In this document: positions 1-64,000 of the stretch, piece by piece
How positions within the stretch are numbered: position 1 is the first letter of the stretch
Layout of the letters: every line of letters starts with the position of its first letter
NCBI GenBank assembly: GCA_965223665.1
Contig: OZ245011.1
Location: forward strand, 3,712,001 to 3,776,000
Source: Nitrospinaceae bacterium
GTDB lineage: Bacteria > Nitrospinota > Nitrospinia > Nitrospinales > Nitrospinaceae
DNA: 64,000 bases
Direction: 5' to 3'
The notes under the pieces: model-generated
Seen by the model: only the letters and a program-made list of their open reading frames with translations
Told to the model about the DNA's origin: nothing
Databases searched by the model: none
Position numbers and translations under genes: made by a program

Positions 1-725
1 TCTACAAGAGGTTCTTTGATACGAGAAATACATTCAGTGCCAAAGTGTTGAATAATCCTTTCTACAAGGTGAAGGTCATTATGGCGTCTATAAGGAGCGC
101 GAGGTTTTTGTCGAATATTAATTTGCTCGCGTTGAGGATGAATTGTGCTCCATAGATATCCAAGCGATTTAAAAACAGAGGCTCGGTGCATTATTTCATT
201 TGTGTCGATATAGACTTCGGAACCAAATTTATCCAGGTCTAGTTTTGAATAGGAAAAAATAGCCCAATCTTCTCCATAGGAGATTAGGTTTCTATTATCA
301 TGGTCAATAATGGAATTTACCATTCCCTTTGGGTAATGGTTTATTGAATTGCAATGAACTAATTGAGTATATTGATTTTGATCGAGTACTTGAGATAGGG
401 TTTCTAAAAACTTGGGTTTCCAGGTATTATCAGAATCAAGATACGCTATATACTTTCCTTTGGAAATTTTCAATCCATCATTCCTGGGTTCCCATTCGAT
501 GATCCCCCCGCGACTTTGATATTGATTAGAAACTATATTTATTCTTGGATCTATTTTAGAGTAGAATGTCATGATCTCAATTGTCTTGTCATTTGAACCA
601 TCGTTTACCAAGATTAGTTCAAAGTCAGAGAAGGTTTGGGTTAAAACGCTTTCTATGGCATCGGGAAGAACAGATTCCCGATTGTAGGCCGGAATGATAA
701 TGCTTATAAGGGGAGAAGGATTCAT
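1..725 (-). CDS. Glycosyltransferase family 2 (partial, 3' end runs off the window)
   Basis: Not in the ORF track. Manual translation from ATG at 725: MNPSPLISIIIPAYNRESVLPDAIESVLTQTFSDFELILVNDGSND, the canonical GT-A/GT2 N-terminus. Confidence 0.92.
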   Translation of the reverse strand, partial: MNPSPLISIIIPAYNRESVLPDAIESVLTQTFSDFELILVNDGSNDKTIEIMTFYSKIDPRINIVSNQYQSRGGIIEWEPRNDGLKISKGKYIAYLDSDNTWKPKFLETLSQVLDQNQYTQLVHCNSINHYPKGMVNSIIDHDNRNLISYGEDWAIFSYSKLDLDKFGSEVYIDTNEIMHRASVFKSLGYLWSTIHPQREQINIRQKPRAPYRRHNDLHLVERIIQHFGTECISRIKEPLV

Positions 726-916
726 GAAAGTAAAATATCGATGTGAAAAAAATAATCTCTAGCTAAAAGGTTAATTACTTTATGAATTGGAATCAATATA
801 AATGTAGTTATAAGAAATTTGAAAATTCTCGGCGTGGAATCGGCTTTTCTTGTTTTATGTTTACTCTAGTGTTAACTTATATAAATACGTATTGTTGAAA
901 TTAAGTTGAGTAGAGG

Positions 917-1666
917 ATGACATCAGACCCCTATCAGGCCATTTTTCAAAATAGAGGAGAAATTTATCATCAGGCCATGTTGAACTGTCCGTTTGCAAGG
1001 CAAACTGAGTTTGAAAATATGATTTCTCTTGCGGATATAAAAGACGGACACCGAGTTTGTGATGTGCCTTCCGGGGGTGGTTACATTCAGAATTTTGTTT
1101 CTAGGAAAATCGATTTAATCTGCGTTGATTCTTCATTTCAGTTTATTCAAAATAAAAATTCACCAAATTTAAAAAAGATATTGGGAAGTTTAGAGTCTTT
1201 GCCTTTGAAGGGCTCAAGCCTGGACCGTGTTCTTAGCTTGGCCGGTTTGCACCATTTTGATGATAAGCTTAAGATTTTCCAGGAAATCCTTAGGGTTTTG
1301 AGGCCTGGTGGAAAGTTTTGTATTGCTGATGTTAGTGAATTTTCTTCTACGGCAGAATTTCTAAATGTCTTTGTCGATAAGCATAATTCCATGGGGCATA
1401 AAGGGGTTTTTTTTGATGATTCGACTAAAGAGCAACTTAATTCACTTGGATTTAAACTCTTTGAAGCTAAATGTAAGAAATTTTTTTGGAAGTTTTCCTC
1501 TCTGGAAATGATGACTGATTTTTGCCGGAATTTATTCGGAATTGATAAAATTGATAACAAAGGAATTCTTAAGGGTATTGATCATTATTTGGGGGTTTTC
1601 AGAAGCAATGGTTCTTATTGCATGAATTGGGAACTAATGTATTTGGCCGGGATAAAAAATGATTAA
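917..1666 (+). CDS. Class I SAM-dependent methyltransferase
   Basis: Motif I-like VCDVPSGGGY, SLDRVLSLAGLHH, ILRVLRPGGKFCIAD; AGAGG before the ATG. Confidence 0.88.
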   Translation: MTSDPYQAIFQNRGEIYHQAMLNCPFARQTEFENMISLADIKDGHRVCDVPSGGGYIQNFVSRKIDLICVDSSFQFIQNKNSPNLKKILGSLESLPLKGSSLDRVLSLAGLHHFDDKLKIFQEILRVLRPGGKFCIADVSEFSSTAEFLNVFVDKHNSMGHKGVFFDDSTKEQLNSLGFKLFEAKCKKFFWKFSSLEMMTDFCRNLFGIDKIDNKGILKGIDHYLGVFRSNGSYCMNWELMYLAGIKND

Positions 1667-1710
1667 TTTAATTAATACATTCTAGAAGTATTGAGGAGAA
1701 AAAAAACTGA

Positions 1711-3096
1711 GTGAATTGGCGTAATATAGCTTATAGAATTTTTAAGAAACTGCAGGATCCAAGTTATTTTAATTGGGAAATCATTTGTGCGAAACTGGAG
1801 CAACATTCTAAAGATCCCTCACAAAAATATTTAGTAGAACTCCTAAAGTTTGCCAGACAAAAGGTTCCTTATTACAACGAAACCATAAATGAAGAATTTA
1901 GGAATTTTGAAAACCTTCAAGATATTCCTTTTTTAAATAAAGAAAAGATTAGTAAAAACTTTGATAGATTGAAATCTTTGGATATGAATTTAAGTTTAAC
2001 CTATGAAGCGCACTCTGGAGGTTCAACCGGAGAGCCGCAGCTTTATGTGCAAGATAAAGAATATTCTTCATGGGGCTTGGCTACAGAAAACTTTTATTAT
2101 AGAAACTTTCTGAAATTTGATCCTAATTTGGTTCCTAAAGTATTTTTGTGGGGGGCTCGCGAGGATTTATTAAAAACTAAAAGTTGGAAAAGTAAAATTG
2201 GGCAGTCACTCCAGCAGGTAAAATTTCTCAATTCTTACGCAATGACGCCAGAATTATGCCATAAGTATGTAAGGCAAATTAATCAGCATAGACCCTATTA
2301 TATACGGGGATATTCGCATTCAATTTTTTTGTTGGCACAATTTATTAAAGAAAACCATTTGAGAGTGTTTTCTCCTCATTGCATTATCTCTTCTGCAGAA
2401 AAAATGCATGGTTTTATGCGAAAAATAATTCAAGATGTATTTGCTTGTCCAGTTTATGATTATTATGGTTCTAGAGAAGTGGGTGCTATAGCTGGAGAAT
2501 GTTATGAGGGAAAACTTCATGTATTTTCTTTTAATAACTGGGTTGAGATAGTTGATGAGGAGGGAAAATTGGCCCGACCTGGAGAAGGAGGTAAGGTAGT
2601 TATAACCAACCTCCATAACTTTTCAATGCCACTCATTAGATATGAAATAGGCGATACTGCAATCCAAGGCTATCCTTGTTCTTGTGAGAGTAAATTGCCA
2701 ACTATTGAAGAAGTTTCAGGGAGAACTTCGGATCATTTTATTACTTCTAGTGGTAAGATGATTAGTGGCTTGTTTTTTGCGTTAATATGTAGAACTGAAT
2801 GGATGAAACATTATCAAGTAATTCAGACGAAAATAAACTCTATAAAAATACTATATATCCCCAACCGAAAACTTCAAAAACATGATTTTAAAGATGTTAC
2901 CCAAAAAATCCAACAGGTAATGGGAAGGGATTGTGAAATAATATGGGAAGTGGTTGATGCGATTCCCTTATCTCCAAATGGAAAACTTCTTTTAACTAAA
3001 AGTTTAGTGGCCTCAAATAAGTTTTTACAAAGCAATCTTCCAACCATAGATAAATTACAACCGGAAAATTCGGGTTGTGAAATTGAAGGCAGTTAA
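1711..3096 (+). CDS. CapK-like / phenylacetate-CoA ligase family adenylate-forming enzyme (paralog 1)
   Basis: VPYY, SGGSTGEP P-loop, YDYYGSREVG, MPLIRYEIGD, GRTSD motifs. Confidence 0.88.
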   Translation: MNWRNIAYRIFKKLQDPSYFNWEIICAKLEQHSKDPSQKYLVELLKFARQKVPYYNETINEEFRNFENLQDIPFLNKEKISKNFDRLKSLDMNLSLTYEAHSGGSTGEPQLYVQDKEYSSWGLATENFYYRNFLKFDPNLVPKVFLWGAREDLLKTKSWKSKIGQSLQQVKFLNSYAMTPELCHKYVRQINQHRPYYIRGYSHSIFLLAQFIKENHLRVFSPHCIISSAEKMHGFMRKIIQDVFACPVYDYYGSREVGAIAGECYEGKLHVFSFNNWVEIVDEEGKLARPGEGGKVVITNLHNFSMPLIRYEIGDTAIQGYPCSCESKLPTIEEVSGRTSDHFITSSGKMISGLFFALICRTEWMKHYQVIQTKINSIKILYIPNRKLQKHDFKDVTQKIQQVMGRDCEIIWEVVDAIPLSPNGKLLLTKSLVASNKFLQSNLPTIDKLQPENSGCEIEGS

Positions 3097-3223
3097 AGCC
3101 TTCCCCTTAGCTTTCTAAGTTGTAAAATTGATTTCATGTTTTGTAAGGCTACTAAATGTTAAAGTGAACATGTGTTACGAGAATTGCGCAGATTGAAACC
3201 CCTTGGTATGGAAGGAATTTCTG

Positions 3224-4720
3224 ATGAGAAAATGTATGTTTAAACTGAATGGTTTTCTAATTTTTTCTTTTTTACTTTTTTTATTACTGCCTGCAACCTC
3301 ATTTTCCGGATTTGGTTTTAATTTTGGGGGTGAAGAAAAAGCACCTGCAAGTTACTTTGTCGATGTAAAGGATTTTGGAGCAAAGGGTGATGGAAAGACC
3401 GATGATACTTTAGCCATTCAGGCAGCTATAGATTCACTTTGTGAAAATGAAATTGGGGGAGGGACGGTTTATTTCCCACCTGGACAATATCTGATTTTAG
3501 GCCAACCAGGACCTATGGATTCCTATCAGGGAAAAGTAATGAAAAATGGGATCATGATAAAAGATATTGATAAGTCAATTGCCAGGCCTACCGGTAATAA
3601 GGGTAATCACAGGATTACACTTCGAGGATCTGGAAAAGCCAGCGTTTTAAAAGGGGGATCAAAAAATTTAATAATAATAAGAGTCTCCACTAGTTTTGTC
3701 ACTATTAAAGACCTTACGATCAACGGAGGAGCAAATTATAAAGATTTTGGAAATGGGGTTGTTGGAATGGCATTTGTTCCGGAAAACATGCAGGATGCCC
3801 TGACCCATTCGAAAGTAAATTATAATGTAGTGGAAAATGTTCATATTGGAAATACCCAAGAAGGTATTTTAATGATTTGTGGGCCTGATGGTACCGGATG
3901 GCAAAGTTCTTGTTATTGGAATTCCTTTTCAAACATTTATTTGAGATTTATGACTCGAGGAATTTACTTAGCGAGTGGAGTGAAAGGTTCACCCAGTAAT
4001 AATAGAAATTATTTTGAAAACATAATTATGAACTTTATGAATGTTGGGTTGCATATTGAAAGCGGGGATACCAATACCTGTATTCATTGTGCGATAAATG
4101 ACATTTTTTTAGAGGAAACTCCTTACACAGGAAAGGTTCCGCGAGAAGTCCCCACCGCCATTGTAATTGATGAATTTGATAAGTGGGGACTCCGGTACAG
4201 CCAAAAAAATCGATTTTATAATCTTCCCTTTGAGGGAAATAAAAGGGATATTGAAAATGCAAATCCACGGACCGAATTTTTTGGAATCAATGCCAGTCTC
4301 AAGAAGGGTTTTAATTTGTGGAAAACACCGCCAAAGGTTTATTTTGGAAATGGACAGTTTTTAAACCACGCTGGACTTTTTATCGGAAAAAAAGATATGC
4401 TTCCCGAACCGAGTGTTGCTTTGGGGATTGAATCCAAAAGGCAAGGTTTTTTACCGCCAAGAATGACATTCAAAGAACGCAATAGGATCAAATCTCCTTT
4501 ACAAGGTTTGATGATTTATAATACTTCATCTAAGTCAATTAATGTATTTGATGGGAAAGCTTGGGCCGATACTAAGGATTCAATGATGTCGTTTCCGGTA
4601 TTAACATCTAAAAAAAGAGATCAATTAAAAGCTCCCAAGAGAGGAGCAATAATCATTAATGAGAGTACGAATAAATTAAATTATTTTGATGGAAAAAAGT
4701 GGAAAGAATTGTCTCAATAG
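3224..4720 (+). CDS. Secreted pectate-lyase-3/tailspike-like beta-helix protein (paralog 1)
   Basis: Signal peptide, then VDVKDFGAKGDGKTDDTLAIQAAID...GGGTVYFPPGQY. Two C-terminal P-x-x-T-x3-R...G-x-I-x-N...FDG-x-x-W motifs. Start moved from 3203 to ATG 3224 (AAGGA upstream). Confidence 0.8.
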   Translation: MRKCMFKLNGFLIFSFLLFLLLPATSFSGFGFNFGGEEKAPASYFVDVKDFGAKGDGKTDDTLAIQAAIDSLCENEIGGGTVYFPPGQYLILGQPGPMDSYQGKVMKNGIMIKDIDKSIARPTGNKGNHRITLRGSGKASVLKGGSKNLIIIRVSTSFVTIKDLTINGGANYKDFGNGVVGMAFVPENMQDALTHSKVNYNVVENVHIGNTQEGILMICGPDGTGWQSSCYWNSFSNIYLRFMTRGIYLASGVKGSPSNNRNYFENIIMNFMNVGLHIESGDTNTCIHCAINDIFLEETPYTGKVPREVPTAIVIDEFDKWGLRYSQKNRFYNLPFEGNKRDIENANPRTEFFGINASLKKGFNLWKTPPKVYFGNGQFLNHAGLFIGKKDMLPEPSVALGIESKRQGFLPPRMTFKERNRIKSPLQGLMIYNTSSKSINVFDGKAWADTKDSMMSFPVLTSKKRDQLKAPKRGAIIINESTNKLNYFDGKKWKELSQ

Positions 4721-4817
4721 AAATATTATCCTAAAAATAATTTGAGAATATTCAATAAGATCTCTCAAGGAAACTATTTAAATCAATCTTATATATTTTG
4801 GATGCTGAATTGGCCTA

Positions 4818-4982
4818 TCATGTATTTGGAATGCCGGCTGTAACGAATAGGGATGTCTTGAATAATGTGTGAAACCCGATTTCGTTCATTATAATGGATA
4901 GAAGCACTCCAATTCCCAGGTTTATCAATAACTGAGTTATGGAAAGCTGTACTTCGCCTGTTAACTTTAACTGCTCAAGCAA
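4818..4982 (-). pseudogene. 54-aa ORF resembling the N-terminus of a DUF4956 protein (probable truncated remnant, or small membrane protein)
   Basis: TTG start after GGAAGGGA: MLEQLKLTGEVQLSITQLLINLGIGVLLSIIMNEIGFHTLFKTSLFVTAGIPNT*. Residues 1-32 parallel FQDFLVNQSAEISVWGFLVNIILAIIFSFIL of 38505..39188 by eye. Confidence 0.45.
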
Positions 4983-5247
4983 TGTTTGTCCCTTCCGTTT
5001 TGTTTTGACTCCTGTGAAAATTGGTAAGAAAACGTTTAATAAAATATATGATAAAGTTTTGAGTCGTGCTTAATAAATAAAATAATTAATAAAGACAAGC
5101 GACTATTTCCATTTTATAAAACTTTTCCAAGTGTTATTTGTGTGAGTAAGAAAATATACGGAAGGAGTTTAACAGGTTTAGAAAGTGGCAACTATATTTT
5201 TACGTCAAAAATGGAATAGAAAAATTATGGTTTTATAGAGCGGCATG

Positions 5248-5281
5248 AAAAAGGCTCCATTTAGAGGTATGGAGCCTTTTC
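5248..5281 (-). terminator. Intrinsic terminator of msrAB
   Basis: Inverted repeat AAAAGGCTCCAT-N8-ATGGAGCCTTTT immediately after the msrAB stop. Confidence 0.8.
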
Positions 5282-5287
5282 TAAAAT

Positions 5288-6424
5288 TTAGGAAAAATGG
5301 GGGAGAAATTTTTCGTAACCTTCTTTGGTTAAATTTTCAAGAGGAATAAACCTTAATGAAGCAGAATTAATACAATACCTTAAGCCAGTAGGAGCTGGGC
5401 CATCGTTAAATACGTGTCCTAGATGAGAATCACCCCATTTAGATCTTACCTCAGTTCTTTTCATAAAAAAGCTATTATCAACTTTGGTAACTATATTTTC
5501 AGCGACTAAAGGTTTAGTGAATGAGGGCCAGCCTGTCCCGGATTTAAATTTATCTTTTGAGCTGAATAGAGGTTCTCCGGAAACGATATCCACATAAATG
5601 CCTTTTCTTTTATTATCCCAATATTCATTTTCAAAAGGCCGTTCTGTACCATTTTTTTGGGTCACTTTATATTGAAGAGGAGTTAAGCTTTTTTTAAGTT
5701 GATCATCAGAAGGTTTCGAATATTTTTGGGAAACATTTTCCATTGATATTTTCATTGGTTTAAAGATTTTTTCATCCCCCCAGGTTTTATCAATAAATTG
5801 ATCTCTTCCTGATCGGTAACGATAATATTTGTATCGAACCGGATTTTTTTTGTAATAATCTTGATGATAATCTTCTGCAGGGTAAAACTCTTTTGCCTGT
5901 ACAATTTTTGTCACGATTTTTTTCTTAAAACGGTTACTATTTTGTAACTTATCTTTAGAAGCTTCTGCAATTTCCTTCTGATTTTGATTGTGGAAAAAAA
6001 TGGCTGTTTTGTAAGAGTCTCCTTGATCCACGAACTGACCACCTGGATCAGTAGGGTCGATATTTCTCCAATAGACTTCTAGTAAATCCATATAAGAAAC
6101 TTTTGAGGAGTCATAATGAATTTGAACAGCCTCTACATGACCAGTTGATTTATAAGATACTTCTTTGTAAGTGGGGTTTTTGGTGTGTCCGCCAGTGTAT
6201 CCGGAAATCACTTTATGGACACCATCCAATTTCTCAAAGGGGGGTTCCATGCACCAAAAACATCCTCCTGCGAAAGTAGCTTTTTCAAGTTTCATTTTGG
6301 AAATAGTATCCATGTTCTCAACCTGCCCAATATTTTTTGATGAAGCACCCAGGTTTGTCAATGAAATCAGGAATATTACCAGAGTACCGACAATAATTGT
6401 GAAAGGTAAATAACGGCTATTCAT
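5288..6424 (-). CDS. msrAB: Exported bifunctional peptide methionine sulfoxide reductase MsrA/MsrB
   Basis: MsrA GGCFWC and AEDYHQDY; MsrB GTGWPSF, HLGHVF, RYCINS; hydrophobic N-terminus. Confidence 0.96.
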
Positions 6425-6490
6425 GGTTTACCTCTAAATAAGTTAAAAGTTACTATTTAAGTTTGCGAATATTTTTTAATTCTGCTGATA

Positions 6491-6517
6491 AGTCGTATGA
6501 AATTCCAGGGCCTTACA
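6491..6517 (-). promoter_or_regulatory. Candidate ECF-sigma promoter for msrAB
   Basis: TGTAAGG-N15-CGACT about 70 bp upstream of the start. ECF-like -35/-10 spacing, reminiscent of the GTAAG/CGTCT ECF promoters of Neisseria msrAB. Confidence 0.35.
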
Positions 6518-7190
6518 GAAGGAGATTTAGTTGCGCAGCAAAATGAAGAAAAAAGCATCAATTTTTGAACTAAATTTCCTTGATTTCCCTTAAGCAACTA
6601 TTTCGTTAGAAACCCTGGATAATAATTAACTAAACAAATAATTTGTAAGTAAATTCTACCTTTACTTATATGAAATCAATAATTAATTCGTTTTAAGGAT
6701 GGAAGGATTAGAATTATATGTTTTTTGGAAAATATTATTAGTTTGAATGATTATATATTTATACAAATGGAAGGACAGTTGTGTTTATTGATAAGAAAAA
6801 AATAACAAGCTTATTTTCAAAGTCTTCAACATTATTATCCGGTTAGTTTAATAATTAAATTAAAATATTCATAAAAATTTTTGTAATCAAATATTAGATA
6901 AAATGGGATAAAGGTTTAACAATTAATTTGTTCGCTCAGTGGTATTATAAAAAAACTTTTTTTAATTTAATTGATAGGATGTTTAAAAAAAGTAATACTT
7001 TAATGACTTTTGTATAGCTGATTAGTTTGAATTTGAATATAATTGAAAGTCGAATTTCTTGGTTTTTTTTAATATATTGTTTGTCTTTACTTTTATTTAG
7101 GTATTGAGTTTTTACTTTGTAATAAAAGTCGAATTAGAGGATTTTGCAAGGTTCTATTCCAATTGTGAGTTAAAGAATAACAAGTCAATT

Positions 7191-8531
7191 ATGAAATTAA
7201 AAACCCATTTATATTATTTTTTAAGAAACAATTTTATTTTTAAAAATTGGAAAAAATTTTTTGATGAAATTTGGGATAATTATCCCTCGTCAAAAGAACC
7301 AATTCGCCGTTTATTGAAACATGCGCGTGAAAATTCGCCCTATTACAAAAATATAATTCCTTTAAGAGAAGACCTTGATGAGTGGCTTTCTGAAGCCCCA
7401 ATATTGACTAAAGAAATTTTAATAAAAAACTTTGAACAAATAAAATCCTCTGATTACCAGCAACGATCTTGGTATTTAAATAGCACTAGCGGTTCTACAG
7501 GTAAACCCGTCAATTTTATTCAGGATAAAGATTATAATGAGTGGCTTATTGCTTCAGAAAATTATTATTATAAAAAATATCTAGGGTTTGATTATGCTGA
7601 CACTCCCAAAATTATTATTTGGGGCTCATCCCGTGATTCGAAAAAAATGTCTTTTTTAAAGGCTAAATTGGGAAATTATTTAAGTAACACTAGTTTTCTG
7701 GATCCATTAGAAATTTCTGCGCAAAATTGGGATGATTATGTCAATGCAATAAACCACAAAAAACCGATATTTATTAGGGGATTTGCCAGTATTTTATTTT
7801 TATTGGCGAACCATATTAAGGAAAAGAAACTAAAAATACACAGTCCCAAATATGTTGCCACCTCTGCAGAAACTTTAAAACCGTTTATGCGTGAAGTAAT
7901 TGAAGAAGTATTTAACTGTCCTGTTTATGATTATTATGGTAGCAGAGAAGTTGGAATAATTGCTGCCGAATGCTCAAGGGGTAAAATGCATACCTTCCCG
8001 TTTTTTAATTATGTTGAAGTCGTGGATATTGAAGGCAAACCCGTTCGCCCAGGCGAAGAGGGTAATTTACTTATAACGAATTTAAGGAACTATTCTATGC
8101 CTATTATTCGTTATGAAATTGGGGATACAGCTATATTGGGTGATACTTGTGAGTGCGGAGGCAGTACCCCTGTTCTGGAAAAAATTACGGGACGAATTAC
8201 CGATCATTTTATAACAAAAGAGGGCTCCATTGTTCATGGTCTGTATTTTGCCAGGATGTTTTATTTTAGTAAGTGGGTAGGAGAGTTTCAAATTTTGCAA
8301 AAGGATTATGAGTTTTTAGAAATTTATTATGTTCCAAAAGATGAACCCCCGGAAGAAGAAATTGAAAATATTAATTTCAAGATTAAAGAAAAAATGGGTG
8401 AAAATTGCCGCATAGATTGGATAAAAACTGAAAGTGTTCCTCGAACTTCAGAAGGGAAATGGTTATTTACCCGAAGTGAACTATATCGCCGGGGAGCAAA
8501 TATTTCTCCTGCCACCGGAATTGACGTTTGA
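7191..8531 (+). CDS. CapK-like adenylate-forming enzyme (paralog 2)
   Basis: TSGSTGKP, YDYYGSREVG, MPIIRYEIGD. Start set at ATG 7191 because MKLKTHLYYFLRNN matches the start of paralog 3 (MKLKTKLFYLIRNN). Confidence 0.88.
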   Translation: MKLKTHLYYFLRNNFIFKNWKKFFDEIWDNYPSSKEPIRRLLKHARENSPYYKNIIPLREDLDEWLSEAPILTKEILIKNFEQIKSSDYQQRSWYLNSTSGSTGKPVNFIQDKDYNEWLIASENYYYKKYLGFDYADTPKIIIWGSSRDSKKMSFLKAKLGNYLSNTSFLDPLEISAQNWDDYVNAINHKKPIFIRGFASILFLLANHIKEKKLKIHSPKYVATSAETLKPFMREVIEEVFNCPVYDYYGSREVGIIAAECSRGKMHTFPFFNYVEVVDIEGKPVRPGEEGNLLITNLRNYSMPIIRYEIGDTAILGDTCECGGSTPVLEKITGRITDHFITKEGSIVHGLYFARMFYFSKWVGEFQILQKDYEFLEIYYVPKDEPPEEEIENINFKIKEKMGENCRIDWIKTESVPRTSEGKWLFTRSELYRRGANISPATGIDV

Positions 8532-8791
8532 TATCATTCTTTGTTTATTAGAATAAAACTTATTATTTGTTTTACGATACGCCTCGAAAAAGTTTTATTT
8601 TTATCGCCTTTTCTATTATTTACTTGAAAGCTTTATTATTACCTTTTAAGTAAATCAGAATTTCTTTCAAAAACTTTGAATTTCTTGTATTTAAAGATAT
8701 TGTTTAAGCCCTGTACAAGGCCTTAATAATTGATATAATTAGCTGAACAAACTGGTTAAATCGAATTATTAATTTATTGGGGGAAGAAAAA

Positions 8792-9052
8792 ATGAGATTT
8801 TTAGCCATATTGAGTTTGTTAGGTTTAATTGCTTGCACTCACACATATCCACCTAAGGAAGACCCGGTTAATTTGGTGGTAAGCTCTGCGCAATCCATTG
8901 AGTATAAACTAGGATTTAAGCATGGTTGTGATAGTGCTTTGGCAAACTCTGGAGAAGTAAATTATAAATTTGTAAAGGATATCAGTCTTTATTCCACAAG
9001 TAATGACTATACTAACGGTTGGAATGCTGGGGAAGATAGTTGTAAAAAGTAA
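8792..9052 (+). CDS. Small lipoprotein of unknown function
   Basis: MRFLAILSLLGLIAC lipobox; YxxGFxxGC and YxxGWxxGxxxC paired motifs. Confidence 0.75.
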   Translation: MRFLAILSLLGLIACTHTYPPKEDPVNLVVSSAQSIEYKLGFKHGCDSALANSGEVNYKFVKDISLYSTSNDYTNGWNAGEDSCKK

Positions 9053-9217
9053 TTACTATTTGAATTAATTTTTTATTTATTTTGGGTTTACTTAATAGGG
9101 TATTTTAACCGAAGTTTTGATCTTTTTGGGAAAACGGTTAATTTAGATCAAAAATTGGCTGAAAGCTTTACCTGTAAAAGTTGAAATTGAATATTATAAA
9201 AAATTATCTTTCTTACA

Positions 9218-11449
9218 TTATTGACTGTTAGCAAAACGTCTAAACTGCTTTTCTTTTTCAATTGTTATATCCACAGATTTAAACGAAGGTGTTTTTGACT
9301 GGTTGTCACAACTACGTGGAACCAGAATGTTGGCCTCTGGATAGTACATCATTACATTTCCCGATCGAATCGGATAGCCAATCAAAACTTGCTGGGAAAG
9401 GACACCCGTTTTACTTTTTACCGATACCCGGTCGTTTTCCATCCAACCATTCTGCTCTATGTCTTTAGGATTCATTAAAACGACATTACGGTCAAAGGTA
9501 CCTCGAAATTTATCCCTTGTTTCATAAACCACTGTATTGAATTGTCCTTCGGATCGAACTGTCATTAGTTTAAATTTATTGTTTTTTTCACTTTCTTTCC
9601 AGGAATTAGAATAATCAGGAATTTTGAATAATGCTTTTCCATTTTTTCTAGGAAAAAAAGGTTGGTGTAAAATTCTTCCCTCAATATGAAATTCTTTTTT
9701 TGTTTGATCCAAAGATTTAATTTTTTTAAAACCAGAAACTACTGAGCCAAGGGTTTGTCTAATTTCTTTATTGCTACTTAATCGATCCCATGGAATTGGG
9801 CTATTTGGTAAAACTTTTTGAGCAATTTTACTAATAATTGTGACTTCGCTTTTTGGACCAAAGTATCTGGGAGGGCCCCCTTCACTTAACCGAATGAAAT
9901 TGAACATACTTTCTTGAGTTGTTGGCTCGGGTTCTTCATCTCTAGCAAGAGCAGGAAGAATTAAAGTCGTCTGCCCACGACCTAAAAAGTGCCCTTGGTT
10001 TAATGTAGTATTTATATAAAGTGAAAATTTTATTTTAGATAATGCGGTTTCTGCGAAAGTTGAATCCGGGTTAGAACCAAATAAGTTTCCTCCCAAATTC
10101 CAAGCAAAATCAAATTTTCCTTCCGAAGCTGCTTCTACGCAAGATAAAGTATCCATTCCCTTCTTAGTGGGTAACCTTAGGTTGTAATAAGATTCTAAGT
10201 TATCGATAAAATCTTTTTTCAGTTGAGGTGTAAAACCTACCGAACCTATTCCTTGAACGTTACTATGGCCGCGAAGTGGAAGAAGGCCTGCTTGCTTTTT
10301 ACCAACCATACCGCGCATTAAGGCAAGGTTGACAATAGCTTGTACGTTTTCAACGCCATGGGCATGGTGAGTTATTCCCATAGCCCATGCAAAGACTACA
10401 TTTTTTGAGCGAGAGTACAAGTAGGCTAAAGATTCAATTTCTTTTTTTAAGACACCGGATTCAACTTCTATTTCTTGCCAAGATAATTTATCTAAGAAAC
10501 TCAGATAATCGTGAAAGCCTTCTGTGTGGTTTTTTATAAATTCATGGTCAAGTAAATGAGTCTGAGATTTGGCTAATTCATTCAATGCTTTAGAAATGCC
10601 TAAGCATAAGGGAATATCACCGCCAATATGGGGTTGAATGTAATGGGAGGCAATTTTGGAACCAAAGAAAAGGCTTTTCCAATCGGAAGGAACTTTAAAT
10701 TTTTGTAAACCGGGTTCAACGGCCGGGTTGATTACGATAACTTTTCCTCCTCTTCGACGGATATTCATCAACGTAGTCATGAATCTGGGATGATTTGAAG
10801 AGGGATTGGCTCCAATAAGAAAAATTAAATCTGTGTGATCTAAGTCATCTAGCTGAATGGTGGCAGTGCTGGTTCCAAGACTCTGATTTAAACCCACGCC
10901 AGAAGCTTGATGACAGTAATATGAGCAATTATTAATGTTATTGGTACCGTAATTTCGAGCGAATAGTTGGAGCAAGAAACCAGCTTCGTTTGAAGAACGT
11001 CCACTTGCATAAAAAAAAGTTTTATCAGGGGAAGTGCCTTTGATTTGTTCAACAATGCGAGCTTCGGCATCCGTCCAGGAAATGGGTCGATAATGAGTTT
11101 GGCCGGATTCACAAATTATGGGTTGTGTTAAGCGACCAGCATGTTCTAGTTCTAATGGTGTCCATGTTTTTAAATCGGTTACAGAATTTTTTTTGAAAAA
11201 ATCTTCTGGTATGGGGGATTGCATGTCGGAGGCTTGAGCATAAAAGGATTTTTTACAAACAGCAGGAAAATGGTTGTTTTCATCACGCATTCCGCCTCTT
11301 TGTCCACCCATGCCTAGAGCACAACTTTTACAGGTATTTTTGGTAAACAAGGCTTTAAACATGGACCAGGTCCCAGTCCGGAACGCAATGCTTAACGAGG
11401 AAAAAATGGAGTCCCATCCTGCAATGGTTTTGGGAATTTTAGCAGGCAT
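9218..11449 (-). CDS. FdhF/YdeP family molybdopterin oxidoreductase
   Basis: CKSCALGMGG, YASGRSSNE, NNCSYYCHQASG, LRGHSNVQG, TVRSEGQFNT. Confidence 0.93.
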   Translation of the reverse strand: MPAKIPKTIAGWDSIFSSLSIAFRTGTWSMFKALFTKNTCKSCALGMGGQRGGMRDENNHFPAVCKKSFYAQASDMQSPIPEDFFKKNSVTDLKTWTPLELEHAGRLTQPIICESGQTHYRPISWTDAEARIVEQIKGTSPDKTFFYASGRSSNEAGFLLQLFARNYGTNNINNCSYYCHQASGVGLNQSLGTSTATIQLDDLDHTDLIFLIGANPSSNHPRFMTTLMNIRRRGGKVIVINPAVEPGLQKFKVPSDWKSLFFGSKIASHYIQPHIGGDIPLCLGISKALNELAKSQTHLLDHEFIKNHTEGFHDYLSFLDKLSWQEIEVESGVLKKEIESLAYLYSRSKNVVFAWAMGITHHAHGVENVQAIVNLALMRGMVGKKQAGLLPLRGHSNVQGIGSVGFTPQLKKDFIDNLESYYNLRLPTKKGMDTLSCVEAASEGKFDFAWNLGGNLFGSNPDSTFAETALSKIKFSLYINTTLNQGHFLGRGQTTLILPALARDEEPEPTTQESMFNFIRLSEGGPPRYFGPKSEVTIISKIAQKVLPNSPIPWDRLSSNKEIRQTLGSVVSGFKKIKSLDQTKKEFHIEGRILHQPFFPRKNGKALFKIPDYSNSWKESEKNNKFKLMTVRSEGQFNTVVYETRDKFRGTFDRNVVLMNPKDIEQNGWMENDRVSVKSKTGVLSQQVLIGYPIRSGNVMMYYPEANILVPRSCDNQSKTPSFKSVDITIEKEKQFRRFANSQ

Positions 11450-11536
11450 AAATGACCTACGGTAGTTTCAAAATATTTTTTACTATTATACTATTTTAAG
11501 AATTTAGAGGGGAAAGAAACAATTGAAAAACGTAGG

Positions 11537-13519
11537 TCAGTCACTCATTAATTCAATAAGAGCCTCAACACATTTAGGATCATAGCGCCCTTTATTGGCT
11601 TCTTTCTGAATTTCAAGAATTGCACTTTTGTACTCCCAGGTTTCCTCAGAGTATACTCGCCAACCTGTCATGGAATCAAAAGCATCAGCAACTGTTAAGA
11701 TTCTTGCACCGATTGGGATATCATTACCCTTTAGGCCTTGAGGATAACCTGAACCATCAAAGTTTTCGTGATGTCCTAGAATTATTTTTTGGATGGAATC
11801 AGATTCATAACCTAATTCCTTAATTAAGTTTACGCTTTCTTCAGAATGGTTTTTTAATTCTTCATGCTCGTTTGGAAGAAGTTTCCCCGGCCGTTCCAAA
11901 TATTCATGGGAAACAGATTCTTTTCCAATATCGTGTAAATATCCGGCAATTAAAATATCTTCTTTTTCTTTTTCAGATAAACCCAAATGATCAGCCATAG
12001 CAAAAGAAATTGTTGCAACCAATTTCCCATGATGAAGACTTCCATCAATTAATTCGGAACGAAGTGATAAATCTTCCGGAAGGTTCATTTGAGCTAAGAT
12101 GTGGTGATATTTTTTATAAAATTTTTCGGGAATTTTATTACGGTTTTGTAATGGATCATAAAAGCCAATGATTTTATAAACGGCCATTCGGTTTTTTTTG
12201 CCTTTAAGCATTAGTTTTTCAAATTCATCCTTTTTAAGATTGGCTTCCGCAAATGAAAGCTTCGCTTCTGTATGGTCAGGATTTATTCTTAAAAGATTTT
12301 CGTAACATTCCATAGCCAATGTTGCCTGACGATTTTGAAAGTATATTTGTCCTAATTGGAATAGTTTTTCCTGGTTGTAGGGATCTTCACCCAAATCACG
12401 TCTCAAACGATCAATTCTTTCTTGTGACTTATAATCTGTGGAACGCTTACCATGGAAATCGTGTACACGAATTGCTTCTACATAAGGTTCTACATCGAGA
12501 TATGTTTTTTCATCAATGTAAATGGAACCTACCTCACAAATATTTTCTAATCGTGATGCGAGATTTGCCGTACTACCGATACAAGAATATGTTTTTCTTT
12601 TTGAACCAAATAAACCGACCACTGAGGTTCCCGTGGCAATTCCAATTCTCATTTTCCATGGGCAATCAATTTGTAAAAGCTTTTTTTGCATTGACATTCC
12701 TGCTATCACAGCCATTAAGGAATGCATTCGGTAATTAATAGGGGCACAAAATTCAGCCATTATTCCATCCCCTAAGTATTTGTCAACATGGCCGTAATAA
12801 CGTTGAATACAAGTTTCCATTTCTTTAAGGTAGTTATTTAACTCTTCAACTACCTTTTCGGGAGGATTTTCATCAGAGTAATTTGTGAAATCTTTTAAAT
12901 CGGCAAAAAGGACTGAAATGCGGCGCTTTTCGTTGCGAAGTGTGCCCTCCATCATCATTTTTACTGCTGCAGGATCCATAATGGAGTTCAAGGCTGACTC
13001 CATTTTGTCTTTTAGAGTTTTAACTTCTTTGTATGAATTTTCTAGTTTAGCTGTTTTTTCAGTTAAGGAATTTTCAAAATCTACATTGGACTGTTCTAAA
13101 GATTCTCTGGCTTCATCCAATTCTTCATTTTTTTGTTCCAGTTCTTTATTCAACTGGCCAATTTGGCTTTCCTCTTCACTAACTTTCTGGCTTAGGTTTC
13201 TAGCTAAAGCACCAACAAGGGTTAAAAATCCCATCCAAATTGTTAAATTGAAGAAATAGTCGAATTGATCCCTGGGAATAAATGAACCTTTTAAAGCAAA
13301 TAAAGCAAAAACCCAGAAAACATAAACTCCAAAAAATACCCATAAAAACAAACTCTTTTTGTTTAAGAAAAAACCGATGAGGATTGGAAAAATATAATAA
13401 ATATTTAAAAATTCTCCCCGACCGTAAATTACTAAATTAATTAAATCGCCGAAAATTAAAATAGCTAAAATGGCTATGGATTCTACTAAAGGAATTTTTG
13501 TTTTTCTTAAAGCTTTCAT
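11537..13519 (-). CDS. Membrane-anchored class III nucleotide cyclase with inserted TPR and C-terminal HD-GYP domain
   Basis: N-terminal TM helices, coiled coil, VLFADLKDFT / DKYLGDGIMA / IGSTANLASRLE cyclase motifs, a TPR pair, then HDIGK...HHENFDGSGYP. Confidence 0.9.
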   Translation of the reverse strand: MKALRKTKIPLVESIAILAILIFGDLINLVIYGRGEFLNIYYIFPILIGFFLNKKSLFLWVFFGVYVFWVFALFALKGSFIPRDQFDYFFNLTIWMGFLTLVGALARNLSQKVSEEESQIGQLNKELEQKNEELDEARESLEQSNVDFENSLTEKTAKLENSYKEVKTLKDKMESALNSIMDPAAVKMMMEGTLRNEKRRISVLFADLKDFTNYSDENPPEKVVEELNNYLKEMETCIQRYYGHVDKYLGDGIMAEFCAPINYRMHSLMAVIAGMSMQKKLLQIDCPWKMRIGIATGTSVVGLFGSKRKTYSCIGSTANLASRLENICEVGSIYIDEKTYLDVEPYVEAIRVHDFHGKRSTDYKSQERIDRLRRDLGEDPYNQEKLFQLGQIYFQNRQATLAMECYENLLRINPDHTEAKLSFAEANLKKDEFEKLMLKGKKNRMAVYKIIGFYDPLQNRNKIPEKFYKKYHHILAQMNLPEDLSLRSELIDGSLHHGKLVATISFAMADHLGLSEKEKEDILIAGYLHDIGKESVSHEYLERPGKLLPNEHEELKNHSEESVNLIKELGYESDSIQKIILGHHENFDGSGYPQGLKGNDIPIGARILTVADAFDSMTGWRVYSEETWEYKSAILEIQKEANKGRYDPKCVEALIELMSD

Positions 13520-13558
13520 TGGAGGAGGGTATCAAGTAATTTTAAAAATGTTCCTTTG

Positions 13559-15565
13559 TTATTCGAGGAAAAACTTTATTTCACTTGTTGCGGTTAAATA
13601 AATTAAAAAAGAATCCTTAGTTGAATTAACACCTATATATTTTACATCCTTTATTTCTCCAGAAAACCTTTCTTTTTGTGAAAATTCTTTATTTAGGGCC
13701 ATATTGGTAAAATTCAAAGATTCTTTTTTCTTTTTGGTTAAGTCCCAACTGGTATTATCTCGCAAATAGCTGATAAAATCTTTTTCTAACAACCATTTGG
13801 CATTTTTGGTGAGCCAATCTCTGGTGTTTAAATCAAAATCAAGGTCAGGTATGGTTAATTTGCTCTCCTTGTCGTCATATTGTGGTTTCCCGCTTAAATA
13901 AATTCGGCCACTGAAGGTTCCAATTAAATCCAGTTCTATAACTGTTTTTAAGCTGTTTCCATAGACGTTCACATTTTTTATGGTTACTTTTTGTTTTCCA
14001 AAATAAGGAAGAGTTTTTTTAGTCAAATTACCTTCCAATTTTTGGGCCGCATCTTTAAATCTTAAGGCCATATTAGTTAAAATTGTCGAATTTCCTGAAG
14101 GGTCCCCAAGCAAAATATCTGGTAGAGGATGAGATTTTATTGTTGGATTGAATCCGATGATTACTTGAGGATTAGACTCAATACCAATAGATAGTGAGGC
14201 ATTTGTCGCATCTAATTTTATGGGAGTCACTCGAACTTTGCTGGGTTTTACCACCAACCAGACATTTTCTTTTGGATCAATACTTATAGGCCGATTGAGC
14301 ATGGACCAGGCCGTCTGTGCAAATGGTCTTAAGTTGACAAACTTTGGTGACCTATCATCTAAGTTTTTAGCAAATTCCTCGAGTTGTTTAGTTAATCTTG
14401 ATTGAATTAAATTAATGATCTCGGGTTTGGTGCCTGCTTCGGTGCATCCTTTTGAGTTTTCAGTAGTGACTTCTGATCGAGAAAGTAATCTCCAGTCACT
14501 TTGCAGGGAAAATTCGGATCTTAAGACTACATCAATGGATGGAAGCGGATCTTGTTGTCCGCAAGCGGTAATGGTATCCCAGATACAACAGGTAAAAGGA
14601 GGATAAGGCCGATTTCTTTTTTCTGCGTATTCTAATTGATATTTAAAATTTGAAGTGAAATCCGATTTATTTCCATTTGTTGTGAGCGCGAAGTTCTCAC
14701 GGTCCCATTTATATTTTAGTGCCTTAGGGGAATCCCAAGTTGGAAACGGTCCCCAGTTTTCATTGAAATCTTCGCCTTTGGGAGTATTTGCTTCTAACTG
14801 CAAGATATTAATAACATCTCCCAGCGAAATGGTAACGGGCACAATTATAGTGGATGGATCAATTTCCGGAATTGGGTTTTCATTAGGTATTACAGGGATT
14901 GGAGCTGCAATATTTTCTTTTTTAGCAATTACCTTTGGTTTGGGGGATGATTTTGCTTTTTTTGATGATTTTTGAATAATTTCTTTTTTATTTGACTTTG
15001 AAACTTTTGGAGAAACTTCTTTAGATTTTTCTTTTTTTTCTGTTGAGGGTAATTGGGCTGAAGGCGTCCTTTTTTTTGTGAGTTTTTTAGTTGTTTGAGA
15101 TTTAGGTTCAATCTCTTCCTTTTGCGTCTCTTTTTTTAAAGTGTTTACTTTATTATTTTCCGCTACTAGGTTGGAATTGGAACTCTCCTGGGTTGCATTT
15201 GGTTTTTCGAGGGAAGTAGGCGCTTCTATTTTTTTTTGAGAAATTATTTTCCCTTCATCTTTTTTTTTCTCCAAATTTGAGGTTTCTGTTTTTAATTCTT
15301 TCTTATCAATCTTTGGCTCTATAGGTAATTTTTCTTTTGTTGGAGGAGGGACGAGGGGAGGAGGAGATTTTTCATTAATAGTTGAAGTATTTTCTTCAGG
15401 CGCTTTTGAAGCCACTTTTTCTTTTTTTTCAGTATCTGAGGAATTTTTACTTTCAGTAGTTGGAGGGGGAGACGGATACCAGGTTTTTTTGTATACAGAT
15501 GAACAACCTGAAGGAAGGATAAAAAATATCAAAAATAAAATAATTAATTTATTGCTTAGGGGCAT
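13559..15565 (-). CDS. DUF4403-like lipoprotein with long low-complexity N-terminal linker
   Basis: LPSGC lipobox; ~200-aa P/K/E/S/T-rich region; then WLVVKP, GRIYLSGKPQYD, IPDLDFDLNT as in DUF4403. Confidence 0.72.
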   Translation of the reverse strand: MPLSNKLIILFLIFFILPSGCSSVYKKTWYPSPPPTTESKNSSDTEKKEKVASKAPEENTSTINEKSPPPLVPPPTKEKLPIEPKIDKKELKTETSNLEKKKDEGKIISQKKIEAPTSLEKPNATQESSNSNLVAENNKVNTLKKETQKEEIEPKSQTTKKLTKKRTPSAQLPSTEKKEKSKEVSPKVSKSNKKEIIQKSSKKAKSSPKPKVIAKKENIAAPIPVIPNENPIPEIDPSTIIVPVTISLGDVINILQLEANTPKGEDFNENWGPFPTWDSPKALKYKWDRENFALTTNGNKSDFTSNFKYQLEYAEKRNRPYPPFTCCIWDTITACGQQDPLPSIDVVLRSEFSLQSDWRLLSRSEVTTENSKGCTEAGTKPEIINLIQSRLTKQLEEFAKNLDDRSPKFVNLRPFAQTAWSMLNRPISIDPKENVWLVVKPSKVRVTPIKLDATNASLSIGIESNPQVIIGFNPTIKSHPLPDILLGDPSGNSTILTNMALRFKDAAQKLEGNLTKKTLPYFGKQKVTIKNVNVYGNSLKTVIELDLIGTFSGRIYLSGKPQYDDKESKLTIPDLDFDLNTRDWLTKNAKWLLEKDFISYLRDNTSWDLTKKKKESLNFTNMALNKEFSQKERFSGEIKDVKYIGVNSTKDSFLIYLTATSEIKFFLE

Positions 15566-15963
15566 GTGGAAATAACTCTTTTATAAATATCTTATCTTTA
15601 AATTAAATAACCGTCAATAATTCATATATAAAGAGATTGGATTTTTGCTTTTACAGTTGAATTTTTTAAAACTAGAAATTAACCTAAATTGGTGTAGGGA
15701 TATTTTATGGTTAATTAATGAATGTTTTTTGCTCCTTTAATTATCATCCCAAGGGTACTTTAATACTATTTTTTCTCAAAGATAATATTCAATGTTTTTG
15801 GGAAATAATCGCCGCTTAATCAACCTTAATAGGTTAATTTATTTTTCTGGCATTCCAAAGCTTTTTTGGATCGAAGAATAAAACCTGTGGATAACAAATA
15901 ATCAACTCAAAGATTTTTAAGGGCTAGTATTTCAAGCATTTCTAATTTTTAGGAGAAATTCCA

Positions 15964-16644
15964 TTGAAGAAAAATAAATCAAAGAATCTCTTTATATTGT
16001 TATTGGTGGGATTTGGTTTTTATTTTACAGGTTGTGCAACCATATTTTCTGATGGTAAAGATGACGTAACTATCAAATCCAATGTCCCTGGAGTTAAAGT
16101 TTTCATGGACGGGAACTTAAGGGGAGAAACTCCCCTGAATCTTTCAGTAAAAAGAAAATTGCAAAAATATAAAATGAAATTTGTAAAAGAAGGATATGAA
16201 ACCCAAGAGTTTGAACTAGCTCATGAGTTTAATTTTAATACGGGTATGGTATTGGATTTAACTGGAACTGCGATTTCTCTTACCCCCGGTGCGGTCGATG
16301 CTTTATCGGGTAATTTGATTAGATATTCTCCCACAGAATATCAAATCGAAATGATGCCTATAAAAGCGAGTGAACTGGAATTTAAAAAAGTTTTAAAATC
16401 CAAAAACTTTGCTGCTTTCAATTTTAAATTTTTGGTGAGGGATATAGTAGCCGGGAAGGGAGAATACTTAGATTCTCTAATTTATAGCTTTAATATTCCC
16501 AAATATAAGAAAAACAGTATTGAAAAATTAATTCATCAAAACAAAGAAAACCTTTTATTAAGCGAAAATGGAATTGTACTTTGGGATAAAATAAATACCT
16601 TATTAGAAAATGATAATAATCTGAATATATCCCATTTAAATTAA
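15964..16644 (+). CDS. PEGA-domain lipoprotein with DUF3015-like C-terminus
   Basis: FTGCATIF lipobox; IKSNVPGVKVFMDG...GETP...KEGY PEGA motif; LVRDIVAGKGEYLDSL. Confidence 0.75.
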   Translation: MKKNKSKNLFILLLVGFGFYFTGCATIFSDGKDDVTIKSNVPGVKVFMDGNLRGETPLNLSVKRKLQKYKMKFVKEGYETQEFELAHEFNFNTGMVLDLTGTAISLTPGAVDALSGNLIRYSPTEYQIEMMPIKASELEFKKVLKSKNFAAFNFKFLVRDIVAGKGEYLDSLIYSFNIPKYKKNSIEKLIHQNKENLLLSENGIVLWDKINTLLENDNNLNISHLN

Positions 16645-16652
16645 TCCAACTA

Positions 16653-16680
16653 TAAAAAGCGGGCTTCTGCCCGCTTTTTA
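16653..16680 (+). terminator. Intrinsic terminator (bidirectional form)
   Basis: TAAAAAGCGGGC-TTCT-GCCCGCTTTTTA perfect hairpin just after the stop. Confidence 0.88.
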
Positions 16681-16836
16681 AGGGAAAATAAGTGTTTCTA
16701 AGTTAAAAAAACTTATTGAACTTATCATTTCTTAGCGTAGAATCCCCTCTGTGAAATTAAATTTTTTTTTAATTTTTTAAATCCTCAATCACCTTCCGTA
16801 ATGATCTGAAAATATTTTGGTTTCTCTTTTGTATCA

Positions 16837-18336
16837 ATGAAAGACCTTTATAATAATAAAACCTTTCATTATATTTTTTTAACTTACTTTTCTCTCTTAT
16901 CTACCCTGAGTCGAATTGCCGGGTTGGGTTTAAGACCAGATGCTGATGCTTGGTATGCACAAAAAGGTAAAGAGTTATTAAAATCTACAAACCCATTTAT
17001 TGTTACTTTTAATGGGGAGCCTTCTTTTGAACACACTCCTTTTCCAATCTGGATGGATGCGATTTCATTTCAGATATTTGGTGTATCTTCTTATGGCGCT
17101 ATTTTCCCTTCTGCGGTGTTCGCAACTTTGACCATAATTTTAACTTATAAGCTTTCATACAAATTATTTGGTGATCGTTGGATAGCATTTGTTTCTGGAA
17201 TTGTTTTGTTATTTCCAGGTTATTTCTTTGAAAATGCAAGGAGAGGTCATGTGGATGCCACTTTGGGATTTATGGTAATTTTGGCCTTATATTTTTTTTG
17301 GCGCGGAAATGAAAACTCCAAATGGTATTACGGTTACGGATTAGCAACGGGTTTTGCCGTCCTAACCAAAAGTTTAGTTGGTTTGTTTCCTTATCTAATC
17401 GGTCTCGTTTTTTTAATTTTTACACGACAATTTAGAAAAATTTTTCATCCGCATTTGGTTTTGGGAGTTTCTTTAGGAACAATTGTTGGCTTTAGTTGGT
17501 TTGTTTTCAGTTGGATTTACTTTGAGAACGAATTTTATGAGCATCATTTAATGCATATGTTATTTAGAAACTTTGCCGAGGATACAAATCAATTGGCAGG
17601 GTATGTGTTCTATTTAAAAGAAATTTTTAAATACTATTGGCCTTGGTTTCCTATTTTAGTATTTAGTTTCTGGCTATTTTTTAAAAAGATATATTTGGAA
17701 AAAAGGAGTGAATATCTGTTTGTCTTGATTTGGTTCTTTAGTATTTATATTGTTATGAGCCTCCATGGTAGACAGCAAATGCAATATATGATTTCTATAT
17801 TTCCAGCAATGGCCCTGATGGTTTCTAAAGTAATTGGAGATAATTTACCTCCCTTTTGGAGACTTAAATCAACCCCTTATATTATCGGGATAATTATGCT
17901 GACCACCTTTGTAATCGGGGGGACAAATATCAAAATAAAAAATGCCAGTTCACTAAATCCAAAAAGTGAATGGACTAGAAATTTAGCAGCTGTTGTTAAC
18001 CTAAATACCCCTCCCGATAGCGTTGTGTCTAATTATCAGATCAATAATTGGCAGGAAGAACCGAGGACAGGTCTATTGTTTTTTGCGGATAGATATTTGG
18101 TAGATCCAGTAAATGATGAAAAGGTCCTTATCGATACTGTTGAAAAGAACCCAAAGATGACTTGGCTGACCTATATTGGAGTTTATAAAAAATTACAAAA
18201 GGACCATCCCGATAGGTTTTATTTGATCCATGCGAATAAAAAATATGCTTATTTCACTTCTAAAATAAATCGAAATAATATTAAATATGATTTTTCTAAA
18301 GAAGGATTAACCTATTTGTCACAGGAGTTATTTTGA
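16837..18336 (+). CDS. ArnT/PMT-like GT-C glycosyltransferase
   Basis: DAWYA, FEHTPFPIW, ARRGHVD, AVLTKSLVG motifs; many TM segments. Confidence 0.85.
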   Translation: MKDLYNNKTFHYIFLTYFSLLSTLSRIAGLGLRPDADAWYAQKGKELLKSTNPFIVTFNGEPSFEHTPFPIWMDAISFQIFGVSSYGAIFPSAVFATLTIILTYKLSYKLFGDRWIAFVSGIVLLFPGYFFENARRGHVDATLGFMVILALYFFWRGNENSKWYYGYGLATGFAVLTKSLVGLFPYLIGLVFLIFTRQFRKIFHPHLVLGVSLGTIVGFSWFVFSWIYFENEFYEHHLMHMLFRNFAEDTNQLAGYVFYLKEIFKYYWPWFPILVFSFWLFFKKIYLEKRSEYLFVLIWFFSIYIVMSLHGRQQMQYMISIFPAMALMVSKVIGDNLPPFWRLKSTPYIIGIIMLTTFVIGGTNIKIKNASSLNPKSEWTRNLAAVVNLNTPPDSVVSNYQINNWQEEPRTGLLFFADRYLVDPVNDEKVLIDTVEKNPKMTWLTYIGVYKKLQKDHPDRFYLIHANKKYAYFTSKINRNNIKYDFSKEGLTYLSQELF

Positions 18337-19322
18337 ATTCGTTTTCTAAAGGTTTGGGAGAAATTCCTGTTACTTTGTTAGCAGGGTTTTTAGGTTCCGG
18401 AAAGACTACCCTTTTAAACTATATACTAAGCCAAAACCATGGGAAGCGAATTGCTGTGGTAGAAAATGAGTTTGGAGATATAAATGTTGACCATGATTTA
18501 ATTATTGGTGCTGAAGAAGATATTTTTGAAATGAGTAATGGTTGTGTTTGCTGTTCAATAAAGGGAGATTTGATAAAAACTTTAAATCGACTACTTCAAA
18601 AAAAAGAAAAGTTTGATTCAGTTTTGATTGAAGCTACTGGGTTAGCTTCTCCAGGTCCCATTGCTCAAGCATTTTTGGTGGAAGATGCAGTATCTAATGA
18701 GATTAAGTTAGATGGAATCGTAACGATGGTCGATGCAAAAAATATTTATCTCCAATTGGAGGAAATGGATGTTGCTTGGGAACAAATTGCATTTTCAAAT
18801 GTTATTTTAATAAATAAGATTGATTTAGTTGAGGAAAATGATCTTTTAACTTTAAAATCTCAAATTAGATCCTTAAATCCTTTTGCTGAAATATTTTTAA
18901 CTAAACAGGCAATTGTAAATTTAGATGAGATATTAAATATTGGTGGCTTTGATTTAAGTCGAACTTTAGATAGTTTTGAATTTCAAGATATTAAAAATTC
19001 ACAACAAATAGCCTCAAATAAAAAAAGTGATATTAGCTCGGTTTCGGTTACCCTACCTGGATTTATTAATATTGATCAATTTACGGCGTGGTTACAAATG
19101 CTTTTAATCATGGAAGGAATAGATGTAATTAGAGCCAAGGGATTCCTTAATATTAAGGGAAGTAATGAAAAGCATGTTTTTCAAAGTGTGTTTATGATGT
19201 TTGAAAGTCGACCAGGAATTTCATGGGGAGATTCTACTAGAGAAAATTCTATTGTATTTATTGGAAGAGATTTGGATCAAAATAAACTTTTTAATGGGGT
19301 AAAATCTTGTTTGGAAGACTAG
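18333..19322 (+). CDS. COG0523/CobW family metallochaperone GTPase
   Basis: GFLGSGKTT, ENEFG, GCVCC, EATG, NKID; start overlaps the upstream stop. Confidence 0.93.
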   Translation: MNSFSKGLGEIPVTLLAGFLGSGKTTLLNYILSQNHGKRIAVVENEFGDINVDHDLIIGAEEDIFEMSNGCVCCSIKGDLIKTLNRLLQKKEKFDSVLIEATGLASPGPIAQAFLVEDAVSNEIKLDGIVTMVDAKNIYLQLEEMDVAWEQIAFSNVILINKIDLVEENDLLTLKSQIRSLNPFAEIFLTKQAIVNLDEILNIGGFDLSRTLDSFEFQDIKNSQQIASNKKSDISSVSVTLPGFINIDQFTAWLQMLLIMEGIDVIRAKGFLNIKGSNEKHVFQSVFMMFESRPGISWGDSTRENSIVFIGRDLDQNKLFNGVKSCLED

Positions 19323-19798
19323 TTGGGGAATTCTTTATTAAAATAAAAATGTGTTAATCCCTAAACGATTTATTAATTGGCGAAAACTTAATTTCTAAAA
19401 AAATTTTCTGTTCCTACTTTTGTTTCTCTTTATCTAATACAAAATCACTTATTATTAGGTATGAGTGGAAGAAAAAATGGACCAATTTGGGAAAAAATAT
19501 TAAATCTCCGGAAAAATCCTTTATTCCTATTCCCTAACTGACCAATTAACCTATTCCGAAATTTATTAAAAAATTTAGATTTTTTAATTAAGCCATTTTC
19601 AACATTTTTCATAAAGTTCCCACCCATTGTAATTCTCACCAATTATTGGAATACCACCCGTTTTGTTAAAATTTTTATACACCGACGTTACTTTTTTTGT
19701 AATTTGAATTAGAAACTCGAATTTACTGATTTCAAAATTATTAAACTAATTATTTGTATTTTACGAAGTTAATAGGTTTTTGAAAATAGTTCTTAAAA

Positions 19799-19814
19799 TG
19801 GCAAAGGAATTGCA
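19799..19814 (+). promoter_or_regulatory. Sigma54 (-24/-12) promoter
   Basis: TGGCAA-AGGAA-TTGCA matches TGGCAC-N5-TTGCW with exact spacing, in a 1-kb intergenic region oriented toward 20317. Confidence 0.65.
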
Positions 19815-19825
19815 CCAAATAAATT

Positions 19826-20075
19826 GCGAATAAGGTAAATTTTAGGTGGGATTGCTTCTAGGTTTGAGTGAATTTGAACCTGTTTATGCTCTCTTGTGCT
19901 CAGTTGTTTATTGCAAACTGGAAAATGTTCCGTATAGGTTTGCAATTTAGAGATCATTTTAAGAACATTTTTGGATATTTCCTAGGTGTTTTCTTGCCAA
20001 AGTTTTAGTCCATTAGTTTCACAACTTTTAGTTTAGATTTTGAGGGATATTAAATATTCTAAACTTCCCATTCGC
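19826..20075 (+). ncRNA. Candidate structured 5' leader RNA
   Basis: Starts at the predicted sigma54 +1. GCGAAT pairs with ATTCGC (20070-75); internal stems AGGTTTGA/TTGAACCT, ATTGCAAAC/GTTTGCAAT, AGTTTAGA/TCTAAACT. Confidence 0.4.
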
Positions 20076-20316
20076 TGATTACTTTAAAAACAAATTTATT
20101 GAACTCCAACAAAACGTATTAGTTTTTTAGTCAAACAATATACATTTTAAGTTGGTGTAGCTTTTTTTGGGGAATTAGAGTCTATTGTTTTTGCTTGCCC
20201 AAATTAAGACAAGTTAAACGTATAAATAATATTTTTTAAGCGGTTTAGATTCTGCTGGAAAATTTTGTTGCCTCGAGAATTTTTACAAACAATTTGCGCA
20301 AAAAAAGGATAGAACC

Positions 20317-21645
20317 ATGCAGGCTTATAAAAAAAATTCTAAGTTTTTTTCTACCATTCTTTTTTCCTGTTTCATTGCCTTAAGCTTTTTCCTCCATGGA
20401 TTGGCTCACGCACAAGATACTGAATATTTTGTAAATGTTAAAGATTTTGGCGCTAAAGGAGATGGGATTAACAACGACACTCAAGAAATACAAGCAGCTA
20501 TTAATTCATTATATGTTGATGGAAAAGGAGGTACCGTATATTTACCTCCGGGTAAGTATAGAATAGTAGGAACTGTAGGCTCTGGAGACACATATCAAGG
20601 AAGTACTATAAGGAACGGATTATATTTAAGAGAAAAAACAGGAACTCTTAATCGGCCGACGAATATTATTTCAGGGCTTAATAATCGTATAACCATAAGG
20701 GGAGCAGGTAAATCTACTGTTCTGGTAGGTGATTCAGATAATTTATTTATTATTAGAGTTTCAACTGGCTACGCAACGATTAAAGACCTAACAATAGATG
20801 GGGGGGTCTCGGTAGGGGACTTTACTTCCAAGGTTGTAGGAATCGCCATGGTTCCTGAGAATATGCAAAGTTCTTCTACTCTTACGGATATTAGCTATAA
20901 CGTTGTAGATAATGTACATATTGGCAACACTCAAGAAGGTATTTTAATGAGTTGTGGTCCAACTCGAGGTGAAAGTTTCTGTTATTGGAATTCCTTTTCC
21001 AATGTTTCTTTAAGAGATATGGTTCGAGGAATTTACATGAAAAGTGGTGTAAATGGTTCTCCAAGTATCAATAGGAACATGTTCTCGAATATCAATATGA
21101 ACACTATGAATGTAGGGTTTCATATTGAAAGTGGAGATACCAACACTTGCATGCACTGTACGTTCACAGATATTACGGTTGAAGGTTCCGGTGCGCCCAA
21201 ATCAACTGCCTCGGCTATTGTGATTGATTTTATGGATCAATGGAATCGTTGGGGAAATTCGAGCAATAGATTTTATAACGCCGTATTTGAAGGAAATGAA
21301 CGGGATATTGAAAACGCAGCGGATCGAACTGAGTTTTATGGAATTGAAACGGACCTAGATGGTGGAAAAAACTTATGGTCCCGAAGTCCAATGGCCATGA
21401 TTGGTACCAACGGATTTTTTTCAAAATGGCCCGGGTTATTTGTTGGTTATAAAACTATGGACCCATCTTCAAAGGTGGCTTTAGGTGTTCGATCGGGTTC
21501 TCAGGGATTTCTGCCACCTGTTATGAGCACAACTCAAAGAAATAACATGGGATCTGTTCCGGAGGGGTTGATTATTTATAACAGTTCTACAAAGAAACTA
21601 AATATTTTTTCTAATGGGGCTTGGAGGGCCTTTGTAAACCAATAA
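20317..21645 (+). CDS. Secreted pectate-lyase-3/tailspike-like beta-helix protein (paralog 2)
   Basis: Signal peptide ending AHA; VNVKDFGAKGDGINNDT...GGTVYLPPGKY; C-terminal GFLPPVMSTTQRN...GLIIYN...W. Confidence 0.82.
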   Translation: MQAYKKNSKFFSTILFSCFIALSFFLHGLAHAQDTEYFVNVKDFGAKGDGINNDTQEIQAAINSLYVDGKGGTVYLPPGKYRIVGTVGSGDTYQGSTIRNGLYLREKTGTLNRPTNIISGLNNRITIRGAGKSTVLVGDSDNLFIIRVSTGYATIKDLTIDGGVSVGDFTSKVVGIAMVPENMQSSSTLTDISYNVVDNVHIGNTQEGILMSCGPTRGESFCYWNSFSNVSLRDMVRGIYMKSGVNGSPSINRNMFSNINMNTMNVGFHIESGDTNTCMHCTFTDITVEGSGAPKSTASAIVIDFMDQWNRWGNSSNRFYNAVFEGNERDIENAADRTEFYGIETDLDGGKNLWSRSPMAMIGTNGFFSKWPGLFVGYKTMDPSSKVALGVRSGSQGFLPPVMSTTQRNNMGSVPEGLIIYNSSTKKLNIFSNGAWRAFVNQ

Positions 21646-21716
21646 GTCTAGCCAATTTTTATCTATTTTCTAGGCAAAGAATTCACTTAAGTAATGTTAA
21701 ATAAGAGGAATTAAAA

Positions 21717-24700
21717 ATGTTTAAAATTAAATTGGCAAATTTCCTTAAAGGGTATTTGGTTTTTGGCCTTTTCCTTACGGTACTTTCTCAACAAGCTTTT
21801 GCTGATGTTCAGCAGTTTTTGGACGGTGTTTACCCTGACTCTAGTTACTCCGGAACCAGGGACGCTTATCTCCAGGAAACTCGACCTAATGATGAATTTG
21901 GTACTTTGACTACCTTAAGAGCCGATGGGGAAAGTACCGAAAACGGTCAAACGGGCGAATACGTTTCAGTTATTAAATGGGATGTTTCCAGTATACCTTC
22001 AAATGCAATAATTAATTCAGTATCTATCCGCTTTGATGTTTCTAACTCAAGTTCTGGTACTTACAATGTATATAAAGTAAATAATAGCTGGACAGAAGTT
22101 GAAGTTGATTGGAATGATATTCCTGGAGCTTCTGGTGGTTCTGGGACCACAGTTTTAGGAAGTTTTAATCCAAGTACCACTGGGCTAAGATCTTTTTCAT
22201 TAAATTCCTCGGGAATTCAAGTAGTTCAGGATTGGGTAAGTGGGGCTTCAACAAATGATGGAATAATGATTAGAAGCGGGGGGACCACTGATGGAGTTGT
22301 TTTTGGCTCAAGAGAGGCTTCTCCTTCTGATCGTCCTAGGCTTACAATTGATTTTACCGTCCCTCCACCAGATGAAAATAATATTGTTGAGTTTTTAGAT
22401 GGTGTTCATCCGGATTCAAGTTATAGCGGTACTCAAGATTCCTATTTGAGGGAAACTCAACCTACCACGGAGTTTGGAAATCAAACTATTATAAGTGCAG
22501 ATGGATCAGATACTAGTGGTGGTCAAACGGGAGAATTGGTGGGGATAATAAAATGGGATATTTCTAGTATTCCTTCAAGTGCCGTGGTTAATTCAGTTAG
22601 CCTCCGTTTTGACATTACTAATGTAAGCCCAGGGGCTTATGATTTGTATGCAGTGAATACATCCTGGACAGAAGCGGGTGCAAATTGGAGTAATGTTATA
22701 GGAGCAGGAGGGGCTGGGTCTACTATCTTGGGAAGCTTTACTCCAAGCAGTACAGGACTTCAATCAATAAATTTGAATTCTGCAGGTGTTCAAGTAGTTC
22801 AAGGCTGGGTAAATAACTCCTCCACAAATAATGGATTTCTAATTCGCACAGCTGGTACTAATAATGGGGTTGATTTTTGGTCCAGCGAAGCCTCTGTTTC
22901 AGATAGACCAAAACTGACAATTGATTATGATTCTTCAGGGGGAGGAGGAGGTACTCCAGAAGATTTTACGGTGAATTTTTCCGATGGTACTCACCCCAAT
23001 TCGAGCTATAACGGGACAAGAGATGCCTATATTAGAGAGACGCAACCGAATGACGAATTCGGGACCGAATCTATTTTGCGTGCCGATGGATCCGATACAT
23101 CGGGTGGTCAAACCGGTGAATTGGCAAGTGTTATAAAATGGGATATGTCTTCTATTCCCACAGACTCAGTAGTGACTTCAGTTTCGATCCGATTTGATGT
23201 TTCTAATCAAAGTCCCGGAGCATATAATTTATATCAAGTCAATTTGCCCTGGACGGAAATCGAAATAGATTGGAACGATATTATTGGAACTTCTGGCGGA
23301 GCGGGAACTACCGTATTGGGAAGCTTTACTCCTAGCTCGACAGGACTTAATAACTTTACATTAAATAATTCAGGGATCCAAGTGGTTCAAGGTTGGGTCA
23401 ATAACCCCTCATCTAATAATGGGTTTTTGATTCGGAGTGCAGGGACCAATGATGGGGTGACGTTCTGGTCGCGTGAGGGAAATGTTGCAGACCGACCTCG
23501 GATAACTATTAATTATTCCAGTTCCGGCGGTGGAGGTGGAGGCTCTGGACCTGATACCACTCCACCTGTAGTTACAGCACCCCCTGATGTGACAGCCAAT
23601 TCGACGGGAACCTTAACTCAGGTAAATATTGGTACTGCTACAGCAACGGATAATGTTGAGGTTGCTTCAATTACTAATAATGCTCCTTCAGGAGGATATC
23701 CATTAGGGACGACAGTAGTAACTTGGACTGCCACAGATACTTCTGGTAATACAGGTACTGATACGCAATCCGTTACCGTGATTGATGGTCCTACGTCATC
23801 CACTACTGAGTATTTTGTTAATGTAAAAGATTTTGGCGCTACAGGAAATGGTGTGACCAATGATAGACCTGCCATTCAAGCTGCAATAGATTCTCTTTAT
23901 ACCAATAGCATTGGTGGTGGAACCGTGTATTTCCCACCAGGCACCTATCGTATATTTGCCACCTCTGGCTCTGGTGATATTTATCAGGGTGGAGTCATGA
24001 GAAATGGAATTCTTCTGCGTGATGAGAATGGTTCGAGTGAACATCCTTATGAAAACAATCGAATTAACCGCATTACGTTGCGTGGGGCAGGTAAAAGTTC
24101 TGTTTTAATAGGAAGTGGGGATACAAGAATGTTTATCATTCGTATTGCCACAAGCTATGTGACGATTAAAGACTTATATATTCGTGGAGGTATTGACTAT
24201 AAAACCTTTGGACGCAGGGTAATTGGGATTGGAATTGTTCCTGAAAACATGGGAAGTTCAAGCACCCCAGCCCACTTAAGTTACAATGTGATTGATAACG
24301 TAACTGTTACAGACTCCCAGGAAGGTGTCCTTATGATGTGTGGGCCGGGAGTTAGTGGAAGCCATTGTGGACACAATATGTTTAACAACCTTTCACTAAG
24401 GTTGATGACTCGCGGAATTTATATGGCAAGTGGAGTTCAAGGATCCTTGGGGAATTCGGCAAATGTAATTCGCAATGCGGGATTCAATTTTATGAATGTT
24501 GGATTACATATTGAAAGTGGCGATCATAATACTTGTTTTCACTGTTCCATAAACGATATTGAATTGACAGAAAGTCCTTATAATGGAGGGGTTCCCAAAC
24601 AAACTGCTACCTCAGTTGTAATTGAGGATCTTGACAAATGGAACCTTTGGGCAAATGTTAATAATCGTATTTATAATCTACCAAGCGAACATAATTCTCG

Positions 24701-25049
24701 GGATATTGAAAATGAGAGTTCCACCACTGAAATTTATGGAGCTTCTGGAGTTTCACTTGGAAAAACTAAATGGACTGAACCTCCTCAATTTATGACGAGT
24801 ACCAAAGGAAGTTATGTGAACAATAGTAGTGTAATTATTGGAGACTCTGGATTTGGTACTCCCCATCCTAATGTCATATTGGGGGTTTATTCAACAAGTA
24901 AAGGATTTCTCCCTCCAGGGTTATTTGCTACCCAAATAAGTGGAATGGGGACTTCCTCATTGCCTGAGGGATTAGTTATTTTTAATCGGAGTACAGGGAA
25001 TTTGCAAGTGTTTGATGGAAATCAATGGAGAGTTCAAGCACTTGAGTAA
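21717..25049 (+). CDS. Secreted multidomain protein: 3x DNRLRE-like, HYR, tailspike-like beta-helix (paralog 3)
   Basis: Signal peptide ending AFA; three ~195-aa repeats (DAYLQETRP...IKWDVSSIP...RPRLTI); HYR domain DTTPPVVTAP...TWTATDTSGN; VNVKDFGATGNG beta-helix; GFLPP...FDGNQW tail. Confidence 0.85.
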   Translation: MFKIKLANFLKGYLVFGLFLTVLSQQAFADVQQFLDGVYPDSSYSGTRDAYLQETRPNDEFGTLTTLRADGESTENGQTGEYVSVIKWDVSSIPSNAIINSVSIRFDVSNSSSGTYNVYKVNNSWTEVEVDWNDIPGASGGSGTTVLGSFNPSTTGLRSFSLNSSGIQVVQDWVSGASTNDGIMIRSGGTTDGVVFGSREASPSDRPRLTIDFTVPPPDENNIVEFLDGVHPDSSYSGTQDSYLRETQPTTEFGNQTIISADGSDTSGGQTGELVGIIKWDISSIPSSAVVNSVSLRFDITNVSPGAYDLYAVNTSWTEAGANWSNVIGAGGAGSTILGSFTPSSTGLQSINLNSAGVQVVQGWVNNSSTNNGFLIRTAGTNNGVDFWSSEASVSDRPKLTIDYDSSGGGGGTPEDFTVNFSDGTHPNSSYNGTRDAYIRETQPNDEFGTESILRADGSDTSGGQTGELASVIKWDMSSIPTDSVVTSVSIRFDVSNQSPGAYNLYQVNLPWTEIEIDWNDIIGTSGGAGTTVLGSFTPSSTGLNNFTLNNSGIQVVQGWVNNPSSNNGFLIRSAGTNDGVTFWSREGNVADRPRITINYSSSGGGGGGSGPDTTPPVVTAPPDVTANSTGTLTQVNIGTATATDNVEVASITNNAPSGGYPLGTTVVTWTATDTSGNTGTDTQSVTVIDGPTSSTTEYFVNVKDFGATGNGVTNDRPAIQAAIDSLYTNSIGGGTVYFPPGTYRIFATSGSGDIYQGGVMRNGILLRDENGSSEHPYENNRINRITLRGAGKSSVLIGSGDTRMFIIRIATSYVTIKDLYIRGGIDYKTFGRRVIGIGIVPENMGSSSTPAHLSYNVIDNVTVTDSQEGVLMMCGPGVSGSHCGHNMFNNLSLRLMTRGIYMASGVQGSLGNSANVIRNAGFNFMNVGLHIESGDHNTCFHCSINDIELTESPYNGGVPKQTATSVVIEDLDKWNLWANVNNRIYNLPSEHNSRDIENESSTTEIYGASGVSLGKTKWTEPPQFMTSTKGSYVNNSSVIIGDSGFGTPHPNVILGVYSTSKGFLPPGLFATQISGMGTSSLPEGLVIFNRSTGNLQVFDGNQWRVQALE
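21813..23516 (+). repeat. Three tandem intragenic DNRLRE-like domain repeats
   Basis: Units begin near 21813, 22389 and 22974 (FLDGVYPDSSYSGTRD / FLDGVHPDSSYSGTQD / FSDGTHPNSSYNGTRD); diverged at DNA level. Confidence 0.85.
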
Positions 25050-25078
25050 AAGTTTGAATTTTAAATTGATAAGACGTT

Positions 25079-25120
25079 AAAAATGCTTAATCTATTAATA
25101 AAGGATTAAGCATTTTTTTT
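25079..25120 (+). terminator. Intrinsic terminator
   Basis: AAAAATGCTTAATC-N11-GATTAAGCATTTTT plus T-run after 25049. Confidence 0.75.
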
Positions 25121-25161
25121 ATGGTTTTTGGTTTCAATTAATTTAAATTAGACAATCGCCA

Positions 25162-25902
25162 TTGGTCAAAAGTATGGGAAAATTAATAGGTTCATTATTC
25201 AGAGTTTTTTGCGTTTTGTTCATGGTTGTTTGCCTTCTTGGTAAGGTGAGTTTGGGTCATGCGAATGCGTCAAGAGTCTTTAGTGGTATTAAGAAAGAGC
25301 AAGGCAAAGTAAAAATAAATGTTAAAGATATTCCCTTAATGCAGGTTTTGGAAATGGTTAACTACCATAGTGGAATTAACTTCCAAGGGTATTCTGAGCA
25401 TTTTGACAAAAAAGTTACTGTGCAGATAGATGCTAATACATGGCCAGAAGCGATAAGAGAATTATTAATTGACTTTGGGAAAATTGAGATTGGTGATGGA
25501 AAAAATCTAAAGTCTGTTTGGTTATTGGGGGGAAATAATAGTGGAGGACCAGTTTGGGTTAACAGTTCAGGCTATGGAGAAAAAGGTGTAAAATCCCAAA
25601 ACTTAACTTCAAAAAACAACAAAAACTCCATAAAATCTGCCTCACGTATCCCCCAAAGTTCATTAAATTCGCCACAATTATTTAGTAAACTAAAACAAAT
25701 AAGTAAACTTTCTTATAATGATCCCATTCCAGAGACTTTAATAGGAGATAAAGATCTAATGCCTTTTTTTAGGCAATTTGGAATTAGGTCGGCAAGTGAT
25801 TTAAAAAATAAAAAACAGGCCCATCGTCTAAAAAAAATGGCTAAACGACGGGTTCAAGCGATGGAAGAAATATCAAGATCTCAAAAATCTAAGGTAAATT
25901 AG
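25162..25902 (+). CDS. Exported protein with STN/secretin-N-like domain
   Basis: Signal peptide; VKINVKDIPLMQVLEMVNYHSGINF pattern; basic C-terminus; no secretin barrel. Confidence 0.55.
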   Translation: MVKSMGKLIGSLFRVFCVLFMVVCLLGKVSLGHANASRVFSGIKKEQGKVKINVKDIPLMQVLEMVNYHSGINFQGYSEHFDKKVTVQIDANTWPEAIRELLIDFGKIEIGDGKNLKSVWLLGGNNSGGPVWVNSSGYGEKGVKSQNLTSKNNKNSIKSASRIPQSSLNSPQLFSKLKQISKLSYNDPIPETLIGDKDLMPFFRQFGIRSASDLKNKKQAHRLKKMAKRRVQAMEEISRSQKSKVN

Positions 25903-26233
25903 ATTTTTTTTGAAGAAAATGTTTAGTTTTTATTTTTTAAATTTGTGGGGTAAAATTAGAGGCCCAATTGGGGAATAATCATTTGGAAAAGCCTAAAAAA
26001 TTTGAACTTTTTTACCCAATTAGTGTTTTTAAATCCTCATTCTCTTTCTTTCGATAATTCAAATGATTTAACCTTTTAATGGTTTGGCGTGGTATTTATA
26101 TTTGATTTTAAAGGCTTTTCCTTTGTGATTCACCTTTATAATTCTTGCTGAAAAAGATATAATAAATAGATTTACCAAATTGTAAATTTAAATCAGCCTT
26201 TTTTGGGGCTATTTCTATTGGGGGAACTCAACA

Positions 26234-28423
26234 GTGAAGTCGAATGAAATGAGTCACAGTGAAATCGGGTTCAATGATTTAATAAAAATGATTTTTAAGA
26301 GGAAAGTGACTCTGGGTCTATTTATTTTGATTCCTATGATTTTCTCGGTAGTTTACTCCTATACCATGACCCCAATCTACTCGGCCCAAGCACAGGTTCT
26401 TATAGAGGGAAATTCCAATCAAACGGCTACTCTAGAGCAAATTTTAAGAAAGCAAACTCGAGAAGTTAATTTTCTTGAAACTCAATACGTCTTATTAAAA
26501 AGCCGCGCTTTAATAAAAAGCGTTATCCAAAAACTTGAGTTGGAAGATAGTGACGAATTTAAGCCAAAAGAAAAGTTGATTTCTTTTGAACCAATAAAAG
26601 ATGCCCTGAGATGGGTTATCAATTTGATTATTTCAAAGGAACCGGAAGAGATAAGTGATGAAAGTTCCACGGACCCTTATACAAAACTTATAAATACTTT
26701 TTTGAAGCGGTTGACCATTTCCCCAGTACGTAAAACACAAGTGGTTAATGTAGCTTACCAAGGTTATTCTCCGGAACTGGCAGCTAAAATTGTTAATACC
26801 CTTTGTGAAACTTTTATTGAAAAGAATATTGAATTAAAAAGCACCATAGACCAGGGGACCGGGGAATGGTTAAGAAAAAGGGTAAAAGAGGTTAACGAAG
26901 AATTAAAAGAATCTGAGCTTGCTTTGCAAAAATATAAAGAAGAACATGAAGCTCTGGAACTTGAAGAAAAACGAGGCTTTGCAAATCAAAAATTAGGTAG
27001 AATTTTAAGAGATATTTCTGTCGCCAAGTCGGAGCGATTACGTTGGGAAGCCATTAGAAATCAGGTTTTAAAAATGAAGCGCGATCCTAAGGAAATGCTT
27101 CAGTCTTTACCTGATGAGCTGAAGTCAGAAAACGTTGTTCGTCTAAGAAAAGAGTATATTGCTTATCAACAAGAATTAACAGTTCTTTCTAAATCATATG
27201 GTTCTTCTCACCCTACCATTATCACTCTAAAAGCAAAAATTGATGCCATCGAGAAAAGAATTCCTGATGAGATGAACCGAGTATTACGCAGTGTGAATAA
27301 TGAATACGAAGCGGCTAGAGAAAAAGAGAATATTATGCAGTCGGCTTTGGATGATATGAAGAAAAGGGCTATCAAGGCAGACAAGGAAACAATTGAATAC
27401 ACAAGTTTGAAGCATGAAGTGGAAGCTAATAAAAAACTATTTGATTTGTTATTGAATAGAATGAAGCAAATTAATGTTAGGTCACAAATTAGCGAAACAA
27501 ATATTAGAGTTGTTGATACTGCGGAAGTACCTTTAATTCCAGTAAAACCGAATAAAGTTTTGAACTTATTGATTGCTATTGCCCTTGGATTTTTAGGTGG
27601 GTTTTTATTTGTTTCTTATAAAGAGCTTCAAGATAAAACCGTGAAATCTGAGAATCAGTTAGAAAACTCATTGCCTTTCCCAGTATTAGGAACTGTGAGT
27701 ACCCTAAGTGGAAAAAAGGATAAACGATTTCCAATTTTAAATATAAATTCACGGACAGGTTCGGAGTTCCGGGATATGGTAACCAACCTCCGTTGGATTC
27801 TTGCTGAACCACACAGAGTAATTATGGTGACTAGTACCTTGTGTGGAGAAGGGAAGGCAACTGTAGCAGCTAATTTAGCTGTGGGAATTGCTCAGGTTGG
27901 GAAAAGAGTTTTATTGGTGGATGCAGATTTAAGGCAACCTAAATTGAATGCATTCTTTAAAACTAAGCCGTCGCCGGGATTAGCCGATCTACTTCAGGAT
28001 GTTCAGTCCATCCAAAATGTGGGTCAAGAAACTAAATTCAAAGGTCTCTGGGTTCTTCCTACAGGCACTGTTGGCCCGAACTCATATATTTTTCAGGATT
28101 TATTCAATCCAGAGAAGTTTAAAAAAGTAATTTCTTTTGTAAGGCAAAAATTTGATGTTGTATTACTTGTGACTTCGCCAGCTAAAAAATTCTCGGATGC
28201 TTCATTTATTGAGAAATTTTGTGATGGAATTATTTATGTCGTCGAAGCCGGTAAGAATGACCCCAAAACCATTGAACGGGCTATTGAACAGTTATCAAAA
28301 GCTCCGGCATTATCTGCTGCAACAGATTTTCTGAATGGAAACGGAGTCCGGGATGATGATGGCCATGGAATCAATGGTGAATCCCTTCGTCGAATTGGTC
28401 TAGTACTTAATAAAGTTGATTAA
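26234..28423 (+). CDS. wzc: Wzc/GumC polysaccharide co-polymerase with degenerate BY-kinase domain
   Basis: TPIYSAQAQVLIE, YGSSHP, VVDTAEVPLIPVKP, two TM helices, VLLVDADLRQP. Walker A is GEGKAT, Walker B is VVLLVTSP, and there is no Tyr tail. Confidence 0.9.
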   Translation: MKSNEMSHSEIGFNDLIKMIFKRKVTLGLFILIPMIFSVVYSYTMTPIYSAQAQVLIEGNSNQTATLEQILRKQTREVNFLETQYVLLKSRALIKSVIQKLELEDSDEFKPKEKLISFEPIKDALRWVINLIISKEPEEISDESSTDPYTKLINTFLKRLTISPVRKTQVVNVAYQGYSPELAAKIVNTLCETFIEKNIELKSTIDQGTGEWLRKRVKEVNEELKESELALQKYKEEHEALELEEKRGFANQKLGRILRDISVAKSERLRWEAIRNQVLKMKRDPKEMLQSLPDELKSENVVRLRKEYIAYQQELTVLSKSYGSSHPTIITLKAKIDAIEKRIPDEMNRVLRSVNNEYEAAREKENIMQSALDDMKKRAIKADKETIEYTSLKHEVEANKKLFDLLLNRMKQINVRSQISETNIRVVDTAEVPLIPVKPNKVLNLLIAIALGFLGGFLFVSYKELQDKTVKSENQLENSLPFPVLGTVSTLSGKKDKRFPILNINSRTGSEFRDMVTNLRWILAEPHRVIMVTSTLCGEGKATVAANLAVGIAQVGKRVLLVDADLRQPKLNAFFKTKPSPGLADLLQDVQSIQNVGQETKFKGLWVLPTGTVGPNSYIFQDLFNPEKFKKVISFVRQKFDVVLLVTSPAKKFSDASFIEKFCDGIIYVVEAGKNDPKTIERAIEQLSKAPALSAATDFLNGNGVRDDDGHGINGESLRRIGLVLNKVD

Positions 28424-28456
28424 TATAAATAGTAATAGAGAGTAAAACGCTAAATT

Positions 28457-29485
28457 ATGAAATTACTGGTTACTGGTACTGCCGGTTTTGTAGGATATTT
28501 TACAGCAAAAAATCTTTTAAATTCGGGGCACGAAATTGTAGGGGTTGATAACATAAATGATTATTATGATATCAGTCTTAAATACGACCGTTTAAATAAT
28601 TTAAAAGAGTATTCTAATTTTATTTTTTATAAAAAGGACTTATCAGATTTAGATTCGGTTAATGAAATATTCAAAAAAGAGAAACCTCAGAGAGTTATTC
28701 ATCTTGCTGCACAACCGGGTGTACGCTATTCGTTAAAATATCCAGAAAAATATATTCAAAGCAACATTGTTGCTTTTATGAATTTGCTTGAGGCTTGCCG
28801 CAACTTTGGAATTGAGCATTTGGCATACGCTTCTTCCAGTTCTGTTTATGGGTTGAACGGTACTTATCCTCTTTCTGTGAAAGATAATGTGGACCACCCT
28901 GTTTCCTTATATGCGGCGACCAAAAAAAGCAATGAATTAATGGCGCATACATACTCTCATCTCTTTAATATTCCAACCACAGGATTACGTTTTTTTACAG
29001 TTTACGGACCGATGGGGCGACCCGACATGGCGTACTTCTCTTTTGCCAAAAGAATTATTGAAGGGCAACCCATAGAAGTATTTAATGAAGGTAAAATGTT
29101 TAGGGATTTTACTTATATTGACGATATTGTGGAGGGAGTTATTCGAGTTGCTATGAAAGTTCCTGAGTCTAACCCTGCTTGGGATTCTAAAAACCCTGAT
29201 CCAAGCTCATCGCTGGCCCCTTACCGTGTCTATAATATAGGATGTAACTCTCCAGTAAATTTAATGGATTTTATCCGGGAAATAGAAAAGAATCTTGGTA
29301 AACAAGCGAATATGAAATTTTTGCCGATGCAGCCAGGTGATGTTGTTAAAACTCATGCAGATGTTGATGATTTGGTTCGTGATTTAGATTATAAACCCAA
29401 AATAGATTACCGGACCGGAGTTAGAAAGTTTATTGAATGGTTTGTTGAGTACTGGGAATCAGAAAAAAGCAATGTTCAGGCCTGA
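28457..29485 (+). CDS. UDP-glucuronate 4-epimerase (CapI/WbnF-like)
   Basis: TGTAGFVG, HLAAQPGVRYS, YAATKK, GLRFFTVYGPMGRPDMA. Confidence 0.92.
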   Translation: MKLLVTGTAGFVGYFTAKNLLNSGHEIVGVDNINDYYDISLKYDRLNNLKEYSNFIFYKKDLSDLDSVNEIFKKEKPQRVIHLAAQPGVRYSLKYPEKYIQSNIVAFMNLLEACRNFGIEHLAYASSSSVYGLNGTYPLSVKDNVDHPVSLYAATKKSNELMAHTYSHLFNIPTTGLRFFTVYGPMGRPDMAYFSFAKRIIEGQPIEVFNEGKMFRDFTYIDDIVEGVIRVAMKVPESNPAWDSKNPDPSSSLAPYRVYNIGCNSPVNLMDFIREIEKNLGKQANMKFLPMQPGDVVKTHADVDDLVRDLDYKPKIDYRTGVRKFIEWFVEYWESEKSNVQA

Positions 29486-29546
29486 TTATTTAGCGCCCCC
29501 TCCCAAAAAGTTTCCTTTAAAAATATATTTGAGTAATTAAATAATA

Positions 29547-30947
29547 ATGGATGGCACTGACAAAGTTGAATCCGCAAATTTTATAATAAAGCTATGGCAA
29601 CGGCTGACCCGTGGATCTGTGAATAGAAAGATCTTTGGGGCGTTTCTTACAGTTGGAAGTATTACTGGGTTTGTAAAAATAGTTTCAATGATAAAAGATC
29701 AGGTTGTGGCTTTTATTTATGGAACGGGAAACTCTGTAGATGCTTTTGTGATAGCTTTTATTATTCCCAATTTTGTCATAAGTATTTTGGGAGGTACTTT
29801 TCGAGCGGCGGTTATCCCTACCTATATGCATGAAAAAGAAACAAAAGGACAAAAAGCTTCAGAAGAGGTTTTGTCCGGAATTATGGTATTAGCTCTGGTT
29901 CTTTTGACTGTTCTCTCTGTCTTGTTGACAATTTTTAGCATGCCCATTTTAAAAATATTAGGTTCGGGTTTTGATGAGGAAAAAATCATTCTTTGTCAAA
30001 AAATATATTTTTGTTTCCTCCCTATGATTATCTTTAATTGTTTTTCTAAAATTTTTGGATCTGTATTAAATGCTAAAAAGGTTTTTGGAATAGCAGCAAT
30101 GTGCGAGGTGGTAATTCCAGTTTTTGCCATAATTTTTGTTTTGAACTTTGGGCAGGATATAGGGATTTTTGCCTTGGTGTGGGGCTCGGTAATCGGTTTT
30201 ATAGTAAATAGCGTTATTCTTTATTTTTCAGTAAAGAAAAGAAATGTCAACTTGAGATTAAAATGGTATGGGTTTACTCCAGAAATAAAATCCATAATTC
30301 ACCAATATATTCCGTTAATGATGGGGCAGTTTATTATTTTAAGCGCGGATATGATTGATAAAAGTATGGCATCTATGTTGGATGCAGGAAATGTTGCTGC
30401 GTTGAACTATGGAGTAAAAGTTCCGTCCGTTATAATAGGAATCTCCGTTTCAGGTTTAGGGTCAGCTATATTTCCCTACTTTTCCCAAATGGTTTCCCGA
30501 CAAGATTGGGAAGGAATTGCCAACACTGTGAAAAAATATTTTTGGTTGATAATCCAATTATCTATTCCAATTGTCATTTTACTTATATTCTCTTCAGAAT
30601 TTATCGTCAAGATTTTATTTGAGAGAGGAGCATTCAAAGAAAGTGATACGCAGTTGGTTGGGATGATTCAGGCCATGTATTTAATTCAAATTCCTTTTTA
30701 TTTAATAAAGGCTTTAGGGGTACCTTTGCTTAATTCGTTAAAGCATAATAAGGCTCTGATGCAGAATGCTGCTTTTCATACAGTAATCAACATTAGTTTG
30801 AACTTTATTTTAATGAAACCCTTAGGGGTTGCTGGAATTGCTTTAGCCACAAGCATATCTCAAGTGATCTCTTGCATAATGGTATTTTGGTTTTTAAAAA
30901 GGTTGGGAAACGTTAGTTTAATTAAAATGGTTTTTAGGAAGTCATAA
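29547..30947 (+). CDS. MurJ/MviN-like MOP flippase
   Basis: YGTGNSVDAF, DKSMAS, LFERGAF, GIALATS; multi-TM. Confidence 0.88.
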   Translation: MDGTDKVESANFIIKLWQRLTRGSVNRKIFGAFLTVGSITGFVKIVSMIKDQVVAFIYGTGNSVDAFVIAFIIPNFVISILGGTFRAAVIPTYMHEKETKGQKASEEVLSGIMVLALVLLTVLSVLLTIFSMPILKILGSGFDEEKIILCQKIYFCFLPMIIFNCFSKIFGSVLNAKKVFGIAAMCEVVIPVFAIIFVLNFGQDIGIFALVWGSVIGFIVNSVILYFSVKKRNVNLRLKWYGFTPEIKSIIHQYIPLMMGQFIILSADMIDKSMASMLDAGNVAALNYGVKVPSVIIGISVSGLGSAIFPYFSQMVSRQDWEGIANTVKKYFWLIIQLSIPIVILLIFSSEFIVKILFERGAFKESDTQLVGMIQAMYLIQIPFYLIKALGVPLLNSLKHNKALMQNAAFHTVINISLNFILMKPLGVAGIALATSISQVISCIMVFWFLKRLGNVSLIKMVFRKS

Positions 30948-30964
30948 TTGTTAAATGATTTTAA

Positions 30965-32089
30965 GTGAAAAGGTCCATGAGAAATAAGAAAATTTCATTA
31001 ATCATACATAAAATATCCGCTGGTGGAGCGGAAAAAATTATGGTGACCATTGCTAATTATTTATCAGAAAATGGATGGGAAGTTTTTTTATTAACTTTTG
31101 ATGATGGAAACGAATCTCCATTTTATCCTTTGAATAAAAATGTGAAATGGATTCCTTTGGATCTTTTAAAAGAAACTAAAGGAAAGCTTCAGAAAGGATT
31201 TCATTTTTTTCGCCGAATCTGGATTTTAAGAAAAACATTAAAAAAATTAAAATCGAAAGTTGCAATTTCTTTTATCGCGAAAGTAAACATACTTTCTATT
31301 ATTGCTTCCTTGGGAACATCAATAAAATTAATTGTTTCGGAAAGAATAGATCCTAAATATTCATATTTTGGTTATGGTAGTAAAATTAGGCATCTGAAAT
31401 TTTGGGCTTATAATAAAGCTGCTAGAATTATTGTTCTTTCGAGAGATATGGCAAATGATTTCCCATCATATATTGCAAAAAAGATAACGGTTATCCCTAA
31501 TCCCGTTAGTATAAATAACTTGTCAATATTGGATTCGAATGGAAAATCAAATGGGAAGAAAGTGATAGCGATGGGACGATTACACCCGCAAAAGGGATTT
31601 GATACCTTAATTGAAGCATTTTCAAAGTTAGGTTCTAATTATTCGGATTGGAATTTAAGTATTTGGGGGGAAGGGGAGCATAAGGAGAATTTAATTCAAT
31701 TGAGGGATCGTTTAGGATTAAAGGATAGGGTTATTTTCCCAGGGGTTACTAATAAACCTTTAGAGGAAATGAAAAATAGTGATTTATTTATTCTTTCTTC
31801 AAGATTCGAAGGATTTCCAAATGTGTTGGTGGAAGCCATGGCGGTAGGGCTGCCCGTTTTGAGTTTTAATTGTGTTAGCACGATAAAAGACATTATTCAA
31901 AATGGAGAAAATGGAGTGATTGTTGATCAAAAAGATGCTGAAGGTTTGTCAATCGCGATGATGGATATTATGGCTGATCCAAATAAAAGAGAAAATTTAG
32001 GAAATAATGCTAAAGAAGTATTAGAAAAATTTAGTATGACCAAGGTAATGGGAATGTGGGTAAAGGTTATAGAAGAATCTATGGACTGA
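30965..32089 (+). CDS. Glycosyltransferase family 4
   Basis: GGAEK, GRLHPQKGFD, SSRFEGFPNVLVEAMA. Confidence 0.92.
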   Translation: MKRSMRNKKISLIIHKISAGGAEKIMVTIANYLSENGWEVFLLTFDDGNESPFYPLNKNVKWIPLDLLKETKGKLQKGFHFFRRIWILRKTLKKLKSKVAISFIAKVNILSIIASLGTSIKLIVSERIDPKYSYFGYGSKIRHLKFWAYNKAARIIVLSRDMANDFPSYIAKKITVIPNPVSINNLSILDSNGKSNGKKVIAMGRLHPQKGFDTLIEAFSKLGSNYSDWNLSIWGEGEHKENLIQLRDRLGLKDRVIFPGVTNKPLEEMKNSDLFILSSRFEGFPNVLVEAMAVGLPVLSFNCVSTIKDIIQNGENGVIVDQKDAEGLSIAMMDIMADPNKRENLGNNAKEVLEKFSMTKVMGMWVKVIEESMD

Positions 32090-32136
32090 TTAAATGCAAA
32101 ATTATTAATAAATCACAAAAGAAATAACATGGTGTC

Positions 32137-33405
32137 ATGGTAATAGTAAAAGATACTGTAATTTTTATTTTATTTTTTATTTGTTTGGTTCCTGCATTAG
32201 GGGGAGTCGACATTCTTTTAGCCCAAGGCTACCTTGGTTTTGCCATACCCTTCCCATCATTTATTTTTTTAATGTTATTGTTTTTACCGTTAGTTTTTTC
32301 AGGAATTTTTAAAGATGGCGGTAGGGAATTCCTTAGGAACTATCACCTGACTCTGTGGATAACCTTACCTTTGTTTTTTTGCTCCATTATTTGGATTCTT
32401 TATGGTCTCCATCCACATGCGACCTTACTTTTAAGACCTAAAATAATGCTGGTTTATCAATTTTGTTTGGTGATCATGGTAATTGCCATTGGGGCCTCAA
32501 ATTATTTTATAGAGCATTATCGGAAATTGTCTTTTGGGATTTTGGTTGTTATTTGTACTGGACTTTGGATAGATTTCTTTTTTCCTCAAACCTTTTCTTC
32601 TATTCCGTCTAGAGCAGCTGGATTTAGTTTAAATTCCAATTTAGCTGCACTGGAATTGGTATTTACTACCATCGCTACTATTGATTGGAAAAAAAACTCT
32701 TATTGGAATTTGCTAATTTTTGGTTTTGCAGGGGGAAGCATTTTTTTAACGCTATCTGTTGGAGGGATTGCTTTATTTATTGGTACATTTGGGCTTTATT
32801 TGCTAGTGATTTTGTTGCAAAGAGGGTTCAGTTTAGGGCAGATCATTTTTTTTCTGATTGCCCCAATTTTTCTTCTCTTAATATTGGTTCCAGTACTAAG
32901 TTATTTTGTGGAATCTACAGATACCTTTTCTGGAAGAGGTGCGCAGCTAAGATTTGATGAAATCCTTGCATTTTTTTCAGGAGATTTTTCTTTCTTAACG
33001 GGTCATGAAAGAGGAATGATTGCTGGTAGATTTTGGGATGATATTAATGAATCTCCAATTATTGGCCACGGGGTAGGTTACTATATCCCTGAATTAGGTC
33101 CGCATAATATGTACTTGTTATTTTGGGCGACCACCGGAATTGTTGGTTTGCTTATTTATATTAGTTTTGTTTTGGGTTCTTTTTACTTTTTTATACGTCA
33201 TAACAATACCCAGGGAATGGTGTTTGCTTTTGTTTTCTCAATTGCGAGCTTATATAACCACACTTTGCTAAGTACTCATAATATCACCTCATTTTTAGGA
33301 ATACTTGCCGTGATTGTGGCGAAGAAATCCTATATGCAATCATCCGAAGATCTAAATAAGGAAAAAAAGTTTTTATCAGGACCGAATCTTCAATTAAATA
33401 ATTAG
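32137..33405 (+). CDS. Wzy polymerase / O-antigen ligase-like membrane protein
   Basis: Multi-TM; RAAGFSLNSN, PIIGHG, PHNMYL, GIVG motifs of Wzy_C. Confidence 0.82.
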   Translation: MVIVKDTVIFILFFICLVPALGGVDILLAQGYLGFAIPFPSFIFLMLLFLPLVFSGIFKDGGREFLRNYHLTLWITLPLFFCSIIWILYGLHPHATLLLRPKIMLVYQFCLVIMVIAIGASNYFIEHYRKLSFGILVVICTGLWIDFFFPQTFSSIPSRAAGFSLNSNLAALELVFTTIATIDWKKNSYWNLLIFGFAGGSIFLTLSVGGIALFIGTFGLYLLVILLQRGFSLGQIIFFLIAPIFLLLILVPVLSYFVESTDTFSGRGAQLRFDEILAFFSGDFSFLTGHERGMIAGRFWDDINESPIIGHGVGYYIPELGPHNMYLLFWATTGIVGLLIYISFVLGSFYFFIRHNNTQGMVFAFVFSIASLYNHTLLSTHNITSFLGILAVIVAKKSYMQSSEDLNKEKKFLSGPNLQLNN

Positions 33406-33474
33406 TATGAAAGTTACTGTTGGATATTTAGAAATGTTTAGTTTTTCTCAATGAAGTAACTTAAGAACACTCTT

Positions 33475-34614
33475 ATGAAAAAAATTGTATTTGTAATTCG
33501 AGCCTTAATGTATGGGGGAGCGGAGCGGCAATTAATTACTCTTGCAAAGGCTCTATGCAAAGAGCATGAGGTGACCGTAGTTTATTTTTACGGAGGACCC
33601 ATGGAAAAAGAGTTTGCTGATTCTACAGTTAATTGTATCCATTTGGAAAAACGGGGTCGTTGGGATTTTCTATTTATTTTTAGAATATTTAAATACTTTA
33701 AACCAATGAATCCCGATGTAATTCATGGTTATATGGAAGTGGGAAATATATTTTCTATTTTGTTAAAACCTTTTTTTCCAAAAACAAAAATTGTTTGGGG
33801 AATCCGAGCTTCTAATGTTGATTTCTCTAGGACAGATTGGTTCGTTCGTCTTGCTGACCGGGTTGAAAGATTGTTGGCTAGATTTGCAGATTTAATTATT
33901 TTTAATTCTAAAGCGGGGTTGAAAATTTTTGAAAAGAAGGGATTTCCAACCAAAAATGCTATTGTCATTCCCAATGGAATTGATTTGGATCGATTTCAAC
34001 CAGACATAGGGTGCCGGCAAAAATTTAGAAAGGAACTAAACCTAGGAGATGAAATATTGATAGGTAATGTGGGTCGATTAGCTCCTCAAAAAGACCATAC
34101 TACATTTATACATGCAGCAGCTATTTTATTGAAAAGTAGGAATGATGTGAAGTTTGTTTGTGTGGGTGGCATTCAGGATCAAGAATATACAAAAGAAATA
34201 AAGGCACTTACTGAAGAACTGGGCCTAAAGGAAAAACTAATTTGGTTGGGTTCAAGGAGCAACATGAGTGAGGTTTATAATGGATTAGACATTCTAACTT
34301 CTTCGTCTTCTTGGGGAGAAGGATTTTCTAATGTTGTAGGAGAAGCAATGGCTTGTGGGGTCCCAAGTGTTGTTACAGATGTGGGAGATTCTTCGTGGAT
34401 TATAGGTGATCTTGGAGTGACAGTTCCACCCAATAATCCTGAAGCTTTAGCTGAAGGATGGGTTAAATGTATAGAGGGTTTAAAAGAAAATAGAGGAAAC
34501 CCAATTCGTGCGATTATAAAGAATAACTTTAGTGTTGAGAAGCTGGTAGAAAGAACAAAAAAAGCTCTCGGCTTAAATTCAACTGAGCTTAAAGAGAAAA
34601 CTTTAATATTGTGA
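33475..34614 (+). CDS. Glycosyltransferase family 4 (WbnK-like)
   Basis: GGAERQL, IPNGID, GRLAPQKDH, EGFSNVVGEAMACG. Confidence 0.92.
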   Translation: MKKIVFVIRALMYGGAERQLITLAKALCKEHEVTVVYFYGGPMEKEFADSTVNCIHLEKRGRWDFLFIFRIFKYFKPMNPDVIHGYMEVGNIFSILLKPFFPKTKIVWGIRASNVDFSRTDWFVRLADRVERLLARFADLIIFNSKAGLKIFEKKGFPTKNAIVIPNGIDLDRFQPDIGCRQKFRKELNLGDEILIGNVGRLAPQKDHTTFIHAAAILLKSRNDVKFVCVGGIQDQEYTKEIKALTEELGLKEKLIWLGSRSNMSEVYNGLDILTSSSSWGEGFSNVVGEAMACGVPSVVTDVGDSSWIIGDLGVTVPPNNPEALAEGWVKCIEGLKENRGNPIRAIIKNNFSVEKLVERTKKALGLNSTELKEKTLIL

Positions 34615-35804
34615 CTTCCCAGGAAGATCTCCAAAAAATTAAAATCCTCTTTCTTACCACTAATCTGGGAACGGGTGGTGCTGAAACCATGCTGTTAAAC
34701 TTCCTGGAACGCATTGATCGCAAAGTTTTTCAACCCTATGTAATTTCTCTAATAAGTATAGATAAAATTGGTGAAAAGATCCGAAACTTAGGAGTGCCCG
34801 TTTTTGCAATGGAATTAAATCCAGCTTCAGTCAATCCTTTTCCAATTTTAAGATTTTTAAAGCAAGTTCGAAAGATCAAACCAGAAATTATTCAGGGATG
34901 GATGTACCATGGGAATTTGTTTTCTTTAATAGGTAATTGGACTTTACGAAAGAAAGCATTGCTTTTTTGGAGTATTCATCACTCAGTTTATAGTTTGAAA
35001 AATGAAAAAAAGTTGACGGCTTTACTTATTCGTTTAAGTGCCAGGTTTTCTAGCAAAGTTAATAAAATTCATTACGTTGCTGAAGAATCAGCCAAGTTGC
35101 ATAAAATCATTGGATTTTGCGAAGATAACGCTATTTTGATTCCTAATGGATTTGATACTGATAAGTTTAAACCAGATTCCCATGCAAAGATTCAGTTGAG
35201 AAATGAATTAAGCATAACGGATGGTTCGTTATTGGTGGGTTTGGTTGCAAGATACCATCCAATGAAAGATCATAAAAATTTGATTCAAGCGGCAAAAATT
35301 GTAAAGGATCGTATTCCAAAGGTAAAATTCCTATTAGTTGGAAATGATATTGATGAAAAAAATATAGAGTTAAATAAATTAATTGATCAGTACGATTTAA
35401 AAAATCACGTTATACTATTAGGAGTAAGAGAAGATATTCCAAAGATTGTGGCCGCATTAGATGTTGCAGTTAACTGTTCCTATTCTGAAAGCTTTCCATT
35501 GGCTGTGGGAGAGGCAATGGCTGCAGGGGTTCCCTGTGTAGTAACAGATACTGGAGCGTGTGGTTGGGTTGTTGATAATACCGGGAGGGTTGTACCAGTA
35601 AAAGATTCTCCAGCTTTAGCCGAAGGAATCCTTGAATTATTGAGTTTAGAACCTAATGAAAGGGCTAATTTAGGTGAAAAGGCTAGAGAAAGAGTTCAAG
35701 AAAATTTTGCTTTAAATAAAATAGTTAAAAAATTTGAAAATCTTTATTTGGATGCTGTTAAAGAAAAAAATGAAACAGTTAATCCTTCCAATTCAACAGA
35801 TTGA
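34611..35804 (+). CDS. Glycosyltransferase family 4 (WbnK-like)
   Basis: GGAETML, QGWMYHGN, ARYHPMKDH, ESFPLAVGEAMA. Confidence 0.92.
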   Translation: MTSQEDLQKIKILFLTTNLGTGGAETMLLNFLERIDRKVFQPYVISLISIDKIGEKIRNLGVPVFAMELNPASVNPFPILRFLKQVRKIKPEIIQGWMYHGNLFSLIGNWTLRKKALLFWSIHHSVYSLKNEKKLTALLIRLSARFSSKVNKIHYVAEESAKLHKIIGFCEDNAILIPNGFDTDKFKPDSHAKIQLRNELSITDGSLLVGLVARYHPMKDHKNLIQAAKIVKDRIPKVKFLLVGNDIDEKNIELNKLIDQYDLKNHVILLGVREDIPKIVAALDVAVNCSYSESFPLAVGEAMAAGVPCVVTDTGACGWVVDNTGRVVPVKDSPALAEGILELLSLEPNERANLGEKARERVQENFALNKIVKKFENLYLDAVKEKNETVNPSNSTD

Positions 35805-37144
35805 TGAAGCTTAAAACCAAACTATTCTATTTAATTAGAAATAATTTATTTTATAAAAATTGGTATAAATTTTATCAAGATTTGTGGAAATTAGATCCCA
35901 CGTCTTGCCAGCTTCTTCTAAGAGATTTATTAGTTCATGCCCGTGAAAATGTTCCTTATTATAAGGACAAAATTCCTTTCGATAATAAACCAGAAAACCT
36001 GTTATCTCAGATCCCTATTTTAAGAAAAAACCAAATTCGACTTCACTTTGAAAACCTAAAAAGCACGAAAGTTGATTTAACGAAAATTTCTTTGCAAAGT
36101 TCTGGTGGTTCCACTGGTAAACCAATTACTCTAGTGATTGATAATGATTATTCAGAATGGTTGATTGCATCAGAAAATTATTACTATAAAAAGTACATGG
36201 GATTTCTTTTTGCTGAACCTACCAAAATAATTTTGTGGGGGGCTCATAGGGATATCAAACAATTTCAGGGGTTAAGGGCTAAGGTTTCTCACTATCTAAG
36301 TAACATTACTCTATTAAATGCTTTTGAAATTTCGGATCGTAAATTTGATGAATTTATTGAAATAATTAATAGTACAAAACCTGTTTTTTTAAGATCCTTT
36401 GCCGGGTCGTTGTTTTTGCTGGCCAAATATATTAAGGAAAAAAATATAAAAGTTTTTAAGCCAAAGTTTATTGGGACTTCTGCTGAAACTTTAAGGCCCT
36501 TCATGCGGGAGTTAATCGAAGAAGTTTTTGAAACACGGGTAAGAGATTATTATGGAAGTAGAGAGGTTGGTATTATTGCGGCAGAATGTAGAAAGGGGAA
36601 AATGCATACTTTGCCATTTTTCAACCATGTTGAAGTAGTAGACGGGAAAGGGGATTCGGTAAAGCCAGGTGAAGAGGGAGTTTTGTTAGTTACTGGTTTG
36701 AAGAATTATTCTATGCCCTTAATTCGATATGAAATTGGAGACACTGCAGTATTGGGAAGTTCTTGTGATTGTGGAGGAGATACTCCTGTATTAGAAAAGG
36801 TTACAGGAAGAATTACAGACCACTTTGTTACTTCCACTGGGAAAATGGTCCACGGACAATATTTTACTCGACTGTTTTATTTCAGCAAATGGGTAGGGGA
36901 GTTTCAGATATTGCAAAAAGACTTTAATTTAATTGAAATACAATATGTCCCAACTAATGATCCTTCACAAATGGAAATTGAGGAAATTAATATAAAAGTT
37001 CGTAAGGTTATGGGAAATGAATGTGAAATTAATTGGGTTAAAATGGATTCAATTCCCCCAAATGCGGTTGGAAAAAGATTGTTTACACGAAGTTTTGTGT
37101 TTGAACAAGGGATGGATTTTAATACAAAAGATATGGTGAAATGA
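35801..37144 (+). CDS. CapK-like adenylate-forming enzyme (paralog 3, within the EPS operon)
   Basis: SGGSTGKP, DYYGSREVG, MPLIRYEIGD; overlaps both neighbouring GT4 genes. Confidence 0.88.
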   Translation: MMKLKTKLFYLIRNNLFYKNWYKFYQDLWKLDPTSCQLLLRDLLVHARENVPYYKDKIPFDNKPENLLSQIPILRKNQIRLHFENLKSTKVDLTKISLQSSGGSTGKPITLVIDNDYSEWLIASENYYYKKYMGFLFAEPTKIILWGAHRDIKQFQGLRAKVSHYLSNITLLNAFEISDRKFDEFIEIINSTKPVFLRSFAGSLFLLAKYIKEKNIKVFKPKFIGTSAETLRPFMRELIEEVFETRVRDYYGSREVGIIAAECRKGKMHTLPFFNHVEVVDGKGDSVKPGEEGVLLVTGLKNYSMPLIRYEIGDTAVLGSSCDCGGDTPVLEKVTGRITDHFVTSTGKMVHGQYFTRLFYFSKWVGEFQILQKDFNLIEIQYVPTNDPSQMEIEEINIKVRKVMGNECEINWVKMDSIPPNAVGKRLFTRSFVFEQGMDFNTKDMVK

Positions 37145-38259
37145 AAATTGTTTTTATTGCTCACCATGCGAAAGATGTACTAAATTTTCAAGGTCCTCTT
37201 CTTAAGGAAATATGTTCGTTGGGTCATTCTCTTGTGGCTCTCCTTCCGAAATCTACCCCAGATATTCAAAAGGGATTCTCCGATTTAGGGATTGATTTCA
37301 TCCCTATCTCTTTAGATCGAACAGGGATGAATCCCCTTATGGATGTAAAATCTTTTATTAACATATTTTTATTGATCAGGAAAATCCGGCCGCAATTGGT
37401 TTTTACCACGGCGATTAAGCCAAATATTTATGGGTGTCTTGCTGCACAATTGAACGGAATTCCGCAAATTTATAGTATGCTCCAGGGCTTAGGATATGCT
37501 TTTGAAAGAACAGGGGCAAAAGGTAGGGTGGCAAATTGGATCGCAAGGACTTTATATAAGATTGCATTTAGGAAAAACCAATCAGTTTTTTTTCTTAATC
37601 CGGACAATTGCGCTACTTTTTTAAAACTTGGCCTTGTAAAAGAAAATCAAGCTGTTTTGTCAAATGGAGTTGGAGTGGATACGGAGATTTATTCTGAAGC
37701 ACCCTTGGATACTTCAAAAGTGACTTTTTTGGTAATTGCAAGGTTAATCAAAGATAAGGGAATAATTGAATATGCCCAAGCGGCAGAAACACTGAAAAAG
37801 AAATACCCGGATGTGGAGTTCAAAATTCTTGGTCCAATGGATAGCAATCCATCAGCCATTTCATCTAACCAAGTTAAAAAATGGGAGGAAGAAGGAATCC
37901 TTGAATATTGCGGAGTTACTGACGATGTTCGTCCTTATATTGCCTCTTGTAATGTTTTTGTATTACCTTCATATCATGAAGGGATGCCTCGTTCTGTCTT
38001 AGAGGGAATGGCTATGGGGAGGCCAATAATAACTACCTTTGCTTCGGGGTGTAAAGAAACCGTGAATGAGGGAGTAAATGGCTATTTGGTACCGATAAAA
38101 AATGCGGAAGCTTTAGCCGAATCGATGGAGAAATATATTAAGGAACCGGATTTGATTGAAGCGATGGGTAAAGCGAGCCGCCAAATGGCGGTTGAAAAAT
38201 TTGATGTGCACAAGGTAAATGATAAAATTCTTCGAACCATGCGATTAAGGAAAAACTAG
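37141..38259 (+). CDS. Glycosyltransferase family 4 (CapM/PglA-like)
   Basis: IKPNIYG, FFLNPD, ARLIKDKG, VLPSYHEGMPRSVLE. Confidence 0.92.
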   Translation: MKIVFIAHHAKDVLNFQGPLLKEICSLGHSLVALLPKSTPDIQKGFSDLGIDFIPISLDRTGMNPLMDVKSFINIFLLIRKIRPQLVFTTAIKPNIYGCLAAQLNGIPQIYSMLQGLGYAFERTGAKGRVANWIARTLYKIAFRKNQSVFFLNPDNCATFLKLGLVKENQAVLSNGVGVDTEIYSEAPLDTSKVTFLVIARLIKDKGIIEYAQAAETLKKKYPDVEFKILGPMDSNPSAISSNQVKKWEEEGILEYCGVTDDVRPYIASCNVFVLPSYHEGMPRSVLEGMAMGRPIITTFASGCKETVNEGVNGYLVPIKNAEALAESMEKYIKEPDLIEAMGKASRQMAVEKFDVHKVNDKILRTMRLRKN

Positions 38260-38504
38260 GTAGAAGTAAAATCTAATTTATTCTCTCGGTCTAATTCCGT
38301 TCTTCCTCACACGCTAAAAACCTGTTATAATATTGTTTTTAAAAAGGTTGTGCTGTTTGAGTAAAAGAGGTTGTTAAATCTTTTTGTCATCATAATCTAT
38401 TTTTTCATTGGTTCCTTTTGGTTTTTCTAAAAAGGAGATAGGTTATTTGTATTTAAATTAATTAATATTGGTTTTATCCTTCCATTGATTATTTAAGGAA
38501 AACT

Positions 38505-39188
38505 ATGAACAAGGCCCAAACATTCCAAGATTTTTTAGTTAACCAAAGCGCCGAAATTTCTGTATGGGGATTTTTAGTAAATATCATTTTGGCCATTATT
38601 TTTTCATTTATATTGGCGCAAATGTATATTCGGTTTGGAAATGTACTTTCAAATCGAAAAATGTTCTCAAAGAACTTAATTTTTATATCGATGACTACTA
38701 TGCTGGTCATCACTATTGTGAAATCTTCTTTGGCGCTTTCTTTAGGTCTGGTGGGTGCTCTTTCAATTGTTCGTTTTCGCGCTGCTATAAAAGAACCTGA
38801 AGAATTGGCTTATTTGTTTTTGGCGATTGCAATTGGACTTGGTTTTGGAGCGAATCAGGGACTTATCACTATTTTGGCTTTTATAATTATATTGGGAGTA
38901 ATAATTTGGCTTAATTATTCTCATTCTGTTGAAGAAAGCCAAAACCTTCATTTAAGCATATTCTGTGATACCCAACCCAAACTGGAATTAAACCAATTGG
39001 TTTCTGAATTAAAAAAGCATTGTAATAAAGTAGTGTTGAAACGGTTTGATGAAGATAAGGACACAATAAACTCCACTTTCTTGGTGGAGTTTAAAGGTGC
39101 GGATGACTTAGAAGAAGCAAAAAAATCTCTCCAAAAAATAAATGAAACTGTAAAAATTACCTATTTGGATTCCCGCGGAGTTTTTTAA
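38505..39188 (+). CDS. DUF4956 family membrane protein
   Basis: KSSLALSLGLVGALSIVRFRAAIKEPEELAYLF signature; C-terminal soluble domain. Confidence 0.9.
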   Translation: MNKAQTFQDFLVNQSAEISVWGFLVNIILAIIFSFILAQMYIRFGNVLSNRKMFSKNLIFISMTTMLVITIVKSSLALSLGLVGALSIVRFRAAIKEPEELAYLFLAIAIGLGFGANQGLITILAFIIILGVIIWLNYSHSVEESQNLHLSIFCDTQPKLELNQLVSELKKHCNKVVLKRFDEDKDTINSTFLVEFKGADDLEEAKKSLQKINETVKITYLDSRGVF

Positions 39189-41861
39189 ATGTTAATCAAG
39201 GATGAGTATGGATTTACGAATACCATCCAAGGATTAGGACTTTTTTTTAAGAAAAGAAAGTTTCTAATTGGATTGGTGTTGTTTTGTTTTTATACCTTTT
39301 TGGTTTTTGGAGTATCTTCCTATTTGGTAAAACATGGTTTTTGGGGGACTTTTCTAAAACCATGGATAATTAAAAACGTAAATGTACCCATAGATTATAT
39401 AAAAAGCTTTTCTGCCCAACCGGAATCCATTGTTTTAGATATTAAACAAAAAGATGTTCTAAAGCTTGCCCATAAGAGAAAAGAAGCCTTATCCGTAGGT
39501 ACTCTTTACTATTCTTCTGAAGAAGATTGGGTCCCTGCCAAATTTACCAACAATAATAAAACGTACAAAGTCAAAATTCGGTTAAAAGGAACACGGTCTT
39601 CTCATTGGGAAGATGAAGAAGTTTGGTCTTACAAGGTAAAAATGAAAAAGTCGGATACTTTTATGGGGATGCGCAGATTTGCTTTGCAGGGACCACACAA
39701 CAGAAATTTCCTTAATGAATGGATGTACCAAAAATTATATAAATATTTAGGAGTTATTAGTCTACGGTACGACTTCGTTGAGGTAACGGTAAACGGAAAA
39801 AAAATGCCTGTTTATGCTGTCGAGGAAAATTTTGATAAAAGACTAATTGAAAATAATCAAAGAAGGGAAGGTCCCATTTTCCGAGCAAAAATGATTCCTT
39901 TTTTGACTGACGAACCGATTGATGTTTATGGAATGAGTAAATACAAAGATGATGCTTCCGCATTAAAATTAGTTCATTCCGTAGAGAGCTTGATGGAAGC
40001 TTTTCGATTAGGTACACGTTCTACTTCAGAGGTGTTTGATATTGAAATGTTGGCCAAATCTTTGGCAGGTATGGACTTGGGAGGAAGTTTCCACTCTGTG
40101 AATTATTCTAATATAAGGTTTTATTATAATCCAATCACCGGCCGGGTAGAGCCCATACCTTATGATAATCAACACCTTCAACCTTTAGAATCGACCCAAT
40201 TGCTAGGTGAGGGACATTGGATTTCTCCAGAAATTTATAAAGATATTGGAGGCAAAATATATATAGATGGAACTGAACGGGGTATGCATTGGTTGTTTCT
40301 ACTGTTTCAGGATCGGGTATTTTACAAAAAATATATTGAAGCCCTGGAAATGATTTCAAAGAAAGAATACCTGGATGGATTTTTTAACAGTATCCAAGAA
40401 GAACAAGAAGAAAAGTTAAATACTCTATATAAAAGTTGGCCTCAATATAAATTCGAGGGAAAAAAAATTATTTATAGTAACCAAGAGTATATTAGAAAAG
40501 TCCTGCACCCTGAAAAAGCCGCCTTAGCCTATTGGGAAGAAATTGACTCAAGTTCAAATACAATTTATTTAAATATTGCAAACATTCATTCTCTACCAAT
40601 TGAAATAATGAGTCTTGTTGTTTCAAATGATTTGGTTTTGGAACCCATCGGCGAACATATTCTGGTTGGGAAAAGACGCCGAGGAGGGCCTTTGCTGGCT
40701 GGTAATACGGACCTGAAAAATGTTTACGAAACGTTATTGATTGGAAGGGATGGAAACTCAAAGATTAAATACCACCGTATTGGTTTTAAAATTCCAGAGG
40801 GTATCCATTGGGATTCTGCGTTAAAATCAAATTTGAAAATTGGAACAAGGGTTTATGGAACGAAAAATTTAATTCAAGATTCTATAATTCCCTGGAATAA
40901 AGAAAGTGACTTGATGCGAATGCCTTCTAATGTAGATAAATTTTCCTTTCTCAAAATTGACTCTGATAAAAAAACGATTCAATTTAAAAGGGGAAGTTGG
41001 GTATTAGATTCTGATCTGATAGTGCCTTCGGGTTATCGTTTTGTGGCTGTAAAAGGTACTCAGGTAGAATTGAAAAACAAGGCAAAAATTATTTCATTCT
41101 CTCCAGTGGAATTTATTGGATCACCAGAAGATCCTGTTAAATTTTTCTCGAACAATCATGCGGGACAGGGAATAATTATTATGAACGCAAAGGATGAATC
41201 TATTGTAAATCATGCAGAGTTTTCTGGTTTATCTAATCCCTTTTTATCCGGATGGTCTGTTACTGGGGCCGTTACTTTTCATGAATCACCCGCGACATTT
41301 ACAAATGTTAAATTTTTAAACAATTATTCCGAAGATGGGCTTAACCTTGTAAGGTCAAAATTCTTTATGGACAAAGTTTTGTTTCAGGGAACTTTTTCCG
41401 ATGCGTTTGATTCAGACTTTTCGACAGGAAAAATAAAATCCATTACCTTTTTAAATTGCGGTAATGATGGAATCGATATATCCGGTAGCCAGGTAGAAGT
41501 CGACCATATTGAAATCAACGGCGCTGGAGATAAAGGGGTTAGTGCTGGAGAAAATAGCCAACTTTCAATTAATACCCTGGTGGGTAAAAACGCAAATATT
41601 CTCGTTGCTAGTAAAGATTTATCCAGGGTGAAAATAAAAAAAGCGAAACTTGAAAATTCAAAATTTGGGTTTGCGGTTTTTCAAAAGAAAAGCGAGTTTG
41701 GTGCTGCTTCCATTGATGTTGACCAATTGGAAATGGCCGATTTAGAGTTACCTTTCCTAATTGAAAAAGGCTCTTCATTAATTGTCGAGGGCGAGCAAAT
41801 TAAAAGTAAGTATAAGAATATTAAAAAGTTGCTTTATCCTCCAAACCCTGATCAATCTTAA
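39189..41861 (+). CDS. Membrane-anchored CotH-like kinase fused to C-terminal right-handed beta-helix
   Basis: N-terminal TM; VKIRLKG, EENFDK, NIRFYYNPITGRVEPIPYD; C-terminal DAFDSD / NDGIDISGS / GDKGVSAGE rungs. Confidence 0.82.
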   Translation: MLIKDEYGFTNTIQGLGLFFKKRKFLIGLVLFCFYTFLVFGVSSYLVKHGFWGTFLKPWIIKNVNVPIDYIKSFSAQPESIVLDIKQKDVLKLAHKRKEALSVGTLYYSSEEDWVPAKFTNNNKTYKVKIRLKGTRSSHWEDEEVWSYKVKMKKSDTFMGMRRFALQGPHNRNFLNEWMYQKLYKYLGVISLRYDFVEVTVNGKKMPVYAVEENFDKRLIENNQRREGPIFRAKMIPFLTDEPIDVYGMSKYKDDASALKLVHSVESLMEAFRLGTRSTSEVFDIEMLAKSLAGMDLGGSFHSVNYSNIRFYYNPITGRVEPIPYDNQHLQPLESTQLLGEGHWISPEIYKDIGGKIYIDGTERGMHWLFLLFQDRVFYKKYIEALEMISKKEYLDGFFNSIQEEQEEKLNTLYKSWPQYKFEGKKIIYSNQEYIRKVLHPEKAALAYWEEIDSSSNTIYLNIANIHSLPIEIMSLVVSNDLVLEPIGEHILVGKRRRGGPLLAGNTDLKNVYETLLIGRDGNSKIKYHRIGFKIPEGIHWDSALKSNLKIGTRVYGTKNLIQDSIIPWNKESDLMRMPSNVDKFSFLKIDSDKKTIQFKRGSWVLDSDLIVPSGYRFVAVKGTQVELKNKAKIISFSPVEFIGSPEDPVKFFSNNHAGQGIIIMNAKDESIVNHAEFSGLSNPFLSGWSVTGAVTFHESPATFTNVKFLNNYSEDGLNLVRSKFFMDKVLFQGTFSDAFDSDFSTGKIKSITFLNCGNDGIDISGSQVEVDHIEINGAGDKGVSAGENSQLSINTLVGKNANILVASKDLSRVKIKKAKLENSKFGFAVFQKKSEFGAASIDVDQLEMADLELPFLIEKGSSLIVEGEQIKSKYKNIKKLLYPPNPDQS

Positions 41862-41884
41862 GGGATAAGTTTACCTGAGTTCTT

Positions 41885-42571
41885 ATGGATGGAATTGAGT
41901 CTTATAGATATGAGAGAAAGTTTTTGGTGACGGCTCTTTCTTATGAAGAGTTAAATCAAAAAATCCTCCTCCATCCTGCCATATTTCAGCCGATTTATCA
42001 TAAACGTTACGTAAACAATATTTACTTTGACAGCCCAGATTTAACCAGTTTTGTTGACAATGTTGAAGGAGTTGGAAAAAGAACAAAATTTAGGATTAGA
42101 TGGTATGGATCTTTATCAGGGAAAATTCAAAAGCCAGTTTTGGAAATTAAAAATAAAACTGGATTTCTATGTAGTAAAGAATTGTATCCTATAGAGGGTT
42201 TTACCATAGACGAAGAATTTTCAATTAAAAAGGTTATGGACAGTGTAACGCGTTCGAAAATACCTAAAAGTGTTGTTGTTCAATTGGGTCTATTAGAGCC
42301 CGTTTTAATTAATAGATATTTAAGAAACTATTTTTTATCCATTGATGGCGATTTTAGAATTACTATCGACAGGGAATTAAGTTTTTTCCCCTTTGATTTA
42401 TCTTTTCCAAGGTTATTGGATCACGAAATGAAAGAATCGTTTAGTATTCTAGAACTAAAATATGCTTTAGAAAAGGACGATGAAGCTCAGAGAATTTCAA
42501 ATGCCTTTGATTTTCGCCTTACAAAAAGTTCCAAATACGTAAATGGCGTTTTTCGTTTAATGGCGGAATAA
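41885..42571 (+). CDS. VTC-domain (polyphosphate polymerase / TTM fold) protein
   Basis: RYERKF, NIYFD, KFRIRWY, LEIK, RITID, LELKY, SKY. Confidence 0.9.
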   Translation: MDGIESYRYERKFLVTALSYEELNQKILLHPAIFQPIYHKRYVNNIYFDSPDLTSFVDNVEGVGKRTKFRIRWYGSLSGKIQKPVLEIKNKTGFLCSKELYPIEGFTIDEEFSIKKVMDSVTRSKIPKSVVVQLGLLEPVLINRYLRNYFLSIDGDFRITIDRELSFFPFDLSFPRLLDHEMKESFSILELKYALEKDDEAQRISNAFDFRLTKSSKYVNGVFRLMAE

Positions 42572-42624
42572 AAAAACTGTAATTAAAAAGCTTAATACTG
42601 GTTATGACGAATTAAATTAAAGTT

Positions 42625-43542
42625 TTAAGCGCCTTGAAAAAAGTTGTATGTTTTTGTCAAACCTTTTTCTAGAGAATAAGTAGGTTTCCAACCAAAGGAT
42701 GAGTTAAGCTTTCTAAAATCGATCACACTTCTACGTTGTTCCCCTTTTCTAGGCGATTCATGGGAAGCTTCAATGTTTTTCCCAGAAATTTTTGTCAGGT
42801 ATTTACTCAGACTGTTGACAGTCGTTTCTTGTGCAGTACCTACATTAAAAACTCCCTGACAATCCTCTGAGAGCGCTACATTGTTTGCTTGTACCACATC
42901 GAAAACTGAAACAAAATCTCGAGTTTGCTCACCATCTCCATAAATAATGGGAATTTGATTTCCTATTAATTTTTGACAAAAAATTGCAACTACACCCGCT
43001 TCACCGTGAGGATCTTGACGAGGGCCATATACATTGCTATATCTCAATACAGCTGTATTCAAATTGTATGTTTGATTATAAAAACGCATATAATTTTCAA
43101 CGCTAAACTTGGCAATTCCATAAGGGCTGAGGGGCCGACAAGGATGTTTTTCACAGGCAGGAAAATATTCCTGTTCTCCGTAAATAGCTCCTCCAGTGGA
43201 AGCAAAAACAAATTTTTTCACTTTGTATTCGTTCGCTAGTTTTAATATTTTCAAACTTCCAAGTATATTGATCTCGGCATCAAAGCTAGGATCAGAAACT
43301 GATTGGGTGACTGAAATTTGTGCGGCGTGATGGTTAATCTTATCAATTTTCTCATTTTTGAAAATGGTTTCGACTTCGGGATCCATCAAATCCATTTCAT
43401 AAAATTTTGCATCGGGATGAATATTACTTTTTTTTCCTGAAGAAAGATTATCAAGAACGATTACCCGATAACCTTTAGAGATATAAGACTCTACAATATG
43501 TGAACCAATGAAACCGGCCCCCCCGGTAACTAAAATGTTCAT
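42625..43542 (-). CDS. NAD-dependent epimerase (UDP-glucose 4-epimerase-like)
   Basis: MNILVTGGAGFIGSH (start 43542), ASTGGAIYG, YGIAK, NVYGPRQDPHGEAGVV. Confidence 0.92.
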   Translation of the reverse strand: MNILVTGGAGFIGSHIVESYISKGYRVIVLDNLSSGKKSNIHPDAKFYEMDLMDPEVETIFKNEKIDKINHHAAQISVTQSVSDPSFDAEINILGSLKILKLANEYKVKKFVFASTGGAIYGEQEYFPACEKHPCRPLSPYGIAKFSVENYMRFYNQTYNLNTAVLRYSNVYGPRQDPHGEAGVVAIFCQKLIGNQIPIIYGDGEQTRDFVSVFDVVQANNVALSEDCQGVFNVGTAQETTVNSLSKYLTKISGKNIEASHESPRKGEQRRSVIDFRKLNSSFGWKPTYSLEKGLTKTYNFFQGA

Positions 43543-43579
43543 ATATATTCCTTGAGATAACTTTGAGTTACTAAATGAT

Positions 43580-44992
43580 TTATCTACCCTTACCAAAAAC
43601 CATGAGATGTGCTGTTTTTAATAGTATAGCGGCATCAAGTTTAAAAGAGTAGTGTCGAATGTAATAGAGATCATATTCGAACTTTTTGATCGCATCATTA
43701 AAGTCAAACCCATAGTTAAAGTTTACTTGCGACCAACCCGTAATCCCGGGTTTTACAAGATGTCTGAAGCGATAACAAGGAAATTGGCTTTCATAAGCTT
43801 GAGTCAATTGGTGTTGCTCAGGCCTAGGTCCGATAATACTCATATCTCCCTTCAAAACATTCCAAATTTGAGGAATTTCATCCAAATGGGAGGCCCGTAA
43901 CCATTTCCCTAACTTGGTAATTCGGTCATCATTCGAATTGGTGCAAGCATCTCCGTGGTTTTCTCTTTGGACCATGGTTCTATATTTATAGACTTGGAAG
44001 GGTTGATTGTTTTTCCCAGTTCTTGCCTGCTTAAAAATTGCTGGACCCTTTCCTTCTAGTTTAATTAACAAGGGAATAATCACAAACAATGGACTCATTA
44101 GAATTAAACTTAAAGAAGCAATCGTTATGTCAATTAAGCGTTTAATATTTTCAAAAATGGGTTGTCGGGCAAATTGAAAACCAGGACCTAATAATAATTG
44201 AGGATGCATTATTGATGCAGGTACTCTTTTGAAATATTCTTCATAAAACTTGTCTACACTTAGTATTGGAACTTGACCAAAATGACATTCAATTAATTTC
44301 TCAACCATTTCTTTAGGCATTCCTCTTCGATCAGCGGCTAAAACAACCGCATCATGCATACCGTTTAAATTTTCTAATTGCCAAAGAGGATCTCCTTCTA
44401 CAATAGGAGAATCGTTGTCATTTTGTGAAAGTCGTTCTCCAACTTTTTCTAAATTGATTTCAACAAAACGTAATCCCTGTTTCAATTTTGATTCTGTGCA
44501 ATCTTGATAAATAGTTTGCGCTACAGGACCTGAACCTATAATTAGTAGTTTTCTTCCATCCAGAAACTTATTGGCCCACCTTGATAAAGATCTTCTATAA
44601 AGAAGAGAAAGGGGTAAAAAAGTTAAAAAGACTAATGGCAAAATCCCACGTCCCAGGTTATTTTCGGGTTGCATTGCAAAAATATAAACAACCGAAACCG
44701 TTAAAATTGCAGCGGATACTAAAGCAATCACATGTTCGCTGGCATATTCAAGACTCAATAAATCTCTTTTAGGGGAGTAGCCGTCAATAATATATAGAGC
44801 TAAAAAAGTAAATCCAAATGGGATTAACCATTGAATTCCCATAGCTGTAGAAATATCTAGGTTGTCAAAACGAAATAGATTGAAAACAAGAAAGAGTAAC
44901 CAAAGGCTCAGTGCATCTAATAGTAAAAAAGTGGTTGCAATTCCTTTTTTGAAGGCCATATGTTTTTTAGATTGTATAGTTGTCGTCATCAT
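43580..44992 (-). CDS. Priming undecaprenyl-phosphate sugar phosphotransferase (WcaJ/WbaP-like)
   Basis: N-terminal TMs; KRLIDI, YKYRTM, LDEIPQ, GDMSIIGPRPE, KPGITGWSQ. Confidence 0.93.
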   Translation of the reverse strand: MMTTTIQSKKHMAFKKGIATTFLLLDALSLWLLFLVFNLFRFDNLDISTAMGIQWLIPFGFTFLALYIIDGYSPKRDLLSLEYASEHVIALVSAAILTVSVVYIFAMQPENNLGRGILPLVFLTFLPLSLLYRRSLSRWANKFLDGRKLLIIGSGPVAQTIYQDCTESKLKQGLRFVEINLEKVGERLSQNDNDSPIVEGDPLWQLENLNGMHDAVVLAADRRGMPKEMVEKLIECHFGQVPILSVDKFYEEYFKRVPASIMHPQLLLGPGFQFARQPIFENIKRLIDITIASLSLILMSPLFVIIPLLIKLEGKGPAIFKQARTGKNNQPFQVYKYRTMVQRENHGDACTNSNDDRITKLGKWLRASHLDEIPQIWNVLKGDMSIIGPRPEQHQLTQAYESQFPCYRFRHLVKPGITGWSQVNFNYGFDFNDAIKKFEYDLYYIRHYSFKLDAAILLKTAHLMVFGKGR

Positions 44993-45081
44993 TATTTATA
45001 CAGATTTACATAAAATATCAATTTATAGATTTACATTCCAAATGCTGTATGAAAATAATAAAAACTAAGCCTCCGCTTATC

Positions 45082-45101
45082 AATACCCCTGTAGGGGTAT
45101 T
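45082..45101. promoter_or_regulatory. GC-cored palindrome, possible CsoR/RcnR-family operator
   Basis: AATACCCCT-GT-AGGGGTATT about 90 bp upstream of the priming transferase. Confidence 0.4.
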
Positions 45102-45383
45102 TTTATTGGGGTTGGATTTGGGAAATTTGAGATTGAGATAAGTTTAAGAATTTTATGGTGAGTTTAATATGCCCCATCCCCTTGTAAACCATTCACTTTA
45201 AAAGCGCTATTTTATTAAAAGGTATTGTAAATTGTCAATAGTTTAGATGGGTCAGGAAGGGAATAGATAGATAAAAGAAAAATTCTTGATGAAAATGTAA
45301 CAGAATCTAAATTCTTTTGTGATCAAATTTTAGAGGAAAATGTAAATTTAAATGAAGGATAAAAGTTTAAATTTTTTGTCCCA

Positions 45384-46301
45384 CTAAAAGAAACTTCGTG
45401 GGACATGGATAATATCTCCTGGTTGCAATAGTAGATTTTTAGATAAATCTCCATCAAAAATTACTTTGTCCAATTCCACCTGAATCTTTTGAATGGCCTT
45501 ACTACCGGAACTGGATTTTCTATAAACCTGCGTTGATCTGGGGCGTGCCACATCTGTTAAACCTTCTGCCATTAAAATAGCATCCAAAACCGTCATTCCC
45601 TCATGAAAGGTGATAACTTGTGGCCTCTGTACCTCTCCCATGATATTGATACGCTTATCAAAATTATCAGCAATGTAAACCAGGTCGTCCTGTTGAAGCC
45701 AAATATTTTGGCTAAAATCTCCATTATTCACTAAATCATGAATATTAAGTTCCAGTTTCTTTCCATTTCTAAGGAGATAGGAATTATGCAAATCAGCTTG
45801 CTCAGTAAAGCCTTTTCCAAGTGAAAACAAGTGCAATAAAGAAATAGGGCGGTTGACTTTATAAGTATCGGGGGCATTCACCTGTCCCCAAATTGAAATT
45901 TTAATACTGTTAATTTCCTTAACGATAACCGTAATACTTGCATCGGTAATATAGTCCCTGAGGCGATCAGCCATCTTTTCTTTCAATTGGTCAGGAGTCA
46001 GACCTTTAGCCTTGACATCTCCAATGAGAGGGAAAGAAATGAAACCATCAGGCCTGACAGGCATTTCAGTGGTTAATTCCTTATTTCCCCATACAGCAAT
46101 TTGGAGTACATCTTCAGGGCCTAAAAGAAAATCCCCTTTAGCTGAACCTTTTCCAGGTGCACCTGAGTCGCTTATACCGCCATTATTCATTTCTTTTGGA
46201 TTGTCTGAAATGTCAAAATCGAAAGGGGCGGCGAAACTAATGGATTGAATTAAAAAAAGGGTCATCAAGGTAACCAAGGGAATCAATAATCTATCTCGCA
46301 T
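45384..46301 (-). CDS. Short periplasmic OPX/Wza-like polysaccharide export protein
   Basis: LGPEDVLQIAVW, VRPDGFISFPLIG, two SLBB domains; ends PGDIIHVPRSFF; non-lipoprotein signal peptide. Confidence 0.9.
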   Translation of the reverse strand: MRDRLLIPLVTLMTLFLIQSISFAAPFDFDISDNPKEMNNGGISDSGAPGKGSAKGDFLLGPEDVLQIAVWGNKELTTEMPVRPDGFISFPLIGDVKAKGLTPDQLKEKMADRLRDYITDASITVIVKEINSIKISIWGQVNAPDTYKVNRPISLLHLFSLGKGFTEQADLHNSYLLRNGKKLELNIHDLVNNGDFSQNIWLQQDDLVYIADNFDKRINIMGEVQRPQVITFHEGMTVLDAILMAEGLTDVARPRSTQVYRKSSSGSKAIQKIQVELDKVIFDGDLSKNLLLQPGDIIHVPRSFF

Positions 46302-46443
46302 AAGGTACTCCTTAGAGGCTTTTGAAAATAACGGCCAAAGTTTTGAAATTGTTTGGAAAGAATTTTTAAAATGGAGCTTATTATATGATATCGCGAAAAA
46401 CGATATTTCTCTACAGAAATTTTAATACAAAGGGGTGACTACT

Positions 46444-47829
46444 TTAAAAAGTGGCAATGACACTGAGGCCAACTAAATTATTGCTGTATTCACGATCTAC
46501 AAAGTTGGAATCATTAGTGCGGAATTGATATCTCAATTGGGCTTGTAACCATTCCTGAATATGGTAAGCAAGGTTAAGGGAAAATAAGAAAAAGTTATCC
46601 TCTCTGATTCTTTGTAATCCGGGCGGAGGAGGTGTAGGGTTTGAGTCTCCCGCAAAATCCTGAACAGCAACATCATAATCTAGGCGGTTATATTGTGCTC
46701 TTCCAGTAATAGTCCATTTTGTTAAAATTTGTTGAGTCACAGAAAACCCTACAACATGTCTAAGAAAGGATTGGTTCACATTGAAGGTAGCATCAAGAAC
46801 GTCTCTTGTAACAAAAAATCTATAACTCGTTCTTTCTTTGGGACGGTAAGTAACGTTGAAAAAGAATACGAAATCGGTGCGATTCTGACTCAGTTGTGAA
46901 AGTACTTGCTGAAAAATCATGGATTGAACGCCCAAGCCTAAGTTAACCAAAATTAAAGGAGTCGCTTGCCATTTCCAGGTACCGTAAAACGTATGTGTAT
47001 TGGAATGAGCGTTATTTGGAGAGAGTTCATCATACCTTATCTTTTGATAGCGATACTGAATTCCAAAAGCTGTTTGCGGAGTCCATTGAAATAGAAACTG
47101 AGGATTAATAATGTAAATAATATCGTCTTGTGTGTCTGCAGGAAAGCTAAAATCTTCTCGCTGAATACTTCCATCCAAAAGAAATTGAAATCGCTTGGTG
47201 AGATTATAAATAAAATTTAAATAGCCCCTGTAATCAAACCTTTCAATCCGTGGATTTAAGTTGGCTGCAATTTCAGGATTTCGCAGTTGTCGGGTATCTA
47301 AATAACTTCCCCCTATTTTTAACTCAGAACGCCCACCTTTTCCACCAAACAATAAATACGAGTCAATTTCATGAATAAAAGTATCTTGATCATTGAGGTC
47401 TACAAAGTCCTCATAGCGGCCGTTATATTGAAAATGAAAGCCAAATACTTCTCCAGTTTCACGGGGTAAATCTATTGCAAGAGTAGGAATATAAGCAAAA
47501 ATAGTATCCTCAATTTTACCCTCTGAATTCCCATTCGGAAATGCTCGATCGGCAAGTAGGAAAACATTATTATTATAAACAACTTCCATACCAAAGCTGG
47601 GAGTAATAACCCACCGCCCCAAGTGTGTATTTTTTAATGCCTGCGCCTGGGTAACCAAAGTACACAAACCTAGAAGCAAAAAAAGGAAAATCCTGGGAAT
47701 CCAGTTTTGAGTTAATTGGGTGTAATATTTTGAAAAGGTTGGATCAACTTGTCGCATTTTCTTTTTAAATGATTCCATTTCTTTGAAAAGCGTAGTATTT
47801 TGAAAAATCAGCGTTAATTCCATTTCCAC
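46444..47829 (-). CDS. Outer-membrane beta-barrel associated with polysaccharide export
   Basis: Signal peptide ending AQA, YNNNVF motif, alternating amphipathic strands, terminal Phe; adjacent to OPX. True start may be 47757. Confidence 0.82.
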   Translation of the reverse strand: MEMELTLIFQNTTLFKEMESFKKKMRQVDPTFSKYYTQLTQNWIPRIFLFLLLGLCTLVTQAQALKNTHLGRWVITPSFGMEVVYNNNVFLLADRAFPNGNSEGKIEDTIFAYIPTLAIDLPRETGEVFGFHFQYNGRYEDFVDLNDQDTFIHEIDSYLLFGGKGGRSELKIGGSYLDTRQLRNPEIAANLNPRIERFDYRGYLNFIYNLTKRFQFLLDGSIQREDFSFPADTQDDIIYIINPQFLFQWTPQTAFGIQYRYQKIRYDELSPNNAHSNTHTFYGTWKWQATPLILVNLGLGVQSMIFQQVLSQLSQNRTDFVFFFNVTYRPKERTSYRFFVTRDVLDATFNVNQSFLRHVVGFSVTQQILTKWTITGRAQYNRLDYDVAVQDFAGDSNPTPPPPGLQRIREDNFFLFSLNLAYHIQEWLQAQLRYQFRTNDSNFVDREYSNNLVGLSVIATF

Positions 47830-48059
47830 CGGGGCACCACTCTAGCATAATTAAGCGGATTTTTCTGAAAAAATCTTTAAAAATGTTAAAAAAATTGGTG
47901 AATTAAATGACCAATTTGGGGGATATTTTTTTCTAATATCTCTGAGCCAAAAGACAAATACATATTTTTTTGTTTGAAGACATCTTAAGTTTGCCGTAAA
48001 AGTTATTGAAAAATGCGTAGATATAACTTTCACTCGATTTTTTTTAAAAAATTGGTTTT

Positions 48060-49385
48060 TTGCCTAAATTTGGAGTCTTTTTGGGATTTATGGATATTGA
48101 TGGCTACAGAATTATATCTTTCTTTGGATTTTTCTCCATTTGTTTCCTGGCCTGGGTCACAGGCAGGTGTCGAAGCATAAACCTTAGAACCATTGTTGGA
48201 AGTTTATTGTTGGCCTGGGTTCTGGGTTTTTTAATTTTTGGGATCCCGGGGTCTCGGGTTTTGTTACTTATGTTAAATGACGGAGTTTTGACTTTAATAA
48301 AAGCTTCGCAAAAAGGAACTCTTTTTTTATTTGGACCACTTGCTTTAGGACCTGGTCAAACCCTTCCTGATGGGACTGCTTCTATCGGATTTGTTTTAGC
48401 AATGCAGGTTTTACCATCCGTTATTTTCTTTTCTGCACTTCTCAGTGGACTCTATTATTTAAATATAATGCCTTGGCTTATTCGAGGCTTTGCAGTGGTC
48501 TTTTATAAAGTTATGAGATTGTCTGGGGCAGAGGCTCTATCCGCTTCAGCAAATATTTTTGTGGGAATAGAATCTAGTCTGACCGTCCGACCGTATTTAT
48601 CTAAATTAACCGCTTCAGAACTATTAACTTTGCTTACCTGCATGATGGCTACGGTGGCCAGCACTGTTTTAGGAATATATGTAATGGCATTGCAAAGTAC
48701 TTTCCCGCAAATAGCGGCCCACCTGATTTCTGCCAGTGTCATATCCATTCCCTGCGCAATTTTAATTAGCAAGCTTTCCCTCCCAGAAACGGAAAACCCG
48801 GAAACCATGAAATTACTACCTCAAAATTCACCAAATGAAACCTCCACGAACAATAAAGAGGTTTCTTCCTCAAACTTGATGGTGGCTCTTATGGATGGAG
48901 GGGCGCAAGGAGTGAAAATGGCAGTTGGTATTGGAACTCTATTAATTGTTGTTCTAGGACTGGAGTCGCTGATTGATTTAGTTTTGGGGAAATTTATTAT
49001 TGATGGGGATCCGCTTACCTTGGGAAAGCTACTGGGTTGGCTAACCTGGCCTTTTACCGTTTTACTCGGGTTGCAACCGAATGAATGGATGGTAGCATCC
49101 AAGATCTTGGGGTCCCGTTTTATTGAGACAGAGGTGGCAGCCTATTTTAATCTGGCGGCATTCCAGTCAAGCACTCCACCCGCATTTTCGCCAAGATCGT
49201 TGGTAATTGTAACCTATGCTTTGTGCGGGTTTGTACATATTGCAAGTGCAGGTATTTTTATAGGAGGTTTAGCTCCCTTGATGCCAGCACGATTAAAAGA
49301 ATTGTCGCTTCTTGGAATGCGAGCATTGTGGACTGCATTTTTAGCGACTTTATTAACCGGTTGTATTGCTGGGGTGCTGGCTTAG
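48060..49385 (+). CDS. NupC/CNT family concentrative nucleoside transporter
   Basis: VLPSVIFFSAL, ANIFVG, MATVAS, YALCGF; likely start ATG 48090. Confidence 0.9.
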   Translation: MPKFGVFLGFMDIDGYRIISFFGFFSICFLAWVTGRCRSINLRTIVGSLLLAWVLGFLIFGIPGSRVLLLMLNDGVLTLIKASQKGTLFLFGPLALGPGQTLPDGTASIGFVLAMQVLPSVIFFSALLSGLYYLNIMPWLIRGFAVVFYKVMRLSGAEALSASANIFVGIESSLTVRPYLSKLTASELLTLLTCMMATVASTVLGIYVMALQSTFPQIAAHLISASVISIPCAILISKLSLPETENPETMKLLPQNSPNETSTNNKEVSSSNLMVALMDGGAQGVKMAVGIGTLLIVVLGLESLIDLVLGKFIIDGDPLTLGKLLGWLTWPFTVLLGLQPNEWMVASKILGSRFIETEVAAYFNLAAFQSSTPPAFSPRSLVIVTYALCGFVHIASAGIFIGGLAPLMPARLKELSLLGMRALWTAFLATLLTGCIAGVLA

Positions 49386-49386
49386 T

Positions 49387-49533
49387 TTAGTTTTCTTTTA
49401 ATATTGCTGAAAGGATATGCCAAACAAACGAAATCACTATAATTACCCCTCCAACTAAAGCGATGATAATGGAGCGACTTTCCTTTTTTTGTTTTTCGGT
49501 GAGAGGGGGAAGCTTTTCTTCTTTGTCAGTCAT
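49387..49533 (-). CDS. 48-aa single-pass membrane protein
   Basis: Not in the ORF track: MTDKEEKLPPLTEKQKKESRSIIIALVGGVIIVISFVWHILSAILKEN*; its stop abuts the nupC-like stop. Confidence 0.65.
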   Translation of the reverse strand: MTDKEEKLPPLTEKQKKESRSIIIALVGGVIIVISFVWHILSAILKEN

Positions 49534-49715
49534 AATTTCTTCAAATTGAATTTCAAAAAATACTAAGATTAAGTTTGACCCTCAATTCCTTTAAAAAATT
49601 TTTTGCATCGAAACTCAAAGTATTTTTTTAGGAGAAAGAGAAAGCTTTATTAAACATTAATCTTTCAATATTAATTTAAAGTTTTCTGATTTCCTGTAAT
49701 TAGGATTGAGTGCTT

Positions 49716-50066
49716 TTAAATTTCTCCTAATTCATCTTCTTCAAATAGTGATTCCATGGTTTCTCTATCACTTTCTTCATTCGTTTGCCGGTCGGCACGG
49801 TCGATAAATTCATTGACGGTTTTTAAATGTTCCTGCGAGATATTACATAAAACCAATCGTGTCATAATAGTTTCTTTTTCATAAAAGTTTAACAATTTAC
49901 CAATAAAGCCCATTAAAAAAGGAGAAAATAAAAGCTTAATATTTGAAAAATCCAACTCAATTGATTGGTTTTCTTTGAACATGGGATAGATTTTTTCGTA
50001 AAGGGAGAATCCATCCTCTAAAGAAACACAGGATGAACCAAACAGATCAAAAAGTATAAATCGCAT
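49716..50066 (-). CDS. STAS-like (DUF4325) protein
   Basis: CVSLEDGFSLY, IELDFSNI, SPFL...IGKL pattern. Confidence 0.75.
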   Translation of the reverse strand: MRFILFDLFGSSCVSLEDGFSLYEKIYPMFKENQSIELDFSNIKLLFSPFLMGFIGKLLNFYEKETIMTRLVLCNISQEHLKTVNEFIDRADRQTNEESDRETMESLFEEDELGEI

Positions 50067-50465
50067 TTTTCCATTGCTCGTCTAAGGGTTCGATTTCTTT
50101 ATTGAAAAGTTATGGGCAATCATGGTAATAGATCAGTAAAAAAAGCGAACCAGTTCATGGTTAGTCTGATTAATTAGATAGTTTTTCTGGTCGAGAGATT
50201 TATGTCAAACAATAAAAATTCTAAACAGGTTTTAAACAAAAGTGACAAATTCCGCCGATTTCTAATTTTTTTCTTTTATATTTTTATTGTGGGTGGAGGA
50301 ATTATTTACCATTTTATTATTAAACCCTTATGATTTAAGGATTTAATAATTAATTTTTCTTTTGCTTATTTTTGGGTGATTTCTAAGTATTTCAGTTTAA
50401 GGAAATTGTATTAAGGCTGTGATTTAGAATCTTATAGGTGTGATTGTTTAGGCAGAATGAAAAAG

Positions 50466-51791
50466 CTAATCTGCCGATTTATTACCTAAGGTTAAAGTGA
50501 AAGTTGATCCATTGCCCTGAGAGCTTTTTGCAGTAATATTGCCTCCGTGCCGCTCCATTATTTTATGGCAAATAGCGAGGCCCATTCCTGTTCCTTCCTT
50601 TTCACTCCTACCATGAAGCCTTTCAAATGGTTTGAAAATTCGGTTATTGAACTTTTCATTAAAACCAATTCCATTATCGCTAACGGATATTTCCCATTTT
50701 TCTTTGTCTACAGGATGACTGGAAATAGAAATTTCAGGATTAGAGTCTGGTTTAGAAAATGTAATGGCATTATTAATTAATTGGGTAAAAAGTTGTCGCA
50801 TTTGAACTTTATCTACACAAAGAATGGGAAGTTCTTCGATATAAACTTTTGCTTTGGATCTGGCTATTTTGCTTTCTAGATCTAGAAGTGCTTCGTTGAC
50901 AACTTTTTCGATAGGGGTGCTTTCAAACTCGCATGATTTCGTGGAGATTCTTGTTAATTGAAGTAAGGCATCAATCAACTTTTGCATATGATTGGTTGCC
51001 TTGGACATCACTTTAATATATTCCTTAGCTTTTGGATCCAGTAAATTTTGGAATTTCGTTTGAAGTCTTTCTCCAAACGTAATCACTTTTCTCAAAGGTT
51101 CCTGTAAATCATGGGAGGCGGTATAAGCAAAATCTTTTAGCTCCTGAATATGTGTTTTAAGTTCTTCCGTGGTATTTTCTAATTCGACGGTACGTTTCTG
51201 CACCTTTTTTTCCAGAGATTTATTTTGGTCATTTAGCAGGTCATATAACGAACCGTTTTCTAGTGCATATGCAGTATGATGCATAACAATTGTAAGTAAT
51301 GTTGAAACCTCTGAAGGTATGTGTCGAGTATTTTTTTCAAGTCGGGCTAATACCATACCTTTGACTTTATTTTTTGTCGATAATATGTGTAAAAGTAACT
51401 TTTCTTGGAAATATTTGCTTTCTACAATGATGGCTCTATTTTGTTTTAAAGCCCAGGCAAAAGCTCCCTTTTCAATTTGATAATCTAATTCTAATCGAAG
51501 TTGATCGTTGTCTTCCTTTGGTTCTCCATTCACTAACTTGAAGCTTTTATCCGTTTCACTTACCTGAAAAAAACCAACGGATTTAAATTTTATTAATTGT
51601 TTTAAATAGTAGTTGGTTTTTTCAAAAATTTGTTGAGGGGTTGTGGACTTAGGAACATATCGATGCATTTCCCCCATAGAAGCTACTAATTCTAATGCGG
51701 AAAAGTACCATCTATTTTCATTTTCTAAATAAGAAATCCGAGCTTTTAACTTTTGAATGTCATCACGGTTTAAAGTTCCTAATTTATCCAT
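50466..51791 (-). CDS. Cytoplasmic GAF-domain sensor histidine kinase
   Basis: FAYTASHDLQEPLR H-box, NAITF, DNGIG, GTGMGLAIC. Confidence 0.93.
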   Translation of the reverse strand: MDKLGTLNRDDIQKLKARISYLENENRWYFSALELVASMGEMHRYVPKSTTPQQIFEKTNYYLKQLIKFKSVGFFQVSETDKSFKLVNGEPKEDNDQLRLELDYQIEKGAFAWALKQNRAIIVESKYFQEKLLLHILSTKNKVKGMVLARLEKNTRHIPSEVSTLLTIVMHHTAYALENGSLYDLLNDQNKSLEKKVQKRTVELENTTEELKTHIQELKDFAYTASHDLQEPLRKVITFGERLQTKFQNLLDPKAKEYIKVMSKATNHMQKLIDALLQLTRISTKSCEFESTPIEKVVNEALLDLESKIARSKAKVYIEELPILCVDKVQMRQLFTQLINNAITFSKPDSNPEISISSHPVDKEKWEISVSDNGIGFNEKFNNRIFKPFERLHGRSEKEGTGMGLAICHKIMERHGGNITAKSSQGNGSTFTLTLGNKSAD

Positions 51792-51800
51792 GAATTTTTA

Positions 51801-52649
51801 TTACCTCGATAAAACTATTTCTACGTTCTCTTCATATTCCGGCCCCACTTGATTCCAAACCTGACTCATAACTGCCGGAGACAAGTCTACTGTTTCAAAA
51901 GCTTCCGCTTCTAATGGAGGGAGATGAGGATCTCCACTTGATCCTAATTCCATGGCCTTGGCAATAATATCAGCCAAATGGACTAAAGCGGTTCCTATTG
52001 GAAACCGTTGTGCTTCCAGTGGCTTATGATGGCAAGAAATGTATTCCTCCAGGCTTAGAGGTAATTTCCATGCTTTGGCCAAACAGGCTCCTACTTCAGT
52101 GTGATCAAAACCTAAAACTTCTTTTTCAATCTTATGAATTAGTCCTTTTTCTTCTTTGTTTCGATAAAATATTTCTTGAGCCTGCTCAGGAAGATTTTCT
52201 AGAATAATTAATCGTCCCACATCATGAAGGATCCCGGCTAAATAAAAACGCTCGGGATTGGGTTCTCTCCGATGAATAGCAAGGTTTCTAGCAATAATTC
52301 CCACTGCGAGGCTGTGTCGCCAGAATTGCTCCATATTTATGTTCTCTTCAGAAATTCCATTAAAAGAGGTAAGAACGGTAGTGGCTAAAGCCAATTCATA
52401 CAATTGCTCTGTGCCAACCAATGAAATGGCATGGGTAATGGTTTCTATTGCCGAAGGAAAATTAAATAAAGAACTGTTTACAATTTTTAAGAGTTTTACG
52501 CTTAAAGCAGTATCTAAACTTATAATTTTAGCTATATCCGAGTAACTGCTATTGGGATCGTGAAGAATATCGTGCATCATTAAAAATGATTCTGGTAACG
52601 AAGAAACTCGGGTCGAACCAGTAATTAAATCCTTGGCTTTACTTTCCAT
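51801..52649 (-). CDS. HDOD domain protein
   Basis: SLP, DTALSVKLLKIVNS, FWRHS, AGILHDVG, GFDH, WKLP. Confidence 0.93.
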   Translation of the reverse strand: MESKAKDLITGSTRVSSLPESFLMMHDILHDPNSSYSDIAKIISLDTALSVKLLKIVNSSLFNFPSAIETITHAISLVGTEQLYELALATTVLTSFNGISEENINMEQFWRHSLAVGIIARNLAIHRREPNPERFYLAGILHDVGRLIILENLPEQAQEIFYRNKEEKGLIHKIEKEVLGFDHTEVGACLAKAWKLPLSLEEYISCHHKPLEAQRFPIGTALVHLADIIAKAMELGSSGDPHLPPLEAEAFETVDLSPAVMSQVWNQVGPEYEENVEIVLSR

Positions 52650-52998
52650 CTAGGTTTGCTCCGCTAGAAATGTCTTTAATTTTCTTTTGAGTAGATAATT
52701 GTAATAATTCGTTCATTAGTGGGTGTTTGCAATTGGAATGACGAAAAATTTTAGCTACTTCAATCTGTGCTTTTTTTAACAATTGAGGATCCACAGAGTT
52801 TTCCTGTGAATTTTCGGATTCATTCTTTCTTGAAACCCCAATAACAGGGATTTCTAAAATTCCCCATGCTTTAAAAGTTTTGATATCTTTGTCACTAACC
52901 GGGCGACCTTTAGATAGAATGAGTTCGCCAGAAAAATTCCTTATATCTTTGGCAATTACCATGCCGGGTTTAAGTTGATTAGGATTTAGAACCTGCAA
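52639..52998 (-). CDS. Small protein resembling the N-terminal domain of HD-GYP proteins
   Basis: QLKPGMVIAKDI...LILSKG motif; TTG start after AGGAGG; overlaps the HDOD gene. Confidence 0.7.
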   Translation of the reverse strand: MQVLNPNQLKPGMVIAKDIRNFSGELILSKGRPVSDKDIKTFKAWGILEIPVIGVSRKNESENSQENSVDPQLLKKAQIEVAKIFRHSNCKHPLMNELLQLSTQKKIKDISSGANLDGK

Positions 52999-53439
52999 AG
53001 GTCCTCCTGTAGATCAAAGTTAATGTTAAAAATTAACCCCAGCAAGCCTGGTGGTTTGATTCAATTAATTTATGAGATATTTTTATTATCAAGGAAAAAA
53101 TTAATAAGTTCAATAATCTATGGCTTATTTAAGACCCGGCTTAGACAGTAACTATTGGCATTAAATTTATGTTTTGCGATTAAATTCGGAGGAAAAAATA
53201 AATTTGCCAATCAATTGAATTGAATTTTGCCTTCTTGCTTTTCTTAGCCTTATCGGAAAATTTGTGGAAAAATTTGAGAAAAACCATCAAAATAAATAAA
53301 AAAATTTAAGGAAAAATTTTATTTTCTTTATTTGGGAGGTGGAAAAAAGGTTAGCTTGTGGTTAAAGATGGGACCCTTTACAATACCTTTTTCTTAAAAA
53401 CCTTGTTCATGAAAATAAAAAAGATCTAATTTTAAAATT

Positions 53440-54216
53440 ATGTTGTTAGCCGTTGATATTGGAAATACAAACATTGTGTTTGGTTTGTATGTTGAAGAGA
53501 AATTGCGAACCCATTGGCGAATTCGGACCGAAAAAAACCGAACGACTGATGAATATTGGGTTTTGGTTAATGAGTTCATTCGACTAAATGAAATTGGTCC
53601 GGAAACTATTGATGACATAATTATTTCTTGCGTGGTTCCTCCATTAATTCCCGTTTTTGAGGAACTCTCTAAAAAGTATCTAAAAGCTTCCCCTTTAATT
53701 GTAGGGCCAGGAATAAAAACTGGCATTTCAATTTTATATAAAAACCCAGCAGAGGTAGGTGCAGATAGGATCGTTAATGCTGTTGCTGGTTTTGCAAAAT
53801 ATGGGGGGCCTTTGATTATTGTGGATTTTGGAACGGCTACAACTTTTGATGTGGTCTCGGTAAGGGGTGAATATTTAGGTGGTGTTATTTGTCCTGGTTT
53901 GCAAATTTCATTGGAAGCTCTATATAAGGGAACCGCAAAATTATCTCCGGTGGACCTAGTGACCCCAAAACATGTAATAGGGAAATCTACCGTGGAAAGT
54001 ATCCAGTCTGGAGCTATCTTTGGTTCAGTGGGGATGGTTGAAAAAATGATATCTAAAATTCATGAAGAACTGGGACAAAAAGCAAAAGTAATTGGAACAG
54101 GGGGTGTCTTGAAATCCATCATAGACCAAATAGAAATAATTGAAACGATTGACCTGTTTCTAACATTGGAAGGATTAAAAATAATTCGTGATCTGAATCG
54201 ACAAAAACTCAAGTGA
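53440..54216 (+). CDS. coaX: Type III pantothenate kinase
   Basis: DIGNTN, GADR, VDFGTATT, GTGG, LTLEGL. Confidence 0.96.
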   Translation: MLLAVDIGNTNIVFGLYVEEKLRTHWRIRTEKNRTTDEYWVLVNEFIRLNEIGPETIDDIIISCVVPPLIPVFEELSKKYLKASPLIVGPGIKTGISILYKNPAEVGADRIVNAVAGFAKYGGPLIIVDFGTATTFDVVSVRGEYLGGVICPGLQISLEALYKGTAKLSPVDLVTPKHVIGKSTVESIQSGAIFGSVGMVEKMISKIHEELGQKAKVIGTGGVLKSIIDQIEIIETIDLFLTLEGLKIIRDLNRQKLK

Positions 54217-54224
54217 AACCTTTT

Positions 54225-54315
54225 GTTAAAACCGACTTTCCCAATCGGAGGAGGGGGCTTAGGGATCCGAGGAGAGGAGGAACCTCGGATAAGGATCAGA
54301 AAAGCCGGTCTTAAC
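54225..54315 (-). ncRNA. Structured RNA element with CCUCC-rich loops (sRNA or 3' UTR)
   Basis: On the - strand a continuous 22-bp helix (5 G-U pairs) encloses the hairpin AUCCGAGG-UUCCUCCUCU-CCUCGGAU and an unpaired CCCCCUCCUCC. Confidence 0.6.
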
Positions 54316-54341
54316 CATGTGCAAATATTTTTTTAATCGTA

Positions 54342-54578
54342 TTACCTTGTGGGTTTCATTAAAAATAAACGTACCAGCATGCTATCTTCATCCCGGTTTG
54401 AAACTTTAAATCCATTTGACTCAGCTAAGTTTTGAAATGCTTCTGTAAAATTCTTTTTTTTATCTAAAATTATTTCAAGGATTCCATTTGTTTTGACATC
54501 CTCGATGGCTTTCTTCGTTTCAGAAAAAGCATTAAAAAATGATAACCCTCTGGTGTCCAAAGTCTTAAAAATCTTCAT
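54342..54578 (-). CDS. TusA/SirA-like protein lacking the CPxP cysteine
   Basis: KTLDTRGLSFF, LEIILD, GFKV pattern; GGAG upstream; no Cys in the protein. Confidence 0.7.
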   Translation of the reverse strand: MKIFKTLDTRGLSFFNAFSETKKAIEDVKTNGILEIILDKKKNFTEAFQNLAESNGFKVSNRDEDSMLVRLFLMKPTR

Positions 54579-54898
54579 GATTTATTTCTCCCTTGACCAA
54601 CTGAAGTGATAAACCGACAATCAAAACCCAATTTCAACTTATTACCCTTATACAATTTGGAGATTAAATCCGGGTTAAAGGTTTATTAATTTTTTTTAAT
54701 ATATTTGGAAGATTTTAACCTATTGAATAAAAAGGGGTAAAATTGGCCGAAAATCTCTTTAAGTCAGTTGATTAAAGCTCAAGTAAGGGGGGTAAATATT
54801 ACATTGTGGTATGATTTGGAAAACTATTTTTATTATTGATACAATAATTTCTTTGGTTTAATAGTAGAAATTTTAATTTTTGGAAAGGGACTGAGACG

Positions 54899-55831
54899 AT
54901 GGCCATTTCTCGGGACGGAAATACTCAATATGAGTCTCCAGAGTTATCTTTTGAAGAAAAATCAGAGAAGTTAAGATTGGAGATTGAAAAACTTTTGGAG
55001 AAAGATAGTTCCAGTTTAGTGCTCCGCGGAAAATATTTTTCAACGGATGAGATGACGATTCTCTCCCAATTCGAACCCGTCCAGTCAATAAGATCTTTAG
55101 ATATAAGTGATAACCAAATTGGTAATGAAGGTCTTAAAATTATATTTGAGTCGAAAAATTTTGAAAATTTAGAAGAACTTAATCTTTCTATAAATTTTAT
55201 TACCAAAGATGGGATTGTAGAAATTTCTGAGTCAGAAGAAGTTAAAATAAAGCGCCTTAAAGTTTTACACCTGGAAGATAATAAATTAATTGACGAAGCG
55301 GCGATAGCACTGGTGAATTCATCAAATTTTTGTCATTTAGAAACTCTAAATATTGGATGGAATGAGGTGGGTAATGAGACCGTAATAGCCCTTGGAAAAA
55401 GTAATTCGATGAAAAACCTTAAATCTTTGGATTTAGAAAGAAATTATGTGGATCAAGAGGGTGTTAAAGGGTTGTGCGAAGGGGGGGCGTTGGAAAATTT
55501 AGAAAATTTAAACCTGTCCTCTAATAAATTAGGTGACCCTGGGGCAATTGCTTTAGCCAGTGGGAAGCCTCTACCCAATTTGAAATATTTATGGCTCACG
55601 AATAACTCCATTGGAGATGAGGGTGCAAAAATGATTGGAGAATCGAATAACTTTTCGATCCTTGAGAAACTGTATATCGGCCGAAACTACTTCCAGGAAC
55701 CTGGTGGAGATGCTCTATACAATACAAAGACTATGCCAAACCTAAAAACTTTAGTCCTGAGAGAAGGGGTTGAGTCGACCCCGGGTTACGTAAATTATTC
55801 TCGTCCTGAATTATTGCGTCCGGGCCATTAA
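54899..55831 (+). CDS. RI-like leucine-rich repeat protein
   Basis: ~28-aa repeats LxxLxLxxNxIGDEGAxxL. Confidence 0.88.
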   Translation: MAISRDGNTQYESPELSFEEKSEKLRLEIEKLLEKDSSSLVLRGKYFSTDEMTILSQFEPVQSIRSLDISDNQIGNEGLKIIFESKNFENLEELNLSINFITKDGIVEISESEEVKIKRLKVLHLEDNKLIDEAAIALVNSSNFCHLETLNIGWNEVGNETVIALGKSNSMKNLKSLDLERNYVDQEGVKGLCEGGALENLENLNLSSNKLGDPGAIALASGKPLPNLKYLWLTNNSIGDEGAKMIGESNNFSILEKLYIGRNYFQEPGGDALYNTKTMPNLKTLVLREGVESTPGYVNYSRPELLRPGH

Positions 55832-55867
55832 TTGGGATTGAATAAGAATATATTTCTAAACCTTATT

Positions 55868-56542
55868 TTAAAAAACTTTTAGCTTTTCCAATTTAGTAAG
55901 TTTAGAAGAATTACGAAGTGCCTGTTTGGCATCTTCACTTTTGACCCGATTTCCTCCCAAGTGAAGATAAGTAAGGTTTGATAAGTTATCCGAATTTGCT
56001 ATCGCTAATGCGCCTTCATCACCCAATCTATTATCCACTAAACTTAATGAAGTAACTTTTGTAAGCAAGTTTGAAGAGGCTAAAAATTTACCTCCCTCGG
56101 GTCCAATACCATTGCACTCTAAATTAAGGGTTTCTACATTTTTAAATTTGGGGCACTCAGCAATAATTTTAACTCCCTCATCCCCCAAGTCATTGGAACC
56201 TAAATGTAAGTAATCTATATGGCCTAAATAGGGGGAATCTACCAGAATTTTCAAGGCCTCAGCTGTCAAACGATTGTGAGTTATGATTAAACTTGTGACA
56301 GTTTGAATGGGTTCCAGATCAGCAACCAGCTTTGCCAACTCAATTGGATGGTCGTCATTCTCGGCGTTATGACCAGTTTTTGCAAAGATATAACTATCCT
56401 GGATTTTTAATATTTTTTTTTCCTTAATGCACTCAAAAATAACTTTTTGTACGGGGGTAAAATTAGCACCTTCATCGCCATAGTTTTCACCATCATTTAT
56501 AAGTTGTTCCCAGTTCTTAATTTTATTTGGCGGCTTGGACAT
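55868..56542 (-). CDS. RI-like leucine-rich repeat protein
   Basis: LHLGSNDLGDEGV, LNLECNGIGPEG, LSLVDNRLGDEGA. Confidence 0.88.
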   Translation of the reverse strand: MSKPPNKIKNWEQLINDGENYGDEGANFTPVQKVIFECIKEKKILKIQDSYIFAKTGHNAENDDHPIELAKLVADLEPIQTVTSLIITHNRLTAEALKILVDSPYLGHIDYLHLGSNDLGDEGVKIIAECPKFKNVETLNLECNGIGPEGGKFLASSNLLTKVTSLSLVDNRLGDEGALAIANSDNLSNLTYLHLGGNRVKSEDAKQALRNSSKLTKLEKLKVF

Positions 56543-56555
56543 GGATTAAAAAAAA

Positions 56556-57020
56556 TTATTTATTGAGCCATTTTACATTGTCACAACCTACAATATTTCC
56601 CATATCACAGGCTTTTTGAAAGTACTTTTTGGCTTTACTCGCACGGCCTTCTTTATATTTTAAAGCCCCTTGATTAAAGCAAGCAGCATCTTCCCCTGCG
56701 TTGCAGGCTTTTTCAAACATTTTTGAGGCCTCTTTCCACTGAGGGCTATATTGTTTTCCTGAATTTTGGATCAGCGCACCACCAAAATTACATGCAGTCA
56801 TGTGATCTAAATCACAACTTTTCTTAAAATAAGCAGTGGCTTTTTTCTTATCTTTATCCAAAGATAAAGCTTTTTGGCCTAGTTTGAAACAAGCTACAGA
56901 ATTATTATCTTTACAAAGTTGTTCCATCTTCTCGTCAGTTGTGAGAGAGAAAGCAGGTGATAAATTTTGTATTAAAAGTAATGAGCAAATTAGGGAAATC
57001 CTAAGGATTTTATTAATCAC
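56556..57020 (-). CDS. Secreted cysteine-rich Sel1-like repeat protein (Hcp-like)
   Basis: Signal peptide; repeated KACxxGxxxAC units. Confidence 0.85.
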   Translation of the reverse strand: MINKILRISLICSLLLIQNLSPAFSLTTDEKMEQLCKDNNSVACFKLGQKALSLDKDKKKATAYFKKSCDLDHMTACNFGGALIQNSGKQYSPQWKEASKMFEKACNAGEDAACFNQGALKYKEGRASKAKKYFQKACDMGNIVGCDNVKWLNK

Positions 57021-57238
57021 GATTAGGCCCTTTCAATTGGGTCGCCAGACTTAAGCGACGGGTTAATGTCCCCAGATTCTACCATAACTAAACGCGGGCT
57101 TACTTTTTTTTAAAAGAAGATAAGTAATAAAACAATCGTATTGAAAAGGACGCTTTCGTTTGCAACTCACACCAAAATATTCTAACCTTTCCTAACTCCA
57201 TTAATTTGAATAAGTTGAATTTAGCTTAAGTCTTACAA

Positions 57239-57760
57239 ATGAACATAGTTTTAATAGGTTACCGCGGTTCAGGCAAAAGTGTGGTGGGAAGATTGTTGTC
57301 CCAACGTTTGGGATGCTCCTTATTTAGCGTGGATAGAATGATTGTAGAATCTGTTGGAATGCCTATCCCAAAATTTGTAAAGAGTCAGGGATGGCCAGAG
57401 TTTCGAAAAATAGAATCCAAATTAGTTCAAAAAATATGTCGGGAAGAAAATGATATTGTCATTGACTGTGGCGGTGGGGTGGTTCTGGATAATCGAAATG
57501 TTGAATTGCTTAAGCAAAAAGGTAAGATGGTTTTATTGAAGGCTAGTTTTTCAACGATTCTTAAAAGGATTCAAAAAGATTCAAACCGTCCGCCTTTAAC
57601 AAATGGTTTGTCTTTTGAAGATGAACAAAAAAAGATAATTGAAGAGCGAGAGGAAAAGTATTTGCAGGCAGCCGATTTTGTTTGTGATACCACCCATAAA
57701 CGACCCCATGAAACGGTTCAAGAGATAATAGGATATTTTAAAAGAAATAATTGGATTTAA
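57239..57760 (+). CDS. aroK: Shikimate kinase
   Basis: GYRGSGKS, FRKIE, DCGGGVV, RPPL. Confidence 0.93.
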   Translation: MNIVLIGYRGSGKSVVGRLLSQRLGCSLFSVDRMIVESVGMPIPKFVKSQGWPEFRKIESKLVQKICREENDIVIDCGGGVVLDNRNVELLKQKGKMVLLKASFSTILKRIQKDSNRPPLTNGLSFEDEQKKIIEEREEKYLQAADFVCDTTHKRPHETVQEIIGYFKRNNWI

Positions 57761-57761
57761 A

Positions 57762-58565
57762 ATGGAAAGTTCTTTGTTTGAAAGTTTGGTTCGGAACAGC
57801 ATGACCCTTATAACGGATATAGACGAAAGCGAATCTATGGTAATCCATGAGGGAAAAATGTTTGCCGATGCGGAAACCAGTGAAAACCCTACTTTTCTAT
57901 TAGACTTAAATGATAAAGAAGTTATCCTCGAAGAACTTGAGGAATTAATCCGCTACCCAAGATTGCGGTTAGTAAAAATATTAAAGTTGGATGAGAATAG
58001 TTTTGGAGATGAGGGTGTAGAATTGCTAAGCCAATGTGAATCGTTAGGAAAATTAACCTGGCTTTCTTTAGCTCATAACAACTTAACTTTTAAATCAGCT
58101 CAAGCAATTGCAAACTCAAAAGTTTTTACAAATCTGCAAACCTTGTTTTTGCAATTCAACAAATTTGGCCCTGACGCTTTACAGTCTATTGCAGATTCAG
58201 AAATGCTAAAGAAATTAAAAGTTTTATATTTAAAGGGTAACCCCATTGGTCCTGAGGGAGCGATTAATTTAGCGAGCTCCAAACATCTACGAAACCTTAA
58301 AGAACTTTACTTGGATCGTGGAGGTATAAAGAACTCGGGTTTAGAGGCCTTGTGTCAATCAGAAATAATGTTGAGTGTTGAAAAGTTGATGCTTCCCTTT
58401 AACAACTTAGATGACAGCGCCATTGACTTGATTGCGCAAAGTGAATTCCTGCCGAATTTAAGGACCATTGATTTATGTGGAAATCCCTTAAATCAAGAGA
58501 GGGCTCAACAATTAAAATCAGCACCCAAATTAAAAAACTTTAAATTTTTGCAAACCGATTGGTGA
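57762..58565 (+). CDS. RI-like leucine-rich repeat protein
   Basis: LKLDENSFGDEGV, LYLKGNPIGPEGA repeats. Confidence 0.87.
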   Translation: MESSLFESLVRNSMTLITDIDESESMVIHEGKMFADAETSENPTFLLDLNDKEVILEELEELIRYPRLRLVKILKLDENSFGDEGVELLSQCESLGKLTWLSLAHNNLTFKSAQAIANSKVFTNLQTLFLQFNKFGPDALQSIADSEMLKKLKVLYLKGNPIGPEGAINLASSKHLRNLKELYLDRGGIKNSGLEALCQSEIMLSVEKLMLPFNNLDDSAIDLIAQSEFLPNLRTIDLCGNPLNQERAQQLKSAPKLKNFKFLQTDW

Positions 58566-59212
58566 GTATTTTTTCCATGGCCCGCTTGGATATCTTGCCT
58601 TCTTACAATGAAATAATAAGGCACTTCAAAAAAAATGATCCTAATATGGCTCGCGTAATAAAAGAAATCGGCGAGTGCAAACTAAAAAGAAATAAAAATT
58701 ATTTCGTGGTTCTTTGTAAATCTATAGTTTCTCAGCAAATTTCCACTAAAGCAGCTGATACAATATTTGACCGGTTTAAATGTTTATTTGAGAAAAAACG
58801 ACCAAGACCTCACCTTGTAAGAAATTTATCTTTGGAAACAATGCAAAAGGTTGGCCTTTCCCGACAAAAAATTTCTTACCTAAAAGACTTGGGTGAAAAA
58901 TTTTTGGAAAATAGGATCCGGCCAAATAAGCTTTCCTATTTATCCAATGAAGAGGTTATCCAATGCTTAACCCAAGTCCATGGAATTGGACGATGGACAG
59001 CCGAAATGTTTTTGATATTTTCACTAAATAGATTGGATGTTTTACCTGTTGACGATTTGGGATTAAAAATTGCCGTGAAAAATATATATGGTCTCCAAAA
59101 AAATCCAGATGCAAAAAAATTAAAAAATATTGCAAAACCATGGCAACCTTTTGAAACACTAGGAACTTGGTATGCATGGCGTTCCTTAAATGCGCAAATT
59201 GTAAATTATTGA
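58559..59212 (+). CDS. alkA: DNA-3-methyladenine glycosylase II (HhH-GPD)
   Basis: SIVSQQIS, GIGRWTAEM, LPVDD. Confidence 0.88.
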   Translation: MVSIFSMARLDILPSYNEIIRHFKKNDPNMARVIKEIGECKLKRNKNYFVVLCKSIVSQQISTKAADTIFDRFKCLFEKKRPRPHLVRNLSLETMQKVGLSRQKISYLKDLGEKFLENRIRPNKLSYLSNEEVIQCLTQVHGIGRWTAEMFLIFSLNRLDVLPVDDLGLKIAVKNIYGLQKNPDAKKLKNIAKPWQPFETLGTWYAWRSLNAQIVNY

Positions 59213-59226
59213 TCGAGGACATTTTC

Positions 59227-59859
59227 ATGAATTTTATTGATGCAAAAATTGAACAGTATGCTGTGGATCACACAGAGTCCGAAAATGAATTGTTGGAACG
59301 TCTAAAAAAAGAAACTCAAGAAACTTTGGAAATTCCTCAAATGTTGACTGGGCGACTTGAGGGTCGGTTTTTAAATTTTTTGGGAAAATTAGTAAATGCC
59401 AAAAGGATTTTAGAGGTGGGTACTTTTAGTGGTTATGGCACTTTGTCTATGGCTGAGGCTTTGCCAGAGAACGGAAGAATTTTTACATGTGAAATGGATC
59501 CAGAAGCTATTGCTGTTGCAAAAAAATATTTTTCTCAAAGTGAACATGGCAATAAAGTAACTTTGCTAGAAGGGGATGCCATGGAGAGTATAAAAAAATT
59601 GGAGGGTCCCTTTGATATGTCTTTCATTGACGCGGATAAGGTTAACTATTTAAATTATTATAATTTGATTCTTCCTATTACCCGTGCCGGAGGTTTGATA
59701 GTAGTCGATAATGTGTTATGGGGAGGTGCCGTGCTTAACCCAAAAGATGAATCAGATCATGCTATTCATCATTTTAATGAAACAGTTTGTAGTGATGACC
59801 GAGTGGAAGGGGTCTTGCTCCCCATCCGTGATGGGGTGTTTTGCCTTAGAAAAAAGTAA
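59227..59859 (+). CDS. Caffeoyl-CoA-type O-methyltransferase
   Basis: LEVGTFSGY, FIDADK, VDNVLWGG, PIRDG; start ATG 59227 after GAGG. Confidence 0.9.
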   Translation: MNFIDAKIEQYAVDHTESENELLERLKKETQETLEIPQMLTGRLEGRFLNFLGKLVNAKRILEVGTFSGYGTLSMAEALPENGRIFTCEMDPEAIAVAKKYFSQSEHGNKVTLLEGDAMESIKKLEGPFDMSFIDADKVNYLNYYNLILPITRAGGLIVVDNVLWGGAVLNPKDESDHAIHHFNETVCSDDRVEGVLLPIRDGVFCLRKK

Positions 59860-59867
59860 CCCAGGAA

Positions 59868-60710
59868 TTAAAGATATCGATCCAGCAAATCTTTCCTCTT
59901 TTTTTGATATTCCTCTTCATCAATTAACTGATTCTGATAGAGTTGTTTAAGAAAACGAAGCTTTTCCTCAAGTTTGGGATCAATCGTTGGATTCGAAGAT
60001 GGTGTCTCAGAATCCTTAACCGAAGGAGCCATCTTGGTTGAATTAGATTCACTCGGCCTTGGTGATGTGGATCGTTTTTTAATTACACGATATCTTTTTT
60101 TGATGGGACCTAATCTCGATACAATCCAATTCGTTTCTTGCTTCGCCCCTAAAAGCTTACTAGAGGTGTGATACCTTTGTCCCTTTTTAGGAACCAAACG
60201 CCAGGCAGTTCCATAACGGGCAATCCGATTACGGGTTAATGAATACTTTACTCCGCGAATTTCTTGAAATCGCCAATTAAGATTTCCGTTAGAGGCAAAC
60301 AAAATTCCAACAGTATTACCCTCATCAGAGTTGACGTCAAAGGTTATAATATTTTCTTTACGAGCGCTATTAAGAGCTTTAGTCAATAATCGCTTCATAA
60401 GTAGCATATCTTTTTTGGTGAAAATCCGGCCTTCTTCACCTAACAAGGCATAATTTTCGTAGTAAAGACGAGCCATTTGCCGTAGGAGCTGATTTTCAGA
60501 AATTTTAAAAGGATGCTGCAATTCTAACTCAGAGACTTCCGGACCTCCATCCGCTTTGTTGGTATAGCCTAACTTAAAGTCTTCAACCTCTAAAGTCTTT
60601 TCACCTGTTCGCTTGCCCCCGCAGCCGGAAAAGTTGAAACTAATAAAACAAATTAACAAAACCAAAAAGCCGATATTTTTTCTAAAATGCATAGAGCCTC
60701 TTACTTTCAT
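59868..60710 (-). CDS. Lipoprotein with C-terminal SHOCT domain
   Basis: FSGC lipobox; KLRFLKQLYQNQLIDEEEYQKKRKDLL. Confidence 0.78.
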   Translation of the reverse strand: MKVRGSMHFRKNIGFLVLLICFISFNFSGCGGKRTGEKTLEVEDFKLGYTNKADGGPEVSELELQHPFKISENQLLRQMARLYYENYALLGEEGRIFTKKDMLLMKRLLTKALNSARKENIITFDVNSDEGNTVGILFASNGNLNWRFQEIRGVKYSLTRNRIARYGTAWRLVPKKGQRYHTSSKLLGAKQETNWIVSRLGPIKKRYRVIKKRSTSPRPSESNSTKMAPSVKDSETPSSNPTIDPKLEEKLRFLKQLYQNQLIDEEEYQKKRKDLLDRYL

Positions 60711-60726
60711 AATAATTTTTTTACTC

Positions 60727-61293
60727 TTACCATTTCATGGCGACCAAAGAGGAAAAGGCAGTTTGCTCCTCTGGATCATCAACCTCTCGATAATTTAGAA
60801 TATGCAGATCAATGAATCCTTTAATTAATTCATTATGATCCAAAACCCAATCTCTCTTAAAATTGCTGTATTTAAGATAATCTATATTAAAAGTTTCGAA
60901 AAGTAGTAATCCGCCTGATTTTAACCCTCTCCGGATTTTGGGAAAAAGGTCTCTGTTTAAAAAGTAAAAACACATGATGAGATCAAATTCGTTTTCGGGA
61001 AGAGAATAACCATCTAAATCTGCAACCTTGGTTTGGATGGATATTCCTTTTTCCTTAGCCAGATTCTCTGCACGTCCTATTCCCACATCGGATATGTCAA
61101 TTCCTAAAACTCTATAACCTAAAGAGGCAGCAAACAATGCATTTCGTCCTTCCCCCATGGCAATATCTAATGCATTACCTTTTCCTGTTAATAAATGTTT
61201 ATTGTTTTTTAGCCAGGAACAGGGTTCTATATTGACAGGGCAATCCTTTGCGGCATACTTGCTATTCCATTTTGATTTGTCTTTCAGGGTCAT
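60727..61293 (-). CDS. Class I SAM-dependent methyltransferase (TehB-like)
   Basis: KWNSKY, ALDIAMGEGRNA, LKSGGLLLFETF. Confidence 0.88.
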   Translation of the reverse strand: MTLKDKSKWNSKYAAKDCPVNIEPCSWLKNNKHLLTGKGNALDIAMGEGRNALFAASLGYRVLGIDISDVGIGRAENLAKEKGISIQTKVADLDGYSLPENEFDLIMCFYFLNRDLFPKIRRGLKSGGLLLFETFNIDYLKYSNFKRDWVLDHNELIKGFIDLHILNYREVDDPEEQTAFSSLVAMKW

Positions 61294-61511
61294 TTAAGAG
61301 AATTTTTTTATGAATTGAGGTTTTCTTATACCATTTGGTCTTTGTTTTTGGCAAAATTAAAACTTGGATTTTAATGAGTTGGGAAGCAAAAAGTCATTAA
61401 TTTCATCCATTGACTAATGGATATGTTTAGATTATTATAACCGTTTGCAATTTTCCTAAAGAAAAATTTCCCAAAATAAGATATAAGACCATTAATTCGG
61501 GAGTTAAATTG

Positions 61512-61826
61512 ATGTTTGCAGTGGTCAAAACTGGTGGTAAACAATACAAAGTATCTGAAGGCGATGTCATCCAAATTGAAAAATTGGAAGCTCAGGTGGG
61601 TGACTCGGTTACTTTGGATCAAGTTTTAATGATTGGCGATGAAGATAATGTTGATCTTGGTTCTCCTTTTCTAAGTGGTATTGCCGTGACGGGTGAGGTG
61701 TTAGACCAAACCAAAGGGAAAAAACTTATTGTTTTTAAAAAGAGACGGCGTAAAAATTATCGTAGAAAAAATGGGCATCGGCAGTTGTTGACTCGAGTAA
61801 AAATTACAGGAATTTCCAAAAATTAG
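61512..61826 (+). CDS. rplU: 50S ribosomal protein L21
   Basis: [14 protein letters not shown]...GHRQ. Confidence 0.98.
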
Positions 61827-61834
61827 GTTTCTTT

Positions 61835-62092
61835 ATGGCACACAAAAAAGGACAAGGCAGTACTTCTAATGGCCGAGACAGTATTGGCAAGCGTTTAGGC
61901 GTTAAACGGTATGCGGGCCAAGTAGTAAAGGCAGGAGAGATCTTGGTACGTCAACGTGGTACTTCTATTCATCCCGGTGAAAATGTTGGATTGGGTAATG
62001 ACTACACAATTTTTTCTAAAATCCCTGGTGTTGTGAAGTTCGAGTGGTTGACCCGATCTAAGAAAAAAGTTAGCGTTTACCCCTCCAATTAG
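61835..62092 (+). CDS. rpmA: 50S ribosomal protein L27
   Basis: [16 protein letters not shown]...RQRGT. Confidence 0.98.
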
Positions 62093-62126
62093 ACGTTTTA
62101 ATTTCTCCAGGGTGTGAGCCCTCCTC

Positions 62127-63125
62127 ATGTTTGTTGATCAAGTCAAGATAATGGTGCATGCCGGAAATGGCGGTGACGGTTGTTGCAGCTTTAGGCGGGA
62201 AAAGTTTGTTCCTAAAGGAGGGCCTGACGGTGGAGACGGGGGCAAGGGTGGCGATATAGTTTTTGTGGCAGACCATAACCTTTCAACACTTCTCGATTTA
62301 CGTTACCAGCAACTTTATCGAGCCGACCACGGCCAACCAGGACAAGGTAGTTTAAAAACAGGCCGAAGTGGAAAAGATTTAATCATTCGCGTTCCTGTGG
62401 GAACCGTAATAAAAGATTACGAATCTGGCGAGCTTTTAGCAGATTTGGTTGAAGAGTTCCAGGAATTCATTTCTGCTTATGGTGGGGCCGGAGGATACGG
62501 CAATGATCATTTTAAGTCCTCAGTAAACCGAGCGCCCAGACGGGCGGATCCCGGGACACCAGGGGAACACAAAACCCTATTAGTTGAACTTAAACTATTA
62601 GCCGATGTTGCAATAATTGGTTATCCCAACGCTGGAAAATCCACTCTCATTTCAACAATTTCAAATGCAAAACCCAAAATAGCCGCGTATCCTTTTACAA
62701 CATTGGTTCCAAACTTAGGAATTGTCCGTGTGGATGAATATCAATCTTTTGTGGCGGCGGATATCCCTGGATTGATTGAAGGAGCCCATGAGGGAAAAGG
62801 TCTGGGAACTCGCTTTCTTAAACATACCGAAAGAACAAGGCTATTGGTGCATCTTATAGATTTTTCTATTGAAAATGATCGCGATCCAATTTCGGATTAT
62901 GAAACCATCCAAAATGAACTAAAAAACTTTAGTGGGGATTTGTATAAAAAACCTCAGATCCTAGTGGCCAGCAAAGTGGATCATCCCGAAGCGGAGGAAA
63001 AGTTGAAAGAATATTATGATAGCTTAAAAGAAATTAATCCCAACCTATTTATTATTTCTTCTATAACAAAAAAGGGGATCAAGGAATTAGTATTAGCAAT
63101 TTTTCAGCAACTCAAAAATGTTTGA
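62127..63125 (+). CDS. obgE: GTPase ObgE/CgtA
   Basis: FRREKFVPKGGPDGGDGG, GYPNAGKS, YPFTT, DIPG; canonical rplU-rpmA-obg order. Confidence 0.97.
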   Translation: MFVDQVKIMVHAGNGGDGCCSFRREKFVPKGGPDGGDGGKGGDIVFVADHNLSTLLDLRYQQLYRADHGQPGQGSLKTGRSGKDLIIRVPVGTVIKDYESGELLADLVEEFQEFISAYGGAGGYGNDHFKSSVNRAPRRADPGTPGEHKTLLVELKLLADVAIIGYPNAGKSTLISTISNAKPKIAAYPFTTLVPNLGIVRVDEYQSFVAADIPGLIEGAHEGKGLGTRFLKHTERTRLLVHLIDFSIENDRDPISDYETIQNELKNFSGDLYKKPQILVASKVDHPEAEEKLKEYYDSLKEINPNLFIISSITKKGIKELVLAIFQQLKNV

Positions 63126-63189
63126 TATGAGTCCAAATCATTTTTTGAATTAGGAAATCAAACTCAAAAATTTTGATTATGAAACCAAA

Positions 63190-64000
63190 CTACCTTCCAA
63201 ATATTCCATCGAATAGAGATTTAACCCCTTCTTTAACACCGTCCTTAACTCCCTCAGTCATAGATTCCTCTGCCTGATCTGCTGCCGCATCTCCAATTCG
63301 TTCGGTTCCTTTTTCTAAACGACTGGCTTCTTCTTTTTCTTGCTCAGCTTTTGCTTTAGCATCCTGGGATCTTCTTGAATCATCTCTATAATCCCGGGGG
63401 TCACGGTCTCTATAATCTCTATCGCGGTAATCTCGGTCTCGGTAATCTCTTTCACGCTCTCTATATTGGTCACGCGCGTCTCGGTAATCTCGATCCCTTG
63501 AATCACGATAGTCCCTATCTCTAGGATCTCGAGGATCACGATCTCTATAATCTCGGTCACGTGAATCACGATAATCCCGATCCCGGTAATCTCTTTCGCG
63601 GTCTCTATACTGGTCGCGCGCGTCTCGGTAATCCCGATCTCTATAATCTCGTGGATCCCGGTCCCTATAATCTCCGTCGCGGAAATCTCGCTCGCGATTT
63701 TGATATTGTTCTCTTGCGTTACGTAAGTTATCCATATCTCTTCTGTCCGGCATATTGACAGGCTGAATTCTTGGGACATTAAACCGATTGGGATCAATAT
63801 GGGTTTCATTGACGGATTCCAATATCATCATATCTTCATATCTAAGAAGAGCTCCCCCTGGTCCGTTTTTTTCGTATCTTTTCATGAGATCACCCATGGT
63901 TTGACCAGGATGTCTTTGCCCCATGGATCCCCAGGACTGGGCGAAACGTGCTTGCGCTTTTTGAAGTGTCAATAGTCTGGAATCATTTGCAAACACAACT
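63190..64000 (-). CDS. Partial protein (5' end outside the window), possibly DUF4412-like, with Arg/Asp/Tyr repeat tract
   Basis: ILESVNETHIDPNRFNVP, ~110-aa RDYRD tract, C-terminal GVKEGVKSLFDGIFGR. Confidence 0.7.
   Translation of the reverse strand, partial: VVFANDSRLLTLQKAQARFAQSWGSMGQRHPGQTMGDLMKRYEKNGPGGALLRYEDMMILESVNETHIDPNRFNVPRIQPVNMPDRRDMDNLRNAREQYQNRERDFRDGDYRDRDPRDYRDRDYRDARDQYRDRERDYRDRDYRDSRDRDYRDRDPRDPRDRDYRDSRDRDYRDARDQYRERERDYRDRDYRDRDYRDRDPRDYRDDSRRSQDAKAKAEQEKEEASRLEKGTERIGDAAADQAEESMTEGVKDGVKEGVKSLFDGIFGR
63380..63710 (-). repeat. Coding low-complexity tandem repeat (RD/RDY)
   Basis: Recurrent TCTCGGTAATC / TCTCTATAATC units on +; higher-order duplication of RDYRDARDQYR[D/E]RERDYRDRDYRD. 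Confidence 0.85.

Follow-up and report, generated by a model that had tools for sequence, protein, structure and literature searches.

The locus at positions 20317 to 47829 of the window, by which we mean the whole 64,000-nucleotide stretch of Nitrospinaceae DNA analyzed, raises the question of whether three unlike sets of genes form one system. Genes of an exopolysaccharide (EPS) export pathway with a degenerate Wzc surround a DUF4956-CotH-VTC trio and lie beside genes for secreted beta-helix proteins. A preliminary description had read them as an integrated pathway whose combination of parts, as far as it knew, had not been described. Gene content, motif states, selection, distribution, and folds were computed here.

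Pfam and NCBIfam profile scans found all of the genes in the preliminary description (Table 1), the MurJ-type flippase, the short OPX with its separate beta-barrel, and the trio lying where that description had placed them, and the synteny of the whole locus is kept in one congener, G001. The gene that had been called a CapK ligase is present as a PaaK/F390-synthetase-like adenylate-forming gene, but the CapK label is loose, as every curated cut-off was missed; there are five such paralogues in the genome, three of them inside the window. The flippase scored 234.7 bits against TIGR01695 (cut-off, 235.55), and a housekeeping MurJ elsewhere in the genome scored 432.5 bits against the same model. 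The four GT4 genes scored under the PelF cut-off, and neither Pel-specific families nor DUF4832 was found among the 33 open reading frames (ORFs) scanned between window positions 917 and 52649. The 246-aa protein is 71% identical to its G001 counterpart and had no match in the Pfam and NCBIfam scans. Promoter and terminator scans of 19300-30000 and 36500-48200 gave counts no higher than those of shuffled sequence and therefore provided no operon information. The intergenic gap between the glycosyltransferase gene and DUF4956 was unconserved when aligned with G001, and no element was seen in it.

Table 1. Features of the locus and of a related deletion scar, in window coordinates
Feature	Position	Strand	Basis
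Deletion scar of second DUF4956-CotH-VTC cassette	4792..4982	-	blastn and tblastn; outside 20317-47829
Secreted beta-helix protein, 442 aa, polysaccharide epimerase/lyase/hydrolase type (putative)	20317..21645	+	Pect-lyase_RHGA_epim 53.8 bits (Pfam); signal peptide
Secreted multidomain protein, 1110 aa: three CBM96/DNRLRE modules, disaggregatase repeat, HYR domain, C-terminal beta-helix	21717..25049	+	profiles; signal peptide
246-aa protein, N-terminal hydrophobic anchor or signal, Lys-rich C-terminus	25162..25902	+	hydropathy
PCP-2a (Wzc-like), degenerate BY-kinase domain	26234..28423	+	profiles and motif states
NAD-dependent sugar epimerase/dehydratase	28457..29485	+	Pfam
MurJ-family flippase paralogue (predicted Wzx role)	29547..30947	+	Pfam/NCBIfam
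GT4 glycosyltransferase	30965..32089	+	Pfam/NCBIfam
Wzy-type polymerase (Wzy_C)	32137..33405	+	Pfam
Two GT4 glycosyltransferases	33475-34614 and 34611-35804	+	Pfam/NCBIfam
PaaK/F390-synthetase ('CapK') superfamily adenylate-forming enzyme	35801..37144	+	NCBIfam matches, all under cut-offs
GT4 glycosyltransferase	37141..38259	+	Pfam/NCBIfam
DUF4956 membrane protein	38505..39188	+	Pfam 61.1 bits
CotH kinase-fold domain fused to beta-helix, membrane-anchored, 890 aa	39189..41861	+	Pfam CotH 47.7 bits
Stand-alone VTC (triphosphate-tunnel, polyphosphate-polymerase-like) protein	41885..42571	+	Pfam VTC 101.5 bits
NAD-dependent sugar epimerase/dehydratase	42625..43596	-	Pfam
Priming polyprenyl glycosylphosphotransferase (PGT)	43580..44992	-	TIGR03025 314.2 bits, cut-off 295.55
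Short OPX, 305 aa, without C-terminal outer-membrane helix	45384..46301	-	TIGR03027 206.7 bits, cut-off 180
BBP2_2/EpsL-like outer-membrane beta-barrel	46444..47829	-	Pfam 39.7 bits, cut-off 23.7

The kinase domain of Wzc scored 129.6 bits against TIGR01007 (cut-off, 108.05), matched E. coli Wzc structures at an E value of 1e-35, and belongs to the only BY-kinase homologue above cut-off in the genome. Its Walker A' motif is intact (VLLVDADLR, with DxD kept). Walker A keeps its Lys and has Ala where Ser/Thr is expected (GEGK541-A542), Walker B has Val instead of Asp (VVLLV646TSP), and the protein stops 3 residues past the last strand with no Tyr at all. The Walker A Ser/Thr and the Walker B Asp are the Mg-coordinating residues of P-loop NTPases. 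When motifs were counted by alignment in the best 120 kinase-domain matches from a library of 5.8 billion proteins, Ser/Thr followed the Walker A Lys in 118 and the Walker B Asp was present in 118; all 118 of those relatives had at least one Tyr beyond the last strand, and 111 of the 118 had at least two. Only the window Wzc and its congener, among the best 120 matches, combined Ala, Val, and a 3-residue Tyr-less tail. The stop is identical in G001, which rules out assembly truncation as the source of the Tyr-less end, and the order-level relatives have intact Wzc motifs and Tyr tails. Low-molecular-weight phosphatase (LMW-PTP) genes were absent from the window; elsewhere the genome has three, two of the ArsC type and one generic, about 1.28 Mb away. 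Thus, three statements of the preliminary description held: Wzc is a pseudokinase by its motifs, the window has no Wzb phosphatase, and Tyr phospho-cycling appears lost at the locus, with three independent lesions in the genome's only BY-kinase homologue. We conclude that Wzc is, judged from its residues, convincingly kinase-dead and that its motif states fit the BY pseudokinase definition given in the available portion of PMC12004946.

Loss of the motifs was not accompanied by relaxed conservation. The kinase-like domain shares 98% identity with that of G001, with a dN/dS of ~0.004 that is rough because dS is saturated, and both the motif loss and the selection estimates come from two genomes, as there is only one congener to compare. 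No other segment of the locus is as well conserved, and the flanking housekeeping genes are 82-87% identical to those of G001. Because the domain is under such strong purifying selection, it is most likely a scaffold within the PCP, and it may bind nucleotide. With lesions limited to one genus, Wzc would be a clean natural example of early conversion to a pseudokinase, and lesions in what is also the best-conserved domain of the locus support the recent view of the BY-kinase domain as a phosphorylation-independent scaffold.

Neither the pseudokinase nor the translocon lacks precedent. EcpK and HfsB are described as BY pseudokinases (in the part of PMC12004946 at hand), and PslE is described as having neither the catalytic Lys nor a Y-cluster, its partner OPX, PslD, being without a C-terminal helix (in the excerpted text of PMC13434223). 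Like the window Wzc, EcpK/EpsV of Myxococcus xanthus, HfsB/HfsA of Caulobacter, and PslE of Pseudomonas aeruginosa belong to Wzx/Wzy pathways and have a BY-kinase fold without catalytic residues or a Tyr tail. EcpK and HfsB are stand-alone proteins, unlike the window Wzc, and in PslE, too, the domain is part of the PCP, and a short OPX is its partner. The window Wzc differs from all three in that its degeneration is partial and recent, with the Walker A Lys and Walker A' kept, and is found in one genus only. The OPX consists of Poly_export and two SLBB domains, the last ending at residue 300 of 305 (Pfam), and its alignment covers Wza residues 64-275 of 359. Thus, as in EpsY/EpsX of M. xanthus, a class-3 OPX composite translocon, the OPX ends after the second SLBB beside a gene for a BBP2-type barrel; composite OPX/beta-barrel translocons are described in the available sections of PMC9601211 and PMC12819527. 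Unlike that type, the window barrel matched the EpsL (TIGR03014) and TIGR03016 models only under their cut-offs, and its partnership with the OPX is predicted from gene adjacency. Pairing of barrel and Wzc genes was also seen in relatives. We conclude that BY pseudokinases and a short OPX with a separate beta-barrel are already known biology.

The secreted beta-helix proteins had been called spikes. Two proteins with signal peptides and beta-helices are indeed encoded upstream on the plus strand, but they are spike-like in generic fold only. Their best PDB sequence matches were mannuronan C5-epimerases, glucanases, pectin lyases, and carrageenases, those of the 442-aa protein being AlgE4/AlgE6, GH55, and pectin lyase. 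A phage-type tailspike reading was rejected, as no tailspike was among the PDB sequence matches of the two proteins; the only tailspike matches came from Foldseek, for the C-terminal domain of the CotH protein, and reflected no more than the generic beta-helix fold. The beta-helix family has seven paralogues scattered in the genome, including the 442-aa protein, and was found in 2 of 61 relatives, that is, in this genus only. We conclude that the beta-helix proteins are, by homology, a genus-restricted, expanded group of putative secreted glycan-active enzymes and not spikes.

The CotH protein of the trio was modeled by AF2 with a pLDDT of 86.9, and its Pfam CotH score compares with a cut-off of 23.8. 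Foldseek matched the CotH domain to 5JDA (TMt 0.70, E 1e-13) and indicated that the beta-helix resembles GH87, GH28, AlgE4, and AlgG. In B. subtilis CotH, the catalytic Asp is D228 and the metal-binding Asp is D251 (available text of PMC7821199). D326 is the equivalent of D251 by profile alignment (42 D and 9 E of 51), and the same profile alignment pairs the catalytic Asp position with His302, a residue that is His in 50 of 51 sequences; an acidic residue, D296, lies 6 residues upstream of His302. Thus, the window protein shares the fold of the Bacillus spore-coat kinase (PDB 5JD9/5JDA), with the metal-binding Asp and the catalytic-loop Asn conserved, but it differs in the nearly invariant His that the profile places at the putative catalytic Asp position, in being membrane-anchored and predicted to face outward by the positive-inside rule, and in its fusion to a beta-helix.

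The VTC protein (228 aa) has neither a transmembrane segment nor a signal by hydropathy and gave a profile match to yeast Vtc4/Vtc2. K12 and R70/R72 aligned with the Vtc4 motifs 'TTKY' and 'RLRWYG', which we take to be basic tunnel residues of the polyphosphate polymerase. Like the eukaryotic VTC complex (Vtc4/Vtc3/Vtc1), it combines a tunnel domain and conserved basic residues with a putative membrane partner, but it lacks the SPX domain and the Vtc1-type transmembrane domain. Gene order suggests DUF4956 as that partner, a protein unrelated in sequence to the eukaryotic membrane component and unmatched in fold. DUF4956 is predicted to have five transmembrane helices followed by a C-terminal beta-alpha-beta-beta-alpha-beta domain (AF2 model, pLDDT 77). 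It had no PDB match by sequence below an E value of 0.46 and no Foldseek match at E <= 0.001, the C-terminal domain giving only weak, generic matches to ferredoxin-like/ACT/PII/MgtC-C folds. A DUF4956-VTC complex prediction scored 0.00, which is without weight either way.

The trio is an autonomous cassette that is widespread in bacteria and archaea. The fused CotH/beta-helix protein has at least 583 relatives across both, 51 of 75 loci contained the complete trio (32 of 75 with tight collinearity), and the 3 of 14 control genomes positive for both DUF4956 and VTC also have CotH. Carriers of all three families include Bacteroides thetaiotaomicron, Corynebacterium glutamicum, and Methanosarcina acetivorans. 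Of 61 related genomes, 11 have VTC and 12 have a full-length Wzc homologue, and the two are linked in G000 and G001 only. Walker-B-degenerate or tail-less Wzc homologues occurred without VTC in G038, G040, and G042 and with an unlinked trio in G056, and intact Wzc homologues occurred with an unlinked trio in G025 and G034. Wzc loci of relatives have barrel, PGT, or GT genes (not all in each) and no trio. Outside this genus, a Wzc, OPX, barrel, CapK-like, or beta-helix homologue was found within 10 kb in 0 of 73 trio loci, a count that leaves out any Wzc beyond the 10-kb flanks (as in congener locus L060) and, being based on tblastn queries taken from the window, may overlook divergent OPX or PCP types. 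GT4 genes lay within 10 kb in 18 of the 73. The 119 ORFs flanking 30 trio loci were headed by GT1-type (9), Acyl_transf_3 (5), GT2 (4), and GDSL (4) families, followed by Polysacc_synt_2 (3), epimerase (3), and Wzy_C (2). Other settings were SUF/MoaA or aconitase genes in G050 and G054 and a PstS and Na/Pi cotransporter neighborhood in G010.

In this genus, the trio lies between two convergent halves of the EPS locus, and both of the genus's trio copies adjoin CapK-like and beta-helix genes. Identity to G001 is 94% for DUF4956, 87% for CotH, and 89% for VTC, and it is 61-77% for the glycan-specific genes. The trio thus falls in the slowly evolving "machinery" class of genes, and it may therefore have been functionally recruited into the locus. 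The second copy is reduced to a scar in the window genome: the opening 32 codons of DUF4956-2 are joined directly to the closing 32 codons of VTC-2, remnants that tblastn recognized at 91% identity, and a 3,915-bp G001 stretch (L050 9754-13668) falls between window positions 4890 and 4894 (blastn).

In print, as far as the accessible parts of the accounts extend, the cassette is described only beside Gram-positive Pel loci (Whitfield et al. 2020; S. intermedius 2025). There, the same three families adjoin exopolysaccharide genes and CotH is exported. The window differs in its diderm host, in having a Wzx/Wzy-dependent locus and not a pel synthase, in having no DUF4832, and in a CotH that carries a beta-helix where the Pel-locus CotH carries an FN3 domain; moreover, the cassette it contains is also widespread away from any polysaccharide export genes, unlike the Pel accessory set. 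In S. intermedius, deletion of the CotH gene or the membrane-protein gene reduced Pel-dependent aggregation (available text of PMC12345266). With the present locus, the settings of the CotH/VTC/DUF4956 cassette come to include a diderm Wzx/Wzy locus in addition to Gram-positive Pel loci. To call the combination undescribed is only partly right, since BY pseudokinases, composite OPX/barrel translocons, and the trio beside Pel loci are already published.

Other readings of the locus can be weighed against these data. One is that Wzc remains an active kinase on other proteins or on internal tyrosines, by way of the Walker A Lys and Walker A'. The unbroken K541 and DxD, the purifying selection on the kinase-like domain, and the one generic LMW-PTP gene would suit such activity, but the two Mg-coordinating positions, each conserved in 118 of 120 relatives, are gone together and so are all of the C-terminal acceptor tyrosines, and we regard an active Wzc as highly improbable. 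Another is the integrated system originally proposed, in which the lost Tyr cycling is replaced by extracytoplasmic phosphorylation of the polymer or of proteins and dedicated spikes process the product. It draws on the adjacency and synteny of the parts in G000 and G001, the place of the trio between the two halves of the locus, the shared neighbors of both trio copies, and the lack of Wzb in the window. Against it, linkage was seen in just 2 of 61 related genomes, which share a genus; degenerate Wzc occurs without VTC, and intact Wzc with an unlinked trio; none of the 73 loci from other lineages has the export genes within 10 kb, and archaea and other lineages hold the trio with no such machinery nearby; the beta-helix family is restricted to the genus in seven scattered copies; and the pseudokinase PCPs of M. 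xanthus, C. crescentus, and P. aeruginosa operate with no such trio (available portions of PMC12004946 and PMC13434223). The components largely assort independently across genomes, an outcome that the preliminary description itself had named as telling against its reading, and since the parts travel separately elsewhere, the locus is not one integrated system; we consider that reading very unlikely.

At the opposite extreme, the trio might have nothing to do with polysaccharide, being a polyphosphate/phosphate-homeostasis or envelope-protein kinase module that entered a variable surface-gene island by chance or hitch-hiking. The neighbors in G050, G054, and G010 would fit, as would the deletion of one copy with its neighbors kept and the protein kinase activity of Bacillus CotH (PMC7821199, in the text available). 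However, the CotH domain invariably comes with a fused beta-helix that resembles glycan enzymes, glycan families head the flanking-gene list across phyla, GT4 genes are near in 18 of 73 loci, and the published Pel phenotype (PMC12345266, as excerpted) points to a glycan link, and an unrelated trio is thus unlikely. A more specific proposal is that the trio carries out polyphosphate-fuelled phosphate transfer on the ATP-free outside of the cytoplasm. VTC would polymerize at the inner membrane face, DUF4956 would conduct across, and the CotH-fold His would phosphorylate a beta-helix-held glycan; having joined, in this genus, the conserved machinery of a Wzc pathway that runs without phosphorylation, the trio would phosphorylate the exported polymer in transit. 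We hold this full scheme to be quite unlikely. If the cassette does move phosphate chemistry across the membrane, it would represent a new envelope process.

The reading that we prefer, and think probable, is a Wzx/Wzy EPS locus of known type with a pseudokinase PCP, glycan-active beta-helix enzymes, and a separate trio cassette. The PGT would prime a repeat unit, which four GT4s, two epimerases, and the adenylate-forming enzyme would build and decorate, the MurJ-family paralogue would flip, and Wzy would polymerize. PCP-2a would hand the polymer to the short (class-3) OPX and the separate beta-barrel, its BY-kinase domain presumably no longer autophosphorylating and acting as a scaffold, as proposed for EcpK/EpsV and HfsB/HfsA and in keeping with the kinase-like domain of PslE. 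Secreted beta-helix enzymes may trim, epimerize, or release the polymer. The trio, probably a self-contained cassette that came to lie inside the locus in this genus, would comprise a cytoplasmic VTC tunnel enzyme that makes or handles polyphosphate at DUF4956 and an outward-facing CotH/beta-helix enzyme that performs phosphate chemistry on a surface glycan; here we infer the topology, the polyphosphate export, and the polymer phosphorylation. As the trio tends to adjoin glycan genes, gene context makes it plausible that it performs phosphate chemistry on surface glycans outside the cytoplasm.

Assignment of the locus to the XrtA/PEP-CTERM type was rejected: the OPX passes TIGR03027, and the chain-length and TyrKin models were matched under cut-off. 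The two exosortase genes of the genome are ~380 and ~465 kb away on the downstream side.

Gene calls in the window of this 4.35-Mb, 98.6% complete genome (G000) were made with Pfam and NCBIfam scans, which recovered each gene named in the preliminary description (see the table). The adenylate-forming enzyme listed there as a "CapK" ligase is present, but the name was only that description's label and no NCBIfam model scored over its cut-off. The flippase is a paralogue of the housekeeping MurJ, which lies at C1:662166 and scores 432.5 bits with TIGR01695. The whole locus is syntenic in G001, the one congener available. The 246-amino-acid protein upstream of wzc is conserved only in that congener (71% identity), with one weak paralogue on contig C4.

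Genes of the surface-glycan locus and of its upstream extension, in window coordinates
Feature	Position	Strand	Remark
Methyltransferase	within 917-8531		
CapK-like gene	1711-3096		
Beta-helix protein	3203-4720		
msrAB	5288-6424	-	
Second CapK-like gene	7104-8531		
Beta-helix protein with signal peptide	20317-21645	+	Pfam/NCBIfam
Beta-helix protein with signal peptide, three CBM96/DNRLRE modules, disaggregatase repeat and HYR domain	21717-25049	+	Pfam/NCBIfam
Anchored 246-aa protein, Lys-rich tail	25162-25902	+	no family match; directly upstream of wzc
Wzc-like PCP-2a	26234-28423	+	
Epimerase		+	listed after Wzc-like PCP-2a
MurJ-family flippase paralogue		+	TIGR01695, 234.7 bits vs cut-off 235.55
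GT4, Wzy, two more GT4s		+	in this order after flippase
PaaK/F390-synthetase-like adenylate-forming enzyme		+	all NCBIfam models below cut-off
Fourth GT4		+	before DUF4956
DUF4956	38505-39188	+	
CotH	39189-41861	+	
VTC	41885-42571	+	
Epimerase		-	converges on + strand genes
Priming PGT		-	over TIGR03025 cut-off
OPX, 305 aa		-	over TIGR03027 cut-off
BBP2_2 barrel		-	

Motifs of the Wzc-like protein were read from its translation and from alignments to E. coli Wzc structures and to order-level relatives. Walker A reads GEGK541-A542, with Ala replacing Ser/Thr, and Walker B reads VVLLV646TSP, with Val replacing Asp, while Walker A′ (VLLVDADLR) is unbroken. The stop codon falls 3 residues past the last strand, and thus there is no Tyr tail. 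Aligned columns were also read for the best 120 kinase-domain hits in a library of 5.8 billion proteins: Ser/Thr follows the Walker A Lys in 118 of the 120, the Walker B Asp is present in the same proportion, and in this set the tail carries at least one Tyr in 118/118 and at least two in 111/118. The window protein, which is the sole BY-kinase homologue over cut-off in its genome, and that of the congener were the only exceptions on all three counts. The kinase-like domains of the two are 98% identical, compared with 82 to 87% for flanking housekeeping genes and 61 to 77% for glycan-specific genes, and dN/dS is about 0.004, a rough ratio because dS is saturated. Sequence therefore indicates a pseudokinase whose kinase-like domain is not decaying. 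As both positions that we take, from established P-loop and BY-kinase knowledge, to be Mg coordinating are lost together with all acceptor tyrosines, loss of autophosphorylation is implied, as had been proposed; nucleotide binding is possible given the retained Lys and Walker A′. The proposed lack of a Wzb phosphatase also held, in that a search limited to the LMW-PTP family found none in the window. Three genes of that family occur elsewhere in the genome: two ArsC-type arsenate reductases and one generic LMW-PTP, about 1.28 Mb away, that scores only 56 bits with the Wzb model, short of the cut-off (243).

The export machinery has published counterparts. EcpK of M. xanthus and HfsB of Caulobacter are described as BY pseudokinases (PMC12004946), and in PslE, a fused PCP, the kinase-like domain is described as having neither the catalytic Lys nor the Y-cluster, and PslD, its OPX partner, as lacking the C-terminal helix (PMC13434223). 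The domains of the window OPX stop at residue 300 of 305, and the protein aligns to Wza residues 64 to 275 of 359; with the BBP2_2 barrel in the locus, this bears out the earlier reading of a short OPX plus separate beta-barrel. That arrangement has been termed a composite OPX/beta-barrel translocon, or class-3 OPX (PMC9601211, PMC12819527). In relatives, the barrel gene directly adjoins the wzc homologue. We conclude that the export part belongs to published kinds. Strict membership of the XrtA/PEP-CTERM type of locus was considered and rejected, the two exosortase genes of the genome being about 380 and 465 kb away.

The two secreted beta-helix proteins had been called spike-like. By sequence, they match mannuronan C5-epimerases, GH55 glucanases, pectin lyases and carrageenases. 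These matches are confined to the N-terminal portion of the beta-helix and include no tailspike. We read them instead as putative polymer-modifying or polymer-degrading enzymes, a kind carried by many EPS loci. The family has seven copies in the window genome and five in the congener, and is present in 2 of 61 related genomes, that is, in this genus only.

The preliminary description joined pseudokinase-based export, the DUF4956-CotH-VTC trio and the beta-helix proteins into one integrated system, and named independent assortment of the components across genomes as the outcome that would speak against it. Among the 61 related genomes, 11 carry VTC and 12 carry a full-length Wzc homologue (E < 1e-100). 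Five genomes have the two together (G000, G001, G025, G034 and G056), six have VTC without a close Wzc homologue (including G037, which is only 65% complete), seven have Wzc without VTC, and the two are linked only in the window genome and its congener. Most relatives' Wzc proteins have an unbroken Walker B and Tyr-bearing tails. Degenerate forms did not track VTC as envisaged: a subclade with Lys for the Walker B Asp occurs in G038 and G040, which lack VTC, and in G056, where the trio lies on another contig, and a tail-less Wzc occurs in G042, also without VTC. The wzc loci of relatives contain barrel, PGT or GT genes, not all in each, and no trio. In other members of the order, SUF/MoaA genes surround the trio in G050 and aconitase is its neighbour in G054, and in G010 it adjoins a Wzx/Wzy-type gene set and phosphate-uptake genes. 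When 73 trio loci from outside the family were searched by tblastn within 10 kb, homologues of Wzc, OPX, barrel, MurJ-like, CapK-like and beta-helix proteins were found in none; the queries were the window's own proteins rather than families, and a Wzc more than 10 kb away, as in the congener locus L060, is missed. Within the same distance, PGT was found in 1 locus, Wzy in 1, GT4 in 18 and epimerase in 11. We conclude from linkage counts, motif states and trio contexts that the components assort independently, and the integrated system was not supported.

One observation speaks for a local association. The congener carries a second, divergent trio, 28 to 43% identical to the first (G001 locus L050, 9652-13757). 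It has a beta-helix gene on one side and msrAB on the other, with two CapK-like genes flanking it. CapK-like and beta-helix genes are neighbours of both trio copies. The counterpoint is that CapK-like genes (5 copies) and beta-helix genes (7 copies) are expanded and concentrated in the island. The window genome aligns on both sides of the second-trio region (81 to 82% identity) minus 3,915 bp, and at 4792-4982 on the minus strand the first 32 codons of DUF4956-2 abut the last 32 codons of VTC-2; thus, one trio copy was deleted in the window lineage. Window positions 917-8531 form an upstream extension of the surface-glycan island, and the window holds three of the genome's five CapK-like genes and three of its seven beta-helix-family matches.

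In the Lys subclade, the Wzc proteins at loci L019, L025 and L041 (G038, G056 and G040; 880 to 916 amino acids) continue through a short linker that contains Tyr into an additional hydrophobic domain at the C-terminus, and a fourth member (L034, 752 amino acids) has the same Lys without that domain. By sequence, this subclade may have reached a non-canonical BY-kinase domain by a second route, independent of the first.

Relatives of the fused CotH/beta-helix protein were found in at least 583 stretches of the species-genome collection, in carriers that include Planctomycetota, Bacteroidota, Myxococcota, Cyanobacteria, CPR bacteria, Methanosarcina and DPANN archaea. Of these, 75 loci were kept, many of them truncated by contig ends; DUF4956 was detected in 58, VTC in 54 and all three genes in 51, and the order DUF4956-CotH-VTC was tightly collinear in 32. 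Of 14 control genomes, three matched DUF4956 and the same three matched VTC (B. thetaiotaomicron, C. glutamicum and M. acetivorans); each of the three also has CotH. The two nearest ORFs on each side were scanned at 30 loci (119 ORFs), leaving out L060, L062 and any locus whose flanks were short or whose trio was incomplete. Most frequent among the families were GT1-type (9), Acyl_transf_3 (5), GT2 (4) and GDSL (4), followed by Polysacc_synt_2 (3), epimerase (3) and Wzy_C (2). We conclude that the trio is a widespread autonomous cassette that keeps company with glycan genes generally. Published work places it directly next to Gram-positive pel loci as a set of accessory genes (PMC7112168), and it appears in the gene table of C. 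perfringens NELoc-2 (PMC2879425). In S. intermedius, loss of the CotH gene or of the membrane-protein gene is reported to lower Pel-dependent aggregation, and the authors report that they saw no such arrangement away from Pel loci (PMC12345266). Our literature search found neither a mechanism for the trio nor a description of it in a Wzx/Wzy locus; the context is new for a cassette that is known but uncharacterised.

DUF4956 is predicted to have five transmembrane helices and a C-terminal beta-alpha-beta-beta-alpha-beta domain (model pLDDT 77) with weak, generic fold matches to ACT, PII and MgtC-C. The CotH protein has an N-terminal anchor preceded by KKRK, from which the positive-inside rule predicts that most of the protein faces outward. 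Its AF2 model (pLDDT 86.9) matches the B. cereus CotH kinase (TMt 0.70), and fold comparison shows that the beta-helix at its C-terminus is similar to GH87 and GH28 enzymes, tailspikes, AlgE4 and AlgG. Profile alignment to 5JD9 places His302 opposite D228, the catalytic Asp of B. subtilis CotH (PMC7821199). In 51 sequences drawn from many phyla, His occupies position 302 in 50; at position 296, 6 residues earlier, 46 have Asp and 5 have Glu; 34 have Asn at position 308; and at position 326, equivalent to D251, 42 have Asp and 9 have Glu. Replacement of the catalytic Asp by His is likely, on a profile alignment in which the loop lengths differ. Three further CotH-family paralogues (C1:4074051-4077715 and C1:1260450-1261550), none adjoining a VTC gene, are present in the genome, and one of the three lies inside a 1722-aa ORF. 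VTC is a stand-alone protein of 228 amino acids without a transmembrane segment. Its profile matches yeast Vtc4/Vtc2, and the Vtc4 stretches "TTKY" and "RLRWYG" line up with K12 and R70/R72.

Gene content, motifs, selection, folds and distribution suggest how the locus might work. PGT would prime undecaprenyl phosphate, the GT4s, epimerases and adenylate-forming enzyme would build a decorated repeat unit, the MurJ paralogue would flip it and Wzy would polymerise it. A PCP-2a octamer, its assembly governed by the non-phosphorylating kinase-like domain, would pass the chain to the short OPX and barrel, and the secreted beta-helix enzymes would remodel or release the polymer. The trio would be an add-on in which cytoplasmic VTC and membrane DUF4956 supply the outward-facing CotH/beta-helix enzyme, most plausibly with polyphosphate or a phosphoryl donor, and that enzyme would then act on a surface glycan.

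Signalling genes flank the island: upstream, an adenylate/guanylate cyclase with TPR and HD-GYP-type (HD_5) domains (11537-13519, minus strand), and downstream, a GAF histidine kinase with an HDOD protein (50466-52649, minus strand). These are possible regulators of the locus.

Follow-up and report, generated by a model that had tools for sequence, protein, structure and literature searches.

A deeply conserved cassette of DUF4956, CotH-like/beta-helix, and VTC genes in a Nitrospinaceae polysaccharide locus as a possible envelope phosphate machine

Why would a bacterial polysaccharide locus pair a putative yeast-like polyphosphate (polyP)-making enzyme, predicted to be cytoplasmic, with a membrane protein and with a kinase-like enzyme predicted to lie outside the cell? 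This pairing, found from bacteria to archaea, hints at an unstudied route by which phosphate chemistry could reach the cell surface. The window analyzed here, the whole 64,000-nucleotide stretch of a Nitrospinaceae genome (contig OZ245011.1), carries the genes in a Wzx/Wzy-type polysaccharide locus. Wzc-like, epimerase, flippase, GT1, Wzy_C, and GT4 genes are annotated upstream, and epimerase, Bac_transf, Poly_export/SLBB, and beta-barrel porin genes are annotated downstream on the opposite strand. Polysaccharide genes on both flanks confirm the position in an exopolysaccharide cluster claimed by the initial annotation. The three tightly packed genes that it described were also recovered from the ORF coordinates (38505-42571, + strand throughout); the gap is 0 bp between DUF4956 and CotH and 23 bp between CotH and VTC.

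38505-39188, + strand: DUF4956 ORF, 227 aa
39189-41861, + strand: CotH-like/beta-helix ORF, whole gene, 890 aa
39261..39317, + strand: N-terminal transmembrane (TM) anchor, residues 25-43 (hydropathy scan; KKRK just before)
39423..40508, + strand: CotH kinase-like domain, about residues 79-440 (Pfam, phmmer, and Foldseek)
40521..40883, + strand: middle beta-strand region, about residues 445-565 (AlphaFold2 secondary structure and pLDDT)
40950..41786, + strand: right-handed parallel beta-helix, about residues 588-866 (AlphaFold2 strands, Foldseek, and Pfam matches of homologues)
41885-42571, + strand: VTC ORF, 228 aa

The families originally named were all recovered. Pfam matches above the gathering score were obtained for DUF4956 (PF16316, E 1.4e-16), CotH (PF08757, residues 145-436 of the 890-aa protein, E 2e-12), and VTC (PF09359, E 6.7e-29, 101.5 bits). 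Pfam gave no match for the beta-helix in the window protein itself; this part was recognized from AlphaFold2 and Foldseek and from homologues, many of which carry PF13229/PF12708 over it in precomputed annotation.

The linkage of the three genes is far beyond chance, and the cassette is deeply conserved. A search at E<=1e-3 gave 378 CotH/beta-helix homologues, which are about 870-890 aa long. Fifty related loci had at least 750 nt upstream and at least 2000 nt downstream of CotH. All three genes were present in 45 of them, and one or both partners were absent nearby in the other 5. The genes were adjacent in the order DUF4956-CotH-VTC in 33/50 loci and kept this order with one inserted gene in 5 more, so that the window's gene order was retained in 38/50. 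The DUF4956-CotH junction gap was 10 nt or less in 49/60 cases (median, 0.5 nt). In addition, pairwise distances of the three proteins correlated with each other (r 0.68-0.73), and none of 999 permutations gave values as high. The loci are distributed over many bacterial phyla, CPR bacteria, and archaea; 14/80 are archaeal as named in their records, several others are CPR, and archaeal sequences occupied at least three separate positions among bacterial ones in a quick tree. Thus, the recurrence in bacteria that had been claimed was borne out and extends to archaea.

In two publications, the gene association has already been described beside Gram-positive pel operons, and one of these adds modest mutant phenotypes. 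The accessory genes there are cotH, a polyP-polymerase gene, DUF4956, and DUF4832 (SIR_1592-1594 in Streptococcus intermedius). There, too, the three families are immediate neighbors and adjoin an exopolysaccharide operon; CotH is a predicted secreted protein, and the DUF4956-like protein has TM helices and an intracellular ACT domain. In contrast to the window, their CotH has an FN3 domain in place of the beta-helix, the locus is a synthase-type pelDEADAFG locus rather than Wzx/Wzy, and a fourth gene encodes the DUF4832 glycoside hydrolase. The authors of that work did not find their arrangement outside pel loci, whereas the beta-helix form occurs in many phyla and archaea. Within the literature searched, no mechanism for the trio has been proposed.

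The VTC protein is predicted to be a soluble cytoplasmic triphosphate tunnel enzyme, and the hydropathy scan found no hydrophobic segment in it. Its profile matches the tunnel domains of Vtc2, Vtc4, and Vtc3 (E 8e-8 to 2e-4). In a 50-sequence alignment, the invariant residues include E10, K12, R70, R72, W73, Y74, E87, K89, Y145, R147, E190, and K192, and conservation is at least 90% at R8, S216, and K217. Profile alignment to Vtc4 pairs K12 with K200, R70/R72 with R264/R266, Y145/R147 with Y359/R361, and S216-K217 with S457-K458. According to the yeast VTC paper, these Vtc4 counterparts bind triphosphate; K458 is the single residue that differs in the inactive Vtc2 and Vtc3. As judged from the alignment, the window enzyme keeps the Vtc4 polymerase residue set, including the lysine absent from Vtc2/3. 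The earlier description of a soluble VTC with intact ExK and basic tunnel motifs was therefore sound.

The likeness to the yeast VTC complex (Vtc4/Vtc3/Vtc1) comprises a cytoplasmic TTM tunnel with the same triphosphate-binding residues and Vtc4-specific lysine, a genetic tie to a small multi-pass membrane protein, a separate regulatory domain (SPX in yeast, ACT-like here), and a product that would reach the topologically outer side. Unlike its yeast counterpart, the window enzyme is a free 228-aa protein without SPX or TM domains, and it has E10 where Vtc4 has Thr. DUF4956 has five predicted helices, whereas the Vtc1-type domain has three and forms a pentameric pore with Lys/Arg rings. The extracytoplasmic kinase-like third partner has no counterpart in the portions of the yeast literature consulted.

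A hydropathy scan found several hydrophobic segments in DUF4956, for which five TM helices are predicted (20-44, 51-72, 75-92, 98-115, and 119-141). C-terminal to these, residues 146-222 make up a ferredoxin-like domain of the ACT/PII/MgtC-C-like type. Among 61 sequences, the invariant core K73...A116 includes the basic loop R90-F-R92-A-A-I-K96-E-P-E-E, predicted to be cytoplasmic. Some relatives have a signal peptide and a lectin-like domain fused at the N terminus, which, together with our own reading of the positive-inside rule, predicts an N-out/C-in topology with the ACT-like tail in the cytoplasm. In Foldseek searches with the AlphaFold2 model (pLDDT 78.5), only the C-terminal domain gave matches, all weak (SbtB, ACT, and the MgtC C-domain 2lqj; E 3e-3 to 2e-2), and no solved channel resembled the TM part. 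MgtC/SapB (YhiD) proteins share this layout of five TM helices with a cytoplasmic ACT-like domain behind them, and an MgtC cluster lies near DUF4956 in language-model feature space (0.78, which is only a lead), but Pfam gave DUF4956 no match to MgtC at E<=0.01. As cited in the pel literature, MgtC is known as a regulator of other proteins rather than as a conduit. Given this weak likeness, a regulator is indicated for DUF4956 as much as a conduit.

The CotH protein has a single hydrophobic segment by hydropathy scan (the anchor at residues 25-43), and its AlphaFold2 model (pLDDT 84.2 for the whole protein) has a long N-terminal helix at 12-49. Since the anchor follows KKRK, the positive-inside rule predicts an N-in/C-out orientation. 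The CotH/beta-helix part thus most likely lies outside the cytoplasm, in support of the membrane-anchored, extracytoplasmic CotH claimed at the outset. The top Foldseek matches of the CotH-like domain were Bacillus cereus CotH (5jd9/5jda; E 3e-13, 393-396 columns, TM-score 0.68-0.69 of the target), and phmmer aligned the N-lobe to 5jd9 (E 7.7e-5). Among 25 sequences, K133, E212, E213, D284, H302, N308, Y312, and N314 are invariant, and D296 and D326 are conserved in 24/25. D326 is the likely metal-binding Asp. In the putative catalytic loop, His302 and Asn308 are invariant, but none of the five or six positions that precede Asn308 is an invariant Asp. Repeated attempts gave no sequence alignment of the C-lobe to canonical CotH, and kinase activity is therefore regarded as putative.

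Bacillus CotH acts where ATP is available. Fam20-type secretory-pathway kinases offer a broader comparison as kinase-fold enzymes active on the non-cytoplasmic membrane side; the ATP that they consume is imported into the Golgi lumen, and Fam20B, a xylose kinase, phosphorylates a sugar. To our knowledge, none has a polyP-making partner, and our literature search found no report of a CotH- or Fam20-fold enzyme that uses polyP. Bacillus CotH, which phosphorylates CotB and CotG and requires D228 and D251, shares the Pfam family and overall fold with the window domain but is a 359-aa spore-coat protein (5jda chain), whereas the window domain has a beta-helix fused to it and is predicted to face outward from a membrane anchor.

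Between these domains lies the middle region, which has no Pfam match and contains a disordered stretch at 498-524 in the AlphaFold2 model. Successive coils of the beta-helix carry a ladder of conserved residues. D738, D760, K809, D810, S812, K834, and E836 are invariant in 25 sequences, and D741, D743, D763, S765, S767, D781, K782, E788, and K833 are conserved in 23 or 24 of them. The groove residues do not vary across hosts ranging from Nitrospinota to Methanosarcina and CPR bacteria, even though the neighboring glycan genes differ, which points to a ligand common to all hosts and argues against the earlier idea of a glycan held by the beta-helix.

Tentatively, as the likeliest working model, we propose that the three genes may encode one envelope machine in which cytoplasmic triphosphate/polyphosphate chemistry is coupled to a kinase-like enzyme at the outer side of the membrane. 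Soluble VTC would polymerize phosphate from ATP like yeast Vtc4, as its residues suggest. DUF4956, with its ACT-like domain as sensor, would take the product and transfer either the whole of it or just its phosphoryl groups through the membrane, a role suggested by linkage and topology. Outside, where ATP is lacking, the CotH-like domain would use this product instead to phosphorylate or polyphosphorylate a surface polymer of the Wzx/Wzy locus, while the beta-helix would hold the common ligand. In 11/68 loci, a Metallophos gene lies inside or adjoining the cassette, and 13/14 of the Metallophos proteins inspected by eye have a signal-like or twin-arginine start. This recurrent exported fourth member gives more weight to phosphate chemistry outside the cell; in those genomes, it might trim or reverse the product. 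A path for polyP from VTC through DUF4956 to CotH fits the predicted anatomy, and the anatomy assumed in the original interpretation holds: a soluble VTC, a multi-pass DUF4956, a CotH most likely outside, and a conserved unit. The simple version of the mechanism is weakened by E10, the S. intermedius mutants, and the groove invariance.

In S. intermedius, as reported in the pel literature, deletion of the DUF4956-like gene or CotH changed Pel levels and reduced aggregation by >50% in artificial sputum medium, whereas deletion of the VTC gene had no aggregation phenotype. Pel levels shifted oppositely, up in the DUF4956-like mutant and down in the CotH mutant. Together with the silent VTC deletion, this is not what a simple linear pathway would give, at least in this distant form of the trio, and looks regulatory. 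The three proteins could share a pathway with no polyP crossing the membrane. CotH/beta-helix would be a surface glycan-processing or -binding enzyme (hydrolase, lyase, epimerase, or ATP-independent binder), and DUF4956 (MgtC-like TM part plus ACT-like domain) with VTC would form a cytoplasmic sensing/phosphate-homeostasis unit tuning polysaccharide output. After CotH, the Foldseek matches of the beta-helix were GH87, GH28, tailspike, AlgE4/AlgG, and PL6, which suits this explanation, as do the Asp/Lys ladder, the regulatory likeness of the DUF4956 C-domain, its nearness to MgtC, and the name 'YhiD' given to the fused relatives in some sources. We nevertheless consider it rather unlikely, because it leaves unexplained both a Vtc4-type enzyme with the polymerase lysine in 45/50 loci and two domains of life and the exported phosphoesterase joining the cassette, and because groove invariance across differing glycan genes fits a glycan-specific enzyme poorly.

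E10 of VTC sits where the ExExK motif of hydrolases has its second Glu, a residue that in TTM hydrolases helps to bind a second, catalytic metal and is absent from Vtc4; the invariance of E10 means that VTC may be a hydrolase or catalyze another two-metal reaction. Many TTM enzymes are hydrolases or cyclases despite a Vtc4-like tunnel center, and AtTTM3, expected to be a polymerase, is not. VTC might then be only a tri-/polyphosphatase or nucleotide cyclase whose product is a cytoplasmic signal, with the CotH adjacency reflecting shared regulation and not a shared substrate. This seems improbable, since K217 pairs with K458, the polymerase lysine, the acidic patch has only one of its three or four glutamates, two other mapped positions are basic (R8 and K192, as described for Vtc4), and the protein matches Pfam VTC and has no CYTH match at E<=0.01.

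An inward scavenger, the reverse direction also raised at the outset, is unlikely. In this reading, surface CotH/beta-helix and exported phosphoesterases would capture and cut external polyP or phosphorylated polymers, DUF4956 would import phosphate, and VTC would store it as polyP or hydrolyze short chains. It is favored by the exported phosphatase genes (Metallophos, purple-acid-phosphatase-like, and alkaline phosphatase) that some loci have within the cassette or next to it (L062, L079, and others), by the hydrolase-type Glu, and by a report of an archaeon growing on external polyP by unknown enzymes, with no tie to these genes. However, scavenging needs no kinase-fold domain, the window has no phosphatase gene near the cassette, the flanking genes scanned included no Pst/PhoU-type phosphate-transport families, and the usual context is glycan synthesis or modification (within two genes of the cassette in 38/67 loci, classified manually).

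The region upstream of the cassette contains the following features.

38260..38504, + strand: intergenic region, 245 bp 5' of the cassette
38323-38331, + strand: exact extended -10, TGnTATAAT (direct sequence reading; consensus match only)

No Rfam family matched in this region. A consensus promoter scan gave 8 sites against 16 expected, and the site at 38323-38331 was absent from its list. By direct sequence reading, an AAGGA ribosome-binding site, likewise a consensus match only, precedes the DUF4956 ATG at 38505.

The trio proved to be correctly placed and described in the initial annotation, as co-directional open reading frames (ORFs) separated by gaps of 0 and 23 bp. The assigned identities were borne out, since each protein scored above its curated Pfam cut-off: DUF4956 (PF16316) at 61.1 bits against 30.6, CotH (PF08757) at 47.7 bits against 23.8, and VTC (PF09359) at 101.5 bits against 23, with residues 8-223 aligned to positions 2-232 of the 235-position profile. 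No NCBIfam model matched any of the three window proteins. A Pfam scan of the ORFs also recovered the polysaccharide locus said to surround the trio, with Wzx/Wzy-type genes on both sides, as follows:

Upstream of the trio, + strand: Wzc-like chain-length/tyrosine-kinase protein, epimerase, MurJ/MatE-type flippase
Upstream of the trio, + strand: GT1 glycosyltransferases, Wzy_C polymerase, AMP-binding-like protein, GT4
38505-39188, + strand: DUF4956 membrane protein
39189-41861, + strand: CotH/beta-helix protein
41885-42571, + strand: VTC enzyme
Downstream of the trio, - strand: epimerase, Bac_transf priming transferase, Poly_export/SLBB protein, beta-barrel porin

The 245 bp ahead of the cassette contain an exact extended -10 element (TGnTATAAT, 38323-38331; a consensus match only), and the trio may thus be transcribed from a separate promoter inside the EPS operon. 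A promoter and terminator scan of the window gave fewer sites than the shuffled expectation, and no Rfam family matched in the window. AMP-binding-like ORFs with weak Pfam scores occur at 35801-37144 and 7104-8531; the former lies within the EPS operon and is kept in a Nitrospinaceae relative (L001).

To describe the cassette across genomes, one genome per species was scanned, which confirmed 536 relatives of the CotH/beta-helix protein. Eighty loci were listed, and their six-frame ORFs were searched iteratively with the three window proteins; one locus without a CotH ORF (L028) was dropped. DUF4956 was encoded directly upstream on the same strand in 57 of the 72 loci with at least 750 nt of upstream sequence, and VTC directly downstream in 41 of the 61 loci with at least 800 nt downstream, with 7 more beyond a gene of about 1 kb. 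Among the 50 loci with room on both sides, 33 were canonical, 5 carried an insert, 7 had another order, and 5 lacked one or both partners. The proposed recurrence of the trio in bacteria was thus upheld, all three genes being present in 45 of these 50 loci, and the trio is among the most tightly conserved small cassettes. Chance adjacency was rejected on the synteny counts. The DUF4956-CotH junction was 10 nt or shorter in 49 of 60 cases, suggesting translational coupling. The pairwise distances of the three proteins correlated at r 0.68-0.73, a level that none of 999 permutations reached; shared host ancestry would also yield such a correlation.

The closest CotH relative among the 80 listed loci (87% identity) was found in a Nitrospinaceae bin with matching neighbour genes, which makes Nitrospinota the most probable source of the window. 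Record titles assign 14 of the 80 loci to archaea (Methanosarcinales, Woese-, Pace-, and Nanoarchaeota, and others) and several to CPR. The cassette is carried by genome-reduced CPR and DPANN as well as by Methanosarcina, including one complete genome (L047). Methanosarcina is a genetically tractable genus. In a quick maximum-likelihood tree (midpoint rooted, with many rows of deviant composition), archaeal sequences fell in at least three places among bacterial ones, a pattern that fits, without proving, transfer of the cassette between domains.

Several loci departed from the simple arrangement. Two Bacteroidota loci (L061:1450-8583 and L068:1476-8610) encode DUF4956, VTC, a canonical CotH with CHB_HEX_C, Wzy_C, and then the CotH/beta-helix protein, that is, two CotH types within one cassette. 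A Nanoarchaeota single-cell genome (L072) carries two cassettes, at 5255-9287 and 11090-14567 (- strand), the second more divergent and read from the other strand; a Polysacc_synt flippase gene separates the two. In two KSB1-like bins, a gene just upstream of the cassette (L018:113-1816 and L029:4103-5827) encodes a fusion protein of about 570 aa that consists of a methyltransferase-like region and a phosphotransferase domain of the APH type.

The gene association itself was already known. As reported in the available text of a paper on Pel in Gram-positive bacteria, cotH, a polyphosphate (polyP) polymerase gene, DUF4956, and DUF4832 are contiguous with pelDEADAFG in streptococci and clostridia, with a cyclase/phosphodiesterase gene in place of DUF4832 in bifidobacteria. 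A locus table for Clostridium perfringens likewise places VTC, a membrane protein annotated as 'tubulin/FtsZ', and CotH by a chitin-synthase-like gene. The Gram-positive cassette accompanies pelDEADAFG and DUF4832, whereas the window locus is of Wzx/Wzy type, and no Pel gene or DUF4832 was found among the window ORFs scanned. In the portion consulted of a Streptococcus intermedius paper, the authors consider a link to phosphate metabolism possible and had not found the three-gene arrangement outside pel loci. No paper found among CC-licensed PMC articles and bioRxiv preprints assigned a mechanism to the prokaryotic trio, and none from the same sources proposed or tested polyP export, or the use of polyP by CotH, in prokaryotes. 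New here are the breadth of the cassette, its beta-helix form, the topology, a fourth partner, and the residue analysis. Compared with the yeast VTC theme, the cassette is a prokaryotic variant with another membrane partner and an added surface enzyme.

For the VTC enzyme, a profile of 50 orthologues matched the tunnel domains of three yeast proteins: Vtc2 (E 8e-8), Vtc4 (E 1e-6), and Vtc3. A VTC cryo-EM preprint, in the text available, lists K200, R264, R266, K281, Y359, R361, S457, and K458 as triphosphate ligands and E426 as binding Mn, and states that the inactive Vtc2 and Vtc3 differ at K458 only, with Ile or Leu there. In the profile alignment, window K12 pairs with Vtc4 K200, R70/R72 with R264/R266, Y145/R147 with Y359/R361, and S216-K217 with S457-K458; all seven window residues are invariant or at least 90% conserved in the 50 sequences. 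K217, in SSKY, aligns to FSKF of Vtc4, where Vtc2 has FSIF. Judged by spacing and strand pattern only, K89 may correspond to K281 and E190 to E426. The description of a soluble enzyme with tunnel motifs was therefore confirmed: the protein has no hydrophobic segment, and its triphosphate-ligand residues align to those of Vtc4.

As set out in the sections consulted of a TTM mechanism paper, hydrolases and cyclases form an acidic patch from the two Glu of ExExK and a Glu two past the invariant Glu; it holds the second, catalytic metal, and Vtc4 has basic residues instead. The window enzyme reads R8-x-E10-x-K12 and E190-x-K192. R8 and K192 put basic side chains at positions that are Glu in hydrolases, which makes two mapped acidic-patch positions Vtc4-like; E10, at the second Glu of ExExK, is invariant and is Thr in Vtc4. 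From these residues the window VTC appears polymerase-like, with E10 as a caveat. A second caveat is AtTTM3, which, according to the same paper, resembled Vtc4 yet proved to be a hydrolase. This precedent speaks for a VTC that acts solely as a hydrolase or signal maker; with the two basic positions on the other side, we regard that reading as improbable.

The yeast Vtc4-type polypeptide also carries an SPX domain and a three-helix, Vtc1-type, pore-forming transmembrane domain, whereas the window VTC is a single Pfam domain of 228 aa, and the adjoining membrane protein comes from another family (PF16316). In the AlphaFold2 model of that protein (pLDDT 78.5), five membrane helices precede a beta-alpha-beta-beta-alpha-beta domain. 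In Foldseek searches, this C-terminal domain weakly matched ACT, the PII-like SbtB, and the MgtC C-domain; no other part matched, and no analogue of the transmembrane part was returned. Sequence searches against the PDB gave only chance-level matches (E >0.02), confined to the C-terminal 40-70 residues. Two leads pointed to MgtC, a features score of 0.78 and the fold resemblance of the C-domain to 2lqj (E 2.4e-2); MgtC/SapB (PF02308) gave no Pfam match on the window protein at E ≤0.01. The segment K73-A116, two Gly/Ser-rich short helices and the loop RFRAAIKEPEE, is almost invariant across 61 orthologues. Alignment-based complex prediction for DUF4956 with VTC scored 0.00 in both runs, for which the tool's verdict was 'no answer', uninformative either way. 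No VTC-DUF4956 fusion occurred among the 120 listed of 266 longer DUF4956 relatives, which is weak evidence.

All four longer relatives scanned carry a 3-keto-disaccharide-hydrolase-like (lectin-fold) domain before the DUF4956 module, and both fused sequences read have a signal peptide and an acidic linker. Many such fusions are present among relatives P0241-P0360 (for example P0317, 465 aa), those named being largely from Chloroflexota/Anaerolineae bins.

Four lines of evidence agree on the topology of the cassette. First, the 890-aa CotH/beta-helix protein has a single hydrophobic segment (residues 25-43), and the four basic residues before it (KKRK) place the N-terminus inside and the rest outside by the positive-inside rule. 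Second, the loops after helices 1 and 3 of DUF4956 are rich in Arg/Lys and its N-terminus is not, which indicates an N-out, C-in orientation. Third, the signal peptide and lectin-fold domain fused ahead of the DUF4956 module in its longer relatives likewise put its N-terminus outside. Fourth, the S. intermedius paper, in the text available, predicts a secreted CotH and an intracellular ACT domain in the DUF4956-like protein. Together, these lines place VTC and the ACT-like domain inside, and CotH with its beta-helix outside. The earlier suggestion that CotH lies outside the cytoplasm is thus supported as a prediction, by the KKRK before the anchor and the secreted S. intermedius CotH.

The reading of this protein as a membrane-anchored CotH fused to a beta-helix also stood, given the one hydrophobic segment and the AlphaFold2 fold matches. 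The model (pLDDT 84.2) matched Bacillus cereus CotH over 393-396 columns (Foldseek, E 3e-13), with a TM score of 0.68-0.69 of the target for 5jd9/5jda. By sequence the family is remote: its Pfam score of 47.7 bits compares with 193-201 bits for the canonical CotH proteins in L061 and L068, and alignment to canonical CotH covers the N-lobe only. This was so with hhalign (probability 12% against the L061 CotH and 6% against a 20-sequence canonical CotH profile) and with hmmsearch, filters off, against the canonical CotHs in L061 and L068; with the second CotH of L072, the latter search aligned only a short FD...H...N stretch. Against the PDB, nothing was found with the beta-helix CotH family profile, the canonical CotH from L061, or the C-lobe alone, and the canonical CotH profile matched only through its own N-terminal CHB_HEX_C-like region.

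Bacillus subtilis CotH is reported to need D228 and D251 for activity. Canonical CotH has DWPxNN and, further on, YDxDWGFG. The beta-helix type has instead the stretch D296-L-x-G-x-x-H302-x-x-x-x-x-N308-x-R-F-Y-Y-N-P...P-x-(Y/F)-D326, in which H302 and N308 are invariant and D296 and D326 are present in 24 of 25 sequences. D326 lies 18 residues after N308, which is the B. subtilis spacing if, as in DWPxNN, an Asn presumably follows D228 by five. The position five before N308 is variable and H302 beside it is invariant, with D296 lying 12 before N308. From spacing and predicted secondary structure, D326 is likely the putative metal-binding Asp, and H302 would stand about where the catalytic Asp is expected.

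In the C-terminal part, AlphaFold2 strands at 588-866, with pLDDT mostly >90, form a parallel beta-helix. The last 280 residues matched GH87, GH28, phage tailspikes, AlgE4/AlgG, and PL6 (Foldseek, E 2e-5 to 9e-3) at a sequence identity of only 8-16%, and PF13229/PF12708 were found on homologues. Successive coils bear a ladder of Asp/Lys/Ser/Glu that is invariant, or almost so, across 25 sequences drawn from distant phyla. The initial annotation had the beta-helix hold the glycan to be phosphorylated. This part of the proposal seems to fit less well: the ladder is conserved while the surrounding glycan genes vary by locus, so a ligand common to all hosts would fit better than a host-specific polysaccharide. 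Such a ligand could be polyP, perhaps with bound metal, or else a shared acceptor group or another protein as partner.

The genes next to the cassette were surveyed as two on each side plus all genes inside (215 + 15 proteins). Glycan synthesis or modification genes were near the cassette in 38 of the 67 loci with flanking genes, by manual classification (borderline for L031, L041, L047, L069, and L072). They comprised GT1/GT2/GT4, Wzy_C, Polysacc_synt flippases, and priming transferases, as well as sugar epimerases, sugar dehydrogenases, and acyl- and deacetylases. A fourth partner, a calcineurin-like metallophosphoesterase recognized by Pfam, was in or beside the cassette in 11 of 68 loci:

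L007, L016, L029, L050, L075, L079: inside the cassette
L062:1119-5091: three copies, two with a purple-acid-phosphatase N-domain
L027, L046, L051, L074: beside the cassette

Inspected by eye, 13 of 14 of these proteins had an N-terminal hydrophobic or twin-arginine signal-like segment; the cassette metallophosphoesterases are thus probably exported. The insert in the L009 cassette had no Pfam match, and no metallophosphoesterase was found among the window ORFs scanned. Sulfatase, sulfotransferase, and alkaline phosphatase genes flank phosphoesterase-rich cassettes (L062:8542-10448 and L079:21-2032, with an alkaline phosphatase gene in L079), which hints at anionic decoration of surface polymers.

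The mechanism first proposed, in which polyP made inside by VTC passes through DUF4956 and is used outside by CotH, is in our view the best single explanation of why the trio travels together and is joined by an exported phosphoesterase, although we hold it tentatively, at somewhat less than even confidence. Counted against it are the retained E10, the lack of a channel match for DUF4956, and the silence of the S. intermedius VTC mutant. In that species, as far as the available text goes, deletion of the DUF4956-like gene gave more Pel and deletion of cotH less; with either gene deleted, aggregation in artificial sputum medium fell by over half, an effect that deletion of the VTC gene did not have. 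The Gram-positive Pel paper, in the text consulted, suggests that CotH might regulate Pel through protein phosphorylation. A regulatory or processing role of the cassette is a genuine possibility, which we consider rather unlikely given that a Vtc4-type enzyme is kept beside the other two genes and an exported phosphoesterase joins them. The three rivals, namely this role, a hydrolase or signal-making VTC, and phosphate scavenging, overlap in part. Scavenging, the same route run in reverse, we judge very unlikely.

A fuller form of the polyP mechanism, which as a whole seems doubtful, is a prokaryotic VTC-like polyP synthase-exporter feeding ATP-independent surface phosphorylation or polyphosphorylation and spread among Bacteria, CPR, and Archaea. 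A free Vtc4-type enzyme and DUF4956 would together form the synthase-exporter, and the exported product would supply phosphoryl groups to a CotH-fold enzyme anchored at the surface, with the invariant His of its catalytic loop standing where canonical CotH has the catalytic Asp. The ligand of the beta-helix would be either the chain of polyP or some universal acceptor, and not a glycan specific to the host. Phosphorylation or polyphosphorylation outside the cytoplasm would then be independent of ATP, and gene transfer would have spread the system between Bacteria, CPR, and Archaea.

If the mechanism first proposed holds, prokaryotic polyP synthesis is not due to PPK1/PPK2 alone, and three widespread families (DUF4956, bacterial VTC, and non-spore CotH) gain a function. 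It would also account for the accessory genes of Gram-positive pel loci and reveal post-export phosphorylation of surface polymers. The cassette could address both the energy source of extracytoplasmic kinase-like enzymes in prokaryotes and deliberate polyP export. Should the model fail, the cassette would still point to a conserved device that regulates or processes surface polysaccharides.

Elsewhere in the window, three more pectate-lyase-like beta-helix proteins are encoded (3203-4720, 20317-21645, and 21717-25049), the largest of which (1110 aa) also has CBM96, disaggregatase-repeat, and HYR domains. One protein at 11537-13519 (- strand) has both an adenylate/guanylate cyclase domain and an HD_5 (HD-GYP-like) domain, and the stretch 50466-52649 encodes an HDOD protein and a histidine kinase. 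Two leucine-rich-repeat proteins, unusual for a free-living bacterium, are encoded on opposite strands at 54899-55831 and 55868-56542.
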